Source of the DNA: Cyanobacteriota bacterium
GTDB lineage: Bacteria > Cyanobacteriota > Cyanobacteriia > PCC-6307 > Cyanobiaceae
Reading direction: 5' to 3'
Assembly (NCBI GenBank): GCA_046052125.1
Contig: JBJOMY010000001.1
Coordinates: 160,001-224,000 of the forward strand
DNA length: 64,000 nucleotides
Shown here piece by piece: positions 1 to 64,000 of the stretch (position 1 is its first letter; each line of letters begins with the position of its first letter). The notes under the pieces were generated by a model, which had not been told where the DNA came from, did no database searches, and saw only the letters and a list, made by a program, of their open reading frames with translations. The translations under genes were made by a program, and so were the position numbers.

Positions 1-841
1 GCACGGCATCGGGCACCTGGAAGGCAGCGCGAAAGCCCTTCGAGAAGGCCTCGAGTTGAACAGGGGGCAGTGCCTTGATCTGCTCCTGTAGCCGGGTGAT
101 GGCAACGGGCTGGAGAGGAGCATCGGCTATCCCAGAACTGGGATGGTTGGCTCCGTTGGCTACGGGTGCCGGGGTGGTGGCAGCAGCTGCGCTGCTCACC
201 TGGCGTTGCTGCTTGTCGTAGAGCGCCAGGCCAAAGGGATTCCCGAAGGTCATCAGCGCCCGCTTGGTGGCATCGGTTTCGGCTTCCTTGAGCGCCGATT
301 CATGGGCAAGGCCGAGATCGGCATCGATGCCATGGCCGGCGCCGGAGCCCTCACGGATCAGGGTGCGATTGCCGGCGGTGATCGTGATGCGCACGCGGGC
401 GATGTAGGTCACGCCCCAGCCGCTTTTGCGATCACGGCCCGCGCCCTTGGCGCCGATCTGGCGCTCGTGTTCGGCCACGCAGCGGCTGATCAAGGTGGAG
501 CGTTCCCAGCCGTCAAAACCAAAGATGCGGTTGGCTTCTGCAATCACCTGCCAGCCCTCGAGGTAGCTCACGCGGCTGCGGCCCTGTTCCCGTTGGCGCA
601 CATTGGCGCGATCGAGGGGAGCAGAAAGAGCTGTGATCTGTCGGGCAGTGAATCCAGCTACGGAGCACAAGGCGCCGTCGTCGTTGGGCGTTGTTTGTGG
701 AGGCGAAGGTGGAGCAGCGGCCTGCTCCTGGCTCAGGGTTTCCCTGAGCAGCTGAAGCGTGGAAGGTGGCCGATTGGATGCGCTGCGTCGAACCACCGGG
801 GTGGCGTGATTGGTGGCTGTTGCTGTGGATGTGATGGCCAT
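1..841 (-). CDS. Rad52/Rad22 (Sak/DdrA-like) single-strand annealing protein, 3' end outside window
   Basis: Not in the ORF track because it runs off the edge. Manual translation from ATG 841 gives MAITST...VSYLEGWQVIAEANRIFGFDGWE...REGSGAGHG...AHESALKEAETDATKRALMTFGNPFGLALYD, the Rad52-family signature. Confidence 0.9.
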   Translation of the reverse strand, partial: MAITSTATATNHATPVVRRSASNRPPSTLQLLRETLSQEQAAAPPSPPQTTPNDDGALCSVAGFTARQITALSAPLDRANVRQREQGRSRVSYLEGWQVIAEANRIFGFDGWERSTLISRCVAEHERQIGAKGAGRDRKSGWGVTYIARVRITITAGNRTLIREGSGAGHGIDADLGLAHESALKEAETDATKRALMTFGNPFGLALYDKQQRQVSSAAAATTPAPVANGANHPSSGIADAPLQPVAITRLQEQIKALPPVQLEAFSKGFRAAFQVPDAV

Positions 842-924
842 GGTGAGGAAAAAGAGTGTGTGTGGAGTGAGAAGGACGTGGGGCCCGCCACTGCAAAACC
901 CCCTATCGAGGCCCCCTGTGGGGG

Positions 925-1578
925 CTAGGTGATTGACCAGTGGCGGCGTTTGATGAGGCGTGCACCGGGGACGGCGGTTGAGGAGAGGGAGAAGGCGAGG
1001 TGAGCGGCTTCTGCTTTGGGGAGGCCTGAGGTGGCGGTAGAGATCAAGGAGCGAATGCGGGCCTTGATGGAGGTTTTGTTGGGCGTGGTGGTCGTTTGGG
1101 TGGTCAGCAGATCTGGGGGGAGAAGATCGGGGTCATCGATCTCGATGGCTTCTGTGCTGCGGGAGGAGAGGTGGTGATCGGTGAGGTGATGGGACGTGGC
1201 GGATGGATCGAGGCGGGAGAGCAGGTGGATGAGGGTGGATTCGAGGGCGTCAGCGCGGTTGTCTTCTCGCTTGGCCAGGGCTGAGAAGCGCTTGGATTGC
1301 GAGGAGTGGTAATTGGCTTCTGCGCGGAGGCGCTCAATTACCCAGCAGGTGGCATCGGCCTTGCGGATGAAGGCCTCACGTTTGTTGTCTTCCAGGGCCA
1401 GAGATTCCTCGAGATCGGCGATGGCGAGGGCACGTTCGTCGTCGTCCTCGGTATCGAGGCGTTCGGAGAGGCAAGCAATCCAATGGGTTTCGGCCTGGAG
1501 ATCAGTGCCGAGCTCCCAGAGAGTGGGCAACTGCGGGGTGGAATCCGGGGCGGTGGTGACAGGAATGGCAACAGACAT
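925..1578 (-). CDS. Siphovirus Gp157-family protein
   Basis: Helical protein 'KADATCWVIERLRAE...KRFSALAKREDNRADALE' and C-terminal 'PNKTSIK...VPGARLIKRRHWSIT'; adjacent to an SSAP gene, as is typical. Confidence 0.75.
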   Translation of the reverse strand: MSVAIPVTTAPDSTPQLPTLWELGTDLQAETHWIACLSERLDTEDDDERALAIADLEESLALEDNKREAFIRKADATCWVIERLRAEANYHSSQSKRFSALAKREDNRADALESTLIHLLSRLDPSATSHHLTDHHLSSRSTEAIEIDDPDLLPPDLLTTQTTTTPNKTSIKARIRSLISTATSGLPKAEAAHLAFSLSSTAVPGARLIKRRHWSIT

Positions 1579-1647
1579 GGTTGTGCGGAGGATGAGTGGA
1601 TTGGAAGGTGGGGCCCCGGCGAGCGAGCAGAGCCCCATCGCAAGCGG

Positions 1648-2142
1648 CTACGCCGCTGCCGCTGCCGCGATCTCGATCACTTCGATCGGGATGGCTGAAC
1701 GCCGGCTGAGGCGGCGGGCCTGATCCACCAGGGAGGCGGTGCCGCGAGAACCGGGGAAGGCGACAACGAGCAGGCCAGCGCCCAGGGGGAGAGCAGCGGT
1801 GAGATCGAGGGAGCGCTCGAGCATCTGGCGATTGCGGATTGGGCCTGCGGCGCGGCCGTGCTGCTGCCAGGCCGCGGGGCAGGCGATCTGCGGCCAGCCG
1901 AGCTGATCGGCAGCTGAGGCAATGGCCTGATCAGCCCCGCGGGCGCCGCCATGGAAGAGCGATTGCACCAAGCGGCCATGGGAGGCGCTCAGCAAGTGGG
2001 CGGCGATCAGCTCGGAGGGCCAAGTGAGATCACGGCCACCACCGGCCACGATCACCAGCTGGCCACTGCCAGGGAGAAACAGCGAGCTGAATAAAGAAGC
2101 AGCAGGCGGCGCCAATGCGGCGGCCTGGGTGAGTGAAAGCAT
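1648..2142 (-). CDS. SLOG-family protein (DUF2493/YspA-like)
   Basis: Motifs 'VIVAGGGRD', 'HGGARGAD', 'HGRAAGPIRNRQML', 'AFPGSRGT'. Confidence 0.85.
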   Translation of the reverse strand: MLSLTQAAALAPPAASLFSSLFLPGSGQLVIVAGGGRDLTWPSELIAAHLLSASHGRLVQSLFHGGARGADQAIASAADQLGWPQIACPAAWQQHGRAAGPIRNRQMLERSLDLTAALPLGAGLLVVAFPGSRGTASLVDQARRLSRRSAIPIEVIEIAAAAAA

Positions 2143-2219
2143 GGAAAGAAAAAAGAGCGCAGAAGGATTTCTTTCAAGGGCTCCGGCAACAGCGGAGGCC
2201 ATCCCTTGATCACCTCTTC

Positions 2220-2241
2220 ATTGTATCAGTACGGACGTACT
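2220..2241 (-). promoter_or_regulatory. Extended -10 (TGnTACAAT) overlapped by LexA-type SOS box AGTAC-N4-GTACT
   Basis: AGTACggacGTACT at 2228-2241; the minus strand reads TGATACAAT at 2228-2220; upstream of the SLOG-Gp157-Rad52 genes. Confidence 0.7.
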
Positions 2242-2460
2242 ATGCCCAGGTGAGACGGCGCCATGGGCGCCCTCTTCTTGAATCTTTACGGCGCTAGTTC
2301 TGGGTGCCTGTGGTATCAGCAGTGCGGCAACTCTTCTAAGTGCCGAGCTTTCATTGAGTGCCCGTAACGCAGCTACCACAGCCGCTTCCAGGAGCTTGCG
2401 GCAGGCCCCAAAGCGCTGGGCCACCGCGGCCGCGGGAGGACGCTGTGCGTAACGAACCAA

Positions 2461-2594
2461 CGCCACACTTCCCGGCGGCGGCAAGGACACAAGAGATCAC
2501 GCGAGCGCCAGGGCCGGTGTCCGCGCAGCGGCTACACCGGCTCGCGAAGCCCTGGCGCCGTGTGACATCCTGAATTCCCTGCCGCCGGGTGGCG
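2461..2594 (+). other. Long imperfect rod-shaped inverted repeat
   Basis: Nested helices 2461-66/2589-94, 2472-79/2581-88, 2497-2514/2549-65, 2515-20/2534-39, 2521-24/2528-31. Confidence 0.7.
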
Positions 2595-2699
2595 ACTTAA
2601 CCACAACGCATCGCCCGATCAACTCAGTCAGCAATCACCGACAGTGATCAGAACAAGACGGTCTGTGTGAGAAGGTCGCACTAACGGTGCTCTCCTGAC

Positions 2700-2903
2700 T
2701 TGCCTGCCCTTGTTGCTTCCGCCGCGTGGCCATTGCAGTTCTTTGCACTGTTTATCGTGCTCACGATCTATGGCGCCATGTGGAAAGGCGCTCAAGACCA
2801 AGGGCAACGCGGTTGGGTGGTTGCTCTGATCTGGGCCGTTGCTTTCCAGCTCGGGCTACAAGCCCTGAAAGAACTCAATCTCCTGCTCTATCACAGCCAC
2901 TAA
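2700..2903 (+). CDS. Small hypothetical membrane protein (2 predicted TM helices)
   Basis: 67 aa with two hydrophobic stretches; TTG start. Confidence 0.5.
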   Translation: MPALVASAAWPLQFFALFIVLTIYGAMWKGAQDQGQRGWVVALIWAVAFQLGLQALKELNLLLYHSH

Positions 2904-3176
2904 GAGCAGAACGATTTGATTCCGGCAAAGATCATGAAGAAGCCTGTAGCCAGGCTGCTGCACTCCGCTGCAGATCAGCCACGGCGGTAAGGGCTTGATT
3001 GATACCACTCGCGACGAAGCACCGAGCTCAACTAGCAACGGGGCAATGAGTCTTGCCAAGACAGCCCTAAGACAGCGAGGCATGAGTGGTCGGTGAACCT
3101 CAAAAGAGTGATCAAGGAGGACTAGCGCACCCCCCCCCGGCGACTTAATAATTTCTTCTCCTTTTGCGAGTGTCCC

Positions 3177-3371
3177 TTGAACAGCACTCCCTCGTTCCCT
3201 GCAGACCGGCAGAGCGCAACGCCAAGGCCATGCACACGGCGCCCGCAACGCATCACGATCACTGTCCCCTGGCAGCTGTACCAACGCCTTGTGGAGATCA
3301 GTGATCAGCAGGGCCGCTCCCTCTCGAATCTCGCCTGCTACTGGCTGGAGCGGCAGTCAGGGAATAGCTGA
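3177..3371 (+). CDS. Ribbon-helix-helix (CopG/Arc-like) regulator
   Basis: 'PQRITITVPWQLYQRLVEISDQQGRSLSNLACYWLE' fits the RHH pattern. Confidence 0.8.
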   Translation: MNSTPSFPADRQSATPRPCTRRPQRITITVPWQLYQRLVEISDQQGRSLSNLACYWLERQSGNS

Positions 3372-3385
3372 TTCGACAGAAGCAG

Positions 3386-3440
3386 CCAGAAGCGAAGCGT
3401 TGAGCAAGGCCGATTTCTTTGCTCAACGCTCGCTTACTGG
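3386..3440. other. ~21-bp stem-loop with two single-base bulges
   Basis: ccag-aagcg-[a]-agcgttgagcaa ... ttgctcaacgct-cgctt-[a]-ctgg. Confidence 0.65.
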
Positions 3441-3742
3441 AGGCAACGCAGATCGTTCAGAAGTGTCCGCATGAGCGCCTATGGCTGCCTGGCCCCACTC
3501 CAACAACTGCCATGCAATCACTGAACATGAAAAAGCAGGGCTGCCGGCCCTGCCTGATCTCCCATGGAGCCATGACCCTCGATCACAGGCTATCGAGATC
3601 TTGTGCATCGAACATCCAGACGAACATGTCCTGTAAGAATCTTCAGGCCAGGTGTCGGATGATGACGCAAAACTGAAGAAACGTCCCGCATCCAAAAGCA
3701 ATCTAGATTCCGCATCAGACTGAAGCCAGAGAGGAGCATCCA

Positions 3743-4255
3743 ATGCTTCACTTGGCTCATCACCTCCATCCACTCGAGACCTTCGACGAACATCGGATTG
3801 TTCTCAGTGTCATCCATTACTTCTCTGAACACTTCTCCGCACCAATCACGATCCCTTCCCTGAGCGGGCAGTTGGGGATTTCGTTACTGCATATCGAGAC
3901 CGCCTTTGATCTCTACAAAGGCACGACCGCCAACGAAGCTCTTCTGGAATACCGCCTCAATCGCTTATGTGATGTGATGTCTAGGGATCCATCACGGGAG
4001 ATCGGCAAGCAGATCAACGAGTGTGGCCTGGCATTTGGCTCCGCTCCCGCCCGGATAGCGTTTTGCCGTACCAACCAGCAATTCATTGATCACTTTGGGA
4101 TCGACCTTGTCGAGTATCACCAGCAATGCTTCCTGGCAGAAGCTGCTCGCTTGAGCAGGCAGTCAGTGCCAGGGGATGAGGCACTGAACTCAGAAGTCTT
4201 TGGAGACGATCCCCGCAGGAATGTGCATCCCACTCGATTTCACAGGCAACACTGA
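3743..4255 (+). CDS. Stand-alone AraC-like HTH protein
   Basis: 'YFSEHFSAPITIPSLSGQLGIS...EYRLNRL...INECGL'; paralogous to 19031-19480. Confidence 0.7.
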   Translation: MLHLAHHLHPLETFDEHRIVLSVIHYFSEHFSAPITIPSLSGQLGISLLHIETAFDLYKGTTANEALLEYRLNRLCDVMSRDPSREIGKQINECGLAFGSAPARIAFCRTNQQFIDHFGIDLVEYHQQCFLAEAARLSRQSVPGDEALNSEVFGDDPRRNVHPTRFHRQH

Positions 4256-4428
4256 ACGGCGTACAGCCCCAAGACAACCTCCAGCAGTTCATCGGGCACT
4301 ACCGCCACGCGCTGCAACTCAGGCACTCAGCTGCGCCCCTCCGCGATGGCGTGCTCAGGGTCCATCGCCCGCACGGGCTGAATTCTGCAGCGCTCCTGAT
4401 CGCAGAAGAACATGGAAAACGCTGCCAT
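4240..4428 (-). pseudogene. Possible small gene interrupted by in-frame TGA
   Basis: MAAFSMFFCDQERCRIQPVRAMDPEHAIAEGRS*VPELQRVAVVPDELLEVVLGLYAVQCCL*; internal stop at 4327-4329. Confidence 0.3.
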
Positions 4429-4592
4429 GCCTGGGCTCTAGAGGAGAAATGGGGTGGGCTGCGGTGTGAGGAGTGCAGCCCAGTGCATCGCTGTGATGAC
4501 GGCCAGGGGGTGATGACCTCTCCTGACGCGTGAAGCGAGCACCGCTCGGTCATGGCCCAGGTGGCGGGTCAAGCGCAAGAGCGATCAGAGCA

Positions 4593-6257
4593 TCAGTGCT
4601 GCTCAATCGGGCTGATCGGCTCGAGCACCTCCAACAGCGCCTGCAATTCCGCCTGAGGATCACGCTGCAAAAGCGCGACCACATCCGGTCCGGGCTCTAC
4701 GGCTTGTGCGATGGCCCCGCCCACAGGTCCCGGTAGTTCCCCCACCAGCTGCAACGCCATCGAGGCAATGGAGCCATCCACGGCCATCAGCGCCAGGCTG
4801 CTCAGCCACTCCAACGCCAAACGGCACGCGGGATCCTGCAGGGCGAGGCAGCCGAGCAGGTCACGGCACTCGGGTGCATGAATGAACAACCGCAGGGCAC
4901 GGCGCTCGGCCCGTTGCTGAGCGCTCGCATCACTCGGCACAAACACATCTGCGGCCGTGATGCATTGACGCTCAGCTGGTGTTCCGGGCTTGCCCTGCAA
5001 GGCCTGCTCCAGCCGTTGTTCTGCTGAGCGCCGCAACACGCCTTCAGGCAGCTGCTCGAGCAAGGCATAACCCTCGAGCTCCACCGCTTGCAAGGTCTCG
5101 AGCGCGGGCGAACCGGCAGTGATCAGGAGCGGAGCTACTAGACGCTCCAACCGCCATTCCAGCCAATGCCGAGCTGAGGTGATCAAACCCTCCACAGCCG
5201 TTGGCCCCTGAGCCCGGAGCAAGCCGTCGGCGTCCTGGCCCTCTGGCAACTGCACCACCGAGGCACTCAACCCACCGGCCACCAGCTGTGGCTGCAACTG
5301 TTCAAGCAGCTTCTCCGTAGCGGCCTGCCCCGCGCCATCGCCGTCGAGGGCAATCAACAGGTGCTTCATCCCATGGCGCCTGAGGAGCTGGAGCTGCAGT
5401 TCCGACACGCTCGTGCCCAGGCAGGCCACCGCATGGGTGAAACCAGCCTGGTGAAGCTGGATCACATCCAGCGGGCCTTCCACCAGCAACGCTGTGCCTT
5501 GCTTGCGGATCGCCTCTGCGGCTTGATCCAGGCCAAACACCAACCCATTGCGTTGGAACAGCAGGTCTCCTGAGCTGTTGCGGTATTTGGGTACCTGGTT
5601 GCCCATAGCCCGGCCGCAAAAGCCCACGGTCTGGCCGGATGGATCGTTCAGTGGGATCGTCAGCCGGCCGCCGGCAAATCCCAGTTGCCACGTGCGCGCC
5701 GTCTCTGGGCTGATGCCACGGGTCTGGAGGTAATCCGCTCCCTCGCCGCCTTGCTCCAGTTCCTGCATCAGAGCCTGATGAAACTGCTGACGCTGCTCCG
5801 TGCGCTGCGCCATCAACTGGCGTCGTTCGCGCCACTCCTGCTCAAAGCGCGCCTGCGCCTCGGGATCACCCTCCGCCACGCTCACGCCGGTGCGGCGCGC
5901 CAGCTCGAGCACCGCTTCTTGAAAGCTCAGGCCCTGCCGGTCCTGCAGCCAGCCGATGGCGTCGGTGCCCTTTCCGCACACAAAGCAATGCACGCGGTTA
6001 CGCATTGGGCTGACGGATAGCGACGGATGGCGATCGTCATGCCAGGGGCAACGGGCCACAAACTCCCGCCCCGCCTTTTTGAGCTCCGAGGGCCCAAAGA
6101 GATCCGTGATCTGGGCCCGCTCGCGCACGCTCTCGAGCACCGCCGGCGTGAGCAGCCCAGCCGGGCGCCCCGAAGGGTGCCCACTGGGTGTGCGGTGGGT
6201 CGCGCCAGCAAACACCCGATGAAAAGCGGCCGTGCCGCTGGCTTTGCCGTTGCTCAT
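4593..6257 (-). CDS. dnaG: DnaG-type DNA primase (CHC2 zinc finger + TOPRIM), element-encoded
   Basis: 'CPWHDDRHPS...HCFVC', 'KYRNS', 'VEGPLD', 'ALDGDGAG', 'QDAD'; ATGA overlap with the helicase stop. Confidence 0.93.
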   Translation of the reverse strand: MSNGKASGTAAFHRVFAGATHRTPSGHPSGRPAGLLTPAVLESVRERAQITDLFGPSELKKAGREFVARCPWHDDRHPSLSVSPMRNRVHCFVCGKGTDAIGWLQDRQGLSFQEAVLELARRTGVSVAEGDPEAQARFEQEWRERRQLMAQRTEQRQQFHQALMQELEQGGEGADYLQTRGISPETARTWQLGFAGGRLTIPLNDPSGQTVGFCGRAMGNQVPKYRNSSGDLLFQRNGLVFGLDQAAEAIRKQGTALLVEGPLDVIQLHQAGFTHAVACLGTSVSELQLQLLRRHGMKHLLIALDGDGAGQAATEKLLEQLQPQLVAGGLSASVVQLPEGQDADGLLRAQGPTAVEGLITSARHWLEWRLERLVAPLLITAGSPALETLQAVELEGYALLEQLPEGVLRRSAEQRLEQALQGKPGTPAERQCITAADVFVPSDASAQQRAERRALRLFIHAPECRDLLGCLALQDPACRLALEWLSSLALMAVDGSIASMALQLVGELPGPVGGAIAQAVEPGPDVVALLQRDPQAELQALLEVLEPISPIEQH

Positions 6258-7954
6258 AGGCACTCCACCCCCGGATAGAGATCGCTGCCGATGAACAACT
6301 TGCGGGCGTTATCGGCCTCCAAGTAGCAGTGGCCGCGGTCCATGCGGATCATGGTCTTGCTGAAGTCGTTCTCGCCGGTGGTCTGGCCGTGACGACATTT
6401 GCCGTGGTGCACCTCCAACACGCCGGGTTGGGGTTGGCTGAATTCATCCACCTTGGGCCTATCGATCAGCCACACCGCTGAGGCATAACGCTCGAGCTCA
6501 GAGGTCCCCGCCAGGTGGGAGACATCCGGGCCGGTGGGATTGCCGTAGGCACCGCGGTTGAGCTGCGCGATGACGAACACGTCGAGTTCACAGCAGCCGG
6601 CGATGGCTTTGATGGCTGTGGCCCGGGCGGCCAGCTCTGCGGTGGTGTTACTCCCGAAACCCGCGGTGGGCCCCATGGCGTGGAAGTGATCCAGAAACAC
6701 CGCCGAGAGGTTGGGGTTGGCGCTCTTGCAGTCCTCCACCATCGCCGCCAGCTCTTCCACCGTGGCGGCGAATTGGCTCTCGTAGAGCACCTTGCCCATG
6801 CGCTCGCCATTGGGGGCAATGCCGGCGGAGAACTGCGCCTCAAGCTGCTGGAGACGCTCCAGATCACGGCCCTCGATCACCTCACCACGGCCCTCCAGTT
6901 CGTTAGCGGAGTAACGGGATGAGAACACCCCACTGGCCTTGCGGCAGTAATTAGCGAGCAGCCGTGCACCGATCGCTCGGCGGCTCAATTCGCACGACAG
7001 CACAAGCACCGAGGCGCCGTTAAAGGCCAGGCCCATCGCCGCTGCAATGCCCACGGTGGTTTTGCCCACACCCGATCGAGCGGCCAACACCCAGGTGCTG
7101 TCGCCAGTCCCAGGGATCACGCCACCGCGCATGTCGATATCCAGCGAGGGAATCCCCGTTGAGATCGGCTTGGGGCGTTGGTCGGCGGGCAGAGAAGCCA
7201 GCGCGAGGCATTCGCGGCCGGCATCGCTCGCCGTGCACACCTGGAAGCTCCGGCGGTGTCGGCCGGCCGTGATCGCCGTGGCCTCGTTCAACAGTTGGCG
7301 GCAGCTCTCGAGTTCGCCATCGATGCCGCAGTCGATCTGCTCGCGCGCCAGGAGCTTGCGCAGCCCTGGATAGAACAGCGCCCTGGCCTTGGCGCTCTGA
7401 AAAAGACGGCAGGCGATTTTGAAGTCCAGCTCCGGGTGGATCAGCCCGTCATCTCCCCAGGCGATCACCTCAGACAGCGCCTCCTCCATCTGGAGAAGTG
7501 AGCCGCGGAAGCGTCCCTCAAAGGCACGCTGGCGCAGATCCTCACGGATGGCGTTGGCGTTGAGCACATCAATGTCACGCCGGCCGCGGAACAACTCATC
7601 GATTTCCAACGCGAGAGCGCGCAGGCCCGGCTGGGTCCAGATCGAGCCCGGCACCACCTCGTCGAAGCGCAGGCCGATGGCGCGGCGGAATGTTCCCCAG
7701 CGTTCGCGTTGATCGTCGGTGCCCACCAGGACGGCAGCCAGGAGGTTCTTCTCGTGCTCGGCGAGTGAGTGATCAGCAGGCACCGTTGGCACCTCAGCCG
7801 CCATCAGTCCTGCTGCGGTCTCGATGAACAGCCCCTGATCGATCATCCGCTGGATCAGCGCCGGGTCAAACGCGCCGGGGATGGTGGTCTTGAGCTCCTC
7901 GTTGCCGGGGTCGTTGTTGCCGGCACCGGTATTGGCGTTGGGGTTGGTGGTCAT
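6254..7954 (-). CDS. DnaB-like replicative helicase, element-encoded
   Basis: Walker A 'AARSGVGKT', 'SCELS', Walker B 'VFLDH', 'IAQLNR', 'GTSELERYA', 'KCRHG'. Confidence 0.9.
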   Translation of the reverse strand: MTTNPNANTGAGNNDPGNEELKTTIPGAFDPALIQRMIDQGLFIETAAGLMAAEVPTVPADHSLAEHEKNLLAAVLVGTDDQRERWGTFRRAIGLRFDEVVPGSIWTQPGLRALALEIDELFRGRRDIDVLNANAIREDLRQRAFEGRFRGSLLQMEEALSEVIAWGDDGLIHPELDFKIACRLFQSAKARALFYPGLRKLLAREQIDCGIDGELESCRQLLNEATAITAGRHRRSFQVCTASDAGRECLALASLPADQRPKPISTGIPSLDIDMRGGVIPGTGDSTWVLAARSGVGKTTVGIAAAMGLAFNGASVLVLSCELSRRAIGARLLANYCRKASGVFSSRYSANELEGRGEVIEGRDLERLQQLEAQFSAGIAPNGERMGKVLYESQFAATVEELAAMVEDCKSANPNLSAVFLDHFHAMGPTAGFGSNTTAELAARATAIKAIAGCCELDVFVIAQLNRGAYGNPTGPDVSHLAGTSELERYASAVWLIDRPKVDEFSQPQPGVLEVHHGKCRHGQTTGENDFSKTMIRMDRGHCYLEADNARKLFIGSDLYPGVECL

Positions 7955-7989
7955 GGCCTGAACAGCGATGGGACGTGTGGGCCCTGGAT

Positions 7990-9057
7990 TCAGCGCCTGG
8001 CCTCCTGGGCGAACTGCTCAGCGGCGCGGCCTGGCTCGCCGAGTCCGGCGGCTTCCAGAAGTTCCGCCAGCCGTTGCTTCTCAGATGTGGGGAGGTCAAA
8101 GGCCTCCATGCCCTGACAACGCCAGGCGTGATCCCCCCAGACCAGGAGCTTGCGAGCGCGAACAAAGTCCGGGTGGTGGATGGCAGCCAGGTGGCCGCTG
8201 CCCACGTTTGGAGTGTTCCCCCCGATGCCGCCGTTGAGCCGCCCGGTGTATGGCGCCGTTGCAACAGACGTCTGGCTCTGGCTGCCCCAACAGAAGACAT
8301 GCCAGAACTCCGCCCCCAGGCCCGCGGCTTTGCGATCAGCGCTCAGCAGTGCCATGGCGCAATCAGCGCCGCTGCGGCCCTGGGGATACTTGTCGCGCCA
8401 GAACTCAGGCATCGAGCGCAGTGCCTGGATCAACACCGACCAGAACGACTCAGCGCTACCGGCGTGGCGGATCGCGTTGTTTAACCGCCCTGCGAGGGCC
8501 GTACCCGTGGGCTTGTAGCCAGGCCAGCTCTGCGGTTTGTGCTGGTTGTAGGTGGCAGTGAACTGGGCAATCAATGGGCTCTGCACCGGCGCACGCTTGG
8601 GCTCTGCTGAGGGTTCCGACACCACCTCGGCAATCGCTCGCGGCTGGACAACGGCGTTGGCTGGCTCGAGGGACCTGCTCGGGATTGGCTCAACAGAGCT
8701 GTCATCCACGGCCTCGAGATCAGCGCGCTCATGGCTTGGCTCCAGGCGCTCACCCGGTTCATTCAGGCGAATGGAGAGCCCCAGCGGGCCACTCGTGTAG
8801 CTCAACCAACCGATGGCTTCTAGATCCTGCAGATCAGCCCTGAGTTCACGGGTTTGCACATGCCAGGCATTGGCCAGATCACGGCAACTCAGCTGGATGG
8901 TGTGTCCATCACGGGCCCGACATTGCAGATGCCCGTAGAGCGTGGCCACCCGCAAAGCACGGCTTGCACGGCCTGAACCCTTACGCCCCTGATCGAGTTT
9001 CTGCAGGGCTTGATGGGTGAGCTCAATGGCCTCAGTGCGTACGGCGTAAAAGCGCAT
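7990..9057 (-). CDS. Putative replication initiator (N-terminal winged HTH)
   Basis: 'IQLSCRDLANAW...ELRADLQDLEAIGWLSY' is wHTH-like; first gene of the helicase-primase operon, next to an iteron array. Confidence 0.65.
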   Translation of the reverse strand: MRFYAVRTEAIELTHQALQKLDQGRKGSGRASRALRVATLYGHLQCRARDGHTIQLSCRDLANAWHVQTRELRADLQDLEAIGWLSYTSGPLGLSIRLNEPGERLEPSHERADLEAVDDSSVEPIPSRSLEPANAVVQPRAIAEVVSEPSAEPKRAPVQSPLIAQFTATYNQHKPQSWPGYKPTGTALAGRLNNAIRHAGSAESFWSVLIQALRSMPEFWRDKYPQGRSGADCAMALLSADRKAAGLGAEFWHVFCWGSQSQTSVATAPYTGRLNGGIGGNTPNVGSGHLAAIHHPDFVRARKLLVWGDHAWRCQGMEAFDLPTSEKQRLAELLEAAGLGEPGRAAEQFAQEARR

Positions 9058-9253
9058 GGGCGATGCAGTTCGACTGCGCTCGGTGGTGATTAGAGGCTAT
9101 GGACCCTGCCCCTGACACCAGTGCTGGCCTTGGTTTGCTCCGCTCAGCTGCTCAATTGCTTGCCTTCTCCCATCCATCCACACCCCAGAGGGCCTGGCTT
9201 TGGCTGTTGTTTTTGGTGTTCTTCTCTAAGACTTTTTAGAGATATAGATGGTG

Positions 9254-9402
9254 GTGCAATACGCCCTCACCCCTGAGTGCAAGTTGCCCTCACCCCTGAG
9301 GTCAATACGCCCTCACCCGTGGGTGCAAAACGTCTTCACCCGTGAGTGCAAGTTGCCCTCACCCAGTACGGGACTCGAGGCCGAGGTGAGGGCAACTTGC
9401 AC
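9254..9402. repeat. Iteron-like array: five tandem 23-bp direct repeats plus one inverted copy (candidate origin)
   Basis: Units start at 9254, 9277, 9300, 9323, 9346 (e.g. gtgcaagttgccctcacccctga); perfect 18-bp inverted copy at 9385-9402; AT-rich tract ~9205-9248. Confidence 0.85.
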
Positions 9403-9491
9403 CCACCTCACGGCAACCATTCAGGAACAACCGTCCGAGGCACCGCCATAACCCAGTTCGATCGGTCGGCGCAACCGTGGAAACCCGGGGA

Positions 9492-10451
9492 ATGCTCGCG
9501 GCAGTTGCGCCATTCCCCATGCCCCCTCGTCATGCTCCCGTTGCTTCCACCGTTCACACCTGGCTGAACACCAGCTCGGCCCATCGCCCCTTGTGCGAGC
9601 GCACGGTGATGGAACTCTCCCGCCGCATTCAGCGCTGGCAAACGCATCCCGATGGTCCGGCCCATGCCCCCAAACCCATCCGCCGCAGTGCCCTGCGGGC
9701 CCGGGAGCAGCTGGTGCGCCACAACCTCGGCCTGGTGGCTCTCACCTGGAATCGCCATCGGTGCAGCCTCCCGGCTCATGACGACACCACCGCCGATGCC
9801 CTGCAGGAAGGAGCACTGAATCTGATGCGCGCCGCCGAGAAATTTGATGCCAGCAAGGGCTATTGCTTCTCCACCTACGCCGTGTTCTGGGTGCGGCGCG
9901 GCTTTGCGGAGTTCGAGCAACGCTTTAAGCGCGCGATTCGTTTCCCGGCGGAGAAAGCAGCGGTGGTGATCAAGGCGCTGCGCCTCAGCCAGGAGCATCT
10001 AGCCAACACAGGGGCCGAGCCTGATCTGGAGTGGCTGGCAGCGCAGCTGACGTTCAAGCGCAAACCACTCAGCCCCGAGAAGTTGGCGGAGTTCATCCGT
10101 CAGTGGGAGGCCACCCGCACCGGTTCTCTGGAGAGCGCCAACGACCACCAAGACGGGCCCTGCAGCATCAATCGCCTGGATCAGGCCTCACTGCGCCAGG
10201 CAGAAGAACAACAACAAACAGAAACGGCCGATCCACAACACGCCGCCCTGCCGCAGTTGATGGACTGCCTGGAGGAGCGTGAATACCGCCTGATTCGCAA
10301 CCGTTACCTGCGCCGGCCGCCTCTGAGCCCCTCTCAGCTCAGCCGCTCCATGGGCGGCATGACACCGGAGCAACTCATGCAGCTGGAAGCACAGGCCCTC
10401 GAGAAGATGCGTTTGGCCGCCGATCAGCTCGGCGACGAGTTCGCGGCCTGA
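9492..10451 (+). CDS. Sigma-70 family RNA polymerase sigma factor (RpoD/group-2-like)
   Basis: 'EQLVRHNLGLV', 'DALQEGALNLMRAAEKFDASKGYCFSTYAVFWVR', region 4 'CLEEREYRLIRNRY...LEAQALEKMR'. Start uncertain. Confidence 0.88.
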   Translation: MLAAVAPFPMPPRHAPVASTVHTWLNTSSAHRPLCERTVMELSRRIQRWQTHPDGPAHAPKPIRRSALRAREQLVRHNLGLVALTWNRHRCSLPAHDDTTADALQEGALNLMRAAEKFDASKGYCFSTYAVFWVRRGFAEFEQRFKRAIRFPAEKAAVVIKALRLSQEHLANTGAEPDLEWLAAQLTFKRKPLSPEKLAEFIRQWEATRTGSLESANDHQDGPCSINRLDQASLRQAEEQQQTETADPQHAALPQLMDCLEEREYRLIRNRYLRRPPLSPSQLSRSMGGMTPEQLMQLEAQALEKMRLAADQLGDEFAA

Positions 10452-10571
10452 ATCATCACCAGCGCACTCAGCCCAACACAACGCCCAGGGGCAACTCACC
10501 TCTGAGCGTTTGTGCTGTTGTGGTGCAACTCGTCTGCGCGTTGCTACAGCGAGGAAGCGCCGATTCGCGGC

Positions 10572-11354
10572 ATGACACCCAACGAGATCCGCACCACGCT
10601 GCTCAGCCAGAAGCAGCGAGTTGCCGAGGCCTGCCAGGGCTGGACGGTGGTGAGCTGCAGTCCCGACAACGAACTCACGGCGATGGCGGCACTGCTGGTG
10701 CCCAACTGCAGCCTGGCCAGTGGATCCATTGCAGAACTGCTCGCGGAATTACCCCAGGAGCTCGAGCAGCTCTTGGTGATTTGCGATGACGCACTCCCCG
10801 ATGGGGGCGTGGTGGAGCTGATGCGCCAACTCAGAGAAGCCCGGCCTCAAGCCACCTGCCGGTTTCTGGTCTATCTCCCCAAAAGCACGGCCCAGCCAAG
10901 GCTCGAGCAACTGCTGGCCCATGGAGCCGATGCGCTCTGTTGCCGCAGCAGCGGCGGAAGTGGCGCGGTACTCAGCGCCTTAGTGCAAGCCCTCAATGGC
11001 ATGCAGAGCGTGGATGGAGCCTTCCGGCAACGCCTGAAACGATCACACCGTTGCACGGAACAGCCAGCGCTCAGCTCTAAGGAACTGGAGCTCATTCACC
11101 TACTGGCAAGGGGCCACAACGGCCCCCAGATCGCTGCCCTGCGGCGCAAGCGCTGCGACAGCATTCGCCATCAGCTCAGCCTGATCTACCGAAAGACTGG
11201 TGTGAAGGGGCAACGCGGACTGATCGCCTGGGCCCTCGCCCATGGTGTGATCAGGCCGCTGGATCTTGAGCCATCAGCTCCTGGACAGGAGCCAGGCGAA
11301 CAGCTCTCCGCGGCAGGTGGCAGGAAGCACCGGAACCAGCCAACACATCACTGA
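10572..11354 (+). CDS. Atypical NarL/LuxR-type response regulator
   Basis: Receiver-like 'LVICDDALPDGG' and LuxR HTH 'LSSKELELIHLLARGHNGPQIA...LIYRKTGVKGQRGLIAWA'. Confidence 0.8.
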   Translation: MTPNEIRTTLLSQKQRVAEACQGWTVVSCSPDNELTAMAALLVPNCSLASGSIAELLAELPQELEQLLVICDDALPDGGVVELMRQLREARPQATCRFLVYLPKSTAQPRLEQLLAHGADALCCRSSGGSGAVLSALVQALNGMQSVDGAFRQRLKRSHRCTEQPALSSKELELIHLLARGHNGPQIAALRRKRCDSIRHQLSLIYRKTGVKGQRGLIAWALAHGVIRPLDLEPSAPGQEPGEQLSAAGGRKHRNQPTHH

Positions 11355-11706
11355 GTCGTTCTGCGCCCAGGAGTGCATCGAGCTCAACGATCTGCACCGC
11401 CTCCCGCTGACGGGGCAGCCAACCGGCGAGCAAGCGCCGATCACCCAGGGGCAGTGGCTGGGGCAGCTCGAGCCGGTGGCCAAGGAACGGCAACCAACGC
11501 CCGATGCCATCGCTCTCGCGCCAGGGCTCAAAGCTGGCCACCTCCACCAGCTGCGTGAGGGTGGTTTCGCCGTAGCTGAGGGAGGTGAGATACATCACGT
11601 CCTTGAGTTGCTCGGCCTCGAGCGGCAGCGGCATCCAGAAGCCGCGGTCGGCGGCGTTCACGATGGCGTCACGGTGGTGGTGGGTGAGCAGAACCTTGGT
11701 GGTCAT
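11251..11706 (-). CDS. Hypothetical protein
   Basis: 151-aa ATG ORF with protein-like composition; convergent overlap with the regulator's 3' end. Confidence 0.6.
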   Translation of the reverse strand: MTTKVLLTHHHRDAIVNAADRGFWMPLPLEAEQLKDVMYLTSLSYGETTLTQLVEVASFEPWRESDGIGRWLPFLGHRLELPQPLPLGDRRLLAGWLPRQREAVQIVELDALLGAERLSDVLAGSGASCHLPRRAVRLAPVQELMAQDPAA

Positions 11707-11759
11707 GGCGGTGAGGAATCACTGCACCGTTTCTGGCTTTGAGGACCCCGCTGGCACCA

Positions 11760-11818
11760 CCCACAGATGTGGGCTCACCTACCCCACAGGTGTGGGATCA
11801 ACGCGCCACGGGTGTGGG
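11760..11818. promoter_or_regulatory. Three tandem palindromes CCCACA-N2-TGTGGG (operator-like)
   Basis: cccacagatgtggg 11760-73, cccacaggtgtggg 11783-96, gccacgggtgtggg 11805-18, between divergent genes. Confidence 0.7.
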
Positions 11819-11972
11819 CTTCTTCCCACGGCCAGGATCTCGGATTCGTAGTGCCGTTAGTGATTCCACGGCCGCCGTTAGGTACGGCTCGCCTCAATCC
11901 CTCACCCTTTCTTCCAGCACCAAACCGTCCAACGCAGCCCCAATCCCACCGAAAAGGGGGCTCTGCCCCCCC

Positions 11973-11988
11973 TCGGAACCCTTTGGGG
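11973..11988. promoter_or_regulatory. 16-bp motif TCGGAACCCTTWGRGG, copy 1
   Basis: tcggaaccctttgggg, 15 bp before ATG 12004. Confidence 0.6.
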
Positions 11989-12003
11989 AGTTGCCTGACA
12001 TTC

Positions 12004-12222
12004 ATGTCTGATGTTGTTCGTGCTGGAGCCATCGGCGCTCTGATGGCGGTGGCCGTGCAGGCGTGTGGGCCGACACCGATTGGAGCGGTGATGCGCGCGG
12101 CGGTTGAGGTTCCGGTTTATGCCGCCAAATCGATCGCGGCAACGAGGATTCAGAGCAACGCCGGTAGCCTCCCGCACCTGCAAAACACTGCATGCCAAGA
12201 TGCTGCCTGCGGCGGCCGATGA
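12004..12222 (+). CDS. Small hypothetical, possibly lipoprotein
   Basis: Hydrophobic N-terminus ending 'AVQAC'; its stop overlaps the next ATG (ATGA). Confidence 0.5.
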   Translation: MSDVVRAGAIGALMAVAVQACGPTPIGAVMRAAVEVPVYAAKSIAATRIQSNAGSLPHLQNTACQDAACGGR

Positions 12223-12632
12223 CGAGTGCTCAGCGGGCGTTTGCCTGCGAGCACCTGGGCCTGGCGCATCAACAGGCGCACCGCTTTGCCCGCCGTTGGT
12301 CGATGGCGGTTGATGACTTGATCGGCCCTGCCTACGAGGGCCTGTGCAAAGGAGCGATTGGCTTTGATCCAACGCTGGGTCATCGCCCGTCCAGCTATCT
12401 CGTCCCGAAGGTGAAGGGCGAATTGCTGCACCACCTGCGCGATACGGGCTTCTCGCTGCGCATCAGCCACCGGCTGCGGGAGCTGTGGATCAAAGCCCGC
12501 AGATACGTCGCTCAGGGATTAACCGATCAGCAGATCTCAGAAGCGCTCGAAGTACCGCTGGAGCGCTGGCTGGATTGTCGCCGCGCCTGCGGACAACGGC
12601 CACTGCCATTGCACGAAGTCGAGCGCGATTGA
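12219..12632 (+). CDS. Short SigF/SigB-like sigma factor lacking canonical region 4
   Basis: 'DDLIGPAYEGLCKGAIGFDP...YLVPKVKGELLHHLRD...RISHRLRE' aligns by eye with host sigma 43349-44080; only 137 aa. Confidence 0.8.
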   Translation: MTSAQRAFACEHLGLAHQQAHRFARRWSMAVDDLIGPAYEGLCKGAIGFDPTLGHRPSSYLVPKVKGELLHHLRDTGFSLRISHRLRELWIKARRYVAQGLTDQQISEALEVPLERWLDCRRACGQRPLPLHEVERD

Positions 12633-12653
12633 GCGCAGACGGTGTTGTCCATG

Positions 12654-12669
12654 TCGGAACCCTTAGGGG
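12654..12669. promoter_or_regulatory. 16-bp motif TCGGAACCCTTWGRGG, copy 2
   Basis: tcggaacccttagggg upstream of the phosphoesterase operon. Confidence 0.6.
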
Positions 12670-12733
12670 TCCAAACAATCACCGCCCAGTTTTCACAGGC
12701 ACCGCCAGTAGCCTCCCGCACCTGCACTGTTTT

Positions 12734-13906
12734 ATGGGTTCAGCCAAACACCGCCAGCCACCATCCCGCCATCTCCCCGGCCGGGGGCACGTACCGGCTA
12801 CGAACAACGACCAAGACCGCGAACTGCTGCAGTTCAATGTGCGTCTGGCGAAGGCCCGCCAGGCCCAGGCCGACACCAACCGGATTGAGCGCAAGGCCTT
12901 CCGCGAGCACGCCCGCGTGGAGAACGCCGTTGCCGCCTACACCCGCGAGCTGTGTTCCCTCCTGGATCAGCGCGGCTTTACCCGAGGCGTCACCCTCAGC
13001 CGGATCCCGGAGGGTGGTGATTCGGTGTTGATCGTGCAGCTCAGTGATCTGCACTTTAACGAGCGTGTTGAACTCCCCTCGAACCGCTACGACTTCACCG
13101 TTGCCTCGCAACGGTTGCGCAAGCTCGCTCAGCGCGTGAAGCAACTGGGGCAGAGCTACGGCGCCCGCAAGGTGGTGGTGGCCTGTCTGGGGGATTTCCT
13201 CAACAGCGATCGCCGCCTCGATGAGCTGCTCAGCAACAGCACCAATCGCTCGCAAGCCACGCTTCTGGCAGTGGACATCATGAGAGCGTTTCTGCTTGAT
13301 CTGCGGGAGCAGTTTGAGGTTGAGGTCTACGGCATCACCGGTAATGAAAGCCGCGTGAACAAAGAGCTCGGCTGGAGCGATGAACTCGCCACCGACAGCT
13401 ACGACCTGATGATCTACGAGATCCTCAAGCGCGGCTTTGCCGGCACAGGTGGCATCGCCTTCTGCGGCTTCCGGGCCAATGAACTGCTCTTTGAGGTGAT
13501 GGGCCGCACCTTCCTGTGTCTGCACGGCCACCAAATCGGCTCGAAGGTGCAGAAGTCGGTGCAGGAAATCGCCGGGAAGTACGCCGCCCAGGGCATCACG
13601 GTGGACTACACCCTTTTTGGCCACCTGCACGCCAGCGAAGTGGGCGACTACCACGCCCGTAATGCCTCCCTGGTGGGCAGCAACGCCTACTCAGAAGCAG
13701 GGCTCAACTTCTGCAGCAAGGCCGCTCAGAACGTCCACATCGTCTCTGGCGCCAAGGGGGCCGGAACGATTGATGGGCTCAAGGTCGACCTACAGGACGT
13801 GAGCGGCATCGAGCCCTACGCGTTCAACCGCGAATGGGAGGCCTACAGCCCCAAGAGCGAACGCAAACTCCACACCACCTCTGTCGTTTATCAGGTTGTT
13901 GTCTGA
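12734..13906 (+). CDS. Calcineurin-like metallophosphoesterase with N-terminal coiled coil
   Basis: Motifs 'SDLHF', 'GDFLN', 'GNE', 'LHGH', 'GHLH'. Confidence 0.85.
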   Translation: MGSAKHRQPPSRHLPGRGHVPATNNDQDRELLQFNVRLAKARQAQADTNRIERKAFREHARVENAVAAYTRELCSLLDQRGFTRGVTLSRIPEGGDSVLIVQLSDLHFNERVELPSNRYDFTVASQRLRKLAQRVKQLGQSYGARKVVVACLGDFLNSDRRLDELLSNSTNRSQATLLAVDIMRAFLLDLREQFEVEVYGITGNESRVNKELGWSDELATDSYDLMIYEILKRGFAGTGGIAFCGFRANELLFEVMGRTFLCLHGHQIGSKVQKSVQEIAGKYAAQGITVDYTLFGHLHASEVGDYHARNASLVGSNAYSEAGLNFCSKAAQNVHIVSGAKGAGTIDGLKVDLQDVSGIEPYAFNREWEAYSPKSERKLHTTSVVYQVVV

Positions 13907-14268
13907 TGTGTCTTTCCACTCCCAGCTGCAGCGCCCAGCAGAGCGCTGAGATCCAAACCGCGCTGCTCCAAGCGATTACTGGGCTCACTCAACTGGTGAG
14001 TCAGCTGGCGACGCAGTTCCCCACCAAACCAGCCGCCGCGGATGCAGAGCCCTGGATGGAAGAGCGCGAACCCGAAGTGGCTCAAAGCACGGCCGCGACC
14101 TGCACGCCCAACCTCACCACCCTCTGGGATGAGCTCTCGGTGAAAGAACTGCGGTCCTTCCTGCGCAGCTTCCCGATTGATCGCAGTTCCCTGCCCGCCG
14201 CCATCGAGCGCCTACGCCGCTCCGAGCTGATCGAAGCCCTCAACCAAATCCAAGCCCTGGACCGCTGA
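13906..14268 (+). CDS. Hypothetical protein with C-terminal Rho_N/HeH-like motif
   Basis: TGATG coupling; 'LSVKELRSFLR...RLRRSELIEAL'. Confidence 0.6.
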   Translation: MCLSTPSCSAQQSAEIQTALLQAITGLTQLVSQLATQFPTKPAAADAEPWMEEREPEVAQSTAATCTPNLTTLWDELSVKELRSFLRSFPIDRSSLPAAIERLRRSELIEALNQIQALDR

Positions 14269-14311
14269 GGCGCCAGCCGCCTTGGCACAGCAAACCCAAT
14301 CACTCCCGCCT

Positions 14312-14788
14312 ATGACCACAACCGTCACCACCACCAATCCCACCGCCCTTGGCGAACCCACCCCCGGATCCCCGGAAGCCCTTTTGCTCCTGGCCAACGC
14401 TGGAGTGCTCCCCGCCAGTGCCGGCACAGAAGACCCACGCTTCTCCGCTGACGCCATCACAAGCTGCGTCTCCCGCCTGCTCGAGGTGAAGCAACAACAG
14501 GAGCTGCTGGCCAATGAGCAGAAGGAACTGAACGAACAGCTGCGCCTCGCTCACCTACGCGGTGATCTGCTGTCCCTCCTGCATGCCGGTAAAGACGGCA
14601 ACGGCTACCAGATCACTCCGGATCTCGTACTCAACCGGCGCCCTGGCCGTAAGCAGTGGACCTATTCGATCGACTGCAAAGAGATCGAATGCCAGCTCAA
14701 GTCACGCCAGAGCTATGAGCAGCAGAGCGGTGTGGCCAGCTACAGCGTGGGTGCGGCGTTCTGGGAGGTGCGGACTGGGAAGGGCTGA
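14312..14788 (+). CDS. Hypothetical (phage-like) protein
   Basis: 158-aa ORF with coiled-coil segment, same orientation as the operon. Confidence 0.65.
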   Translation: MTTTVTTTNPTALGEPTPGSPEALLLLANAGVLPASAGTEDPRFSADAITSCVSRLLEVKQQQELLANEQKELNEQLRLAHLRGDLLSLLHAGKDGNGYQITPDLVLNRRPGRKQWTYSIDCKEIECQLKSRQSYEQQSGVASYSVGAAFWEVRTGKG

Positions 14789-14817
14789 CGCCCGCTGAAG
14801 AAGGAATCAACGAGCAT

Positions 14818-14844
14818 CCCTGGGTCACGGCCCGGGGCTTTTTG
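14818..14844 (+). terminator. Probable intrinsic terminator
   Basis: ccctggg-tcacgg-cccgggg followed by cttttt. Confidence 0.45.
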
Positions 14845-14915
14845 CTGCAAGCCAACAGCGAGAGGTCGTTGATGACCTGGTCGATGGCTACGACCCGGAA
14901 AGCAACTCAATTGCA

Positions 14916-15077
14916 ATGGGCCTGCTCTACGAACTGATCGTCGACACCGAGGCCGGTACCACCACCGTTCAACTCGAAGCCAACAGCAAGCAAGAAGCTC
15001 TCGAGAGTGCTCAGGAGCTTTATCCCGGTTGCCGATTGGCGCTGGTGAGCCCGGAGCCGGGAGAGCAGAAGGGCTGA
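14916..15077 (+). CDS. Small hypothetical protein (53 aa)
   Basis: MGLLYELIVDTEAGTTTVQLEANSKQEALESAQELYPGCRLALVSPEPGEQKG; below the ORF-track cutoff. Confidence 0.55.
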   Translation: MGLLYELIVDTEAGTTTVQLEANSKQEALESAQELYPGCRLALVSPEPGEQKG

Positions 15078-15197
15078 GCAATCACCGCCCAACCAAAACC
15101 CCCCGAGCAGAGCCCGAGGGTGATGGATCAATCACGCTGCAAGTCCATGGACTGAAGCGGCTGGCGTTGGCGCCTGGGGTCACGTCACCTCAGCGAG

Positions 15198-16289
15198 CTA
15201 AGGCCCATCCCTGGTGAAACAACGACTCACAAAGGGGGATGTCATGGCTCGCAACAGGGCGCTGTAGCTGAGCTGGTAGCGCTGTTCATCACCTACCTGT
15301 GGCTTCACGCCCAGGCATCCCACGACCAGATGATCACTGGAGGCGCCGCGGATAACGACACCATTTGGTGGGCTTAACCCTTGTGGATCAACATCTTGTT
15401 CACCCAGCGCTAGCAGCACTCGATATTCAGAACCTGGCGCGGTTGAGGTTGGCTGTGGCTCTGGCTTTGGGATTGCTGAGGCAAAGCTTGTGCGTTGGCG
15501 CTCTCCCCAGGGTTGGCTTGGTTTCAACTTGGCCTCGATCACTTCAGCCACCAACGTGATGGCATTGGTGAATAGGCCAGGGATAGCTGTGCGCCTCAGG
15601 GGCTCTCGGCCGAGCAGTAGGGCCTCCCCCAAGCGCAAGTGATTGAGGCGCCCGGGCTCTCCTCCGGCGGCCAACCAGGGCAAATTTGCAGAATTCCCGC
15701 CAGAGCACCAAGGCAAACGCACACCAAAGCGACGCTCCAAGGCGTTCGTAAGCCGTGAGAGCTCAGCCATGTTCAGCGCATCGGGGACAACCCCGTGCTG
15801 ACAGCCCAGATTGGCGCCGATTCCCATCAAGCGCAGATTGGGGAGGGCCAGGGTTTGTTGCGCCAGCGCCTCGAGATCCATTGCCAGGATTCCTTCACGC
15901 AAGTCGCCCAGCTCCACCATCAACAACACCCCATGGCAAATTCCTTGCCGCTGGGCCGCTGCAGACAATGCCCGCAACACACTCAGTTCGCTGTTGCAGC
16001 TGATGGCTGCGTGGGTAACCACGCGTTCAACCTGAGTGAGCATTGGGGAGCGAATCAAGAGCATGGGTACGCCAACCCCAGCCGCTGCAAGGGCTTCGAT
16101 GCTCTCGATTCGGGATTCACCGATCGAGGCCACCCCGGCATCCACCCAGGTGTGCACGATTTCGGGAAGGCCCAGCGTCGCCTTGCTCACACCCGTCACG
16201 GCAATCCCCTGCAGGGCCAGACGTCCCACAAGGGTTTTGGCGTTGTGGTGCAGTCGCCCGAGGTGGATCTCGAGCCGCGGTGCACTCAC
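15198..16289 (-). CDS. Alanine/ornithine racemase-family PLP-dependent enzyme
   Basis: 'GVSKA' PLP lysine, 'MVELGDLREG', 'SGGNS', 'LRLGEALLLG', 'GASSDHL'. Confidence 0.9.
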   Translation of the reverse strand: MSAPRLEIHLGRLHHNAKTLVGRLALQGIAVTGVSKATLGLPEIVHTWVDAGVASIGESRIESIEALAAAGVGVPMLLIRSPMLTQVERVVTHAAISCNSELSVLRALSAAAQRQGICHGVLLMVELGDLREGILAMDLEALAQQTLALPNLRLMGIGANLGCQHGVVPDALNMAELSRLTNALERRFGVRLPWCSGGNSANLPWLAAGGEPGRLNHLRLGEALLLGREPLRRTAIPGLFTNAITLVAEVIEAKLKPSQPWGERQRTSFASAIPKPEPQPTSTAPGSEYRVLLALGEQDVDPQGLSPPNGVVIRGASSDHLVVGCLGVKPQVGDEQRYQLSYSALLRAMTSPFVSRCFTRDGP

Positions 16290-17431
16290 GTGCTCAGGAG
16301 TCGTTCAACGCTGAGTTCCGGGAAGGCACGCACCACCATCGCCACCAGGCTTGATCCGGGGCGGCTGACTGCATCGGTGACCGGAATGTCGAGCTCGGCC
16401 TCGTAGAGGGCGATGGCAGCCGTGAGCTCAGCATCATTCATCCCTTCATGGTTGATGGTCAGACCGATCACACGGGTGGGCGCAAAGGCCTCAATGAGCC
16501 GAATTTCACTGGCTGGCGAGGGCATCGGCAGAAAGGGAAAATCACTGAGACAGCGTCGAGCCGGCGCATGCTGCAGGATCACGGCCTGCGGCTGGCAGCC
16601 GCGCAGGATGAAACTTGAGGAGAGATAGGCGGGGTGGCTGAGGGCACCCTGGCCTTCGATCACGATCACGTCGGGCTGCTCACTCTCGTAGGCCTCCACA
16701 ACCGCCGCCTCAACTTCGCCAGAGCAAAACTGCGATGGGATGGCATCCAGGGGAACGCCAAAGCGCCCACCCTGGATCAGCCCTGTCTGGCCTGTGTTCA
16801 CAAGCACCGCCTTGATGCCGTGGGCCTGAAGCGCCTGCACCAGCAGGGTTGCAGTGGTTCGTTTCCCGATCGCTCCATCAGTACCCAGCACAGCGATGCG
16901 CAGGCAGCGCGCCCGGCTGATTGATCCATCGAACAGCTTCAGATCCTTGAGGGGGGCCGGTCGTCGCACATCGCGGATCGTGACCTGATGGCGGGCAGCC
17001 ACTGCCAAGAATTCCGGATCGTCAGTCAGAAATTCGCGCATGCCACTCACGAGATTGAGGCCTGCGGCCATCGCATGTCGCAACACCTGCCGGTCCTCCA
17101 CACGGAAGAGACCATCGGCAGGGGCCATCCCGTAAATGAAGGTGTCTGGAACGGCGCCGGGCAGATCTTTGCCTTCTTCCAGGCTACAGACAATTGGAAT
17201 GCCCCTGAATACGCCATCAAGCACCATGCCGGCATCCATACCGGCGCACTCACTGTCAATCACAGCGCTGATTGTGTAGGCCTCACAGTGACGAACCAAC
17301 CCGTGAGCTGTTTTACCGTCGGGACCAGCGAAATGACCTTCGCAGTAAACAATGGCCGTTGATCGCACGGTTGGAATCAACCGGTGCATGGCGGCGGAAT
17401 TCAGATCAATGATCTGAGTTGGAAATGACAA
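16286..17431 (-). CDS. DUF1611 family protein (DgcN-like)
   Basis: 'GKTAHGL', 'GTDGAIGKRTT', 'TGQTG', 'IEGQGALSHP'; start may be the ATG at 17389. Confidence 0.9.
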   Translation of the reverse strand: MSFPTQIIDLNSAAMHRLIPTVRSTAIVYCEGHFAGPDGKTAHGLVRHCEAYTISAVIDSECAGMDAGMVLDGVFRGIPIVCSLEEGKDLPGAVPDTFIYGMAPADGLFRVEDRQVLRHAMAAGLNLVSGMREFLTDDPEFLAVAARHQVTIRDVRRPAPLKDLKLFDGSISRARCLRIAVLGTDGAIGKRTTATLLVQALQAHGIKAVLVNTGQTGLIQGGRFGVPLDAIPSQFCSGEVEAAVVEAYESEQPDVIVIEGQGALSHPAYLSSSFILRGCQPQAVILQHAPARRCLSDFPFLPMPSPASEIRLIEAFAPTRVIGLTINHEGMNDAELTAAIALYEAELDIPVTDAVSRPGSSLVAMVVRAFPELSVERLLST

Positions 17432-17797
17432 AAAAGCCAGGCCAATCCCGCAGCACAGTTGTGGCGGCTGGGTGACATGGGTGCCTTCACTCTAGGCAGG
17501 GTTGGCCACAGAAGGGGGTGTCGATCAGTCAGGCGCACGAGGTGAGAACAAGCTGAAGGGCTGATCTCTTGCCCCGCTGAACGACCCCGCCCACGGTTGA
17601 GTGAAGACTGTTGGAGCAGGGGCCTGCAGTCAGCGGTGCTTCTAGATCTGCTGCTGGGGTGGGGTATCTGCCATGGGTGGCGCCTCCCTGGGTTGGTGAT
17701 CACAGATTCGCTCCGGCCAGTGCGCTGAGCAATCCGTTTTTTCACGCATTGCCTTGCCCGCAGAACAGGAGCAGCGTGGTTGGTTTGGCCTTGTTGT

Positions 17798-18106
17798 TCA
17801 GCGCCAAAGCACCATCCGCGGGGGCTGGGGTGGATGCCATTGCGGGGCGCAGGGTGCCCAGCCGTCAGCCCTGCGTTGACGCCACAACTCAATGGCCTTC
17901 TCACGGCTGAGTCGTTGGCGCCGCTTGAGCAACGGCGCGGTTTGGTCGCTCAGCCACTCACCACTGGTGACCTCGAGCTCCTGCTGCGAACGTCTCCAGA
18001 TCACCGGCTTGAAATGGAGCACCTGGCGGCCGTCACTCAACCAGGCCTCAGCCGGGTTGGAAGGGATTCGCTGCCCTTGATCTTGTTGGGCATTGGGCAC
18101 CCACAC
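17798..18106 (-). CDS. DUF1651 family protein
   Basis: 'WLSDGRQVLHFKP...PLLKRRQRLSREKAIELW...GW'. Confidence 0.75.
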   Translation of the reverse strand: MWVPNAQQDQGQRIPSNPAEAWLSDGRQVLHFKPVIWRRSQQELEVTSGEWLSDQTAPLLKRRQRLSREKAIELWRQRRADGWAPCAPQWHPPQPPRMVLWR

Positions 18107-18109
18107 GCG

Positions 18110-18403
18110 TCAGCCCACCTCCGGCGCCCAACCCCGCTGGCGGGTCATGTCGTCGGTCCAGCCCTGGCAGCGGCTCAGGAGGTGATCACCATGAGCAATC
18201 AGGCCCTGATGCAGCTGGCAAGTGAGCAGCGGAATGCACTGCGCTCCGGCGTGGTGCCTGAACCAATGGCAGGTCATGCAGACCTTGCGACTACGACTGG
18301 CTACCAGCACGTCGCCATCGAGGTAAGGCCAGCCCTCGCAGTCGGCTGCGGCCTCAACCGCAGCCGTCACTGAGCGGACTGACCTTGGACGGGAGAGCGC
18401 CAT
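18110..18403 (-). CDS. Small Cys/His-rich hypothetical protein
   Basis: 'CMTCHWF...TCQLHQGLIAHGDHL...CQGW'; putative metal binding. Confidence 0.75.
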   Translation of the reverse strand: MALSRPRSVRSVTAAVEAAADCEGWPYLDGDVLVASRSRKVCMTCHWFRHHAGAQCIPLLTCQLHQGLIAHGDHLLSRCQGWTDDMTRQRGWAPEVG

Positions 18404-18420
18404 CACCAAACTCCTGCAGT

Positions 18421-18435
18421 CGTACACCTGTACTA
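18421..18435 (-). promoter_or_regulatory. LexA-type SOS box
   Basis: Minus strand TAGTACAggTGTACG, 17 bp upstream of ATG 18403. Confidence 0.65.
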
Positions 18436-18481
18436 GCAGGGATTGGGTGAGTTGGCTCGGTCGCTGAGCAGCGCCTTTCAC

Positions 18482-18511
18482 AAAAGAACCCCGGGCCATG
18501 GGCGCCCGGGG
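18482..18511 (-). terminator. Intrinsic terminator
   Basis: ccccgggc/gcccgggg stem followed on the minus strand by ttctttt. Confidence 0.55.
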
Positions 18512-18587
18512 CCTTTGAGCCAGCGGGTCCTTGGCTGCCCGCTTCTCCACGGTCATGGCTTAGGCGAATGCTCCATGGCAAGGGGTG

Positions 18588-18603
18588 TCGGAACCCTTTG
18601 AGG
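18588..18603. promoter_or_regulatory. 16-bp motif TCGGAACCCTTWGRGG, copy 3
   Basis: tcggaaccctttgagg, 16 bp before TTG 18620. Confidence 0.6.
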
Positions 18604-18619
18604 CCTCACGCCAACTCCT

Positions 18620-18946
18620 TTGCTCGCCTTCTTTCAACGCATCACTTCCTTCATCCGTTCGCTGGTCCAGCGGGAGGCCAATTGCTCCTCAGATCTCCGC
18701 GGCCTGCCCTACCAACAGGACCATGCCCTGGCTGCCTTTGAGCAGGGTGACTGGCTCGCTGAACTGGAGCTTCTCCAGCTCGCCAACGCCCTGCAGCGCA
18801 GCGCGATCAGCCGTGGCGGCTATGACGGCCGCGCGTTTGATCTGATGGTCGCCATCGCCGATGCTCTCGAGGCTGATCACGGCTGGAGTTTTGAGCAAGC
18901 CGATGGCTGGCTCGAGCGAATGGGGCTCTGGGACGAGGAGTTCTGA
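18620..18946 (+). CDS. Hypothetical helical protein
   Basis: 108 aa with protein-like composition and codon usage. Confidence 0.6.
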   Translation: MLAFFQRITSFIRSLVQREANCSSDLRGLPYQQDHALAAFEQGDWLAELELLQLANALQRSAISRGGYDGRAFDLMVAIADALEADHGWSFEQADGWLERMGLWDEEF

Positions 18947-19030
18947 GCGCACCGGATGCCAAATGGAGCGACCATTTCGTCCGGTTTGATCCGCACCCTG
19001 CTCTACGCGCCCCTGGCGCGTTTCACCAGG

Positions 19031-19480
19031 TCATGCTGAGAGCACTAATGCTTCAGCAGTGGGATGATCTTTGCGAAACAAGCGATCATCGGCTGCGCGT
19101 CGGCAGGTCCGCATGAACAGTGGCATCTCAATGCCAAACGCCTGCTCAAAAAGAGCTACAACGCCTGCGGTCTGGCTCAGGCCACAGGCCGCAATGGCAT
19201 GCCCGAGCCCCTGCCGGGGCTGATCGGTGAGTGCGGCAAACAGCTTGTTGAGGCGGTGCTCCTGCAGGGCTTGCGTCAGGCTGATGCCACGCACTTGCTC
19301 AAAACTGAGATCAAGGCATTGTTTGCTGATGCCTAACAGAGCGGGCAGTTGACCGAGATCGATCGACTCTTGAAAGTGGAGCGCAAAGTACTGACGCACT
19401 GCTGCAATAATCTGCATTGGGCTCTCGCAAGCCAGGGGAACTACAGATGCACCTTGGCCTAAAGATCGCTCAATGATCAT
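19031..19480 (-). CDS. Stand-alone AraC-like HTH protein
   Basis: 'YFALHFQESIDL...LGIS...EHRLNKL...IAACGL...FEQAFGI'. Confidence 0.75.
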   Translation of the reverse strand: MIIERSLGQGASVVPLACESPMQIIAAVRQYFALHFQESIDLGQLPALLGISKQCLDLSFEQVRGISLTQALQEHRLNKLFAALTDQPRQGLGHAIAACGLSQTAGVVALFEQAFGIEMPLFMRTCRRAADDRLFRKDHPTAEALVLSA

Positions 19481-19731
19481 TCACGTCTCCTGCACCGCAG
19501 GGAGCGATGCGACCGAAGCCCATGCTGATGAGCTGGATATCAAGACGCTAAGCCATTGTTGAAATCGCCGCATTCCTCATCACAAGTTCATCTAGCGACA
19601 TCTTGCGACACATACCAACCCAAACACGGTAAATCTGTGGTGATTCAGTGCGTTACTGGCTGCAGATCCCTACACCACCATGATGGCCTTGGTCGCCTGC
19701 GGCTTCTGTTGGGCGTACCGAGGGGCATGAG

Positions 19732-19755
19732 GCGTCGCCAAAGCGACGCTTTTTT
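19732..19755 (+). terminator. Intrinsic terminator
   Basis: gcgtcgc-caaa-gcgacgc-tttttt. Confidence 0.75.
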
Positions 19756-19980
19756 CGTGACCGGTTTCCAACCCAACGAGTGGCCTCCGCTCAGGCCGGT
19801 GGACGATCCAGTAGGCGTCCACCCGCTGGTGTAGAGTGAATTCGATTCAACGACCTCTCTCAGGCGGGTTTCTCTTTCAAGCGGCGAGTCTCTCGAGCTT
19901 CTGGCTTCGGTATTTCTCCACTCGACCAGTCACTTTCTTCAGGGCTATCAGCGAATCGGCTACATAATTCTGCTTATTGA

Positions 19981-20253
19981 ATGACAATTTACGTTGGCAA
20001 CCTCTCCTTCGATGCCGAAGTGGAGGACCTTCAACACCTCTTTGCTGAGTACGGCTCCGTCAGCAAGTGCAGTCTGCCGCTCGATCGCGAAACAGGTCGC
20101 AAGCGTGGCTTCGCCTTTGTCGACATGGCCGACGCCAACGCGGAAAGCAAAGCCATTGCTGACCTTCAGGACGTGGAGTGGATGGGCCGCTCGATCCGGG
20201 TCAATAAGGCCGAGCCTCGCCCCGCACCTGCATTCGCCAACAGCCGCTGGTGA
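19981..20253 (+). CDS. rbp: RRM RNA-binding protein (Rbp family)
   Basis: RNP2 'IYVGNL', RNP1 'RGFAFV', 'WMGRSIRVNKA'. Confidence 0.95.
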   Translation: MTIYVGNLSFDAEVEDLQHLFAEYGSVSKCSLPLDRETGRKRGFAFVDMADANAESKAIADLQDVEWMGRSIRVNKAEPRPAPAFANSRW

Positions 20254-20442
20254 ACTCGTTCCCAACAGCTGCAGCGCTGTTGCGCTCCAATGGCCGGCCC
20301 TGCGGGTTCGCTGTGTGGAGCTCAGCCAGGGATGTCAGCGGTGGCAATGCCCAGCCTGAGGACAACACAACACCGATGGGCGAACCGTCACCGGCGCCCT
20401 CAGGACATGACCCTCAATGGATTCCAACACTCTGAACAACAC

Positions 20443-20586
20443 ATGACTCAATCTTCCGGACGCTTTGGTTTTGTTGAATTCGCAGAAACCTGGAATGGCC
20501 GCCTCGCCATGCTCGGTTTCGTGATCGGCCTCGGCACTGAGCTGCTCACTGGCCAGGGAATCCTGTCCCAGATCGGCCTCGGCTGA
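20443..20586 (+). CDS. hli: High-light-inducible protein
   Basis: 'AETWNGRLAMLGF...ELLTGQGIL'. Confidence 0.95.
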   Translation: MTQSSGRFGFVEFAETWNGRLAMLGFVIGLGTELLTGQGILSQIGLG

Positions 20587-20685
20587 AGCGGCGAGCAACT
20601 CTCCCCCCGAAGAGGTGTTCAAGAGCGTTGAGCTCTTGAACGCGTGCGTTTGCGACCGGACGATCTCCGGGATTTGAATCTTCAG

Positions 20686-20711
20686 ACCCCTGGGCATTGC
20701 TCAGGGGTTTT
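20686..20711 (+). terminator. Terminator hairpin between hli and integrase
   Basis: acccctgggca-t-tgctcaggggt followed by ttt. Confidence 0.6.
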
Positions 20712-20741
20712 GTTTTGGTTGTTTTGGTGGCATGGCTTGCT

Positions 20742-22082
20742 TCAACCAAGGCCTGCTGCCTTGAGCTTCATCGCCATCTCCAGCAGTTCCGGTGTGATGC
20801 CTTCCGGTAGCGCAGGAGGTGTCGAGAACACAGACGGAGCCTGCTCAAAGGGCTGTATCCGGTTCGCAGCAACGCCACCACCGCTCCGACGCCGCTGCAG
20901 CGACTCCTTCCGGCGGCTTGAGCTCAGCCAGCGCAGGTAAATCCGGCGGTGCACATCGAGCCCATGGCCCATCCAACAGGCCATGTCGTCGTCGAAGGCA
21001 TCAGCGGTTTCAGATGAGGTGGCGCAGCGAATCGCATAGGCGTGCCTGAGGTCATAAGGACGCACCCAGTCCATGCCGTCACCGTCCGCCACTGGGGCCC
21101 AAAGCTTCTGCAGGCCCTTCCGCTGAAACTCCTTGTAGAGGGAGTTGGAGACAGCCACGTTGTTCACGGCGATCTTCACGCCGGACACTTCCGCAAAGCG
21201 CACCTTCCAGCGGGCATTGAGCTGACCGTGGAACTGCTCCCAGTTCGCCCGCAGGCCATAGCGCTCCACCCAGTCGTCCGGAACGGCCGGTGCGAAGTGC
21301 TCGCCGGTCTTGGTCTTCATGTCACCGGGGATGCTGATCCAGCCCTGGCTGTCGATCCCCTCGGCATGCCACAGCTCATGAGGCCTGAGGCCATAGGTGG
21401 CGATGCAGCCAAACACCCACTGGTGAAACGGCTCTAGGCGGTCGAGCCAGTGCTGGAGATCCTCGTCGGATGGAATGACGCGTACCCGCATCGAGGAGGC
21501 CTTGCGGATCTTCTCGGCCGCCCCTTTCGGGCGCATGTCGCGCAAGCGTTGCAGTACAGCGGTGAGATCCATCAGGCCGCTGCGATGGATCTGGGAAAGG
21601 GTCTCGATCCGCCGGTTGAAGCTCTTGAGCTGAAGGCGTGGATCGTGCTCCAGGACCCATGCCTGCAGCTTCTTCGGATCCACAGGCCCTCGGAACCGGG
21701 CGATCCGTTTGTTCAGGTCGTTAATCACGTGGGCACGACTGCCCTCCTTGCAGATCCTGAGCTTGATGTCGCCGATACAGGCTTCGGCAAGGGCAGACCA
21801 GTCGCTGCCTGGAAGAGCCGGTTGCTCTGATGGCGCAGCAGGCCAGCGTCCCTGGCGGTGGCCGTGGATGCATAGGTCCCGCGCCTCCTCGATGTCATCC
21901 CGATTGCACCAACGCATCGGTTTGAGCGAAAACTCACCGAGCTTTCTGCCTTCCTCCATCTCGCGCACGTAGATGAACGGGCTACCTGGATGGCGCCTGA
22001 TCCGAAATCGGGAGTGCCGGACTTTGAGCTCATGCACACACTGGTCCCAGAACGGCAGGCTTGGAGGACGGCTCTCAGGCAT
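20742..22082 (-). CDS. Tyrosine recombinase / integrase
   Basis: Catalytic motifs 'YGLRPHEL' (R), 'MKTK' (K), 'YDLRHAYA', 'WMGH...IY'; adjacent to the tRNA 3' end. Confidence 0.92.
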   Translation of the reverse strand: MPESRPPSLPFWDQCVHELKVRHSRFRIRRHPGSPFIYVREMEEGRKLGEFSLKPMRWCNRDDIEEARDLCIHGHRQGRWPAAPSEQPALPGSDWSALAEACIGDIKLRICKEGSRAHVINDLNKRIARFRGPVDPKKLQAWVLEHDPRLQLKSFNRRIETLSQIHRSGLMDLTAVLQRLRDMRPKGAAEKIRKASSMRVRVIPSDEDLQHWLDRLEPFHQWVFGCIATYGLRPHELWHAEGIDSQGWISIPGDMKTKTGEHFAPAVPDDWVERYGLRANWEQFHGQLNARWKVRFAEVSGVKIAVNNVAVSNSLYKEFQRKGLQKLWAPVADGDGMDWVRPYDLRHAYAIRCATSSETADAFDDDMACWMGHGLDVHRRIYLRWLSSSRRKESLQRRRSGGGVAANRIQPFEQAPSVFSTPPALPEGITPELLEMAMKLKAAGLG

Positions 22083-22120
22083 GGGATCCGTGCGACGCAG
22101 GACCCAGTGAGTGTTCCCCA

Positions 22121-22148
22121 AAAACGTGCAAAGTGCTTTGCACGTTTT
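22121..22148. repeat. Perfect 13-bp inverted repeat upstream of integrase
   Basis: aaaacgtgcaaag-tg-ctttgcacgtttt. Confidence 0.85.
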
Positions 22149-22230
22149 GGCTACAAGCAGCCTCAAGTCGTCACAAGTGGCTCACACTGGTCCCGGCTTT
22201 GGAATCCCTGAAAACCCAGGCCCAGACAGC

Positions 22231-22253
22231 AAAAAGCCCCGCCGAAGCAGGGC
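22231..22253 (-). terminator. Terminator downstream of tRNA-Met
   Basis: Minus strand gccctgc-ttcg-gcggggc-ttttt. Confidence 0.8.
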
Positions 22254-22262
22254 ACAGAGCAA

Positions 22263-22336
22263 TGGCTCGGGGGAGACTTGAACTCCCGACCTTGGGGTTA
22301 TGAATCCCACGCTCTAACCAGCTGAGCTACCGAGCC
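22263..22336 (-). tRNA. tRNA-Met (CAT)
   Basis: GGCTCGGTAGCTCAGCTGGTTAGAGCGTGGGATTCATAACCCCAAGGTCGGGAGTTCAAGTCTCCCCCGAGCCA; cloverleaf, anticodon CAT; TACAAT -10 at 22348-22353. Confidence 0.95.
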
Positions 22337-22390
22337 GCGGTGTTTTGATTGTAGAGGATCGTGCCCACGGATCCCTGTGTTGCTGCGGGT

Positions 22391-23446
22391 TCAGGCACGA
22401 GCCGGTAGGAACTGGAGCGGGTTCACTGCACCGCGACCGGCCGGGCGAATCTCGAAGTGGAGATGCGGGCCGGTGCTACGGCCGGTGCTGCCCATCTGAG
22501 AGATAGGTGTGCCCTGGGCCACCTGCTGCCCGACGCGCACCAAGATGCGGCTGTTGTGGGCGTACCGACTGATGGAGCCATCGACATGGCGCAGCTCCAC
22601 CAGATAGCCGTAGCCGCCGTCGTTCCAACCAGCAGACACCACGACGCCCGCACGAGCTGCGTGAATGGGCGTGCCTACGTTGTTGGCGATGTCGATGCCT
22701 TGGTGCATCCGGCCCCAACGCCAGCCATAACCGGAGGAGAAAATCCCTTTGGTGGGCCAAATCCAACCGGTATCGGAAAACTCAGCCGCGGGATCGCTAC
22801 CGCCCAGGCCGAAATCAGGCTGATCAGGCCAGCTCAGACCGCCGGAGGCAGAAGGCTTGAGGCCCAACACCATGCGACTGCGGCCTGGGGTGGAATTGGC
22901 CACGTGGATCTGGGTGCCAACCACCAGGCGGGCGGCCTGCAGACCGGGGTTCAGGCGTAGGAGCTCGCCAATGCTCAGGTTGTAGCGAGAGGCGATCTTG
23001 GCGAGGCTGTCGCCGAAGCGAATCCGAGGCGCTTCCTGGGGCTCCGGAGGAGCCGCCAGGGGTGGAGTGCGGCGCAGATCGCTGGTGTCGATCGCGGCGA
23101 GCTGCTTCACTTTCTTGCTGCTCTGGCTGGGCAGCACCAGCCAGTCACCGCTGGTGAATTGGTGGTCTTCGTTGACGTCGTTGAGGTTGGCGAGCTTGGT
23201 TTCGTCTTGGGCAAGCTTCTCGGCCAGCTCTTCGATGCTGATCGGGGTGCGCACCTTCACCCAGAGGCGATCGGTGGTGGCAGGCAGGGCTGCGATTAGG
23301 AGCTGATCAGAGCCGGGGAGTTCAGAAAAGGAGGAAGCCGAATACTGGGGGCGCGAATCAGCCAGTGACGGGATGACAACACTGCCAGCGACGCCAATGG
23401 CGCTAGTACTGGCAATGGTGGTCAATAAGAACTGATAAGGCTTCAT
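22391..23446 (-). CDS. LysM / M23 family peptidoglycan endopeptidase
   Basis: LysM 'GDSLAKIASRYNLS', M23 'HQGIDIA', 'YAH', 'TGPHLHFE'. Confidence 0.93.
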   Translation of the reverse strand: MKPYQFLLTTIASTSAIGVAGSVVIPSLADSRPQYSASSFSELPGSDQLLIAALPATTDRLWVKVRTPISIEELAEKLAQDETKLANLNDVNEDHQFTSGDWLVLPSQSSKKVKQLAAIDTSDLRRTPPLAAPPEPQEAPRIRFGDSLAKIASRYNLSIGELLRLNPGLQAARLVVGTQIHVANSTPGRSRMVLGLKPSASGGLSWPDQPDFGLGGSDPAAEFSDTGWIWPTKGIFSSGYGWRWGRMHQGIDIANNVGTPIHAARAGVVVSAGWNDGGYGYLVELRHVDGSISRYAHNSRILVRVGQQVAQGTPISQMGSTGRSTGPHLHFEIRPAGRGAVNPLQFLPARA

Positions 23447-23591
23447 GCAAATTGGCCAGAGGTCAAAGCCCGTCGGAGAAGCCAACATCCGGGAGCTGCG
23501 GGGAGAGTAACGGCTCGAACACAACGGCGCAAGTGCGCGTGGTCACTCTTTTGGTTGACCAAAGGATAAAAAGCTGTGCTAGCGGGGGATC

Positions 23592-24068
23592 TCAGCCCTC
23601 TCCGTTCAACTGACGCAGGGCCTCAAACAGCACCACGCCGGCGGCCGTGGCGAGGTTGAGGCTGCGTACGCCGCCGCCGTGCTCAATTGAGCCGGGCATC
23701 GGGATCGCTAGGCAGCCATCCGCCTCAGCCACCACCTCAGCGGGCAAACCGCTGGTTTCACGGCCGAACAGGAGCCAGTCGTCGCTGCGGTAGCGCAGTT
23801 GCGTGTAGGGATGGCTGCCGTTGCGGCTCAGGGCCAGTAAACGGCCGCCATGGGCCAGCTGATGGGCGCGAAAGGCGTCCCAGTCCGGGTGACGATGCAA
23901 TTGCACCCAAGGCCAGTAGTCGAGCCCGGCGCGCTTGAGGGTGCGATCGCTGATTTCGAAGCCCAGCGGTTCAATTAAATGCAACTCCGTGCAGGTGGCG
24001 GCGCAGGTGCGGGCCACATTGCCGGTGTTGGGCGGTATTTCGGGCTGGTAGAGCACCAGGCGGGGCAT
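23592..24068 (-). CDS. trmL: tRNA (cytidine(34)-2'-O)-methyltransferase
   Basis: 'PEIPPNTGN', 'RAGLDYW', 'FGRETSGLP', 'RSLNL'. Confidence 0.93.
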   Translation of the reverse strand: MPRLVLYQPEIPPNTGNVARTCAATCTELHLIEPLGFEISDRTLKRAGLDYWPWVQLHRHPDWDAFRAHQLAHGGRLLALSRNGSHPYTQLRYRSDDWLLFGRETSGLPAEVVAEADGCLAIPMPGSIEHGGGVRSLNLATAAGVVLFEALRQLNGEG

Positions 24069-24070
24069 CG

Positions 24071-24655
24071 CTAGCTGGGGGGAACGGGAAGGCTGTGCTC
24101 CATCAGATTGAGCGCCCGCCCCGCCACCACCAGCCAGGCGCTGTGGCAGTGCTGCATGAGCACCTGTTGCAGGGATCCGAGCCGATCGCGGAACAAGCCG
24201 CCCACGGCGGTGGCAGGCACCACGCCCCAGCCGGTCTCCTCCACCACGAGCACCACAGGTGCGCGCTGAGCGAGCAAGCCCTGGATCAAGTGGTCACAGC
24301 GCTCCTTCCATTGCTCAGTGGTGTCGTCGAGATGCCAGGCCAGCCAGGTGCCGAGCGAATCGATCAAGAGCAAGGGCGCCGAAGCGGACTCAGCCGCCAA
24401 GGCCTGCAGCTGCTCGCTGAGTTCAGCTCCCACCTCCAGAGCCCGCCAGCCATCCGGCCGCCGCTGTTGATGCAGGGCCACCCGCTCACTCCAGCCGGGA
24501 TCACTGCCAGCGGCGGGCCCAGTGGCGAGGTACAGCACCGGACCCTGCCAGCGTTGGGCCAGATGCTCGGCCCAGGCGCTTTTGCCGCCCCGGCTGGGGC
24601 CGCTCACCAGCATCAGTCCGCGCTCAGGCAGCTCAAGCCGGGGCTCAACCACCAT
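24071..24655 (-). CDS. cobU: Adenosylcobinamide kinase / guanylyltransferase
   Basis: 'GPSRGGKS', 'HQQRRP', 'ETGWGVVP', 'FRDRLG'. Confidence 0.92.
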   Translation of the reverse strand: MVVEPRLELPERGLMLVSGPSRGGKSAWAEHLAQRWQGPVLYLATGPAAGSDPGWSERVALHQQRRPDGWRALEVGAELSEQLQALAAESASAPLLLIDSLGTWLAWHLDDTTEQWKERCDHLIQGLLAQRAPVVLVVEETGWGVVPATAVGGLFRDRLGSLQQVLMQHCHSAWLVVAGRALNLMEHSLPVPPS

Positions 24656-25784
24656 CCATGCCACGCAGGGTGGCAACGGCAGAAGGCGAAACGCGGTTGA
24701 GGTAGCGGAAGATCCAGTACTTGAAGATCGTGGCGAGCACCACCGGGAAGGTGGCAATGAACAGCAGGATGAAGTTCTCCTCCGCCGGCAAGCCCAGGTG
24801 GTGGGCGATGCCATCCAGGAGCACCGTCCAGCCCTCGGGGCTGTGGAAGCCCACGAAGATGTCGGTGAACAGGATGATCGCGAAGGCTTTGGCGCTGTCG
24901 CTCAGGCCGTACACCGCCTCATCGAGGAAGCCGCGCAGCACCTGCAGGTCGCGCTGACCGAACACACACACCAGGGTGAAGCCCACCAGAGCTGCCAGGT
25001 CGGCGAGCACGTTTTTGGTGGCTTCGAGGCTTTCACCATCGGCCTCTTCCTTGAGCTCGCTCGCCCGGCTCATCAGGGCCGTCTGGATTTCTTCGCGCGT
25101 TGGTGGTGTCTTGCCCTCGAGCAGCGCCTCAAATTCCAGCTCCTGCTGGTAGATCCGCAGCTTGTTCACCGCCTTCTCTTGAAGGTGCGGCTTGGTGTAG
25201 CTGAGGAAGGGGATGTCGGGCGCGAACTGATCCAACAGCGGTGAGATCACCAGGCTGCGGGAGGTTTGCTGCACGATCAACGGCACCAGGATCAACAGCA
25301 AGAAGATCCGCAGCGACACCAGCGTGGAGCTGCGCCGGCGCCGGAATCCCTCGAGCATCGCCGTTTCGGCGTCGGGATCGAGCTGGCGGCGCACGCCGTC
25401 GAACACTCCCAGGAGGCTGCGGGGCAGCAGCTCAGGGCTGCGGGAGAGGCTGGTGCTGCCGCTGCGGCGCTCGTAGCGCGACAACACCGATTGGATTAGC
25501 TGCAGCTGGCGCAGCTCCTGGCTGTCGAGTTCGCTGCGGTGGCTCTGCAGGCCGGGAATCACCTCCTGGCACACCTGCAACGCCGCCCGGAAGCGGCGCA
25601 GCATCTGGGCCTGCGCCTGCTTGGGGATGCTCAGCTGCAGCTCAGGCCGCACCGGCCGGTCGTTGTAGTACTCGAGCTCAAGGCTCTGGATCAACAGCGC
25701 GGCTTCATAGGCGCGCTCGAGATTCAGGCTCAGGTCGCTAGTGCTGGCGCGATCGAAGGCGCCCATCCAGTCGGTCAACCCCAT
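24645..25784 (-). CDS. pxcA: Proton extrusion protein PxcA (CemA family)
   Basis: 'YGLSDSAKAF', 'TDIFVGFHSPEGW', 'FKYWIFRYLNR'. Confidence 0.95.
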   Translation of the reverse strand: MGLTDWMGAFDRASTSDLSLNLERAYEAALLIQSLELEYYNDRPVRPELQLSIPKQAQAQMLRRFRAALQVCQEVIPGLQSHRSELDSQELRQLQLIQSVLSRYERRSGSTSLSRSPELLPRSLLGVFDGVRRQLDPDAETAMLEGFRRRRSSTLVSLRIFLLLILVPLIVQQTSRSLVISPLLDQFAPDIPFLSYTKPHLQEKAVNKLRIYQQELEFEALLEGKTPPTREEIQTALMSRASELKEEADGESLEATKNVLADLAALVGFTLVCVFGQRDLQVLRGFLDEAVYGLSDSAKAFAIILFTDIFVGFHSPEGWTVLLDGIAHHLGLPAEENFILLFIATFPVVLATIFKYWIFRYLNRVSPSAVATLRGMDGG

Positions 25785-25791
25785 GGCCGGT

Positions 25792-26475
25792 TCAGCGGGA
25801 GAAGACCCACCAAGTGATCATCGGCACCAGTGTGCCAACCACGAGCAACACCACAACCCACATGAAGGCATTGCTGGACTGCGTTTCCTCACGGGTGGGG
25901 ATATTCGTTTCCAGCGGCAGGCGTTCGGCCAGCTGGGGCGGACCGGGATCTTCGCCGCCATCGAGGACCACCGCTAGGCGATCGAGGGCATCGAGGCTGG
26001 CCTGGCGGTAGCGGGCGCCTTCACGCAGGGGCAGCCCCATGGTGCTGATGGCGGTGCTCGAGAGCAGCTCCGAAGGCAGCTGGCCGCTCAGATCCGCTGA
26101 GGCCACCACAGCGGCGCTGTTGTTCTGCGATTCGATCAACAGCAGCAACAGGCCGCTGTCGCCCTGTTGCGCGCTCCAACGCTCCAGTAGCTGTTCGCCG
26201 AGGGCATCAAGGCTGAGGCCGTAATCGAGGCGGCGCAGCGTGACCAGGCGGGCATCGATGTGATCACCGCCGAACTCCTGCAGGCGGCGATCGAGTTCGG
26301 TATCGGCCGCGCGGCTGAGCAGATCGGCCTGATCGAGCACGTGGCTGGCGGGCAGCTCGGCGGGGAACTCAGCCAGACCAGAGGCCCAGGCAGCTGCCGG
26401 CAGGGTGAGGCCGGCCACCAACAGCACGGCACTCATCAGAGCAGCCCACAGACGAGCGCGAATCACGGGCCCCAC
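25792..26475 (-). CDS. psb32: Photosystem II repair protein Psb32 (TPM domain)
   Basis: 'VLDQADLLSR', 'TLRRLDYG', 'DPGPP', C-terminal TM helix. Confidence 0.85.
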   Translation of the reverse strand: MGPVIRARLWAALMSAVLLVAGLTLPAAAWASGLAEFPAELPASHVLDQADLLSRAADTELDRRLQEFGGDHIDARLVTLRRLDYGLSLDALGEQLLERWSAQQGDSGLLLLLIESQNNSAAVVASADLSGQLPSELLSSTAISTMGLPLREGARYRQASLDALDRLAVVLDGGEDPGPPQLAERLPLETNIPTREETQSSNAFMWVVVLLVVGTLVPMITWWVFSR

Positions 26476-26507
26476 AGAATCGTCGATCGGATCGCCACAG
26501 TCTGCCG

Positions 26508-26942
26508 TCAGCTGGCCAGGCTGTCGCGGTTGAGGATGGCCACCACCTCAACAATCACGCGGGCCCGCTCCGGCTCCACGGCCAGTGCGTCGCTGAGGGT
26601 GTGCAGGAAGGTCACCTCTGCGCTGGATTCCACGTGGTCGGCCTGGGTGAGGGCGGCGGCCACCGCCAGGGCGGTTTCGGCCTGTTGGGTGTTGAGCAGC
26701 GGTGCGGCCTGGGCCACCAGCGCTTCCCAGCCCTGCAGGCGCAGGAGCTGAAGCAAGTGGTCGAGCAAGGCACCCATGGCCTGGTCACCCAGCTCACAGA
26801 AGGGCTGGCGGTATTCCAGCTGTTGGCGCAGGCTGCGCGCTTCGAGGGTGGAGAGCTCGCCATCGCAGGCCACGGCCGCCAGAGCCACGGCGGCAAAGGC
26901 CTGGGCCGCTGTGCTGATCGGGGTCGGATCCGGATGGCCCAT
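26508..26942 (-). CDS. TerB-family protein
   Basis: 'AFAAVALAAVACDGELS..E', 'QADHVESSAE', 'ILNRD'. Confidence 0.8.
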   Translation of the reverse strand: MGHPDPTPISTAAQAFAAVALAAVACDGELSTLEARSLRQQLEYRQPFCELGDQAMGALLDHLLQLLRLQGWEALVAQAAPLLNTQQAETALAVAAALTQADHVESSAEVTFLHTLSDALAVEPERARVIVEVVAILNRDSLAS

Positions 26943-27051
26943 GGAACGGTTTGCGCTCGGCGATGCCTCCATTGCAGCGTCCATTGCCCCCGGCGCCAAC
27001 GCGGGATCCGGCGGTTGTGAGAGGGTGCACACCAGCTCAGCTGTTGCCGCA

Positions 27052-27714
27052 ATGGGTCTCGCTGCCCGCCTCTGCCTGGGTGCCGGGATCACCGGCCTCG
27101 GCCTGTGTGTGGTCAACCAGCTCACGGCGCCGGAGCTCACGCCCGCCCTGGAGCGCGCCGGCGTGTTGGCCAGTTTTCTGGCGGTGGGCTTGATGCTCGT
27201 GTCGATCCTCTGGACCCGGGCCACTCCGGTGGCGCCGGAACGGGTGGCCTTGGGGGGCGAGCAGGGCCTGCAGATGGCGGACGATCTGCCGGAGTCCCTG
27301 CGCCAGGAATTGGCCTGGGGAAGTCAGATGCTGCTCACCGCCACCCCAGCGGCCACGGTGCTGCTCTTCTGGCGCGGGCGCACCGTGCTGCAACGCGGTG
27401 TGCTCGGCCCGGGAGGCTTTGTGCCAGGTGCGATCACCGAGCGGGCCTGGACTACCGAGAAGGCGATCGGGTTGGTGAACCTGAAGCTCTATCCCGGCCG
27501 GGATGAATTCAAGGCCCTACCCGAAGGCATCCCGGCACTGATCGTGCAGCCGATCGGTCGCGAAGGGGTGATGCTGTTGGCGGGATGGTCGCCGCGCTGC
27601 TTCAGCCGCAGCGATGAGGCCTGGCTGGAGGGCTGGAGCCTCAAGCTCAGAAGCGCACTGCAGGGGTGGAGCGAGCCGGCTTCGGCTGACCCTTCTGTTT
27701 CGGCGGCAGGGTGA
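27052..27714 (+). CDS. Cofactor assembly of complex C subunit B (CCB2/CCB4 family)
   Basis: 'ELAWGSQMLLTATPA', 'VNLKLYPGRDEF', 'RCFSRSDEAW'. Confidence 0.8.
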   Translation: MGLAARLCLGAGITGLGLCVVNQLTAPELTPALERAGVLASFLAVGLMLVSILWTRATPVAPERVALGGEQGLQMADDLPESLRQELAWGSQMLLTATPAATVLLFWRGRTVLQRGVLGPGGFVPGAITERAWTTEKAIGLVNLKLYPGRDEFKALPEGIPALIVQPIGREGVMLLAGWSPRCFSRSDEAWLEGWSLKLRSALQGWSEPASADPSVSAAG

Positions 27715-28828
27715 ACTGGGAGTTCACGCGCGAGCCAGGAGCGGTGAACACCGCTGTCCCGTCGTTGCCGATCGTGCCCCGCAGCTGACTGGCGCGGGTG
27801 ATCTGTTTGTAACTCTTGCGGCGCAGCTCCACGTTGCCCTGGGCTTCAAAGCGACCCGTGGGCCAGTTCCATTGGCAGCGCTCGGCGTTGAGCTGTTCAC
27901 CCGGCTGGCGCAGGGCGCAGCCCTGGGGGATGAATACGGTGCTGGTGGCGAGATTCACGCTGAAACGCTCACCCTGCCCCTGCATCTTCTTGAACGCCCC
28001 CTGGAACGGTTGATCGCTGCTGAGCCGTTGGTCGTTGATCAGCCAGCGGGTTTGCTGGGCGTTGAGCCAGCCGCTCCGCTTGGGATCACGCACCTGCACC
28101 GGTGCGAGCAGGTCCACAAAGCCAGCGCGCAGGTTGCCCTGCAGGGCTTTGGCCGTGAGGTTCATCAGCGAACCCTTCTCGCGGCGCGTTCCGCGCACCA
28201 GCTCGGGCGCCCTGAGATCGCCCTGCTCTGGCCGCCAATCCACGGCGGCAGTTTGGACCCGCAGCGGCGCTGAACCTGGCGTGCGCTTCCTGGCGCCCTT
28301 GCCATCCCACTGCTCCAACAGCGGCTGGCCGCGCAGTTCCACCAGATCGCGGTCGAGGTAGTAGGTGGCGAGCTGGGCGCTGAGGCGTGAGCGGCGATCC
28401 AGGGCAACGGGTTGCCGATCGATCAGCATCAGCGAGCGCGAGGGGATCCAGCGGGCCTGTTGGCCCGTGATCCGCACCGGGTTCTTGCCGAGCAGCGTGA
28501 TCAACACATCGCCCTCCAGCTGGATCGCCTGGCCATCGCCGATCACCGTGGCGCTGCGGGCGCTCACGGTGATGTTGGCCTTGCCACGCTTGAAGATTGT
28601 TCCTCGGGGCTCACGCGCCTGAGCAACTTGGCGGCTGATGTCGTAGCGGGCTTCCGGACTGCGCAGTTCCCAGGCGGCACGGCCCTTGGCGTCCTGCTGT
28701 TCCAGATCCAGCGACTTGAACACAAACGGCTCCGCCGGAGGCGGAACACGCGTCTTGCTCGCACAGCCCACCAACAACAGCGCCGCCGCTGCGGCGGGCG
28801 CCACACGCTTCACCAAGCCGTTGCTCAC
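27647..28828 (-). CDS. lptC: LPS export periplasmic protein LptC-like
   Basis: Lipobox 'LLLVGC', beta-jellyroll-like repeats, conserved position next to metG. Confidence 0.7.
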   Translation of the reverse strand: MSNGLVKRVAPAAAAALLLVGCASKTRVPPPAEPFVFKSLDLEQQDAKGRAAWELRSPEARYDISRQVAQAREPRGTIFKRGKANITVSARSATVIGDGQAIQLEGDVLITLLGKNPVRITGQQARWIPSRSLMLIDRQPVALDRRSRLSAQLATYYLDRDLVELRGQPLLEQWDGKGARKRTPGSAPLRVQTAAVDWRPEQGDLRAPELVRGTRREKGSLMNLTAKALQGNLRAGFVDLLAPVQVRDPKRSGWLNAQQTRWLINDQRLSSDQPFQGAFKKMQGQGERFSVNLATSTVFIPQGCALRQPGEQLNAERCQWNWPTGRFEAQGNVELRRKSYKQITRASQLRGTIGNDGTAVFTAPGSRVNSQFTLPPKQKGQPKPARSTPAVRF

Positions 28829-30393
28829 AGGGGATCGTCCAGCTCGAGCCGCGCCATCACGGGCGATGGTTCCGGCAACACTGCCCCGGCCTCAAGCCCG
28901 CCCCAGGCGAGTTGCTGCAGCCAGGCGCCATCCACCGCTGCATCGGCGCCCGACTGAGGAACGTTCTGGCCCAGTTGCACGAGCATCCGCTCACTGAGAT
29001 CCGGAAGCAGGGGCGCCATCAGCAACGCCACGATCCGGGCGGCTTCGAGCACGGCGTAGAGATCATCCGCCACCTGCTCACGCGTGCCCTCCTGCTTCAT
29101 GCGGCTCCAGGGCGCCTGCTCATTGAGGAAGCCATTGGCGGCGATCGCTAGCTGCAGCGTGGCCTCGGCGGCGGAGCGGAATTCCAGCTGCTCCAGGGCC
29201 GAAAGCACCGTGCTGCGGGCTGTCTCAGCCGCCTGGGCGAGCGGATGGGACCCATCACGGGCGGTGCTGGCCGGCGGCACGCAATCCTCAAACCATCGGC
29301 GCGCCATCGAGCTCGTGCGGTTGAGCAGGTTGCCGATCGTGTTGGCCAGATCGTTGTTCACCAGATCGGTGAAGCGTTGCTGCTGGAAGTCGCCGTCGTC
29401 GCCGAAGGGGATATCGCGCAGCAGATACCAACGCACCGCATCGCGGCCGCAACGCTCAAGCAGCTCCCCTGGATCGAGCACGTTGCCCAGGGATTTGCCC
29501 ATCTTCTGGCCCTCGCGTGTGAGGAAGCCATGGCCAAACACCTTGGCCGGCAAGGGAAGCCCGGCGGACAGCAACATCGCCGGCCAGTACACGGCGTGGA
29601 AGCGCAGGATGTCCTTGCCGATCACGTGCACCGAAGCGGGCCAGCCCCGGCTGAGGGCGGTGTCGAGATCCGGTGCGTCGCTTGCCTCGAGCAAGGCGGT
29701 GATGTAGCCGAGCAGCGCGTCGAACCACACATAAAAAGTGTGGCCCTCATGGCCGGGCACGGGGATCCCCCAGGGGAGATTCACGCGGGAGATCGAGAAA
29801 TCACGCAGCCCCTGCTTCACGAAGTTCTCCACCTCGTTGCGGCGGCTGGCGGGCTGGATGAAGCCCGGCTGGGTGATCAGCGCCTCGATCTGCTCCTGAT
29901 AGCGCGAGAGCCGGAAGAACAGGTTCAGCTCATCGCGCCATTCCAGCGGCCGCCGGTGGGTGGGGCATTCAGGGTCCTGCGCTTCGTGGGGGTCGTCTTT
30001 GAACTCCTCGCAGGCCACGCAGTACCAGCCCTGCTGGCGCCCTTCGACGATGTCGCCGTTGGCCTCCACCCGCGCGAAGAACTGCTCCACGATCTGGCGG
30101 TGGCGCGGATCGGTGGTGCGGATCAGGCGGTTGTTGCTGATCTGCCAGCGCTGCCACAGCTCGCGGTATTGGGCGCTGACGCCATCGCAGTGGGCCTGAG
30201 GGCTGAGCCCAGCCGCTTCAGCGGTGCGTTGAATCTTCTGACCGTGCTCATCGCAACCGGTGATGAACAGCACCGGTTCACCCTTCAGCCGCTGAAACCG
30301 CGCCAAGGCATCGCAGGCCAGCGTGGTGTAAGCGCTGCCCAGATGCGGCTTGTCGTTGACGTAGTAGAGCGGGGTGGTGAGGGTGTAAGTCAT
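28825..30393 (-). CDS. metG: Methionyl-tRNA synthetase
   Basis: 'TTPLYYVNDKPHLGSAY', 'YVWFDAL', 'KMGKS'. Confidence 0.97.
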   Translation of the reverse strand: MTYTLTTPLYYVNDKPHLGSAYTTLACDALARFQRLKGEPVLFITGCDEHGQKIQRTAEAAGLSPQAHCDGVSAQYRELWQRWQISNNRLIRTTDPRHRQIVEQFFARVEANGDIVEGRQQGWYCVACEEFKDDPHEAQDPECPTHRRPLEWRDELNLFFRLSRYQEQIEALITQPGFIQPASRRNEVENFVKQGLRDFSISRVNLPWGIPVPGHEGHTFYVWFDALLGYITALLEASDAPDLDTALSRGWPASVHVIGKDILRFHAVYWPAMLLSAGLPLPAKVFGHGFLTREGQKMGKSLGNVLDPGELLERCGRDAVRWYLLRDIPFGDDGDFQQQRFTDLVNNDLANTIGNLLNRTSSMARRWFEDCVPPASTARDGSHPLAQAAETARSTVLSALEQLEFRSAAEATLQLAIAANGFLNEQAPWSRMKQEGTREQVADDLYAVLEAARIVALLMAPLLPDLSERMLVQLGQNVPQSGADAAVDGAWLQQLAWGGLEAGAVLPEPSPVMARLELDDPL

Positions 30394-30476
30394 CGGCGGG
30401 ATCCTACGGAGCTGCACCGATGGCGTCAGCGCCGCTGGGCTGGCAGGCTCGGCTCCACTCCTGAACGCTGCGATCC

Positions 30477-32276
30477 ATGACCCCAGCCATCGATGCGGTG
30501 GATGTGTTGGTGTGGGGCGGCGGCGCCGGCGGTGTGGCCGCCGCGATTCAGGCCGCCCGCAGCGGAGCCTCAACCCTTCTGCTCACACCGGGCTCCTGGC
30601 TCGGTGGCATGGTGAGCGCCGCCGGGGTGTGCTGCCCCGATGGCAATGAACTCACCCCCTGGCAAACGGGCCTCTGGGGCTCCTTCCTGCGGGCTCTAGA
30701 ACAGGCGGAACCCACGGGGCTCGATCACAACTGGGTGAGCTGTTTCGGCTATCGGCCAGCCACGGCCGAGGCGATCCTGCAGGGCTGGGTGCAGGAGTTG
30801 CCAACCCTGCAGTGGTGGCCGCGTTGCCGCTTGCTGGAGGTGGATCGCCAGGGGAGCCGGATCAAATCGGTGCGCGTGGAGGCCGCTGGCGCGGTGCATC
30901 AGGTGCGCTGCAGCGTGGTGATTGATGGCAGTGATCGCGGCGAATTGTTGCCGCTGGCAGGTGCGGCGTATCGGCTGGGCTGGGAACCCCAGGAGCAGTG
31001 GGGGGAACCGAGCGCTCCAGCTCAGGCACGCCTGGAGAGCGAGGCGTTCTTCCAGCAGCAACCGGTGCAGTCGCCCACCTGGGTGGTGATGGCGCAACTG
31101 CAGAGCGATCGGTTCGCTCCGGAGCCAAGCCGTGGGATCGATCCCTCGGCTCCCACTCCATTGGCAACGCCCTTTGAGCGGGCTTGCGAGGCCTTTGGCC
31201 TTGAGCGCACGATCACCTATGGGCGATTGCCCGGTGGCCTGGTGATGCTCAATTGGCCGCTGCACGGCAACGACTGGGATCACGGCCTGGAGCGTGCCTT
31301 CAGCGCTGATACCCAAGAGCAAGAGGCTCTGGCATCTGATATGCAGGCCCACAGCCTCCGATTCGCCGAGGCAATGAAGGAGGCCAGCGGTGGTTGGCTG
31401 CAGTTGGGAGAGGCTTTTCCTACTGCTGCCAGCACCCCGGCGCCCTGGCTGGCGGCGATGCCCTACTGGCGTGAAGGCCGGCGGATGCTCGGTCGCCACA
31501 CCGTGATCGAGCAGGAGCTGTTGCCGGTGGGCAGCGGTGAGTCAGTGGGTCCGCTGCCGCTGGATGGCGCAGGCGCGCTGCAATCGATCGCAGTGGGCAA
31601 CTACGCCAACGACCACCACTACCCAGGCCCCGACTGGCCCCTGGCACCGAAGAGCATCCGCTGGGGCGGGCGTTGGAGCGGCACCCCCTTTTGCATTCCC
31701 TACGGCGCGTTGGTGAGCGCCGAGATAGACAACCTGTTGGCGGCGGATAAGGCCTTCAGCACCAGCCACATGGCCAATGGGGCAACCCGCCTGCAGCCGC
31801 TGATCCTGAATGTGGGCCAGGCCGCCGGTGCCGCCGCCGCTCTCGCCGTGCGCAGCGGCGTTCCGCCGGCGGAGCTACCGGTGCGTGCGCTGCAGGAGTG
31901 TCTGATCAACGACGAACGCGCGCCCTCCGCCGTGGCTCCGCTCTGGGACGTGCCCTGGCATCACCCCCAGTGGCGCGAGCGGCAGCTGGCCGCCCTCAAC
32001 GCACCAGCCACCATCCACCAGTCGACGCCCGTCAGCCCCGACGCCATCTCCATTCATCAAGAACCGCACGAGCGGGTGTTCAGCGGCAGGCTCACGCCTG
32101 ATGGCAACGGGGCCTTCCAGCTCTCAATGGCCACCGGTGAGGTGTGGCCTGTGATCACCCTCGAGCCCAGCCTGCATCGCTGGCTGGCGCAGCTGGATCA
32201 AGCCAGGGAGGTGGAGCTGATTGGCTGCGCCAACCCCTGGGGGCCGTGGTTGCGGGTGTCGCGCTTAGCTGGCTGA
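30477..32276 (+). CDS. FAD-dependent oxidoreductase
   Basis: 'DVLVWGGGAGGVAAA', 'IPYGALV', 'ANGATRLQP'. Confidence 0.88.
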   Translation: MTPAIDAVDVLVWGGGAGGVAAAIQAARSGASTLLLTPGSWLGGMVSAAGVCCPDGNELTPWQTGLWGSFLRALEQAEPTGLDHNWVSCFGYRPATAEAILQGWVQELPTLQWWPRCRLLEVDRQGSRIKSVRVEAAGAVHQVRCSVVIDGSDRGELLPLAGAAYRLGWEPQEQWGEPSAPAQARLESEAFFQQQPVQSPTWVVMAQLQSDRFAPEPSRGIDPSAPTPLATPFERACEAFGLERTITYGRLPGGLVMLNWPLHGNDWDHGLERAFSADTQEQEALASDMQAHSLRFAEAMKEASGGWLQLGEAFPTAASTPAPWLAAMPYWREGRRMLGRHTVIEQELLPVGSGESVGPLPLDGAGALQSIAVGNYANDHHYPGPDWPLAPKSIRWGGRWSGTPFCIPYGALVSAEIDNLLAADKAFSTSHMANGATRLQPLILNVGQAAGAAAALAVRSGVPPAELPVRALQECLINDERAPSAVAPLWDVPWHHPQWRERQLAALNAPATIHQSTPVSPDAISIHQEPHERVFSGRLTPDGNGAFQLSMATGEVWPVITLEPSLHRWLAQLDQAREVELIGCANPWGPWLRVSRLAG

Positions 32277-34304
32277 AGCCACCAGCCGCAGCTGATCGCG
32301 CAGCGAATCCACCTGTTGCACACGCAGCAGCAACGCTTCACCGGGCTGGGCGTTCTGGGGGCATTCGGCAGCCAGATCCATCGCCAACTCATCCACCCGC
32401 AGCAGTCCGAGCCGGTCCTGGGGCCGCAGCCAGCGCAGGAATTCGGCCTGCCACTGGCCACTCTTGTGGGCTTCGAACCACACCTGCTGCCAGTGGCGCT
32501 GGTCTTCGCGGGAGATGCCGATGCCCTCGCGCACGGCGGAATCGAAGCTGTTGAGCAACTCCTGCAGATCGTCTTCGCTCAGGCTGGGAGCGCCGCTGAG
32601 CTGGGCGTGAATCTGGCGTTGCACCACCAGGTCGCCGTAGCGGCGGATCGGTGAGGTGGCCTGCACATAGGCCGGTAGGCCCAGGCTGAAGTGGGCGGCG
32701 GGTTGGGTGCCCATCAAACCGCGGCTGAGGCAGCGTTTGATCGCCGCAAAGCGCACCGCTCCATCGGGCAGGGCGTCGAGTTCCGCCTGAGGTGGCAGCT
32801 CCGCCGGCAACTGACTGCGGAAGGGCAGGGCGAGGCCGTGCTCCACGCCAAAGTGGGCCGCCACGGCGCCAGCCAAGATCATCGCCTCGGCCACCATCGA
32901 GCGGGAGGGGCCGGACTCACTCACCTCAAGCACCGGTTCGCCGTCGCGGCTGCGGATCCGCCCTTCGGGCAGATCCATCTGCAAGGCGCCCTGGCGCAAG
33001 CGCCACTGGCGGCGCCGATCCAAGAGCTTGTCGAGGTCAGCCAGATCGGCTTCCTCAGGCGGGGCCAGATCGATCAGATCGTCCGCATCGCTGTAGCTGA
33101 GCCGGTAGGTGGGCTTCACCCAGCTGCGCTCGATGCCGTAGGCCGCGATCTCGCCCTCGCCATCGAGATCCACCCAGGTGCTCCAGGCGGCGCTGCGCAC
33201 ACCGGCCCGCAGGCTGAAGGGGCCCGTGGTGAGCTCCAGCGGGAACATCGGCAGGTTGCCGCTGGCGAGATAGAGGCTGCTGCCGCGGCGGCGCGCTTCC
33301 AGATCCAACAGGGAATCCGGCTCCACCAGTCGGCCGGGATCGGCCACGTGGATCCACAGCCGCAGGCTGCCGTCGGCGCGGCGCTCCAGCGCCAAGCCGT
33401 CGTCGATGTCGCGGGTGTCGTCGTCGTCGATCGTCACGCAGCGCTGGGAAGTGAGATCGACTCGCGCGCTGTCGCCAGGAAGCTCCTGGGCGCTGAGCTC
33501 CAGCAATCGTTCGGCCTCGCGCTGATGCTCGGCGCTGAAGCCGGTGCTCCAGGTGGTGCCCCCCATGGAGGCCAGCTGGTGGGGGTCCCACTGCCCCAGA
33601 TCCACCAGTAGATGGCGTAGATCGCCGCGGTCGTGGCCGAGGTGCAGCGCTGAAAGGCTCTGGCGCAGATCCGGTTGCAGCTGCTCCAGTTCGATGCGGC
33701 CGGCGGCCAGCTGTTTGAGCTGCTCCAAGCGCTGCTGATGATCCTCAGGAAGCTCTGCAGCGGTGATGGGCTCCCGTGCCCTGAGCAGCTGCTGCCAGCG
33801 TTGCTCACGCTGTTCATGTAATTGCTTGAGGCGCCGTTCACGGCGCAGGGGCTTGAGCTCAGCGGCGCTGCGCGGCTGGATTACGCCCTGCTTGAAGCGG
33901 AACCACAGCTGCGAACCCACCAGCTCCAGCCAACAGGCGGCTAACTGCGCCGGCGCAGTGCCACCGCAAACGAGATCCGCGAAATCAGCGATCTCGACGG
34001 TCTCATCAGACTCCAACAGGAGAATCCAGGCCGCGCCCCAAGCGCGACGGCTGGGACCAGCTTGTTGAAGCTGTTCGGGCTTGAGTGCCCAAGGCAAAGC
34101 CCCCAGCCGATTCGGTGCATCAGCACCGGATGGCAGGGGGCAAATCAACTCCAGCTGACGCTGGGGCAACACAACGGGTTTGGCGTCGAAGCCAACCTTC
34201 AGGCGCGCTTTGCTGCCCTGGATGGCTTCGACAACAGCGAGCTGGGCTCCACGCGACTCCTGGACACCGACTAGATCGCCGGGATGGAGCGTTGCAGAGG
34301 CCAG
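32265..34304 (-). CDS. rnb: Ribonuclease II/RNB family exoribonuclease
   Basis: 'TIDDDDTRDIDDGL', 'HFSLGL..Y.QATSPIRRYGDL'. The frame stays open upstream of GTG 34172 to a probable CTG start at 34304. Confidence 0.9.
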   Translation of the reverse strand: MASATLHPGDLVGVQESRGAQLAVVEAIQGSKARLKVGFDAKPVVLPQRQLELICPLPSGADAPNRLGALPWALKPEQLQQAGPSRRAWGAAWILLLESDETVEIADFADLVCGGTAPAQLAACWLELVGSQLWFRFKQGVIQPRSAAELKPLRRERRLKQLHEQREQRWQQLLRAREPITAAELPEDHQQRLEQLKQLAAGRIELEQLQPDLRQSLSALHLGHDRGDLRHLLVDLGQWDPHQLASMGGTTWSTGFSAEHQREAERLLELSAQELPGDSARVDLTSQRCVTIDDDDTRDIDDGLALERRADGSLRLWIHVADPGRLVEPDSLLDLEARRRGSSLYLASGNLPMFPLELTTGPFSLRAGVRSAAWSTWVDLDGEGEIAAYGIERSWVKPTYRLSYSDADDLIDLAPPEEADLADLDKLLDRRRQWRLRQGALQMDLPEGRIRSRDGEPVLEVSESGPSRSMVAEAMILAGAVAAHFGVEHGLALPFRSQLPAELPPQAELDALPDGAVRFAAIKRCLSRGLMGTQPAAHFSLGLPAYVQATSPIRRYGDLVVQRQIHAQLSGAPSLSEDDLQELLNSFDSAVREGIGISREDQRHWQQVWFEAHKSGQWQAEFLRWLRPQDRLGLLRVDELAMDLAAECPQNAQPGEALLLRVQQVDSLRDQLRLVASAS

Positions 34305-34308
34305 GAGA

Positions 34309-34530
34309 TCAGCCCTCGGGATTCACGAAGGGCAGCAGAGCCACGATGCGGGCGCGCTTCACGGCGTTGGTGAGGTCGCGCTGCTGCTTGGCGGTGAGGC
34401 CCGTCAGACGACGGGGCAGGATCTTGCCGCGCTCGGTGATGAACTTCTTGAGCAGATCGACATCCTTGTAGTCGATCGGATCGCCGGGTTTGATCGGCGA
34501 AAGACGCTTCTTGAAGAAGGAACTAGCCAT
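34309..34530 (-). CDS. rpsR: 30S ribosomal protein S18
   Basis: '[23 protein letters not shown]'. Confidence 0.98.
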
Positions 34531-34580
34531 GGCTGAACGGTGAAGAAGGGGTGCAGAAGACTGGGGTTACACAGCGGAGA

Positions 34581-34775
34581 TCACTTGATCTCTTTGTGGA
34601 CCGTCGACTTGTTGCAGTGCGGGCAGAACTTCTTCAGTTCGATCCGTTCAGTGGTGTTGCGGCGGTTCTTCTGGGTGGTGTAACGGGACACACCAGGAGA
34701 CCGCTTGGCGGGGTTGGACCGGCATTCGGTGCACTCGAGAGTGATCACGATCCGGACGCCCTTGTTCTTAGCCAT
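34581..34775 (-). CDS. rpmG: 50S ribosomal protein L33
   Basis: 'ITLECTEC...ELKKFCPHC...HKEIK'. Confidence 0.98.
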
Positions 34776-34892
34776 AAAGGACGTTGCCTCGCTTTGGCGA
34801 TGCGTGTTGGACAGCGATCAACCATACCTTGTCGCCTGACCTGAACCTCCAGGCCCAGTCTTTAGAGTCGGCCGATTGCGAACGGTTCTGAC

Positions 34893-37355
34893 ATGCGGGT
34901 CTCGCTCCAATGGCTGCGGGAGCTGGTGGCCTGTGATCTGCCCGCCGAGGAGCTGGGCGAGCGCTTGTCAGTGGCCGGCTTTGAAGTGGAGGAAATCGAG
35001 GATCTCGCCGCCCGTGCCGCCGGTGTGGTGGTGGGCCACGTGGAAACCCGCGAGCAACACCCAAACGCCGACAAATTGAGCGTCTGCACGGTGCAGATCG
35101 GCGACGCAGAACCGCTTCAGATCGTCTGCGGTGCCAAGAACGTCCGCGCCGGCATCCACGTGGCGGTGGCCACGGTGGGTGCGTATCTCCCGGCGGTGGA
35201 TCTCACGATCAAGCCGGCCGAGCTGCGCGGTGTGGCCAGCAGCGGCATGATCTGCTCCCTCTCCGAGCTCGGCCTGGCCGATAGCTCTGACGGGATCGTG
35301 ATCCTTGATGAGGCCCTGGAGAGCGTGCCGCCGCTGGGTAGCCCCGTGGGTCCCCTGTTTGGCCTGGACGACCAGGTGCTGGAGCTGGCGATCACCGCCA
35401 ACCGCCCCGATGGCCTCTCCATGCAGGGCATCGCCCGCGAGGTGGCCGCCCTCAGCGGTGCAGCCCTCACCCTGGCGGCCACCCCGCCAGCCGTAAAGGC
35501 CGAGCCTCTGCCCGTGGCAGCGCCAGTGCATGAGCGGATCGAAGCCGGTGGCCTGTTCAGCCTCACCAGCCTGAGCGGGATCCGTGTGGCCCCCTCGCCC
35601 CAATGGCTGCAAAGCCGCCTGGAGCGCGCCGGTCTGCGGCCCGTTAACAACGTGGTCGACATCACCAATCTGGTGATGCTCGAATTCGGCCAGCCCCTGC
35701 ACGCCTTCGACGCCAACAAGCTCGCGGCCCTCAGCGGCGGATCCCTGGATCCGGCTCAGCTGGATCTGCGCGCTGGCCGCAGTGATGAGGCCTTTGTGTC
35801 GCTCGATGGCAGCGAGCACACCCTCAGCCCTGAAGCCTGGGTGGTGAGTTACGCCGATCAGGCGATTGCCCTGGCCGGTGTGATCGGCGGCAATAACAGC
35901 TGTGTGGATGAGACCACCACGGCGATCTGGCTCGAGGCGGCGATGTTCGCCCCGCAAACCGTGCGCCGCAGTGCCCGCAGCGTTGGCCTGCGCACCGATG
36001 CCAGCAGCCGTTTTGAAAAAGGCTTACCCCGTGAGGTCACCCTCACGGCGGCCGATCGCGCCGTGCAGCTGTTCCAGGAGCTCTGCGGCGCCAGCCTCGA
36101 GGGGCGCTGGTGCCACGAGCACAGCCAAGAACCCCGCCCGGCCCTGAATCTGCGCCGCGACGCCCTCCACAACTTGCTCGGCCCGGTGATCACGGCCGAT
36201 GGCGATGAAACCGATCTCGAGGATGCCGAGATCGAGCAGATCCTCACCGCCCTGGGCTGCAGCCTCAGTCCGGACGACGAGGGCTGGCAGGTGCAGGTGC
36301 CACCCTCCCGCGCCATGGATCTGGTGCGTGAGGTGGATCTGATTGAAGAAGTGGCGCGCTTGGTGGGCTACGACCGCTTCGCCAGCCATCTACCTGATCC
36401 GATTGAGCCCGGCGGCCTCAACGCCGAACAGGAGGCGGAGCGTCGCCTGCGCCGGATCCTCGCGGCCAGCGGCTTGCAAGAAACCTGCAGCCTCTCGCTG
36501 GGGCCAGCGGTGTCTGAGCGCCCCGGCGCTGATCCGGCCCGGCGGGTTGCTCTGGCCAACCCCTTGTTGGCGGACTACAGCCATCTGCGCGACAGCCTGG
36601 TGGACGAGCTGTTGCTGGCGGCGCAGCGGAATCTTCAGGCGGGCCGCAGCGGCTTCTGGGCCTTTGAACTGGGCAACGTCTTCGATGCCACGGCGAAAGA
36701 CGGTGGCCAGCGCCTGCAGCTGGCAGGCGTGATCTGCGGGGCTCGCCAGGCGGAGCTGTGGAGCAGCGGCGGCAAACCCCAAGCGCTCGATTACTTCCAG
36801 GCCCGCGGTCTGTTGCAACAGGCGCTGCTGAGTCTCAAGTTGCCCGTGGAGGATCGCCGGCTCACCAGCGAACCGATGCTGCATCCGGGCCGGGCCGCTC
36901 AGGTGGTGGTGGAAGGCCGCCCCGCCGGCTGTTTCGGCCAGGTGCATCCCGAGCTGGCCGAGCGCTACGACCTACCCGCCGCCACCTATCTGTTCCAACT
37001 GGAGGTGCCGCAGCTCCTGAGCGCCGCCACGCGCCGGAACCGCTGGCAGCCGGCGTTTGGCGCCTTCCCCACGGTTCCGGCCTCCGAACGCGATCTGGCG
37101 CTGGTGGTGCCCAGCAGCACCGCCAGCGGTGATCTGCTCCAGGCGATCCGCAAAGCCGGCAAACCCCTGCTCGAGCAGGCCGAACTGGTGGATCGTTACG
37201 AGGGTGAGCAGGTGGCCGCCGGCAGCTGCAGCCAAGCCTTCCGCCTGCGCTACCGCGACGCCAAGCGCACCCTCACCGATGCGGAAGTGGATAGCGCCCA
37301 CCAGGCCATTCGCGCCGCCCTGGAGAAACAATTCGGCGCTCAACTGCGCGCCTGA
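34893..37355 (+). CDS. pheT: Phenylalanyl-tRNA synthetase beta subunit
   Basis: 'HPNADKL', 'ITANRPD', 'TDASSRFEKG', 'DLIEEVARL'. Confidence 0.97.
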   Translation: MRVSLQWLRELVACDLPAEELGERLSVAGFEVEEIEDLAARAAGVVVGHVETREQHPNADKLSVCTVQIGDAEPLQIVCGAKNVRAGIHVAVATVGAYLPAVDLTIKPAELRGVASSGMICSLSELGLADSSDGIVILDEALESVPPLGSPVGPLFGLDDQVLELAITANRPDGLSMQGIAREVAALSGAALTLAATPPAVKAEPLPVAAPVHERIEAGGLFSLTSLSGIRVAPSPQWLQSRLERAGLRPVNNVVDITNLVMLEFGQPLHAFDANKLAALSGGSLDPAQLDLRAGRSDEAFVSLDGSEHTLSPEAWVVSYADQAIALAGVIGGNNSCVDETTTAIWLEAAMFAPQTVRRSARSVGLRTDASSRFEKGLPREVTLTAADRAVQLFQELCGASLEGRWCHEHSQEPRPALNLRRDALHNLLGPVITADGDETDLEDAEIEQILTALGCSLSPDDEGWQVQVPPSRAMDLVREVDLIEEVARLVGYDRFASHLPDPIEPGGLNAEQEAERRLRRILAASGLQETCSLSLGPAVSERPGADPARRVALANPLLADYSHLRDSLVDELLLAAQRNLQAGRSGFWAFELGNVFDATAKDGGQRLQLAGVICGARQAELWSSGGKPQALDYFQARGLLQQALLSLKLPVEDRRLTSEPMLHPGRAAQVVVEGRPAGCFGQVHPELAERYDLPAATYLFQLEVPQLLSAATRRNRWQPAFGAFPTVPASERDLALVVPSSTASGDLLQAIRKAGKPLLEQAELVDRYEGEQVAAGSCSQAFRLRYRDAKRTLTDAEVDSAHQAIRAALEKQFGAQLRA

Positions 37356-37366
37356 AGCCAGCGGAA

Positions 37367-38731
37367 TCAGTCCCGCTGCAGCAGGGCCACGCTCTCCACG
37401 TGGCTGGTTTGGGGGAAGAAGTCCACGGGCTGCACCGGCCGCAACCGGTAACCAGCCTCTTCAGTGAGCCGACCCAGGTCTCGGGCGAGGGTGGCTGGGT
37501 TGCAGCTGATGTAGGCGATGCGCTTGGGCGGAGCCTGCAGGATGGCCTCCATCACTTCGGGGGTGAGGCCCTTGCGCGGTGGATCCACCAGCAGGGATGA
37601 CGCCCAGGTGAGGTGTTCGGCCAGGGAGGCCGCCACATCGGCCTGCTCAAAGCGGGCGTTCGGCAGCTGATTGCGCTCCGCATTGGCACGGGCCTGCTGC
37701 ACCGAGCCCTCGTGAAGCTCCAGCCCCAACACATTCAGGCCGGCCGCCGCCAGGGGCAGTGAGAACGTGCCAATGCCGGAGTAGGCCTCGAGCACCTGGC
37801 TGGTGGCATCCTCCAAAAAGAAGTTCACCAGCAGAGGCACCACCCGCTCCGCCTGGGCAGTGTTCACCTGAAAAAAGGTGTCGGCGGCGATGCGCAGGGC
37901 GTGACCGGCAAAGCGTTCCTCCAGCCAGGAGCGGCCGCAGATCTGCAGGGTGTCGGCCCCGAGAACCACGTTGTTGGCCTTGGGTTGCAGGTTCAGATTC
38001 ACGCCCACCACCTCGGGCCAGCGCTGCATCCACTGATTGGCCAGAGCCTCCAGACCCGGCAGGTTGTTGTGGCTGCTCACCAGGGTGATCAACACCTCGC
38101 CGCTGTGGTGACCCACACGAAGGGCGAGATGTCGCAGGCCGCCGCCGGCGCTGAGGTTGACATCGACGGGCCAGCGCGTGGCCTCCAGATCAGCCTTGAT
38201 CGGTGCAATCAGGCCATCGATGCGTGGATCCAGCACTGGGCAGCGATTCATGTTCACGATCTTGTGGCTGCCGCGGCGGTAGTAGCCAGCGCGCAGCTGC
38301 CCCTCCGGGCTGAACTCGAGCGGAATCAGCGCCCGATTGCGATAGCCGAGCGGCGTTTCCGCACTCCAGATCGGCAACACCTCCACCTGGAGATGGCCCA
38401 CGCGCTGCAGCGCCTGACGCACCAGATCGGTTTTCAGCTCTGCCTGGGCTGCATCGGCGCAGTGCTGCAGGGAGCAGCCGCCGCAGCGGTCCGCAAGGAT
38501 GCACGGAGCCTTCCGCCGCTGCTCCGAAGGCTCCTCCACACCCACCAGGTCCGCTTCCAGGTGACGTTTGGCACTGCGCCTGAGCCGAGCTACAACGCGT
38601 TCCTGGGGCAAAGCGCCGGGAACAAACACCGCCAGGTCCTGATAACGGCCAACGCCCTGGCCCTCGTGGCCGAGCCCGTCGATGCTCAATTCAAAGGTCT
38701 GCCCCAACTTGAGGTCGCTCGCCACACCCAT
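37367..38731 (-). CDS. rlmD: 23S rRNA (uracil(1939)-C5)-methyltransferase
   Basis: TRAM domain, 'CGGCSLQH', 'FFQVN', 'DPPRKG', 'YISCNPATLARD', 'DFFPQTSHVE'. Confidence 0.93.
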   Translation of the reverse strand: MGVASDLKLGQTFELSIDGLGHEGQGVGRYQDLAVFVPGALPQERVVARLRRSAKRHLEADLVGVEEPSEQRRKAPCILADRCGGCSLQHCADAAQAELKTDLVRQALQRVGHLQVEVLPIWSAETPLGYRNRALIPLEFSPEGQLRAGYYRRGSHKIVNMNRCPVLDPRIDGLIAPIKADLEATRWPVDVNLSAGGGLRHLALRVGHHSGEVLITLVSSHNNLPGLEALANQWMQRWPEVVGVNLNLQPKANNVVLGADTLQICGRSWLEERFAGHALRIAADTFFQVNTAQAERVVPLLVNFFLEDATSQVLEAYSGIGTFSLPLAAAGLNVLGLELHEGSVQQARANAERNQLPNARFEQADVAASLAEHLTWASSLLVDPPRKGLTPEVMEAILQAPPKRIAYISCNPATLARDLGRLTEEAGYRLRPVQPVDFFPQTSHVESVALLQRD

Positions 38732-38841
38732 CTGTTCGCCTTTTCTGATCCTTCGACCCTATCGGTGCGTAAACACCTGGCCTTTCAAGCGAAGTTGAGG
38801 CCTTCAGTCTCGATAGAGTGCCTGGGCAACAGGTGGTTTCG

Positions 38842-39336
38842 ATGAGCGTCGTACGCGATCTGATCCTGCAGGCAGACGATCAGCTCCGCTATCCCACCGG
38901 CGGTGAGCTCCGCTCGATGGTCGAGTTCCTCTCGACCGGCGCCAGCCGCATGTCGGTTGTGCGGGCCCTCACCGAAAACGAGAAAAAGATCGTCGACGAG
39001 GCCGCCAAGCAGCTGTTCAGCCGCAAGCCTGAATACGTGGCCCCCGGCGGCAACGCCTACGGCCAGAAGCAGCGGGCTCAGTGCCTGCGCGACTTCGGCT
39101 GGTACCTCCGCCTGGTGACCTACGGCGTTCTTGCCGGCAGCACCGAAATGATCCAGAAGATCGGTCTGGAAGGTGCCCGTGAGATGTACAACAGCCTCGG
39201 CGTTCCGATGCCCGGCATGGTCGAGTCGATGCGCTGCCTGAAGGAAGCCTCCCTCGTGCTGCTCAATGGTGACGACGCTGCGCTCGCCGCTCCTTACTTC
39301 GACTTCCTGATTCAGGGGATGCAGACCCCCTGCTGA
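38842..39336 (+). CDS. apcD: Allophycocyanin alpha-B subunit
   Basis: '[16 protein letters not shown]', '[12 protein letters not shown]', '[12 protein letters not shown]'. Confidence 0.95.
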
Positions 39337-39359
39337 TCAGCGCAAGCAACCTGATATTC

Positions 39360-39391
39360 AAAACCGGTGGTTTCTGACCACCGGTTTTTTT
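39360..39391. terminator. Bidirectional intrinsic terminator
   Basis: aaaaccggtggt-ttctg-accaccggttttttt. Confidence 0.85.
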
Positions 39392-39854
39392 GTATCCGTC
39401 AGGAGCCAACGCACTCGACCCCGACAATCAGACGAAGGGTTACGAGCCGCAGAAGTCTCATGCGCATCCGAGTCTGCGCCTCATGCCCAGTCTCATACGG
39501 GACTATCGAGCCTGCTTGCGGGTCGTCTTGAGCCGGTAAACAAACCATCGAGCGATCTCGGCTTGATGCGAGGGATCTCGTGCTCAGCACCTGTCACTGG
39601 ATCGATACCCGCACTCGATCAACACGTGATTGATGCACGCATCAACAGGTGCGTGCTGCTGCATTGCTCTCTTTGAGCCGATGACAAAACGAGGCCAGTA
39701 CATCCCGGATGCGTCTCATTCCTGGTCTAGAGGCTGTGAGCTGGCTAGACGTCCGGGATCGCTTTTTTATCGATCAGGGCTGCATTCGGCAGGGACCAAG
39801 GCACGCCAAAACCTTTACTCGACTTCCGCAATTCGCGGTCACAGCATCGCCCAT

Positions 39855-39888
<34 letters not shown>

Positions 39889-40304
39889 ATCATGCACGGG
39901 CCATCCCCTGCTCAACCAATACCTTCCTGAACCTGGAAGCAAGAAGCCTGCATGCCCCAAAAGCCTGCGTACCTGTGTCTACAGCAGGTACGCGCTGAGC
40001 CGAGCTTCGACACCGGAACGGGTTTCAGCTTGGCCAAGAGTCCTGGACACAGACCGGGAAGCCATGGACAAGGAACAGTGGAGCGGATCCGTCAGAAAGC
40101 AGCCGCGAAGGAGTGGGATCGAGAAGTAACCACTGACGGGTGGAACACAGACAGTTTTGACGAAAAAAAAGAACTTGATACCAACCCAGCGATCCGAGGC
40201 GGGCATGCGACAAGGTCCTCGCAACGAACAGCCAAGCAGAAACTCGCTGGTCCCAATCAGCATGCGTATCTGGACTGGGACTGCGTCACAGATGAGATGC
40301 CTGA

Positions 40305-41360
40305 TTAGGCTGCGCGGCGATAGCGCTCCTTCAGGAACTGATAGGCCTCATTGAGTCGTCGCATGGCATCCGCTGAGCCGCCCGCATCGGGGTGATGGCT
40401 CTGGGCTTGCTCGCGGTAGGCATCGCGCACTTCCTTCAGCGTGTACGGACGATCCGCGACGGTCGGTAACTGCAACAAACGAAGCGCACCATGCACCGTC
40501 ATCGATTGATCAATCGCCTCGAACGAAGTGGTGCGTTTGTTGCGGCTGCGATGCCGTTGAACAAAGCGTGTGATCAACGTGGGGACACGAACCGCCAGGC
40601 TGTTGCCGCCGAACGGGTCCTCCAGAATTCCGGCAGCAGTCACCACCCGCTCAAGACTGGGCTCGGCAACGATCCAGCTGGGAGCGAGTGACAGGATCAC
40701 TTGCTGGGCCAGATTCCAGCTGAAGGGCCTGCCATCGCTGTGATCCGACTGGGGCCAGATGTCGCGGGCCAGCCAACTCAGGGCTGCGTCCACCACGGCG
40801 TCACTCGGAGCTTGGCCATAGATCTCGAGCCAGTGCTGCTGGGCGCGAAGCAGCGCATCTTGCATGGCGTCCTGGGAGACCAACGCCAATGCAGCGGGGC
40901 GATCGTCACCCAGGGGCAACGCCGGCTCCTGAAGACTGCGTTTCACTGCACGGGCTTGCCGCCGCACAAACCCAGGTAATTGAATGCCGCCGCTTTCATC
41001 GGCGGCCACTGATCCGAAACCTCGGCGAGAGGACGCGAACAGACTCTCATTCGCACCGGATGCGTCTCGCTCCTGGTCCCCAACTGCGACAAGGGCGGAA
41101 CCGATGAGAACGATGGCGGCTGACTCGTCGAGCTCTCCGGGACCCATCCGTTCAGCTGAATCCGCCTGCTCGTCGGCAACGGCGATCTCCTCGCTGGCGT
41201 CGGGCTCCTCGTTCTCTGTGAGCACTTCGCGCAGCAGCTGCTCCACCATCGGCCCACGGCTGCGAAATCCCATTCGGGATTTCATGCCATCGATCAAACC
41301 GAGCAGCTCTTCGCTGAGCTCAAGGGTGATGCGCCGTTTGTCGGATCCGCTCTCCGCCAC
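40305..41360 (-). CDS. DnaJ-domain protein with N-terminal RHH-like segment
   Basis: C-terminal 'AYREQAQSHHPDAGG...RLNEAY'; N-terminal 'RRITLEL'. Confidence 0.85.
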   Translation of the reverse strand: MAESGSDKRRITLELSEELLGLIDGMKSRMGFRSRGPMVEQLLREVLTENEEPDASEEIAVADEQADSAERMGPGELDESAAIVLIGSALVAVGDQERDASGANESLFASSRRGFGSVAADESGGIQLPGFVRRQARAVKRSLQEPALPLGDDRPAALALVSQDAMQDALLRAQQHWLEIYGQAPSDAVVDAALSWLARDIWPQSDHSDGRPFSWNLAQQVILSLAPSWIVAEPSLERVVTAAGILEDPFGGNSLAVRVPTLITRFVQRHRSRNKRTTSFEAIDQSMTVHGALRLLQLPTVADRPYTLKEVRDAYREQAQSHHPDAGGSADAMRRLNEAYQFLKERYRRAA

Positions 41361-41386
41361 GCCCGGACGCTGATGTCCCCCTGAGG

Positions 41387-43003
41387 TTATCGGCCCATCA
41401 GCGAATTCATCAGCTGTTGCTGTGCCTGAACCGCTTGCTGGTAGCGCTCCATCAAGCTCTGGCTCATCCGCGTTGGTGTGATCACCGCAGGGGTCAGACC
41501 AGGCAAGGTGGGAACGGGCGGCAGAGGATGCACCCAGCCGGGAGCGACCACCACCGCAGGAGCAGAGGGTTTCGGCTTCGGTTTGGACGCTGGACGGGGC
41601 TGGGCCACAGCCACCAGCGGTTCACGGGCCTCGGGTGTCTCCACCTGCACCGCTGGCACCGCTGGCACCGCTGGAGCGGGCTTCGGTTGGCTGGCCGCCT
41701 TTTGAGCCGCGATCAAGAGCTCTTCGCGCTGCCGCAGCTGGGCGAGCTGCGAATCAGGAACAACGCTCAACAGGTGACCGGGCGTGGCATCCGCCGGGTA
41801 CACCATGCTCACCTTCACCTTGTTGACCTGGCCCGGCTTCAGGTTCAGCGAGGCAATCGGCAGGCTCTGACCGGAGCGCAAGCCCACGTGCACCTCGCGG
41901 TAGCCCTCATCGCTCTCAATGCCGATCGAGCCGCGGAAGGCGGTGAAGGCTTTGCCATTGGGGGTGGGATGGCTGATCACCAGCTGATGGGGTCCGGCGC
42001 CCTGCAGGTTGAGCTGCACGTCGAAGCGGACCCCGTAGGTGCCCACGTTGTCGAGGGAGGAATCCACCATCCGGCTCGCCAGCTGATTCACCTGCACTTC
42101 ATTGGTGCCGAAGTGATGGCGATTGGTGCTCGTGAAGGGAACGTGCAATGCCCCCTGGCTCAGATCGTGATTGACGCTGGCGGTGTAGACATCGCCGAGG
42201 GCCACGCCGGCGACCCGGGAAAAGACCGTGCCATCCTGAATCTGCCGCACGCGGCTCAGGTAGATCCGCCCTGGCGCCAGGCGACGACTATCGAGCACGG
42301 CCAGGATGTCGGCGTCGCTTTGGGGGTTCTTGGCGGCCACCACAGCCATCTGGAAGGGACCATCACTGCGGCCCCGCAGCAAGCCGTTGGCAATTCCCAA
42401 GGCCGGAAGGGCCGTGCTGAACAACACGATCCGGCTGTAGGCGGGGATCGTGATCTCATCTTCGAGCCGGCGATCCAGTTGCCCCCGCAACATCTGCACG
42501 GCCGTGGCATCGCCAGGGCCCGTGTTCCAGGGGCGGGGCCCGAGGGGTTTCACCCCCATCAGGTTGTTGGCCAGGTAGGGGGCTTCAAAGCTGTTGCGAA
42601 CAGCGCCGTTCTTGAAATAGAGATGAACAGGCTTCGGCCCCGGGTTGATCAGGATCGTGGCGAGGGTCAGCTCACCTCTGCGACCGCCGCCGCTGCGCAG
42701 CTGACTGCGGTCTTCGGGGAAATATTTGTGGTGAACGTGGAGGCCGAATTCGCCGTTGAAGGTATAGGTGGCATTGGCAAGCGGTTGGTTGGTCTCCGCG
42801 GCGATCGCTGAACCGGGCTGGGTATCCACCAGGATCCCGGGGCCGAGCACCTCCTCCGGTTGGTTCGAGTGCAACACCGGCACGTTGTTGAAGGAGCCCT
42901 GCAAGGGCCTGGCGCTCTGCCCCGCCATCAGGGCTACGTACGCGTGAGCGGGTACCGGCGCCACGAGCACGCCAGCCACCAGTGACAGCAACAACGGCTT
43001 CAT
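41387..43003 (-). CDS. DUF3370 family secreted protein
   Basis: Signal peptide; 'VPVLHSNQPE', 'YPADATP'. Confidence 0.8.
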   Translation of the reverse strand: MKPLLLSLVAGVLVAPVPAHAYVALMAGQSARPLQGSFNNVPVLHSNQPEEVLGPGILVDTQPGSAIAAETNQPLANATYTFNGEFGLHVHHKYFPEDRSQLRSGGGRRGELTLATILINPGPKPVHLYFKNGAVRNSFEAPYLANNLMGVKPLGPRPWNTGPGDATAVQMLRGQLDRRLEDEITIPAYSRIVLFSTALPALGIANGLLRGRSDGPFQMAVVAAKNPQSDADILAVLDSRRLAPGRIYLSRVRQIQDGTVFSRVAGVALGDVYTASVNHDLSQGALHVPFTSTNRHHFGTNEVQVNQLASRMVDSSLDNVGTYGVRFDVQLNLQGAGPHQLVISHPTPNGKAFTAFRGSIGIESDEGYREVHVGLRSGQSLPIASLNLKPGQVNKVKVSMVYPADATPGHLLSVVPDSQLAQLRQREELLIAAQKAASQPKPAPAVPAVPAVQVETPEAREPLVAVAQPRPASKPKPKPSAPAVVVAPGWVHPLPPVPTLPGLTPAVITPTRMSQSLMERYQQAVQAQQQLMNSLMGR

Positions 43004-43209
43004 CTGACTCGTGGGACCAACTTCTCTCACCGTGCGATCAAACAAGAGGCAGGGTCGCTGGGGTTCCGTTTTGCTTTCGTTCTGCCGGCATAAAAATCAG
43101 TGAAAGCCAGGGCTTTAACCCCCGTGGAGGAGGGTGCGATGCGCTCTGGAACCATTCCCGCGGTCGGCCGTTGTCGACCGCTAGAACATCAACTGGTGTC
43201 TATTTTCCC

Positions 43210-43392
43210 ATGTTCCCGCCATTCTTTGGCTGCGGAGACAACTCCAACCCCCAGCAGCTCCGCCGCCGCCACCAGGAGCGCAAGCTGCACACCCTCACCT
43301 TCTGGCGCGATGGGCTGGAGCGTCAGCTGGCTGCGATCAACGCCGCCATCAGCACGCTTGAGCGGCAGATGCAGGACTCAACAGACGCCTGA
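43210..43392 (+). CDS. Small conserved coiled-coil hypothetical protein
   Basis: 60 aa; 'FWRDGLERQLAAINAAISTLERQM'. Confidence 0.7.
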   Translation: MFPPFFGCGDNSNPQQLRRRHQERKLHTLTFWRDGLERQLAAINAAISTLERQMQDSTDA

Positions 43393-44080
43393 GTTCCGCC
43401 AGGGCCTGATGCAGCCGGCGGTGCACCGTGGCGGCACTGCTTCCCTCCCGTGCCGCCACCGCCCGCAGACTCAGGCCCTGAAACACCACCGCCTCCACCA
43501 CCTGCCGCTGGCGATCACTTAATTGCTGCAGCGCGCTCAGGGCGGACTCGCTCTCCTCCTCTCGCTCGGCCGCATCAGCTGCAAAGGCCTGAAGCTGCTC
43601 ATCAGCCTCGTTGAGCTGCCGAATCGACAGGCCGCCTGCGTCACAGCTGAGACCAGCCAACTCCAGCTGGTCCCACTGGCGATCGCTCAGGCCCAGCTGG
43701 CTGCACAGTTCTGCAGGCGTGGCCTCATGCCCTGATCCACTCGCCAAGGCCTGCCGGCATTGCCGCAAGGCGTAGCAACGTTCCTGCAAACGGCGCGACA
43801 CCCGCACCATCGGCGCCACATCCCGCAGGTAGTGGAGCACCGCACCACGAATGTGCGGGCGGGCGAAGGCAGCAAACGGCACGTTGCTGCGGCTGTCGTA
43901 ACGCTCGGCGGCGCGGATCAGTCCGATCACCGCCACCTGATGCAAGTCATCGCGCAGTTCAGCGCTGCGGGCTGCGTAGTGCCCCGCCACGCTGTTCACC
44001 AGCGCCAGATGGTTCTGCACCCGCTGATTGCGGCTGCGGATGCGCCGTGAAGGCTGGGATCGCTTGGCTGACGTGGACAC
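43349..44080 (-). CDS. sigF: Group 3 SigF-type sigma factor
   Basis: 'DDLHQVAVIGLIRAAERYD', 'HYLRD', region 4 HTH. Confidence 0.88.
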   Translation of the reverse strand: MSTSAKRSQPSRRIRSRNQRVQNHLALVNSVAGHYAARSAELRDDLHQVAVIGLIRAAERYDSRSNVPFAAFARPHIRGAVLHYLRDVAPMVRVSRRLQERCYALRQCRQALASGSGHEATPAELCSQLGLSDRQWDQLELAGLSCDAGGLSIRQLNEADEQLQAFAADAAEREEESESALSALQQLSDRQRQVVEAVVFQGLSLRAVAAREGSSAATVHRRLHQALAELRRLLSPASAAQAC

Positions 44081-44153
44081 GGACTGAGAACTGATCTGGC
44101 TCTCTCAGCCAAGACGGGCTGTGACGGCCCACGCATCCGTGCTGCCACGGAAC

Positions 44154-44993
44154 TCACTGCGGTGGTGCCTGGGCTACAGCCTCCAGCAAGGCCAGGGGAC
44201 CGTGCTGTTGCAGCCAGTCGGTGTCGGATTCCGGCGTAACCAAAAGACAGCCGGCAAACCCCAAGGCATTGATGCTCATGCCGCTCCAATGCTCCTGGGT
44301 GCGAACCACGGTCATGAACCACTGCGGATCGAGCAGGAGGTTGTACGGCTGCAGAGGCTGCACCTGATGGGCCGGTTCCCCGAGGCCGAGCTCAAGCTGG
44401 TGGCGGCGGTACAGCTCAAACAGTTCAGCGGATGCATCGGGCGTGCCAAAACAAAGGCGCCGGCTGAGGCGGTACTGCCAGGGCCAGGCCGGTTGCGTTC
44501 CCTCCAGCTGCGCCATGCAGGAGGCCGCCAGTGGGCAGCTCACCTCCTGCGGGGATCGGGGCAACAGCTGGAGATGGCGGTGCGGCTGGCTGGCGCCGGC
44601 GGCGGCGCAGCTGTTGAAGAACCACAACCCAGCGGTGTCGGCCTCAACGGCGGCCAGAGCCTGCCAATCGCTGCGCTGCAGCCAGCCCGCCTGGGGCTGC
44701 CAGCTCTGGGTGATCAACAACACGTGCCCGCGCTGCACCGGGAATTTGTTGAGGATCAGCACGTGCTCCGCACTGAGCCGCTCCACTTCCAGCTCGGGAT
44801 CCCAGGGCAGGAAGGGATTCGGCTTGGGGCCCGCGCTCCGCAGGTGTTTCGGCGTGTCCGAGAGCAGGCGGCGCAACACAAACGGTTCACAGCCCGCCAG
44901 CTCCACCCGTTCGGTGTGCAGCGGCACCAGTGCTCCGGAGTGCTCGGCGGCTTCGCTGCGCGCCAGGGCTGCCTGGAGCAAACGACCCATCAA
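44154..44993 (-). CDS. ATP adenylyltransferase / Ap4A phosphorylase
   Basis: 'NPFLP', 'LNKFPV', 'AGASQPHRHLQ', 'INALGFAG'. Confidence 0.9.
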   Translation of the reverse strand: MMGRLLQAALARSEAAEHSGALVPLHTERVELAGCEPFVLRRLLSDTPKHLRSAGPKPNPFLPWDPELEVERLSAEHVLILNKFPVQRGHVLLITQSWQPQAGWLQRSDWQALAAVEADTAGLWFFNSCAAAGASQPHRHLQLLPRSPQEVSCPLAASCMAQLEGTQPAWPWQYRLSRRLCFGTPDASAELFELYRRHQLELGLGEPAHQVQPLQPYNLLLDPQWFMTVVRTQEHWSGMSINALGFAGCLLVTPESDTDWLQQHGPLALLEAVAQAPPQ

Positions 44994-46018
44994 CCCTGGC
45001 CCTGACGCAAGCGTGCCAGGGATGCTCCCCGGTAGTAATGGCCAAGGATCTGGTTGTAGCGCTGGCCGCTGCTCGCCATGGCCTGGGCACCGTGCTGACT
45101 CATCGACGCCCCCAAATGGCCATGGGCTTCCATGCTGATCTCGCTGGTGGCGGCGTACAGGCTTTCCACAATGCCGCCCTGGTAGCTGAGGATCAGGCCG
45201 CTAGTGAGGGCTGCCGCTTCGCGGGTGCGCGCCGTACTGCTGGCCAAGCCCCGATAGGCCTGCCAGCGGGTGGTGTTGCCCAGATGCCAATGGCGGCTGG
45301 CGGGCCGCGCCATGTGGGCCAGGGCATAGGAGCGAGCTGCCACCGCCTGGGCTTTGAGCGCTTCCATCGACCAGGAACTGGGCATCTCCGCTCCCACCAC
45401 CGAGGCCACATAGGCCTCCAGAGGCAGGTGGTTGACGGCCAACAAGCCATCGCTGTCGCTCAGCACCCGCAGGCGGCCGTCGTAGGCTTGGCCATTAACG
45501 CTCACCGCGTGGCCGGCGCTGGTTTCCAGCCAGATCTCCGCCGGCAGCCCATCGGCGGCACTGAGGCTGAGGGCCGAGCCGGCCGCCCCCTGACGCAACA
45601 CCGATCCATCGGCACCCCGCAGCCACCAGGGCCCGCTGGCCGAGAGCTGCAGCTGCGAGGCAGCACGAACCACAGCCACACGGATCTCCAAGGCGAGCGG
45701 CGTGCCGCGGGCCGGCTCCGCCAGGGCCAGGCCTCCGCCCTTGCCAGCCATGCGTTCTGCCGCCAAACCGCGCAGGTCATCACCTGCCGACGACTGAGGC
45801 ACCGCGTGGGGTGGCGGGCTCGCCAACATCGCCTCCAACAGCGGCCCGTCGAGCGTTGAGCCGTTGGGCATCACCGCCTGAGCCCAGAACCCCAGCCCCA
45901 GTGCCCCCAGTCCCATCGGGGCGCCGAGCATCAGGCTGCGCCAATTCACAGCCTCACGGACTGCTGCCAGTCGTCTGGATCGCAGCCAGAGCCTGAGGCG
46001 TTGATCTGTCCGTCCCAT
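44990..46018 (-). CDS. SpoIID/LytB domain protein
   Basis: 'VNHLPLEAYVASVVGAEMP', 'ALKAQAVAARSYA', 'GHLGASMSQHGA'. Confidence 0.9.
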   Translation of the reverse strand: MGRTDQRLRLWLRSRRLAAVREAVNWRSLMLGAPMGLGALGLGFWAQAVMPNGSTLDGPLLEAMLASPPPHAVPQSSAGDDLRGLAAERMAGKGGGLALAEPARGTPLALEIRVAVVRAASQLQLSASGPWWLRGADGSVLRQGAAGSALSLSAADGLPAEIWLETSAGHAVSVNGQAYDGRLRVLSDSDGLLAVNHLPLEAYVASVVGAEMPSSWSMEALKAQAVAARSYALAHMARPASRHWHLGNTTRWQAYRGLASSTARTREAAALTSGLILSYQGGIVESLYAATSEISMEAHGHLGASMSQHGAQAMASSGQRYNQILGHYYRGASLARLRQGQG

Positions 46019-46833
46019 AGGAGCTGACCGGCACCTGTCAGACGAACCAGGCCTGATCCGGCGTCGTCGCAGAGCATTCCACCACGCCGGGGCGATGGTT
46101 GCCAGCCGCGCACCTGGGACCGTTGCAACCGTTCCATCCACCAGGGGGCCACCAGGGCGTGGGCCGAGCCGGTGACCGGATCCTCATCAATGCCGAGCCC
46201 TGGCGCGAAGAAGCGCAGTTGGTAGTCGCAGGAGCCGTCCATCAGCTCAGGGCCAGCGGTTGGGAGGGCTTGCATCAGCACCAGGCCCATGCGGTCCTGG
46301 CCCTGCAATCGGGGCGCGGGATTGTCCATCGCTGCCAACGCTGCATCTTCCGGCAACAGCGCCACGCGGTAGCCCAGGGCCGAACCCCAGTAGGCCTCAA
46401 TCGCTGTACCCAGCAGTGTTTCCAGGGCATTGGGCACAGGCAGCGGTTCAAGCCCCCCACCTGGCAACACCAAACTGGCGCTCCCTGGCCAGCGCGCTTC
46501 GAGGCCCACCGCCAAAGCACCGCTGCGGCTGGCGAGCTGCAGGGTGGTGCCCGGTTGCAGACGGCCCCAGTGGGCCAGGGCCAGCGTGGCCGCCAGGGTG
46601 GCGTGACCGCAGAGCGGCACTTCGCAGCTGGGGGTGAACCAACGCAGGCGCCATTGCCCCTGATCGCTGCAATGCAGAAACGCCGTTTCCGACTGTTTGA
46701 AACTGCCCGCGAGGCGCTGCATCCAGGCCGCTGATGCGGGCTGCTCCAGCAGCACCACCGCGGCGCCATTGCCGTGCAGCGGTTCACTACTGAACGCCTC
46801 CACCAACACAGCGGGCAGGCGCTGCTGCATCAC
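45946..46833 (-). CDS. PhzF family protein
   Basis: 'GNGAAVV', 'SETAF', 'EVPLCGHATLA', 'EDPVTGSA'. Confidence 0.92.
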   Translation of the reverse strand: MMQQRLPAVLVEAFSSEPLHGNGAAVVLLEQPASAAWMQRLAGSFKQSETAFLHCSDQGQWRLRWFTPSCEVPLCGHATLAATLALAHWGRLQPGTTLQLASRSGALAVGLEARWPGSASLVLPGGGLEPLPVPNALETLLGTAIEAYWGSALGYRVALLPEDAALAAMDNPAPRLQGQDRMGLVLMQALPTAGPELMDGSCDYQLRFFAPGLGIDEDPVTGSAHALVAPWWMERLQRSQVRGWQPSPRRGGMLCDDAGSGLVRLTGAGQLLWDGQINASGSGCDPDDWQQSVRL

Positions 46834-47756
46834 GCGAAGGCCAGCTCCTCAGGCTTGAGGCCGCGCCCCATCAGCAGCCGAACCGCCGCCGCCGGCTCCA
46901 GCTCACCCGCCATCAGCGCTCCCACCTGCTCACAAATTGGCAAATGCCAGCCATGGCGTTCGCCCAGGGCCAACACCGCCAAAGCGGTCTGCGCCCCTTC
47001 CACCGTGGCGCCTACCCGCTCCAGGGCGGCATCGCGATCCAATCCCTCCGCCAGGGCCAGGCCAAAGCGGTAATTGCGGCTGAGGTTGCTATTGGCCGTG
47101 GCCAGCAGATCCCCCAGCCCCGCCAGGCCATAAAGGCTGGGAGCATCGCCCCCCAGGCCCTGGATCACCAGGCCCATCTCCACGAGTCCTCGGCACAGGA
47201 GCGAGGCCTTGGCATTGGCACCCAGCGCCAGGCCGTCACACACACCAGCCGCGATCGCCATCACGTTCTTGAGAGCGCCGGCCACCTCGGTGCCCACCGG
47301 GTCGTTGTTGGTGTACAGCCGCAGGCGCTCGCTGCTCAGGGCCTGTTGCAACTCAGCGGCGAGCGATTGGTTGTCGCTGGCCAACACGCTGGCAGCCGGC
47401 AACCCCTCGGCCAGTTCGGTCGCCAGATTCGGGCCGCTGAGCACCACCACCGGCAGGTCGGGCAGCTCCCGGCGCCATAGCTGGCTGGGGGTGCATTGCA
47501 GCTCGAGATCGATGCCTTTGCTGCAGCTCAAGAGCGGAACGCCAGCGGGCCACTCGGGCGCCAGCTGCGGCACCAGGCTGCGCACACCATGGAGCGAGGC
47601 GGCCATCACCACCAAGTCGGCCTTCGCTAGCGCCTGTTGAGGGGATCCTCCCTGGCGCCGGCTCCAGCCCTGCACCTGATGCCCCTGTTCCTCGAACAGC
47701 GCAGCGAGGGTGGAACCCCAGGCTCCCAGACCGATGACCGCGATGCGCAGGCTCAT
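46830..47756 (-). CDS. gpsA: NAD(P)H-dependent glycerol-3-phosphate dehydrogenase
   Basis: 'GLGAWGS', 'SGPNLA', 'GALKNV', 'GLGDLLAT..S..SRN'. Confidence 0.95.
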   Translation of the reverse strand: MSLRIAVIGLGAWGSTLAALFEEQGHQVQGWSRRQGGSPQQALAKADLVVMAASLHGVRSLVPQLAPEWPAGVPLLSCSKGIDLELQCTPSQLWRRELPDLPVVVLSGPNLATELAEGLPAASVLASDNQSLAAELQQALSSERLRLYTNNDPVGTEVAGALKNVMAIAAGVCDGLALGANAKASLLCRGLVEMGLVIQGLGGDAPSLYGLAGLGDLLATANSNLSRNYRFGLALAEGLDRDAALERVGATVEGAQTALAVLALGERHGWHLPICEQVGALMAGELEPAAAVRLLMGRGLKPEELAFA

Positions 47757-47763
47757 GGCGCCA

Positions 47764-48147
47764 TCATGCGCCAGCGGCAGCGTGTTGTTGCAGCACCTCC
47801 AGGGGGATCACCGCCAGGGTGCTCTGCTCGCAGGCTTCGAGACGCACGGGCGGGGCCATGCCGTCCTCGTAGGCCTCGAGCCAGCGGCCGGCGCACACGC
47901 ACCAGTGATCACCGGGTTTGAGGCCAGGGAAGCCGTAGTGCGGGGCAGGGGTGCTGAGGTCGTTGCCCTGGGCGCGCGAATAGGAGAGGAAGCGCTCATC
48001 CACCACACAACACACCGTGTGGCGGCCGAGATCCGTGCCATCGGTGCGGCAGCTGCCATCGCGGTACCAACCGGTCATCGGATCGCAGCCGCAAACCGCC
48101 AGGGGCTCGCCGAGCACGTTCAGGGCTGGGGTGTCGTTGGGGCTCAC
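47764..48147 (-). CDS. DUF2237 family protein
   Basis: 'NVLGEPL..C..DPMTGWYRDG', 'GNDLSTP', 'WCVCA'. Confidence 0.9.
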   Translation of the reverse strand: MSPNDTPALNVLGEPLAVCGCDPMTGWYRDGSCRTDGTDLGRHTVCCVVDERFLSYSRAQGNDLSTPAPHYGFPGLKPGDHWCVCAGRWLEAYEDGMAPPVRLEACEQSTLAVIPLEVLQQHAAAGA

Positions 48148-48265
48148 AGGGGCGAACAACGCTCTGGTGAACGGCAGTCTGACGACGGAGTGGCACAAAT
48201 CGCGATCAGACAGTTGACGGACCCTGGGGGGCAGGCGTTAAAGGTCATTCAGCAGACCCCCCTAC

Positions 48266-48493
48266 ATGAGCTGGGACTTCACCGAAGACGGCGCCTTCCT
48301 GGCCCTGTGCGATGCCTTCAAGGAAAGCGGCGAGAGCTCGGCGATCGAGTTCCTGGCCAACGGTGAAGGTGCCTTCCATTTCCAGGAGCTGGCTCAGAAC
48401 GCCGCCGGTGAGGGCATCGATCTCTCCGACTCCACCGATCTCGAGGAGTTCCAGCAGGAAGTGATCGAAACCCTCGAAGACCTCTGCGGCTGA
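48266..48493 (+). CDS. Small acidic conserved hypothetical protein
   Basis: 75 aa, strong coding bias. Confidence 0.75.
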   Translation: MSWDFTEDGAFLALCDAFKESGESSAIEFLANGEGAFHFQELAQNAAGEGIDLSDSTDLEEFQQEVIETLEDLCG

Positions 48494-48565
48494 TTGCTCA
48501 ACCGACCGGGAGGACCCCAGAGCGCTGGCAGCAGGGCCTCTCGATCCACAAAGGAGATCTCGGCC

Positions 48566-48841
48566 TCAGGCGCCGTAGAAGAAAGCGATCTCCTTGTCCT
48601 TCAGACCCTCCCAGCCAGCGGCCTTGAGGCGCGCATCGAGGGTTTGCTGGTCGAAATGCTTTGAGCCGGTTTTCACGATGCGGTTGCGCATCGATTTCTT
48701 CACGCCACTGCGGGCGCGCTGGCTCTCCAGATCCATCACCTCCTTGTAGAGGCTGATCATCTCCGCAGGGATCGGGGTGCCATCGAGGTCGAGGCCTGCA
48801 GCGATGGCGTCGTCGACGCCGCCGGGTCCGGCAATGGCCAT
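48566..48841 (-). CDS. DUF4090 family protein
   Basis: 'GLDLDGTPIP...RSGVKKSMRNRIV...KEIAFFY'. Confidence 0.8.
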   Translation of the reverse strand: MAIAGPGGVDDAIAAGLDLDGTPIPAEMISLYKEVMDLESQRARSGVKKSMRNRIVKTGSKHFDQQTLDARLKAAGWEGLKDKEIAFFYGA

Positions 48842-48898
48842 GCAGGGGAGGGGTTCAGGGCGAGTCGACCCTAGGGCCGGCCCCATCCAGAACGGTTC

Positions 48899-51800
48899 TC
48901 AGGCGGAGAAGTAACGGGCCTGGCTGTGCAGGGCCACCAGGGCCGTGGTGCTCTGCTCGGGCTCGAGCTGATCGCTCTCATCCATCGACAGACCGATGCG
49001 ATCCGTGTGCAGCCAGGCCAGCTGCTGGCGCGAATCGCCCACGTTGGGGCAGGCGGGGTAGCCGAAGGAGTAACGGCTGCCGCGGTAGCGCTGGGCGAGC
49101 ACGTCCCGCAGCGGCATGTCGGCGGGATCGGCGAAGCCCAGCTCGCTGCGGATGCGGGCATGCACCCACTCGGCGAGGGCCTCGGCCATCTGCACTCCAA
49201 GGCCGTGGAAATAGAGGTAGTCGCTGTACTGGTCGCCCTTGAACAGCCGCTGGGCAAAGGCCGTGGCCTTCTCGCCCATGGTCACCGCCTGCATCGGCAG
49301 CACATCGGTGGGCTGGCCGCCGGCGAGGTCTTGATAGAAGTCGGCGATGCAGTAGCGGTTGCCGGAGCGTTGGCGCGGCAGGGCGAAACGGCCGAGCTCA
49401 ATGCTGCGCTCACCGGCACCGCTGTGCTGCTGGGGATCGAAGACCACAACGCTGTTGCCCTCACGACCGCAGGGGAAGTAGCCGTAGGCCACCCGCGGCG
49501 TGAGCAGTTGCTCGTCAAGGCAGCGCGCCATCCACTGCTGCAGCACGGGCTCAGCCTTCTCGGCGAGCAACGCTTCGTAGTCCTCACGCGATTGGCCCTG
49601 GGCCTTGCGCAGCTGCCATTGGCCAGCAAACAAGGCGTTGCGATCCAGGTAGGCAAACACCTGCTCCAGCGGGATCTCCTTCTCGGTGAGCACTTGGCTG
49701 CCCCAGAAGGGAGGCGTGAGCGCCGGTTCAGCGGGCACCGCCTCGGAGCGGTGGTCGTTGGGTTCGGCGGGGGCCGTAGCGGCCGATTCGTTGGCGGCAG
49801 CGGCCTCGGGAGCTGTTCCGGCGGCATCACCGGCCGGTTCAGCCGCAGCCTCGGCCTCTACGGCCGTCTCGAGCCCCAGGCCCTCAGGGGCACCGGCGAG
49901 AAAGCCACGCCCGTTGTCCCACTGCTCGGCATCGCGGGCCGCCACGTAGGCATCCATGAAGCGCAGGTCGGCGAAGGCATCGCGGCCGTAGATCACCTGG
50001 CCCTGGTACACCTCGCGGCAGTCCTTGTTCACAAAGCGCGGGGTGAGGGCCGCACCGCCGAGGATCACGGGCACATCGATGCCCGCCTCGTTGAAGGCCG
50101 CGAGGTTGTCCTTCATGAACGCGGTGGACTTCACCAGCAGGCCGCTCATGGCGATGCAGTCGGCCTGGTGCTTCTGCTGCGCCTCGATAATCGCTTCCAC
50201 CGGCTGCTTGATGCCGAGGTTGATCACCTCGTAGCCGTTGTTGGTGAGGATGATGTCGACCAGGTTTTTGCCGATGTCGTGCACATCGCCCTTCACGGTG
50301 GCGATCAGGAACTTGGCCTTGGCGGAGCTCTCGCCCTCCACCTTGTCCATCAGCGGCTCGAGGAAGGCCACGGCCGATTTCATCGTTTCGGCGCTCTGCA
50401 GCACGAAGGGCAGCTGCATCTGGCCGGAGCCGAACAGCTCACCCACCACCTTCATGCCATCGAGCAGGAAGGTGTTGATGATCTCCAGCGGCTTGTAGCG
50501 CTCCAGCGCAATCTTGAGCGCGTCTTCCAGGCCGATGCGCTCGCCATCGATGATGTGCTGCTTGAGGCGCTCCTCGATCGGCAGGTCACTGAGCTGCGGG
50601 CCTGAGGCGCGGGCTTCCTTGGCGCTCACCCCCTCGAACAGCTTGGTGAGTTCGGTGAGCGGGTCGTAGATGCACACGCCGTTGTCGAAACGGCGGTTGT
50701 CGTTGATCAGATCACGGCACACCTGCTGGTGTTCCTCGCTGATCTTCACCAGCGGCAGGATCTTGGCCGGGCTCACAATTGCTGCATCCATGCCGGCTTC
50801 GCAGCAGTCGTGCAGGAACACGGAATTGAGCACGATCCGCGCCGCCGGCGACAGACCGAAGCTCACGTTGCTCACGCCGAGCACCACGTGCACCCCGGGC
50901 AGGTTCTGGCGGATCATCCGGATCGCCTCCACCGTGGCCAGGCCGTTCTCGCGGTCTTCCTCGATGCCGGTGGAGATGGGCAGGGCGAGGGGGTCGTAGA
51001 AGATTTCGTGGGCGGGAATGCCGTATTCGAGGGCATCGCGGTAGGCGCGCTGGGCGATCACGAACTTGCGCTCCGCCGTGCGGGCCATCCCCTCTTCATC
51101 GATGGTGCCCACCACCACACCGGCGCCGTAATCGCGGGCCAGCTCCAGCACCTTGAAGAAGCGCTCGTCGCCGTCTTCGTAGTTGGTGGAGTTGAGGATG
51201 CACTTGCCGCCGGCCATCTTCAGGCCGGCCTCCATCTTTTGCCACTCGGTGGAATCGAGCATCAGCGGCAGGTTCACGTTCGTGACCAGCCGGCTCACCA
51301 GCTCGCGCATGTCGCGCTCGCCATCGCGCCCCACGTAGTCGACGTTCACGTCGAGCACGTGCGCGTTTTCCTTCACCTGGCCGCGGGCCACAGCCACCAG
51401 GCCATCCCAATCTTCAACGGCGAGAAGATCGCGCACCTTCTTGGAGCCGCTGGCATTGAGACGCTCGCCAATGATCAGGAAGGAGTTGTCCTGCAGGTAG
51501 GGCGTGGTGCCGTAGAGCGAGGCGGCCGCCGGCTCGTAGCTAAAGGCCGGGCGGGGATCTTCAGCGCTTTGGCGCAGCTCGGGGGTGCGCACAGGGCGCG
51601 GGGCGGGTTTGAGCTCCGCCGCCAGTTCCGCCAGGGCACCGATGTGGGCCGGTGTGGTGCCGCAGCAGCCGCCGATCACCTGCACGCCGAGGTCTTCGAC
51701 GAAGTGCATCAGCTGCATCTTCATCTCCACCGGTGTGAGCCGGTAGTGGGCCACGCCACCGATGTTTTCCGGCAGGCCGGCGTTGGGGATGCAGCTCACC

Positions 51801-52558
51801 ACGAAGGGGCTGTGCTCGCTCAGATAGCGCACGTGCTCCTTCATCTGCTCCGGACCGGTGGCGCAGTTGAGCCCGAGCACATCGATCGGGAATGGCTCCA
51901 GAATCGACACCACGGCGGCGATATCGGAGCCCACCAGCATCGTGCCGGTGGTTTCCATCGTCACGCTCACCATCAACGGCCGGCGCTGGCCGGTTTTGCT
52001 GAAGGCCTGCTCAATCCCTTGAAGCGCTGCCTTGATCTGCAAGACGTCTTGGCAGGTTTCGACGATGAACAGATCCACATCGCCGGCGATCAGCCCCTCG
52101 GCCTGCTCGGCGAAGGCATCGCGCAGTTCATCGAAGCCGATATGGCCCAGGGTGGGCAGCTTGGTGGTGGGGCCCATGGAGCCCGCCACGAAACGGGGTT
52201 TCTCCGGCGTGCTGTAGGCATCGGCCATCTCGCGCGCTAATTCAGCGGCGCGCTTGTTGAGCGCAAAGGCCTGATCCTGCAGGTCGTATTCCGCGAGCAC
52301 GGTGGAGGCCGCACCGAAGGTGTCGGTCTCGATCACATCGCAGCCCACCTCGAGGAACTGCCGGTGCACCGCTTGGACGGCATCGGGGCGGGTGAAGACC
52401 AGGTTCTCGTTGCAGCCCTCCAGGGCGGCGCCGCCGAAGTCTTCGGCGGTGAGATCCATCTGTTGCAGCGAGGTACCCGTCGCGCCGTCAAACACCAGCA
52501 CAGGGTGCTCCGGGCTATGCAGGCGCTCGAGGAAACCGATCCGTTGGGTGGCCAGCAT
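48899..52558 (-). CDS. metH: Cobalamin-dependent methionine synthase
   Basis: 'GGCCGTTP', 'IGERLN', '[13 protein letters not shown]', '[10 protein letters not shown]'. Confidence 0.97.
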
Positions 52559-53475
52559 CAACCGTTCAGACGCACACGGGTGACCCAGTGATCGAAGGCC
52601 GGATCGCGGCCTTCAGTGATCGCGGTGAGGCGATCGCGGATGGCATCCATCACGGGGCGATTGGCGCTCAGATCGGTGTTCTCCACGCGGCGCACCGGCG
52701 TGACCTTGGCGGCAGTGCCGCTGAGGAACACCTCATCGGCGATGAACAGCTCGCTCTTGTCCACCGGGCGCTCCAAGGTGGGGATGCCCATGGTCTTAGC
52801 GAGTTCGAGCACGCTGGCGCGGGTGATGCCCTCGAGGATGTCCTGATCCACGCCAGGGGTGATCAGCACGCCATCGCGCACCAGGAACAGGTTCATGCCG
52901 CTGGCCTCGCTCACCTTGCCGCGGCTGTTGAGCAGCAGGGCTTCATCGAAGCCGCTCTTCACGGCTTCGGTTTTGGCCAGGGAGCTGGTGATGTAGGCGC
53001 CGCTGATCTTGCCGCGCAGGGGCAGGGAGCGATCTTCCTGGCGGGTCCAGGAGCTGATGCGGCAGCTCACGCCCTCGGGGGAGAGGTAGTCGCCCAGCTC
53101 GAGGCCGTAGATCAGGAAATCGGTCTCGATGTTGTGCAGCCGCGGCGCAATCCCCAGATCGCTGGTGTAGACGAAAGGCCGCAGATACACCGGGCAGGTG
53201 GGCTTGTTCGCTTGCAGGAATTGGTGAATGGCGCTGTGGATCGTGTCTTCGCTCAGCTCGGTGAGCAGCAGCCGGGCGCTCTGGCTCAGGCGGCGGGCAT
53301 GGCGATCAGCCCGGAACAGCAGGATCTCGTTGGCATCGGCCGGGTTCGGCAAAGCGCGCATGCCGCCGAAGGCACCGGTGCCGTAGTGCAGCGCATGGGT
53401 TGCCACCGACAGCGTGGCTTCGGCGAAGGGCACGCACTTGCCACCGAACCAGGCGTAGGGCAGAAACTGATGCAT
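52558..53475 (-). CDS. ilvE: Branched-chain amino acid aminotransferase
   Basis: 'HALHYG', 'GKISGAY', 'EASGMNLF', 'ILEGITR', 'SGTAA'. Confidence 0.95.
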
Positions 53476-53568
53476 TGGGTCGGTGGGGCTGCGCGGCCGC
53501 TGCTGCAGGTGATCTTCTCACCGGCCGGGTCCTGACTGTGAGCCCAGCGGCCCCGGCAGGATGGGGCC

Positions 53569-56500
53569 ATGCATCGCCTCGCCGCCGTTCCAGGCAGCAG
53601 CAGCCCTGGCGACGGGGTTCTGTTCATCGAACAACCAGCCGCTACCGCGGTGCTGCTCACCAGTGCGGACACCGATCTCACGGCGCTGGCGGGTCAGCTC
53701 GATCGCGATCCATCCCCCCTGGGCCCCGGCCGAAGCCTCGGCGGCCTAAACCTGGCGGCCCTCCAACACCCGGCGGTACTCGACCACTACATCCGCACCA
53801 GCCTTGCGCGGAGCGAGCTGGTGATCGTGCGGCTGCTGGGGGGACGCGGCCACTTCAGCTATGGACTGGAGCAACTGAGGGGCTGGGCCGAGGCACAACC
53901 CCAGCGGCAGTTGATGGTGCTCTCGGGCACCGCCGAGGAGGAAGCCAGCCTGGTGGAGCTGGGCACCGTTCCCCCTGGCCTGGCCCTGGCCTGCAGTCGC
54001 TGCCTGCGTGAGGGCGGCCCCGCGAACTGGCACGCCGTGCTGGAGAGCCTCAGGGCTCACCTCAATCGAGAGCAGCTCCAGCTGCCTGAGCCGCAGGCCT
54101 TGGCGGATCCACAAACGCACGACTGGCGGGATGAGCCCGGGTCGCGGGTGGGCGTGGTGCTCTACCGGGCCTTGCTGCAGGCGGGGGATCTCCGTCTTGC
54201 GGAGGTGTTGCTGGAAACCATGCGCCAGGCGGGCCTGGCACCGCGTGCTCTCTGGATCAGCAGCCTGCGCGATCCGGCCGTGCAGCAGGGGGTGGCGGAT
54301 CTGTTCGAGCGGGAGCAGGTGCAGGCGGTGCTCTGCACCACCTCCTTCGCCTCGGTGCAGTTCAGCGAAGCCGGGCTTGGCGCACCGCTATGGGAACGGC
54401 TGGGGGTACCCGTGCTTCAACTGCTCTGCAGCACCCAGAGCCGCGAGAGCTGGAAGGAGAGCAGCGTGGGCTTGGCGCCCCTGGATCTCACGCTGCAGAT
54501 CGCGTTGCCGGAGCTGGATGGACGCATCACCACCCGGGTGGGCGCCTTCAAGGAGGCCCAACGGGCCGATGCGCGGCTCTCCACGGCGCTGCTCAGCTAC
54601 GAGCCCGATCGAGAACGTCTGGCCTGGGTCTGCCAGCTGATCGCCCGCTGGTGCGAGCTGCGGGTCACGCCAGCGCCGCAACGGCGTCTGGCCCTGGTGC
54701 TCGCCAATTACCCCACCCGCAACAGCCGCCTCGCCAATGGCGTCGGGCTCGACACGCCGGCCAGCGCCGCATCGATGTTGCACTGGCTGGCGGAGGCCGG
54801 CTACAGGCTTGGCGATGGCGAACTGCCCGCCGATGGCGATGCGTTGATCCAGCTGCTGCTGGCGGGCCGCAGCAACGATCCCGAAAGCCTGCATCGGCCT
54901 GCCCTGGCCAACCTGCCCCTGGCGGATTACGAGGCCTGGTACGCCGAACTGCCCCTGGAAGGGCGTGAACGCCTGGAAGCGCGCTGGGGGCCTCCAGGCT
55001 CCGATCCGCAGCTGGAAGCGGCGGGATTTCCGATCCAGGCCCTGCGTTTCGGCCAGGTGATCGTGCTGATCCAGCCCGAGCGCGGCTACGACCGCGACCC
55101 CAGCCTCAGTTACCACTCACCTGATCTGCCACCACCCCACGCTTACCTGGCCCAGTACCTCTGGCTGCGGCAGGTGGCTGGCGTGCAGCTGATTTGCCAT
55201 GTGGGCAAACATGGCAACCTCGAGTGGCTGCCTGGCAAGGGGCTTGGCCTGTCGAGCAGCTGTTACCCGGAGTGGGCGCTGGGGCCCATGCCGCACATCT
55301 ATCCCTTCATCGTTAACGACCCCGGCGAAGGCTCCCAGGCCAAGCGTCGATCCCAGGCGGTGATCCTCGATCACCTCACACCGCCCCTCGGTCGCGCCGG
55401 GCTACACGGCGATCTGCGCGAGCTGGAAGCCCTGATCGACGAGTACTGGGAGGCGATGCAGCTCGGCAGTGCCCGCAGCGAGCCACTGCGGGGCCAGGTG
55501 CTGCAGCGGCTGGCGGTGTTGCAGCTCCCGGATCTCCTGACAGGCGTGGAGGGCGGCGACCCCCTCGATGCCGCCGATGGCTACCTGTGCGAGCTCAAGG
55601 AAGCGCAGGTGCGCACGGGCCTGCACCGCTTCGGAGTGCTGCCGGAGCCGGCGGCGTTGGCTGAACTGCTCAGCTGCCTGGCGCGCCCTCCCCAGGATCA
55701 GGGTCTCGGCCTCACCCAGGCCATCGCCCGCGATCTCGAGCTCGAGCTGGATCCCTGGGCTGAACCGGAGGAAGCACCGCTCAGCGAGACCGACACCCAG
55801 CGACTCCAGACCCTCGGTGTGATGCTCCCGCGCCACGCCGGCGATGCGGTGGAGTGGCTGGAGGCCCAGGCAGCCGACCTGTGCAGCGAGCTGATCGCCG
55901 GTCGGCGCCCCACCAAAACAGCGGGAGCTGAAACCGAACGCGTTCTGGATCGGTTGCAAAACGGCCTGCTCCCCAACTTGCTCCGCTGCGGCACCGCCGA
56001 GCAGCAGGCCTTCCTCACGGCTGTGGCCGGAGGCCGCATTGCCGCCGGCCCCTCCGGGGCTCCCACCCGCGGGCGGCCGGATCTGTTGCCCACGGGGCGC
56101 AACTTCTACAGCGTGGATCTGCGGGCCCTGCCCACCGAAGCGGCCTGGGATTTGGGGCGCCGAAGCGCGGAGCTGCTGCTCGATCAACACCTGATGCAGG
56201 AGGGCGAGCCCCTGCGCCATCTCGCCCTCTCGGTGTGGGGCACCAGCACCATGCGCAACGGCGGCGAAGACATCGCCCAGGCCTTGGCGCTGCTGGGGGT
56301 TCGCCCTCTTTGGGATGGTCCGAGCCGGCGTCTGGTGGACCTGGAACTGATCCCGCTGCTGCATCTGGGCCGCCCACGCGTGGATGTGACGGTGCGGATC
56401 TCGGGCCTGTTCCGCGATGCCTTCCCGCAGCTCGTGGCCTGGCTCAATCGCGCTACGGCTCTGGTGGCGGCGGCTGACGAACCCGAGGCGGACAACCCTC

Positions 56501-57276
56501 TGGCGGCGGCAGCCCGGCGCGATGGGCATGCGTGGCGCGTCTATGGCTCGGCGCCCGGGGCCTACGGGGCCGGCCTGCAAGGGCTGATCGACAGCGGCGA
56601 GTGGGAAACCCGCGCCGACCTGGCGGCCGCCTACCTCAACTGGAGCAGCTGGCGCTACGAGGGTCTCGGCGGCGCTGATGGCAGCAGCATGCGCCTCGAG
56701 ATCCAGGCGGATCGCCAGGGGTTTGAGCAGCGGCTGGGGTCGGTGCAGGTGGTGCTCCACAACCAGGACAACCGCGAACACGACCTGTTCGATTCCGACG
56801 ACTACTACCAGTTCCAGGGCGGCCTCTCCGCTGCCGTGGAGGCCGTGTCTGGCCAGGCGCCACAACTGTGGTTCGGCGATCACTCCCGCCATCAGCGACC
56901 CCGGATGCACCGACTCGAGCGGGAGTTCGACAAGGTGCTGCGCTCCCGCGTGCTCAATCCACGCTGGATCGAGGGGATGCAACAACACGGCTACAAGGGC
57001 GGCTTCGAGATGGCCGCCAGCCTCGACTACCTGTTCGCCTACGACGCCAGCACCGGCCGCGTGCCCGACTGGAGCTATGGCGCCATCACCGAGCAGTGGC
57101 TGGGGGATGAACAGGTGCTCACCTTCCTCAAGCAGGCCAACCCCTGGGCCCTGCGCGACATGGCCGAGCGCCTGCTGGAGGCCCACAACCGCGGCCTCTG
57201 GAGCGGAGCACAAAAAAACCAGCTGGAGCAGTTGCGCCAGCTGGTGCTTGAGGCTGAACAGCTTGTGGAGGGTTAA
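53569..57276 (+). CDS. cobN: Cobaltochelatase subunit CobN
   Basis: 'HVGKHGNLEWLPGK', 'LPTGRNFY', 'RISGLFRD', 'HGYKG'. Confidence 0.96.
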   Translation: MHRLAAVPGSSSPGDGVLFIEQPAATAVLLTSADTDLTALAGQLDRDPSPLGPGRSLGGLNLAALQHPAVLDHYIRTSLARSELVIVRLLGGRGHFSYGLEQLRGWAEAQPQRQLMVLSGTAEEEASLVELGTVPPGLALACSRCLREGGPANWHAVLESLRAHLNREQLQLPEPQALADPQTHDWRDEPGSRVGVVLYRALLQAGDLRLAEVLLETMRQAGLAPRALWISSLRDPAVQQGVADLFEREQVQAVLCTTSFASVQFSEAGLGAPLWERLGVPVLQLLCSTQSRESWKESSVGLAPLDLTLQIALPELDGRITTRVGAFKEAQRADARLSTALLSYEPDRERLAWVCQLIARWCELRVTPAPQRRLALVLANYPTRNSRLANGVGLDTPASAASMLHWLAEAGYRLGDGELPADGDALIQLLLAGRSNDPESLHRPALANLPLADYEAWYAELPLEGRERLEARWGPPGSDPQLEAAGFPIQALRFGQVIVLIQPERGYDRDPSLSYHSPDLPPPHAYLAQYLWLRQVAGVQLICHVGKHGNLEWLPGKGLGLSSSCYPEWALGPMPHIYPFIVNDPGEGSQAKRRSQAVILDHLTPPLGRAGLHGDLRELEALIDEYWEAMQLGSARSEPLRGQVLQRLAVLQLPDLLTGVEGGDPLDAADGYLCELKEAQVRTGLHRFGVLPEPAALAELLSCLARPPQDQGLGLTQAIARDLELELDPWAEPEEAPLSETDTQRLQTLGVMLPRHAGDAVEWLEAQAADLCSELIAGRRPTKTAGAETERVLDRLQNGLLPNLLRCGTAEQQAFLTAVAGGRIAAGPSGAPTRGRPDLLPTGRNFYSVDLRALPTEAAWDLGRRSAELLLDQHLMQEGEPLRHLALSVWGTSTMRNGGEDIAQALALLGVRPLWDGPSRRLVDLELIPLLHLGRPRVDVTVRISGLFRDAFPQLVAWLNRATALVAAADEPEADNPLAAAARRDGHAWRVYGSAPGAYGAGLQGLIDSGEWETRADLAAAYLNWSSWRYEGLGGADGSSMRLEIQADRQGFEQRLGSVQVVLHNQDNREHDLFDSDDYYQFQGGLSAAVEAVSGQAPQLWFGDHSRHQRPRMHRLEREFDKVLRSRVLNPRWIEGMQQHGYKGGFEMAASLDYLFAYDASTGRVPDWSYGAITEQWLGDEQVLTFLKQANPWALRDMAERLLEAHNRGLWSGAQKNQLEQLRQLVLEAEQLVEG

Positions 57277-57289
57277 CCCCTCAGCTGAT

Positions 57290-57802
57290 TCAGAGGTCCT
57301 TCACCCAGCCCTTGAAGCCGTCGATGTCGCCGGGCTTGCTGGGCTGTTGGCTGCTGATCTGAGGCTGGGCTTCGCTGCTGGCGGCCTTGCGGGGAGCCAC
57401 GCCGGGGGCGTTGGTGGCCACGGCCGAGCCCTTCTTGCGCTGCTCCAGCTCTGCCTTGCTCATCTGCTCGGCGAAGGTCTTCTTCACGGGCTTGGGGATA
57501 CCGCCGGTGAGATTGATCTCGGTTTCCTTCTCCACAGCACCACCGAGGCCAGGGGTGGCCTTCTCGCGGCGCATCTCCATGGAGGCCACCTCTTCGATGA
57601 GCTCCTTGTCGCCAGGGCTGCTGGCCGTACCCGGGAAGGTGTGGCGGATGGTGTTGGAGCGGCGCATGAACTCCACGTTGCCCATGCTGCTGGAGGAATC
57701 CGCGTCCAGGAAGAAGGCGTCTTCCTTTTTGGCGGGCTTCTTTGCCTCAGCGGTGCCGGTCACCGACTTGTTGCCACCGAGCAGACGATCGAACAGGCCC
57801 AT
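57290..57802 (-). CDS. Conserved hypothetical protein
   Basis: 'AFFLDADSSSSMGNVEFMRRSNTIRHTFP'. Confidence 0.75.
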   Translation of the reverse strand: MGLFDRLLGGNKSVTGTAEAKKPAKKEDAFFLDADSSSSMGNVEFMRRSNTIRHTFPGTASSPGDKELIEEVASMEMRREKATPGLGGAVEKETEINLTGGIPKPVKKTFAEQMSKAELEQRKKGSAVATNAPGVAPRKAASSEAQPQISSQQPSKPGDIDGFKGWVKDL

Positions 57803-57828
57803 CGGCAGGGATGAATGCTTGGGGAACC

Positions 57829-58476
57829 CTAGCGGCCACAGAGCTCTAGGCCATGGGTATCGGTTCCGCAACTTCGCAGAAGTGCGTGATCGTCGAGCAA
57901 TCGGGCGATCGCATCACACACCACCGGGGTGGGTTGCCAGTGGGGTTGCAGGTCGTAGTCGTAGTAGGCCTCCGCACCGTCAAAGCCCAGGGCGGCAGCA
58001 GCCGGAATCAGCCGTTGAAAGCTGAGCCGGTAGCGGCCTGGATGGGCCAGAACCGCCAGGCCGCCGGCGTCATGGATGCGGCGCACCACTTCGCGGGCCT
58101 GGAGCGGCTCCCCCACGGGAGCCTGTCCCTGGCGATAGGGATCGAGGGCGCTGTGCCCCGGTTCGAAACCGAGGGCCAACACGTGCACCAGGCAGCTCTC
58201 CAGAAGGCAGCTGATCTCCACGCCGCTCCACAGGGTGGGAACCACTGCCCCGGCATCGGCCTGCTCAGCAAACCAGCGCTGCAGGGGGGCAAACGCCTGC
58301 GTGGAGTGGTGGTCGGTCACCGCGAGGTGCTGCAAACCGACGATCAACGCCTGTTCGCCCAGCTGCTGCGGCCGCAGGCTGCCATCGCTGTGGATGGTGT
58401 GACAGTGGAAGTTCAGGGTGCTGGGGCAGCTGCCCGGTTGCACCTGCTCGAGCACCGCCCGCAGCGGGTGAGCCAT
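57829..58476 (-). CDS. PHP domain phosphoesterase
   Basis: 'HCHTIHSDG', 'VTDHH', 'LAHP', 'GTDTHG'. Confidence 0.9.
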   Translation of the reverse strand: MAHPLRAVLEQVQPGSCPSTLNFHCHTIHSDGSLRPQQLGEQALIVGLQHLAVTDHHSTQAFAPLQRWFAEQADAGAVVPTLWSGVEISCLLESCLVHVLALGFEPGHSALDPYRQGQAPVGEPLQAREVVRRIHDAGGLAVLAHPGRYRLSFQRLIPAAAALGFDGAEAYYDYDLQPHWQPTPVVCDAIARLLDDHALLRSCGTDTHGLELCGR

Positions 58477-58484
58477 GGCGATCC

Positions 58485-59078
58485 TTAAGCCGCGCCTGAG
58501 GCAGCTTCTCGTTCAGCCCGGAGACGGCGCCAGCGGGCATAGAACTGAATCGAAGCGGCCATGAACACCACCAGGGCCACGATGAACCAGGTGGCGGCGC
58601 CGGTGGGGAACTGGTTCTTAAACACCACCAGCATCACCACGATCACCAGCAGGAGCGTGGGCAGCTCGTTCAGGGCCCGCAGCTGCTTCGGGCTCCACCC
58701 GCAGGTTCCCGCCTGGAGCTGCCCCATCAGCCGATAGCAAAAGAAGTGATAGGCCAGCAGCGCCGCCACAAAGCCGAGCTTGGCGTGCATCCAGCCCTGC
58801 TGCAACCAGGCCGGGTTGCTCACCAACAGGCCCACGGCCATGGTCACCGCCACCACCATGCCAGGGGTGGTGATGATGTTGGCCAAGCGTTTCTCCATCA
58901 GGCCGTATTGGGCCTGAAAGGGCTCCCGCAGTGCCGGCTCCAGCTCTTCGGCTTCGCGGTGATAGATGAACAGCCGCACAAGATAGAAGAGCCCGGCAAA
59001 CCACACCACCACGCCCACGATGTGGAGCGTTTTGAACCAGAGGTAGGCCTCAGGGGGCAGGGCTGCCAGGGCGATCAC
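58485..59078 (-). CDS. hemJ: Protoporphyrinogen oxidase HemJ
   Basis: 'WFAGLFYLVRLFIYH', 'MEKRL', 'RALNELPT'. Confidence 0.95.
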   Translation of the reverse strand: MIALAALPPEAYLWFKTLHIVGVVVWFAGLFYLVRLFIYHREAEELEPALREPFQAQYGLMEKRLANIITTPGMVVAVTMAVGLLVSNPAWLQQGWMHAKLGFVAALLAYHFFCYRLMGQLQAGTCGWSPKQLRALNELPTLLLVIVVMLVVFKNQFPTGAATWFIVALVVFMAASIQFYARWRRLRAEREAASGAA

Positions 59079-59308
59079 AGTCCGGTGCCGAACAGGCCAT
59101 CAAGGTAAAGCTCGCGCACTTCAGGGCGTGCACCGCCCTGTTGCACCAGGAACTGAGCCAGGGCGGTCTGCAGCAGGCGGCCTGGATCGAGATTTGGGCG
59201 CTGAGCCACATAGCCCTCCACAGCACGAGCCAGATCGATCGGTAGCTCCACATCCAGGGCCCGCACCTCAGCGCCATCTGCACTAGGGGTAGTGGGGTCC
59301 TGGCTCAT
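59075..59308 (-). CDS. Small hypothetical protein (DUF2811-like)
   Basis: 'ELPIDL...RLLQTALAQFLVQQG...YLDGLF'. Confidence 0.65.
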   Translation of the reverse strand: MSQDPTTPSADGAEVRALDVELPIDLARAVEGYVAQRPNLDPGRLLQTALAQFLVQQGGARPEVRELYLDGLFGTGL

Positions 59309-59357
59309 CGTTCTAGATGTGGTGGCAGGCAAAGGATCCGCCGCGAGGATGCCCCTG

Positions 59358-60923
59358 TCAAGCAACCGTTGCAACCATTGCGTGGGCAGCCATCTCGCAA
59401 CGATGGCGCTCCGCGGCAGCGCGGATCAGCTCCAGTTCCTCAGCGGGCAGCTTCTCCAGCTGCTTCATCACCAGGCCCATGCGGGGATTGCGGCGCAGGC
59501 TCTCCTGATGCAGCGCCAGGAAATCCCAGTAGAGGCTGTTGAACGGGCAGGCCCGCTCGCCGTGGCGCTGTTTCACGTCGTAGCGGCAGCTCTGGCAGTA
59601 GCTGCTCATCCGCTTGATGTAGTTGCCACTGGCGGCGTAGGGCTTGCTGGCAAGCCGGCCGCCGTCGGCGAACACACCCATTCCGATCACGTTGGTCTGC
59701 ATCACCCAGTCGTGGCCGTCGATGAACATGCGGTGGAACCAGGCGGTGAGGGCCTGGGGGTTCAAGCCGGCGATCAGGCCGTAATTGGCCAGCACCATCA
59801 GGCGTTGGATGTGGTGGGCGTAGCCGCTGCTGCGCAACTCAGCGAACACCGTGTCGAGGCAGCGCAGCCCACTGCCCCCCAACTGCTCAAAACTCGCCGG
59901 CAGGGGTTGATCGGCCTCGAAGTGATTTAGGGCGGGATAGTCGGGTCCAAACCACTGGTAGAGACCGTGGGTGTACTCCCGCCAGCCCAGGATCTGGCGA
60001 ATCACCCCCTCCAGCCCAGCCAGCGGTACCTGCTGCTCCAACCCGGCCTGCTCCAACCGGCGGACCACCTCCAGCGGATGCAGTAACCCCAGGTTGAGAT
60101 AGGGCGAGAGCAGCGCATGCCAGAGCGTGGGCTCCCCCGTCACCATCGCGTCCTGGTAGGGCCCGAAACCGGCCAGGCGCGTAGCAATGAAATGCTCCAG
60201 CACCTCCAGCGCCTGCGCCCGGGTGACGGCCCAGCGGAACGGCTCAAGATCCCCAGGCAAGGCGGCGTGCCCATCCGCCTCGCGCTGCGCATCCAGCTGG
60301 CGCACCTTGTCGATCACTGCCTGGGTGATCGCATCCGGTTCAAACCACAACGGCTGCGGACCTTTGAGGCCCTTCGGCGGCGGTTTGCGGTTATCGGCAT
60401 CGAAATTCCACTGCCCACCGAGCGGCTGGGCGGCCTTGCCCGAGCCCTCCATCAACACGCCGAAGCGGCGGCGACTCTCCCGGTAAAACAGCTCCAGGCG
60501 CAGTTGCTTGTAGCCCGCGGCCCAAGCGGCGAAGTCGCGGCGGCTCCAGAGGAAGGCGTTGCTCGGCACCCACACCAGCGGCACAGGCAGTTGCAACCGC
60601 TCGATGGCGGCGCGGAACCCGCGATCGGCCGGTTCCATCACTCGCAGTTCGCGAATGCCGTTCGCCTCGATCCAAGCGCTCACGGCCTCGGAAAAGCGCT
60701 CGGTTTCGAGGTGATCCACCGTCCAGCCCTGCTCCTTGAGCTCGGCGGCGAAGTGGCGCATCGCGCTCCACACCAGCACCAGCTTCTGGCGGTGGTAGGC
60801 CCGCTGCTGAAGCACGGAGCTGCTTTCCACCAGCAACACCCTCGCCTGATCAGGGGCCAGTCCTGCGAGGGCCGCTTGTTCGCCGTTGAGCTGATCGCCC
60901 AGGACCCAGATTCCGATCGTCAT
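59358..60923 (-). CDS. FeS bacterial cryptochrome/(6-4) photolyase family protein
   Basis: 'LGDQL', 'AMRHFA', 'FGPYQDAM', 'YAHHIQRLM', C-terminal Cys cluster 'YCQSC...ACPF'. Confidence 0.92.
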   Translation of the reverse strand: MTIGIWVLGDQLNGEQAALAGLAPDQARVLLVESSSVLQQRAYHRQKLVLVWSAMRHFAAELKEQGWTVDHLETERFSEAVSAWIEANGIRELRVMEPADRGFRAAIERLQLPVPLVWVPSNAFLWSRRDFAAWAAGYKQLRLELFYRESRRRFGVLMEGSGKAAQPLGGQWNFDADNRKPPPKGLKGPQPLWFEPDAITQAVIDKVRQLDAQREADGHAALPGDLEPFRWAVTRAQALEVLEHFIATRLAGFGPYQDAMVTGEPTLWHALLSPYLNLGLLHPLEVVRRLEQAGLEQQVPLAGLEGVIRQILGWREYTHGLYQWFGPDYPALNHFEADQPLPASFEQLGGSGLRCLDTVFAELRSSGYAHHIQRLMVLANYGLIAGLNPQALTAWFHRMFIDGHDWVMQTNVIGMGVFADGGRLASKPYAASGNYIKRMSSYCQSCRYDVKQRHGERACPFNSLYWDFLALHQESLRRNPRMGLVMKQLEKLPAEELELIRAAAERHRCEMAAHAMVATVA

Positions 60924-60937
60924 CGCAGTCCCCCGGC

Positions 60938-61246
60938 TCAAGCCGCCGCTTCGCCCGCCAGCCGGCAGGCCTTGCGAGCCAGGGCTGCGGCATATCCCCG
61001 CTCCACCAGGCCGGCGGCCGGGCTGAGGGAACCGGTGCGGCAGTCAACGGTGAGGCGTTCGCGGTGACCGAGTTGATCGCTCACCCGCATGCGCAGCTGG
61101 AAGTGGTGCTTGGCGCTGCGGGTGATCTCATCACCGCAGATCGGCCCCACGCACAGGCCCGGTGCGGCAAACACCGGTGCTGCGATCCCCAGAGCCATGC
61201 ACAGAACAAGCAACAGCCCTGGTAGTCCGGAGCGGATCCTCTTCAA
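60938..61246 (-). CDS. Hypothetical secreted protein
   Basis: Signal peptide plus 'CVGPIC...VDC...AC'. Confidence 0.7.
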
Positions 61247-63288
61247 CCGGCCAGCTCCAGCGGAGCTTCATTCTCCAGCGCCGCCTCCAGCTCCGGTGCT
61301 TCGGCGCTGGCATCGGGGTGGAAGTAGTCCCACACCGCCTGGGCCAGGGCAGGCCCCATGCCCGGAGCGGCCGCCAAGCTCTCCACGCTGGCCAGCTGGA
61401 TCGCATCGATCGAGCGGAAATGGGCCAGCAACTCCTTAATCCGCTTCGGCCCTAAACCGGCGATATCAGAAAGCCTGGAGCGCTTCATCCGCTCACCGCG
61501 CTGCTGGCGGTGGAAGCTCACCGCAAAGCGGTGGGCCTCATCCCGCAGCCGCCGCAGCAATTGCACCCCCAACTGCTCCGGTTCGCTCTCCAGCGGTTGC
61601 TTGGCACCGGGCACAAACACCTCCTCGCGCTGCTTGGCGAGGGAGCACACCACCAGCTCCTCATCAAGATTGAGCTCCCGCAGGGCCTCCATCACGGCGG
61701 AGAGCTGGCCCTTACCGCCGTCGATCATCACCACATCGGGCCAGTCGTTGAGCCCGCCGGTGTGGAGTGCGCTGCCGGCGGAACGGCGCAGTTCGCGCAG
61801 GTCCGCCCCTTCCGCCTTGGCCTGCGACCAGCGGCGAAACCGACGGCGCATGATCTCCGCCATCGCCATGAAGTCGTCGGAGTGACCGGAGCGGATCGAG
61901 CTGCTCTGGATCTTGTATTTGCGGTAGTGCTGCTTGGCCGGCAAGCCATCGATAAACACCACCTGGGAGGCCACCGCATCGCTGCCCTGGATGTGGCTGA
62001 TGTCGTACCCCTCAATTCGTCGCGGCGGCGTAGGCAGCTCCAGCAACTGGGCCAGGTCCTCCGTGGCCAGCAGGTTCTGCTCACTAGCCCGGCGGGCCCG
62101 CTCCAGCTCATAGCTGGCATTGCGCGTCACCAGCTCGATCAGATCCGCCTTCTGGGAGCGCTGCGGCACGGCGAGTTTCACCTTGCGGCCCCGCAGTTCG
62201 CTCAACCACTCTTCAATCAGCTGTTGCTGGGGCAATGGCACCTGCAGCAGCAGCTCCGGCGGAATCTCCACCGGCTCCACCTGGCTGTAGTGCTCCTCGA
62301 TCACCGTTTGCAGGATGCGGCCGAGGGCCTCTGCGCGCTGCGGCGATGGGGGCAGATCGCCGCCGGCCCCTTCCTCCTGGGCGGGCATGCCAATCGCATC
62401 GGCGGTGAAGCCAAGCCGACCCACCAACTTGCCGGCGCGCATCTGAAACAGCTGCACCGCCGCCACCCGTTCATCCGCCGCCAGGGCGAGCACGTCGCGG
62501 CTCACGGAGCTGTCGCCCAGGCTCATCTTTTGATCGGCCGTGAGCGTGTCGATCCCCTGCAGCTGATCGCGCACCCGGGCTGCACTCTCGAAATCAAGGC
62601 GCTCGGCGTAGCGCTCCATCTGCTCATGCAGCAGCTGCAGCAATTCGTCGTTGCGGCCCTGGAACACCATCGCCACCTGGCGCAGGGTCCGGTGGTAGTC
62701 GTCCGAGCTGATCTTTTCCTGGCAGACGCCCGGGCAGCGGCCGATGTCGTAGTTGAGGCAAGTGCGGTCCTTATGCAGCGGCAGAGGCCGCTGACGCAGC
62801 GGGAACACCCGCTTCACCAAACCGAGGGTGCGGCGCAGCAGGCCCACATCCACATAGGGCCCGTAGAACCGATCCAGAGGGGAACGAAACCGTCGACGCC
62901 GCGTGATGAAGATGCGCGGGTAGGCCTCACTCCAGGTGATGCAGAGATACGGATATTTCTTGTCGTCCTTCAACAGCACATTGAAATGCGGCTGGTGGTT
63001 TTTAATCAGGTTCGATTCCAGCGCCAGCGCTTCGGCTTCGCTGTCGGTGACGATGAACTCGATCTCACACACCTGCCGCACCATCAGGGCGATGCGGGGG
63101 GAGTGGCCGTGGCCGCTGCCGCTCTGGAAATAGCTGCGCACGCGGTTGCGCAGCACCTTGGCTTTGCCGATGTAGAGGATGCGGTCCTCGCCATCGCGCA
63201 TCAGATAACACCCCGGTTCAGCGGGCACCTCCTTCAGGCGTGCCCGCAACCGCTCCTTGTCCTGGAGAAGAGGCTGAGTGGTGCTCAA
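61243..63288 (-). CDS. uvrC: Excinuclease ABC subunit C
   Basis: GIY-YIG 'GCYLM...YIGKAK', 'IEGYDISH', 'IDGGKGQ', 'RDEAHRFA'. Confidence 0.97.
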
Positions 63289-63298
63289 GAGGCGCAGC

Positions 63299-63781
63299 TC
63301 AGCCGCCGTACTGCCAGCCGGTGCTGCTCAACTCGAGGGCGGCGCCATCGCGGTGCAGCACGGCGCTCTTCACCTCACCCACGAACACGGTGTGATCGCC
63401 ATGGGCCACCTGACCCACCAGTTCGCACTCCACTGCGCCCAGGGCATCGTTCAGCAGGGGCAGGCCCAGCTCACCCAGTTGATAGGGGGCCGCATCAAAG
63501 CGGCCACCGATGCCCTTCTGGGGCTTGAAGAACACCGCGGCGAGATCCTTCTGATCGGCCGCGAGCACGTTGAGGGAGAAGCGACCGGTGCGCTGGATCA
63601 TGCCGTTGCTGGTGCTGTCGGCGCGCACGGCCATCACCACCAGGGGGGGCTCAAAGGACCCCTGGGTCACCCAGCTGGCGGTGAAGCCATTCACCTCATC
63701 CCCCTCGGCCACACCGCAGATGAACACGCCGTGGGGAATCTTGCGCAGCAGCGTCTTCTTGGCGTCGGCATTGAGGGCCAT
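63299..63781 (-). CDS. Flavin reductase family protein
   Basis: '[14 protein letters not shown]', '[10 protein letters not shown]'. Confidence 0.9.
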
Positions 63782-63824
63782 GGGCGGCAACGGGAGACTG
63801 GGAAAGGATCTCCACCAACTCTAG

Positions 63825-64000
<176 letters not shown>

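Follow-up and report, generated by a model that had tools for sequence, protein, structure and literature searches.

Which kind of element occupies the ~25 kb beside a tRNA-Met gene in a freshwater picocyanobacterium of a Vulcanococcus-type genus, and is it still mobile? The preliminary description of this DNA had proposed an excisable element with its own replisome that belongs to no described family. We analysed the whole stretch of 64,000 nt (from here: the window) and found support for a discrete element that is linked to an integrase and combines a helicase/primase/origin-like module, an SOS-type box ahead of the recombination operon, sigma genes and cargo. Excisability was not supported for this copy, a replisome of its own was overstated, and the claim of an undescribed family did not hold. 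On balance, we find it fairly probable that this island (copy A) is a member of a phage-derived, tycheposon-like family of integrative elements in Vulcanococcus-type picocyanobacteria, operating by the mechanism proposed below.

The island at tRNA-Met and its sibling copies

The island adjoins the 3′ side of tRNA-Met(CAT). From there follow the tyrosine recombinase, cargo, a sigma/LuxR/phosphoesterase block, the iterons, an operon of a winged-helix protein, DnaB and DnaG, and the SLOG/Gp157/Rad52 operon (Table 1; ORFs were called with a custom GC3-based ORF picker). The divergent recombinase is followed by ~20 kb of conserved backbone, interrupted by slots whose cargo varies. Synteny with the relative G007 stops at ~126.4 kb of contig C1 and starts again at tRNA-Met, and in the relatives G023 and G024 the flanks are only ~3 kb apart, without a close integrase. 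Window position 1 is not the end of the element, since the Rad52 frame (306 aa, C1 159921-160841) starts 79 nt to the left and homologous distal genes extend at least ~5 kb beyond it on that side.

Table 1. Features of the island and its integration site (window coordinates)
Feature	Position	Strand	Basis or remark
Rad52/Sak-type single-strand annealing protein	1..841	-	Pfam Rad52_Rad22 E 6.7e-40
Gp157 / Mu Gam-like protein	925..1638	-	Pfam Sipho_Gp157 E 9.3e-14; phrog_253
SLOG (YAcAr) domain protein, first gene of recombination operon	1648..2202	-	Pfam YAcAr E 3e-9
LexA-box-like palindrome AGTACGGACGTACT	2228..2241		26 nt ahead of SLOG start codon
GC-rich long hairpin	2471..2599	-	edge of recombination module; conserved
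AraC-type HTH protein (weak)	3743..4255	+	Pfam HTH_18 E 2.6e-4, sub-threshold
DnaG-type primase	4593..6263	-	TIGR01391, 283.8 bits (cut-off 283.6)
DnaB-like replicative helicase	6254..7954	-	Pfam DnaB_C; phrog_19
355-aa winged-helix protein, putative replication initiator	7990..9057	-	fold model; iteron co-variation
Putative origin	9200..9406		AT-rich tract 9200-9251, iterons 9254-9364, inverted copy 9385-9406
Full-length sigma-70 family factor	9477..10451	+	Pfam Sigma70_r2; phrog_351
LuxR/PedR-like C-terminal HTH protein (weak)	10512..11354	+	NCBIfam NF047608 E 8.8e-8, PedR E 1.3e-4, both sub-threshold
146-aa sigma-like protein, region 2 only	12192..12632	+	Pfam Sigma70_r2
Calcineurin-like phosphoesterase	12485..13906	+	phrog_284 E 8.9e-54
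Two conserved genes (144 aa, 168 aa)	13834..14788	+	dN/dS values between copies
Cargo: Orr/alanine-racemase-like enzyme and DUF1611 (DgcN-like) protein	15198..17431	-	Pfam, NCBIfam matches
DUF1651 protein	17798..18106	-	integrase-proximal conserved gene
148-aa ORF containing CGTACACCTGTACT	18110..18556	-	integrase-proximal conserved gene; CGTACACCTGTACT at 18421-18434
108-aa ORF	18620..18946	+	integrase-proximal conserved gene
AraC-type HTH protein	19031..19480	-	Pfam HTH_18 E 4.9e-6, sub-threshold
RRM RNA-binding protein	19981..20253	+	RRM_1 E 4.1e-16
120-aa ORF	20335..20697	-	in block with AraC-type HTH and RRM genes
Tyrosine recombinase	20742..22166	-	AlphaFold/Foldseek; 474-aa ORF, probable start 22082 (446 aa)
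tRNA-Met(CAT)	22263..22336	-	integration site; conserved synteny starts here

The earlier report of an integrase at the tRNA-Met 3′ end was borne out, as the 474-aa ORF starts 97 nt from the tRNA and adopts a tyrosine-recombinase fold in its AlphaFold model (pLDDT 85). The protein had no sequence match in Pfam, NCBIfam or PDB; the Foldseek matches listed at E ≤ 0.001 (36 counted) were tyrosine recombinases, including XerA, Tn1549 Int, lambda Int and Cre, and the protelomerase TelA. Residues R233, K258, R346 and H373 are invariant and Y382 nearly so in an alignment of 30 homologues; more than 1250 homologues exist, some annotated as integrase at the source.

The absence of capsid, terminase, tail and T4SS genes was likewise confirmed. 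None of the 32 ORFs scanned matched a head, tail, connector or lysis PHROG (11 had any PHROG match), Pfam matches to relaxases or T4SS were lacking among 36 ORFs, and the 34 kb adjoining the window on its left showed no particle or transfer genes.

The backbone is syntenic at three sites in the genome, tRNA-Met, tRNA-Lys and tRNA-Pro, the siblings being referred to as copies B and C. Between copies, the dN/dS of 14 backbone genes ranges from 0.07 to 0.36, and the single stop among them falls in the extra N-terminal stretch of the long phosphoesterase ORF. Judged by these ratios, the backbone genes of copy A are still under purifying selection.

A repeat of the tRNA-Met 3′ end was absent from the whole genome, a Smith-Waterman scan of the island for an att repeat did not rise above shuffled controls, and no recognisable excisionase was seen in the element. 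Moreover, a distal gene of 89-91 aa carries a frameshift and a TAG in copy A relative to copies B and C. Excision of copy A is therefore unsupported, and with its distal att repeat lost and its distal gene broken it is probably fixed in place. The island differs from G007 at the same site (81-86% at the nucleotide level) about as much as the flanks do (81-83%), which fits long vertical residence and not recent movement; the G007 island there is a deletion derivative with a 5′-truncated DnaB gene. The sibling copies are flanked by partial-tRNA repeats of 42-45 nt: copy C is bounded by perfect 42-43-nt tRNA-Pro repeats, and two partial copies of tRNA-Lys were found. In G007, tRNA-Pro and a 45-nt repeat enclose an A-type backbone, and the relative G021 has tRNA-Met repeats of 44-48 nt.

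A candidate initiator and its iterons

Iteron plasmids and phage origins such as those of RepA/pPS10 and lambda O combine tandem repeats of ~22 bp, an AT-rich tract and an adjacent winged-helix initiator. The island has a similar arrangement, in which 4.8 copies of a 23-bp unit and one inverted copy lie next to an AT-rich tract and a neighbouring winged-helix gene, with distinct specificities in co-resident copies. It differs from those replicons in that the element is integrated, sits beside its own DnaB and DnaG genes, and encodes a 355-aa protein without a Rep sequence match.

The preliminary description had named an initiator-DnaB-DnaG operon with iterons; DnaB, DnaG and the iterons stood, while the 355-aa protein had no family match in Pfam, PHROG or NCBIfam and none to a Rep family. 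Its overall model reaches a pLDDT of only 53.6, in which residues 30-102 take a winged-helix fold (VIA Z up to 10). By fold, the protein is closest to generic members of that class (Crp, MarR, IclR); a plasmid initiator ranks 41st (Z 7.7). The protein occurs in 12 of 45 genomes of the genus, mostly at one to three loci each, and in 14 of 201 genomes of the family.

Copies B and C and relatives have repeats at the same position beside a conserved AT-rich motif, with 4-5 direct repeats in tandem at a period of 22-24 bp, but the sequences differ and each copy in the genome has its own. In a comparison of eight loci, the N-terminal winged-helix domain of the neighbouring protein varies together with the iteron type. 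At four loci sharing one type this domain is 79-90% identical and the C-terminal parts 60-83%, whereas copy C and G021, whose iterons differ, are 87% identical in the C-terminal part and only 49% in the N-terminal domain. Because the domain tracks the iteron type, these comparisons support the 355-aa protein and the iterons as an initiator/origin pair.

Iteron-like repeats could also be operators of divergent promoters. The 355-aa protein would then regulate the divergent sigma and helicase-primase promoters, and replication, if any, would start elsewhere. We consider this quite improbable: the repeats do sit exactly between two divergent operons, the top fold matches are transcription factors and no Rep family is matched, yet the gene lies directly upstream of DnaB-DnaG, like the S-CRES2 "DNA replication protein" beside its helicase, the repeats form a tandem array at a conserved AT-rich tract, and the distinct specificities of co-resident copies fit a set of compatible replicons.

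As an initiator, the 355-aa protein would bind the 23-bp iterons via its N-terminal winged helix, open the adjacent AT-rich tract and recruit the element's DnaB and DnaG, and host polymerase would complete replication. No polymerase, helicase loader or SSB was seen in the element; hence a replisome of its own was overstated, while the helicase/primase/origin-like module remains.

Recombination operon, regulators and cargo

The Rad52/Gp157/SLOG operon described earlier is upheld by Pfam and PHROG matches, and its genes have low dN/dS values (Rad52 0.19-0.21 versus copies B and C, Gp157/Gam-like 0.09-0.18, SLOG 0.10-0.15). The palindrome AGTACGGACGTACT ahead of it is kept in copies B and C and agrees with the cyanobacterial LexA consensus (PMC3091678). 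Together with the second site, CGTACACCTGTACT, it resembles sites ahead of host recA and lexA. GTAC-N4-GTACTA occurs at 10 sites in the genome, by our reading one at recA and nine in or beside genes of these elements. The site ahead of the SLOG gene bears out the suggested SOS link at the level of sequence; LexA boxes may silence the SLOG-Gp157-Rad52 and integrase-proximal operons until DNA damage occurs.

The hairpin at the edge of this module is 98-100% identical across the three copies, near-invariant over 125 nt, and has a folding energy of -99.4 kcal/mol (z -3.9). It is present in 18 of 45 genomes of the genus, without a match in Rfam or among 50,697 phage records.

Both proposed sigma factors carry Sigma70_r2, though the shorter has region 2 only. 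RpoD-type NCBIfam models align with the longer over residues 49-314, all below cut-off. The 146-aa protein aligns with the first 149 of the 244 aa of S-CRES2 gp23 and is kept at 91-95% identity in copies B and C (dN/dS 0.11-0.17). The LuxR regulator (dN/dS 0.11-0.24) and the two AraC regulators retained HTH matches, all of them sub-threshold, and the RHH regulator was not recovered in domain searches of the element ORFs. The first AraC-type gene sits in a segment (2600-4274) specific to copy A. The sigma-70 factor, the LuxR-like and the region-2-only protein may then, after such damage, steer host RNA polymerase towards the element's own promoters, as in the related S-CBS2/S-CRES/P-SS2 siphoviruses. 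The phosphoesterase is 49% identical to S-CRES2 gp25 from residue 70 onward, and its N-terminal extension contains a stop in copies B and C; its real start probably lies near 12690.

Next to it, the 144-aa and 168-aa genes have dN/dS values of 0.28-0.43 and 0.07-0.09, and for the 168-aa protein the nearest Atlas clusters consist of hypothetical proteins from cyanobacteria and viruses. In copies B and C, the slot of the Orr-like/DUF1611 pair is occupied by different cargo; the relative G008 has a pair 91-92% identical. The genes at 17798-18946 adjoin the integrase also in G007, G008 and G021, and the block 19031-20697 is found elsewhere and inverted in G007 and G021.

Relationship to cyanosiphoviruses, satellites and tycheposons

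The siphoviruses S-CBS2, S-CRES1-3 and P-SS2 share a set of replication protein and helicase, Rad52, two sigma factors, primase and phosphoesterase. The element resembles them in the replication protein-helicase pair, Rad52, the sigma factors and a sigma-(primase)-phosphoesterase block, with protein identities of 26-52% (primase 32% to S-CRES2 gp24; helicase 34% to P-SS2, 26-27% to S-CRES/S-CBS2), and S-CRES2 has the same gene set in a partly matching order. In contrast to these phages, it lacks terminase, portal, capsid, tail and lysis genes, its primase has moved behind the helicase and its second sigma factor retains only region 2. At the DNA level, no match of the element was found among the 50,697 phage records. 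In the available part of the P-SS2 report (PMC2784084), this phage has an integrase and a 53-bp attP with 36 bp matching tRNA-Met; two sigma factors, integrase and recombination genes with a tRNA-Met att are described for P-SS2 and for Synechococcus RS9917 islands, which are called relic prophages there.

A decaying remnant of such a prophage, its structural genes lost and no longer working as an element, would account for the likeness to S-CRES2 and RS9917, the missing att repeat and broken distal gene of copy A and the truncated G007 derivative. It is nevertheless very unlikely in our view, as three copies share the same backbone without structural genes, with intact frames under low dN/dS, a conserved short sigma-like gene and an iteron/winged-helix pairing of their own, and sibling copies keep perfect att repeats.

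PICI satellites, as outlined in the available text of bioRxiv 10.1101/2020.12.28.424599, are similar in integrase, own replication initiation module, regulators and chromosomal residence; the element differs in having no recognised terS, major capsid or interference gene and no known helper. A helper-dependent satellite, replicating its backbone on induction and packaged in capsids of another element or phage, fits the lack of particle genes next to integrase, replication module and regulators, and the homology of its modules to cyanosiphovirus early genes. Copies B and C adjoin regions bounded by att sites that encode TerL, portal, scaffold and major head protein, and these two regions or S-CBS2/S-CRES-like siphoviruses would be helper candidates; the near-invariant hairpin might act as a site for packaging or recognition. 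We judge this reading unlikely: terS, capsid-size and interference genes were not recognised, the hairpin is unmatched in phage records, no head-gene region adjoins copy A, and an IMG/VR pattern scan with a DnaB query and 355-aa protein alignment found no relative.

Our preferred assignment is to tycheposon-like elements. Tycheposons are cargo elements that insert at tRNA genes and encode DnaB-type helicases and primases; in Prochlorococcus they use seven tRNA sites, including Met(cat) and Pro(tgg), and their hallmark genes are induced by mitomycin C (Hackl et al., bioRxiv 10.1101/2020.12.28.424599, available text). The likeness rests on features described there: a tyrosine recombinase beside a tRNA, DnaB-type helicase and primase, the absence of capsid and conjugation genes, partial-tRNA repeats and tandem arrays (in the sibling copies), niche cargo such as ion transporters and enzymes, and LexA-type boxes here where mitomycin C induction is reported there. 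Compared with that account, the backbone is larger (~20 kb versus an integration module of ~1 kb and a replication module of 2-4 kb), adds sigma factors, a Rad52 operon, a phosphoesterase and an iteron array, uses tRNA-Lys too in a freshwater Vulcanococcus-type host, and in copy A lacks the distal repeat. Without particle or transfer genes, spread of the element would need other vehicles. The combination of genes, once thought to represent no described family, has counterparts in P-SS2 and the RS9917 islands (two sigma factors, integrase and recombination genes; PMC2784084, available part), in S-CRES2 (the same gene set) and in tycheposons (cargo elements at tRNA genes with helicase and primase). 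Elements of this kind are already known in outline from marine relatives.

Gene content of the element and its sibling copies

Open reading frames were called with our own GC3-based ORF picker and scanned against Pfam, PHROGs and NCBIfam. Leftward from the tRNA-Met 3′ end, the element in the window (copy A) begins with a 474-aa ORF, a 120-aa ORF, an RRM protein and a weak AraC-type helix-turn-helix (HTH), followed by a 108-aa ORF, a 148-aa ORF, a DUF1651 protein and a pair of racemase-like and DUF1611 (DgcN-like) genes. Then come two conserved unknowns and a calcineurin-like phosphoesterase, next to a 146-aa protein that has only sigma region 2; beyond these lie a LuxR/PedR-like HTH protein and a full-length sigma-70 family protein. 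An intergenic repeat array separates this part from a 355-aa ORF, DnaB and DnaG, after which a stretch peculiar to the copy includes another weak AraC-type HTH; SLOG, Gp157/Gam-like and Rad52 genes lie leftmost.

Features of copy A, its surroundings and related regions (window positions unless a contig, C, or locus, L, is named; the window corresponds to C1 160001-224000)
Feature	Location	Strand	Remark
tRNA-Met(CAT)	22263-22336	-	ARAGORN; only tRNA it reports in the window
474-aa ORF	20742-22166		integrase
LexA-type box CGTACACCTGTACT	18421-18434		inside 5′ part of 148-aa ORF
Racemase + DUF1611 pair	15198-17431	-	cargo of copy A
146-aa sigma-like protein	12192-12632	+
Rejected ORF	11266-11742
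Inverted iteron copy	9385-9406
Iteron array	9254-9364		23-bp unit, 4.8 copies
355-aa ORF	7990-9057		putative replication initiator
Doubtful genes	4299-4553; 2218-2490
GC-rich hairpin block	2471-2599	-	125 nt
LexA-type box AGTACGGACGTACT	2228-2241		26 nt before SLOG start
Right flank	22391-25784		ordinary core genes: M23/LysM peptidase (NlpD-like), TrmL, PcxA
Remnant left of window	L001:11436-13902 (C1 151436-153902)		6-8 kb left of window
Deletion derivative in relative G007	C1 103.8-107.0 kb (L015)		same tRNA-Met site
Copy B	C1 about 711-738 kb		tRNA-Lys
Copy C	C3 about 25-45 kb		tRNA-Pro
Met array	C1 126.4-182.3 kb
Lys array	C1 619.3-738.3 kb
Pro array	C3 14.5-113.3 kb
Head-gene regions	C3 47961-113227 (65 kb); C1 619392-691727 (72 kb)		att-bounded; L047-L048, L088-L093, L052, L049
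Distal defence cargo of sibling copies	L046:12875-13315; L049:10829-19655

PHROG matches were obtained for 11 of 32 ORFs scanned, with none in the head, tail, connector or lysis categories. DnaG primase and DnaB helicase were recognized by Pfam, PHROG and NCBIfam, so that copy A carries replication genes as do tycheposons, the tRNA-inserting cargo elements of marine picocyanobacteria (bioRxiv 10.1101/2020.12.28.424599). Like these, it holds cargo without capsid, plasmid-transfer or conjugation machinery. No relaxase or type IV secretion gene matched Pfam among 36 ORFs of the window and 28 of the left flank, and no terS, major capsid protein (MCP) or other packaging or capsid-redirecting gene matched PHROG or Pfam, several conserved ORFs remaining without assigned function. 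PADLOC, run on 25 proteins, yielded only domain-level matches to DnaG and sigma, and the RHH regulator named in the preliminary description was absent from the ORF domain scans. One ORF was dropped as a gene on account of dN/dS above 1 and stops in the other copies.

Searches with the island ORFs (tblastn) recovered two further syntenic copies of the whole backbone in the same genome, copies B and C, as well as smaller SLOG-Gp157-Rad52 fragments elsewhere. The same cargo slots are filled differently: by the racemase/DUF1611 pair in copy A, by an SBF transporter and a P-type ATPase in copy B, and by LigB, pirin, CDGSH, HxlR and a Na/H exchanger in copy C. Across 14 backbone genes dN/dS was 0.07-0.36 in the pairwise comparisons A-B and A-C (0.11 and 0.17 for the short sigma-like gene), and the single stop among them falls in the N-terminal extension of the long phosphoesterase ORF. 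Three independent decays ending in an identical gene set would be unlikely, and from these substitution patterns the backbone genes look like working genes. The 355-aa protein is present in 12 of 45 genomes of the genus (11 of the 21 high-quality ones) and in 14 of 201 genomes of the family, in 5 of 36 genera.

Several single features were recorded besides. The 146-aa sigma-like protein is 91-95% identical across the three copies, is under purifying selection and aligns to a phage sigma factor of 244 aa over the N-terminal 149 residues of the latter; it may work as a short sigma or as a factor that binds RNA polymerase. The racemase and DUF1611 pair, possibly serving D-amino-acid metabolism, has a counterpart of 91-92% identity in an island at the same tRNA in a relative (G008). 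The distal defence cargo consists of a ThsB-type TIR protein in copy C and a DUF4391/SNF2 helicase/type III restriction-like cluster in copy B. The shared recombination module ends exactly at a GC-rich block that is 98-100% identical between copies A, B and C, compared with 82-90% for the flanking genes. This block folds as a long hairpin (-99 kcal/mol, z -3.9) and was found in 18 of 45 genomes of the genus. Rfam reported only the tRNA in window 1-23000, leaving the hairpin unmatched, and the hairpin had no match in phage records; compensatory changes occur in 4 of its 45 pairs, the conservation being too high for a test of covariation.

The preliminary description had not recognized the gene combination as a described family. 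S-CRES2, a cyanosiphovirus, resembles the element in its replication protein-helicase, Rad52, sigma factor and sigma-primase-phosphoesterase block, and the report on P-SS2, another such virus, describes an integrase, a pair of sigma factors and an attP matching tRNA-Met, and terms islands of RS9917 with RAD52 and sigma genes relic prophages (PMC2784084). The combination is therefore already known from phages. DnaB is 34% identical to that of P-SS2 and 26-27% to those of S-CRES and S-CBS2 viruses; identities to S-CRES2 are 32% for the primase, 49-52% for the phosphoesterase and 34% for the short sigma-like protein. At the nucleotide level, the 22 kb of copy A had no megablast match among phages and plasmids. 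Pattern scans of IMG/VR with DnaB and with the 355-aa alignment confirmed no relative, which is weak evidence because the method needs shared peptide words. The new aspect is the persistence of the phage gene combination without particle genes.

Integrase, iterons and LexA-type boxes

Only 97 nt separate the start of the integrase gene of copy A from the 3′ end of tRNA-Met; tycheposons likewise have a site-specific integrase, mostly a tyrosine recombinase, beside a tRNA gene. It was identified by fold search alone and not by sequence searches: the 474-aa ORF gave no Pfam (E up to 10), NCBIfam or PDB match, even as a four-member profile. More than 1250 homologues exist in picocyanobacterial data, some labelled integrase at source and none with a Pfam domain. 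The model (pLDDT 85, with a 30-sequence alignment as input) yielded 36 Foldseek matches at E ≤ 0.001; those listed are tyrosine recombinases (XerA, Tn1549 Int, lambda Int, Cre, IntI, XerH), together with the protelomerase TelA. In the 30-sequence alignment R233, K258, R346 and H373 are invariant and Y382 nearly so, which by our reading of the alignment would be the catalytic set.

Beside the gene of the 355-aa protein, tandem direct repeats follow an AT-rich tract, the arrangement of iteron replicons with an adjoining candidate gene for the binding protein. Copies B and C carry 22-24-bp repeats at the same place, preceded by an AT-rich motif that is identical or closely similar; the repeat sequence itself is different. 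The 355-aa protein is the least conserved of the backbone proteins (66% and 50% identity, versus about 70-96% for most others). It has no Rep-family Pfam match, only an N-terminal winged-helix domain being demonstrable (residues 30-102; pLDDT of the whole model 53.6); this domain reached VIA Z scores up to 10 against Crp/MarR-type domains and 7.7 against a plasmid initiator. Searches against phages by tblastn gave no match for this protein, and BLASTP against S-CRES2 gp3 was not significant (E 0.047 over 41 residues).

Over eight loci, the N-terminal 105 residues of the 355-aa protein track the iteron type. Copy C and the loci of G014, G008 and G048 share one iteron type and are 79-90% identical among themselves in the N-terminal and 60-83% in the C-terminal part; copy C and the G021 locus, with different iterons, are 49% identical in the N-terminal and 87% in the C-terminal part. 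This covariation is the main support for the view that protein and iterons form a putative cognate DNA-binding pair. We infer a replication role of the pair from its place before DnaB-DnaG and from the like position of the S-CRES2 'DNA replication protein' beside the helicase.

The host recA and lexA genes are preceded by CGTACGCCTGTACT and GGTACAAATGTATT, which match the type given as cyanobacterial LexA sites in PMC3091678. A 14-bp palindrome of this type, by the consensus from that paper, lies in the promoter region of the SLOG gene of copy A and is kept in copies B and C. Ten GTAC-N4-GTACTA sites occur in the genome, one at recA and, by our reading, nine in or beside genes of these elements.

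Limits of copy A and the head-gene regions

Synteny of contig C1 with the relative G007, whose integrase is 94% identical, ends near 126.4 kb and restarts at tRNA-Met, making the variable region about 56 kb in the source genome as against about 27 kb in G007. In two further relatives (G023, G024) the flanks are about 3 kb apart and a close integrase is absent; the resident genes of these near-empty sites match best elsewhere in the source genome and give no help in placing the left end. The 34 kb left of the window contain transporters, regulators, a desaturase, a PIN toxin pair and a cation-efflux gene.

The absence of structural genes noted earlier for copy A was borne out: no TerL, portal, capsid or tail gene was found in window 1-22262 or in these 34 kb, and the left part therefore does not hold the full structural module of an ordinary prophage. 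The predicted att repeat did not materialize. Exact 14-mers, blastn-short (word 7) and a comparison of all 45 tRNAs with the genome turned up no partial copy of tRNA-Met, and the best Smith-Waterman score across C1 126-182 kb was 25, against maxima of 23-31 in 20 shuffles. Furthermore, the distal small gene of copy A carries a frameshift and a TAG. The 21 public runs listed all consist of metagenome contigs (Logan), and no excision joint was seen. Copy A is probably anchored in place. One metagenome (run X1) carries 96% of the probe words from window 9000-28000; there, cargo contigs (14993-17547, 18900-20514) had depths of 69.6-76.7 versus 44.2 for the contig with integrase, tRNA and flank, a metagenome figure rather than a copy number, and strain mixtures can explain the difference.

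Two degraded elements were observed. Left of the window lies a remnant of another element's integrase-proximal end, with 167-aa-like and DUF1651-like pieces, a Kelch-like gene and a homologue of the 148-aa ORF that has a LexA-type box of its own, and with neither integrase nor att site; it suggests an older tandem insertion. In the deletion derivative of G007, a DnaB lacking its first ~57-89 codons abuts a DUF1651 gene, and the 355-aa protein, iterons and sigma block are all missing.

Unlike copy A, several relatives are flanked by a full tRNA and a partial copy, as tycheposons are: copy C, the tRNA-Lys array and a tRNA-Pro element of G007. Among 45 tRNA/tmRNA genes of the source genome, only tRNA-Lys(TTT) and tRNA-Pro(TGG) have partial 3′ copies, two each. 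Copy B is bounded by tRNA-Lys and a 45-nt copy and encodes an integrase with 30% identity to the one in copy A. Two perfect 42-43-nt tRNA-Pro copies (C3 14549-14591 and 47919-47960) enclose the 33.3 kb with copy C, which has a different integrase at the far end. Between tRNA-Pro and a 45-nt repeat, G007 carries the backbone with an A-type 355-aa protein (89% identical), A-type iterons and cation-efflux cargo as in the island of copy A (96% identical), and in G021 the tRNA-Met 3′ end recurs as repeats of 44-48 nt. From these att sites and integrases, the family targets the 3′ ends of tRNAs for insertion and uses three or more types of integrase. The three tRNA-linked arrays sum, by our count, to about 274 kb, roughly one tenth of the 2.64-Mb genome.

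Homologues of S-CRES2 TerL, portal, scaffold and MCP are confined to two att-bounded regions in tandem with copies B and C, the TerL, portal and MCP queries matching at C1 665-684 kb and C3 62-75 kb and nowhere else; no region of this kind adjoins copy A. Both regions encode an integrase, SF2 helicase, primase, TerL, sigma factors, portal, scaffold, major head protein and endolysin, together with large defence-like genes, and no tape-measure or major tail gene was recognized among 93 ORFs scanned. The two regions may represent prophages or else satellite-like elements that form capsids.

Interpretation and significance

Judged from sequence, the element is a real phage-derived, tycheposon-like integrative replicon, its likeness to tycheposons resting on site and gene content. 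The earlier interpretation of an excisable, self-replicating element with its own transcription cascade is partly supported. A fuller reading, which we consider rather improbable, would make the backbone an SOS-inducible, phage-derived, integrated iteron replicon whose three initiator-iteron pairs act as compatible 'incompatibility groups' on one chromosome, whose sigma factors provide private transcription, and which spreads as a satellite of the head-gene-only elements sharing its tRNA arrays. If true, the satellite relationship would amount to a multi-partite parasitic hierarchy in picocyanobacteria. Judged by titles and the openings of abstracts, the literature outside subscription journals listed for tycheposons, Synechococcus islands, S-CBS2 and Vulcanococcus prophages contains no description of the backbone.

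To our knowledge, picocyanobacteria are thought to be without plasmids and, largely, without prophages. Inducible lysogeny has been hard to demonstrate in them, and tycheposons have been proposed as their main vehicle of gene flow. The family described here is a much larger, phage-derived, tycheposon-like version in freshwater and brackish relatives. Its candidate origin-initiator pair is open to testing, an SOS switch is predicted, and sigma factors are encoded by the element itself. Should the origin prove functional, it would provide a native replicon for genetic tools in hosts that are hard to transform, and a model for the coexistence of several related replicons in one small genome.
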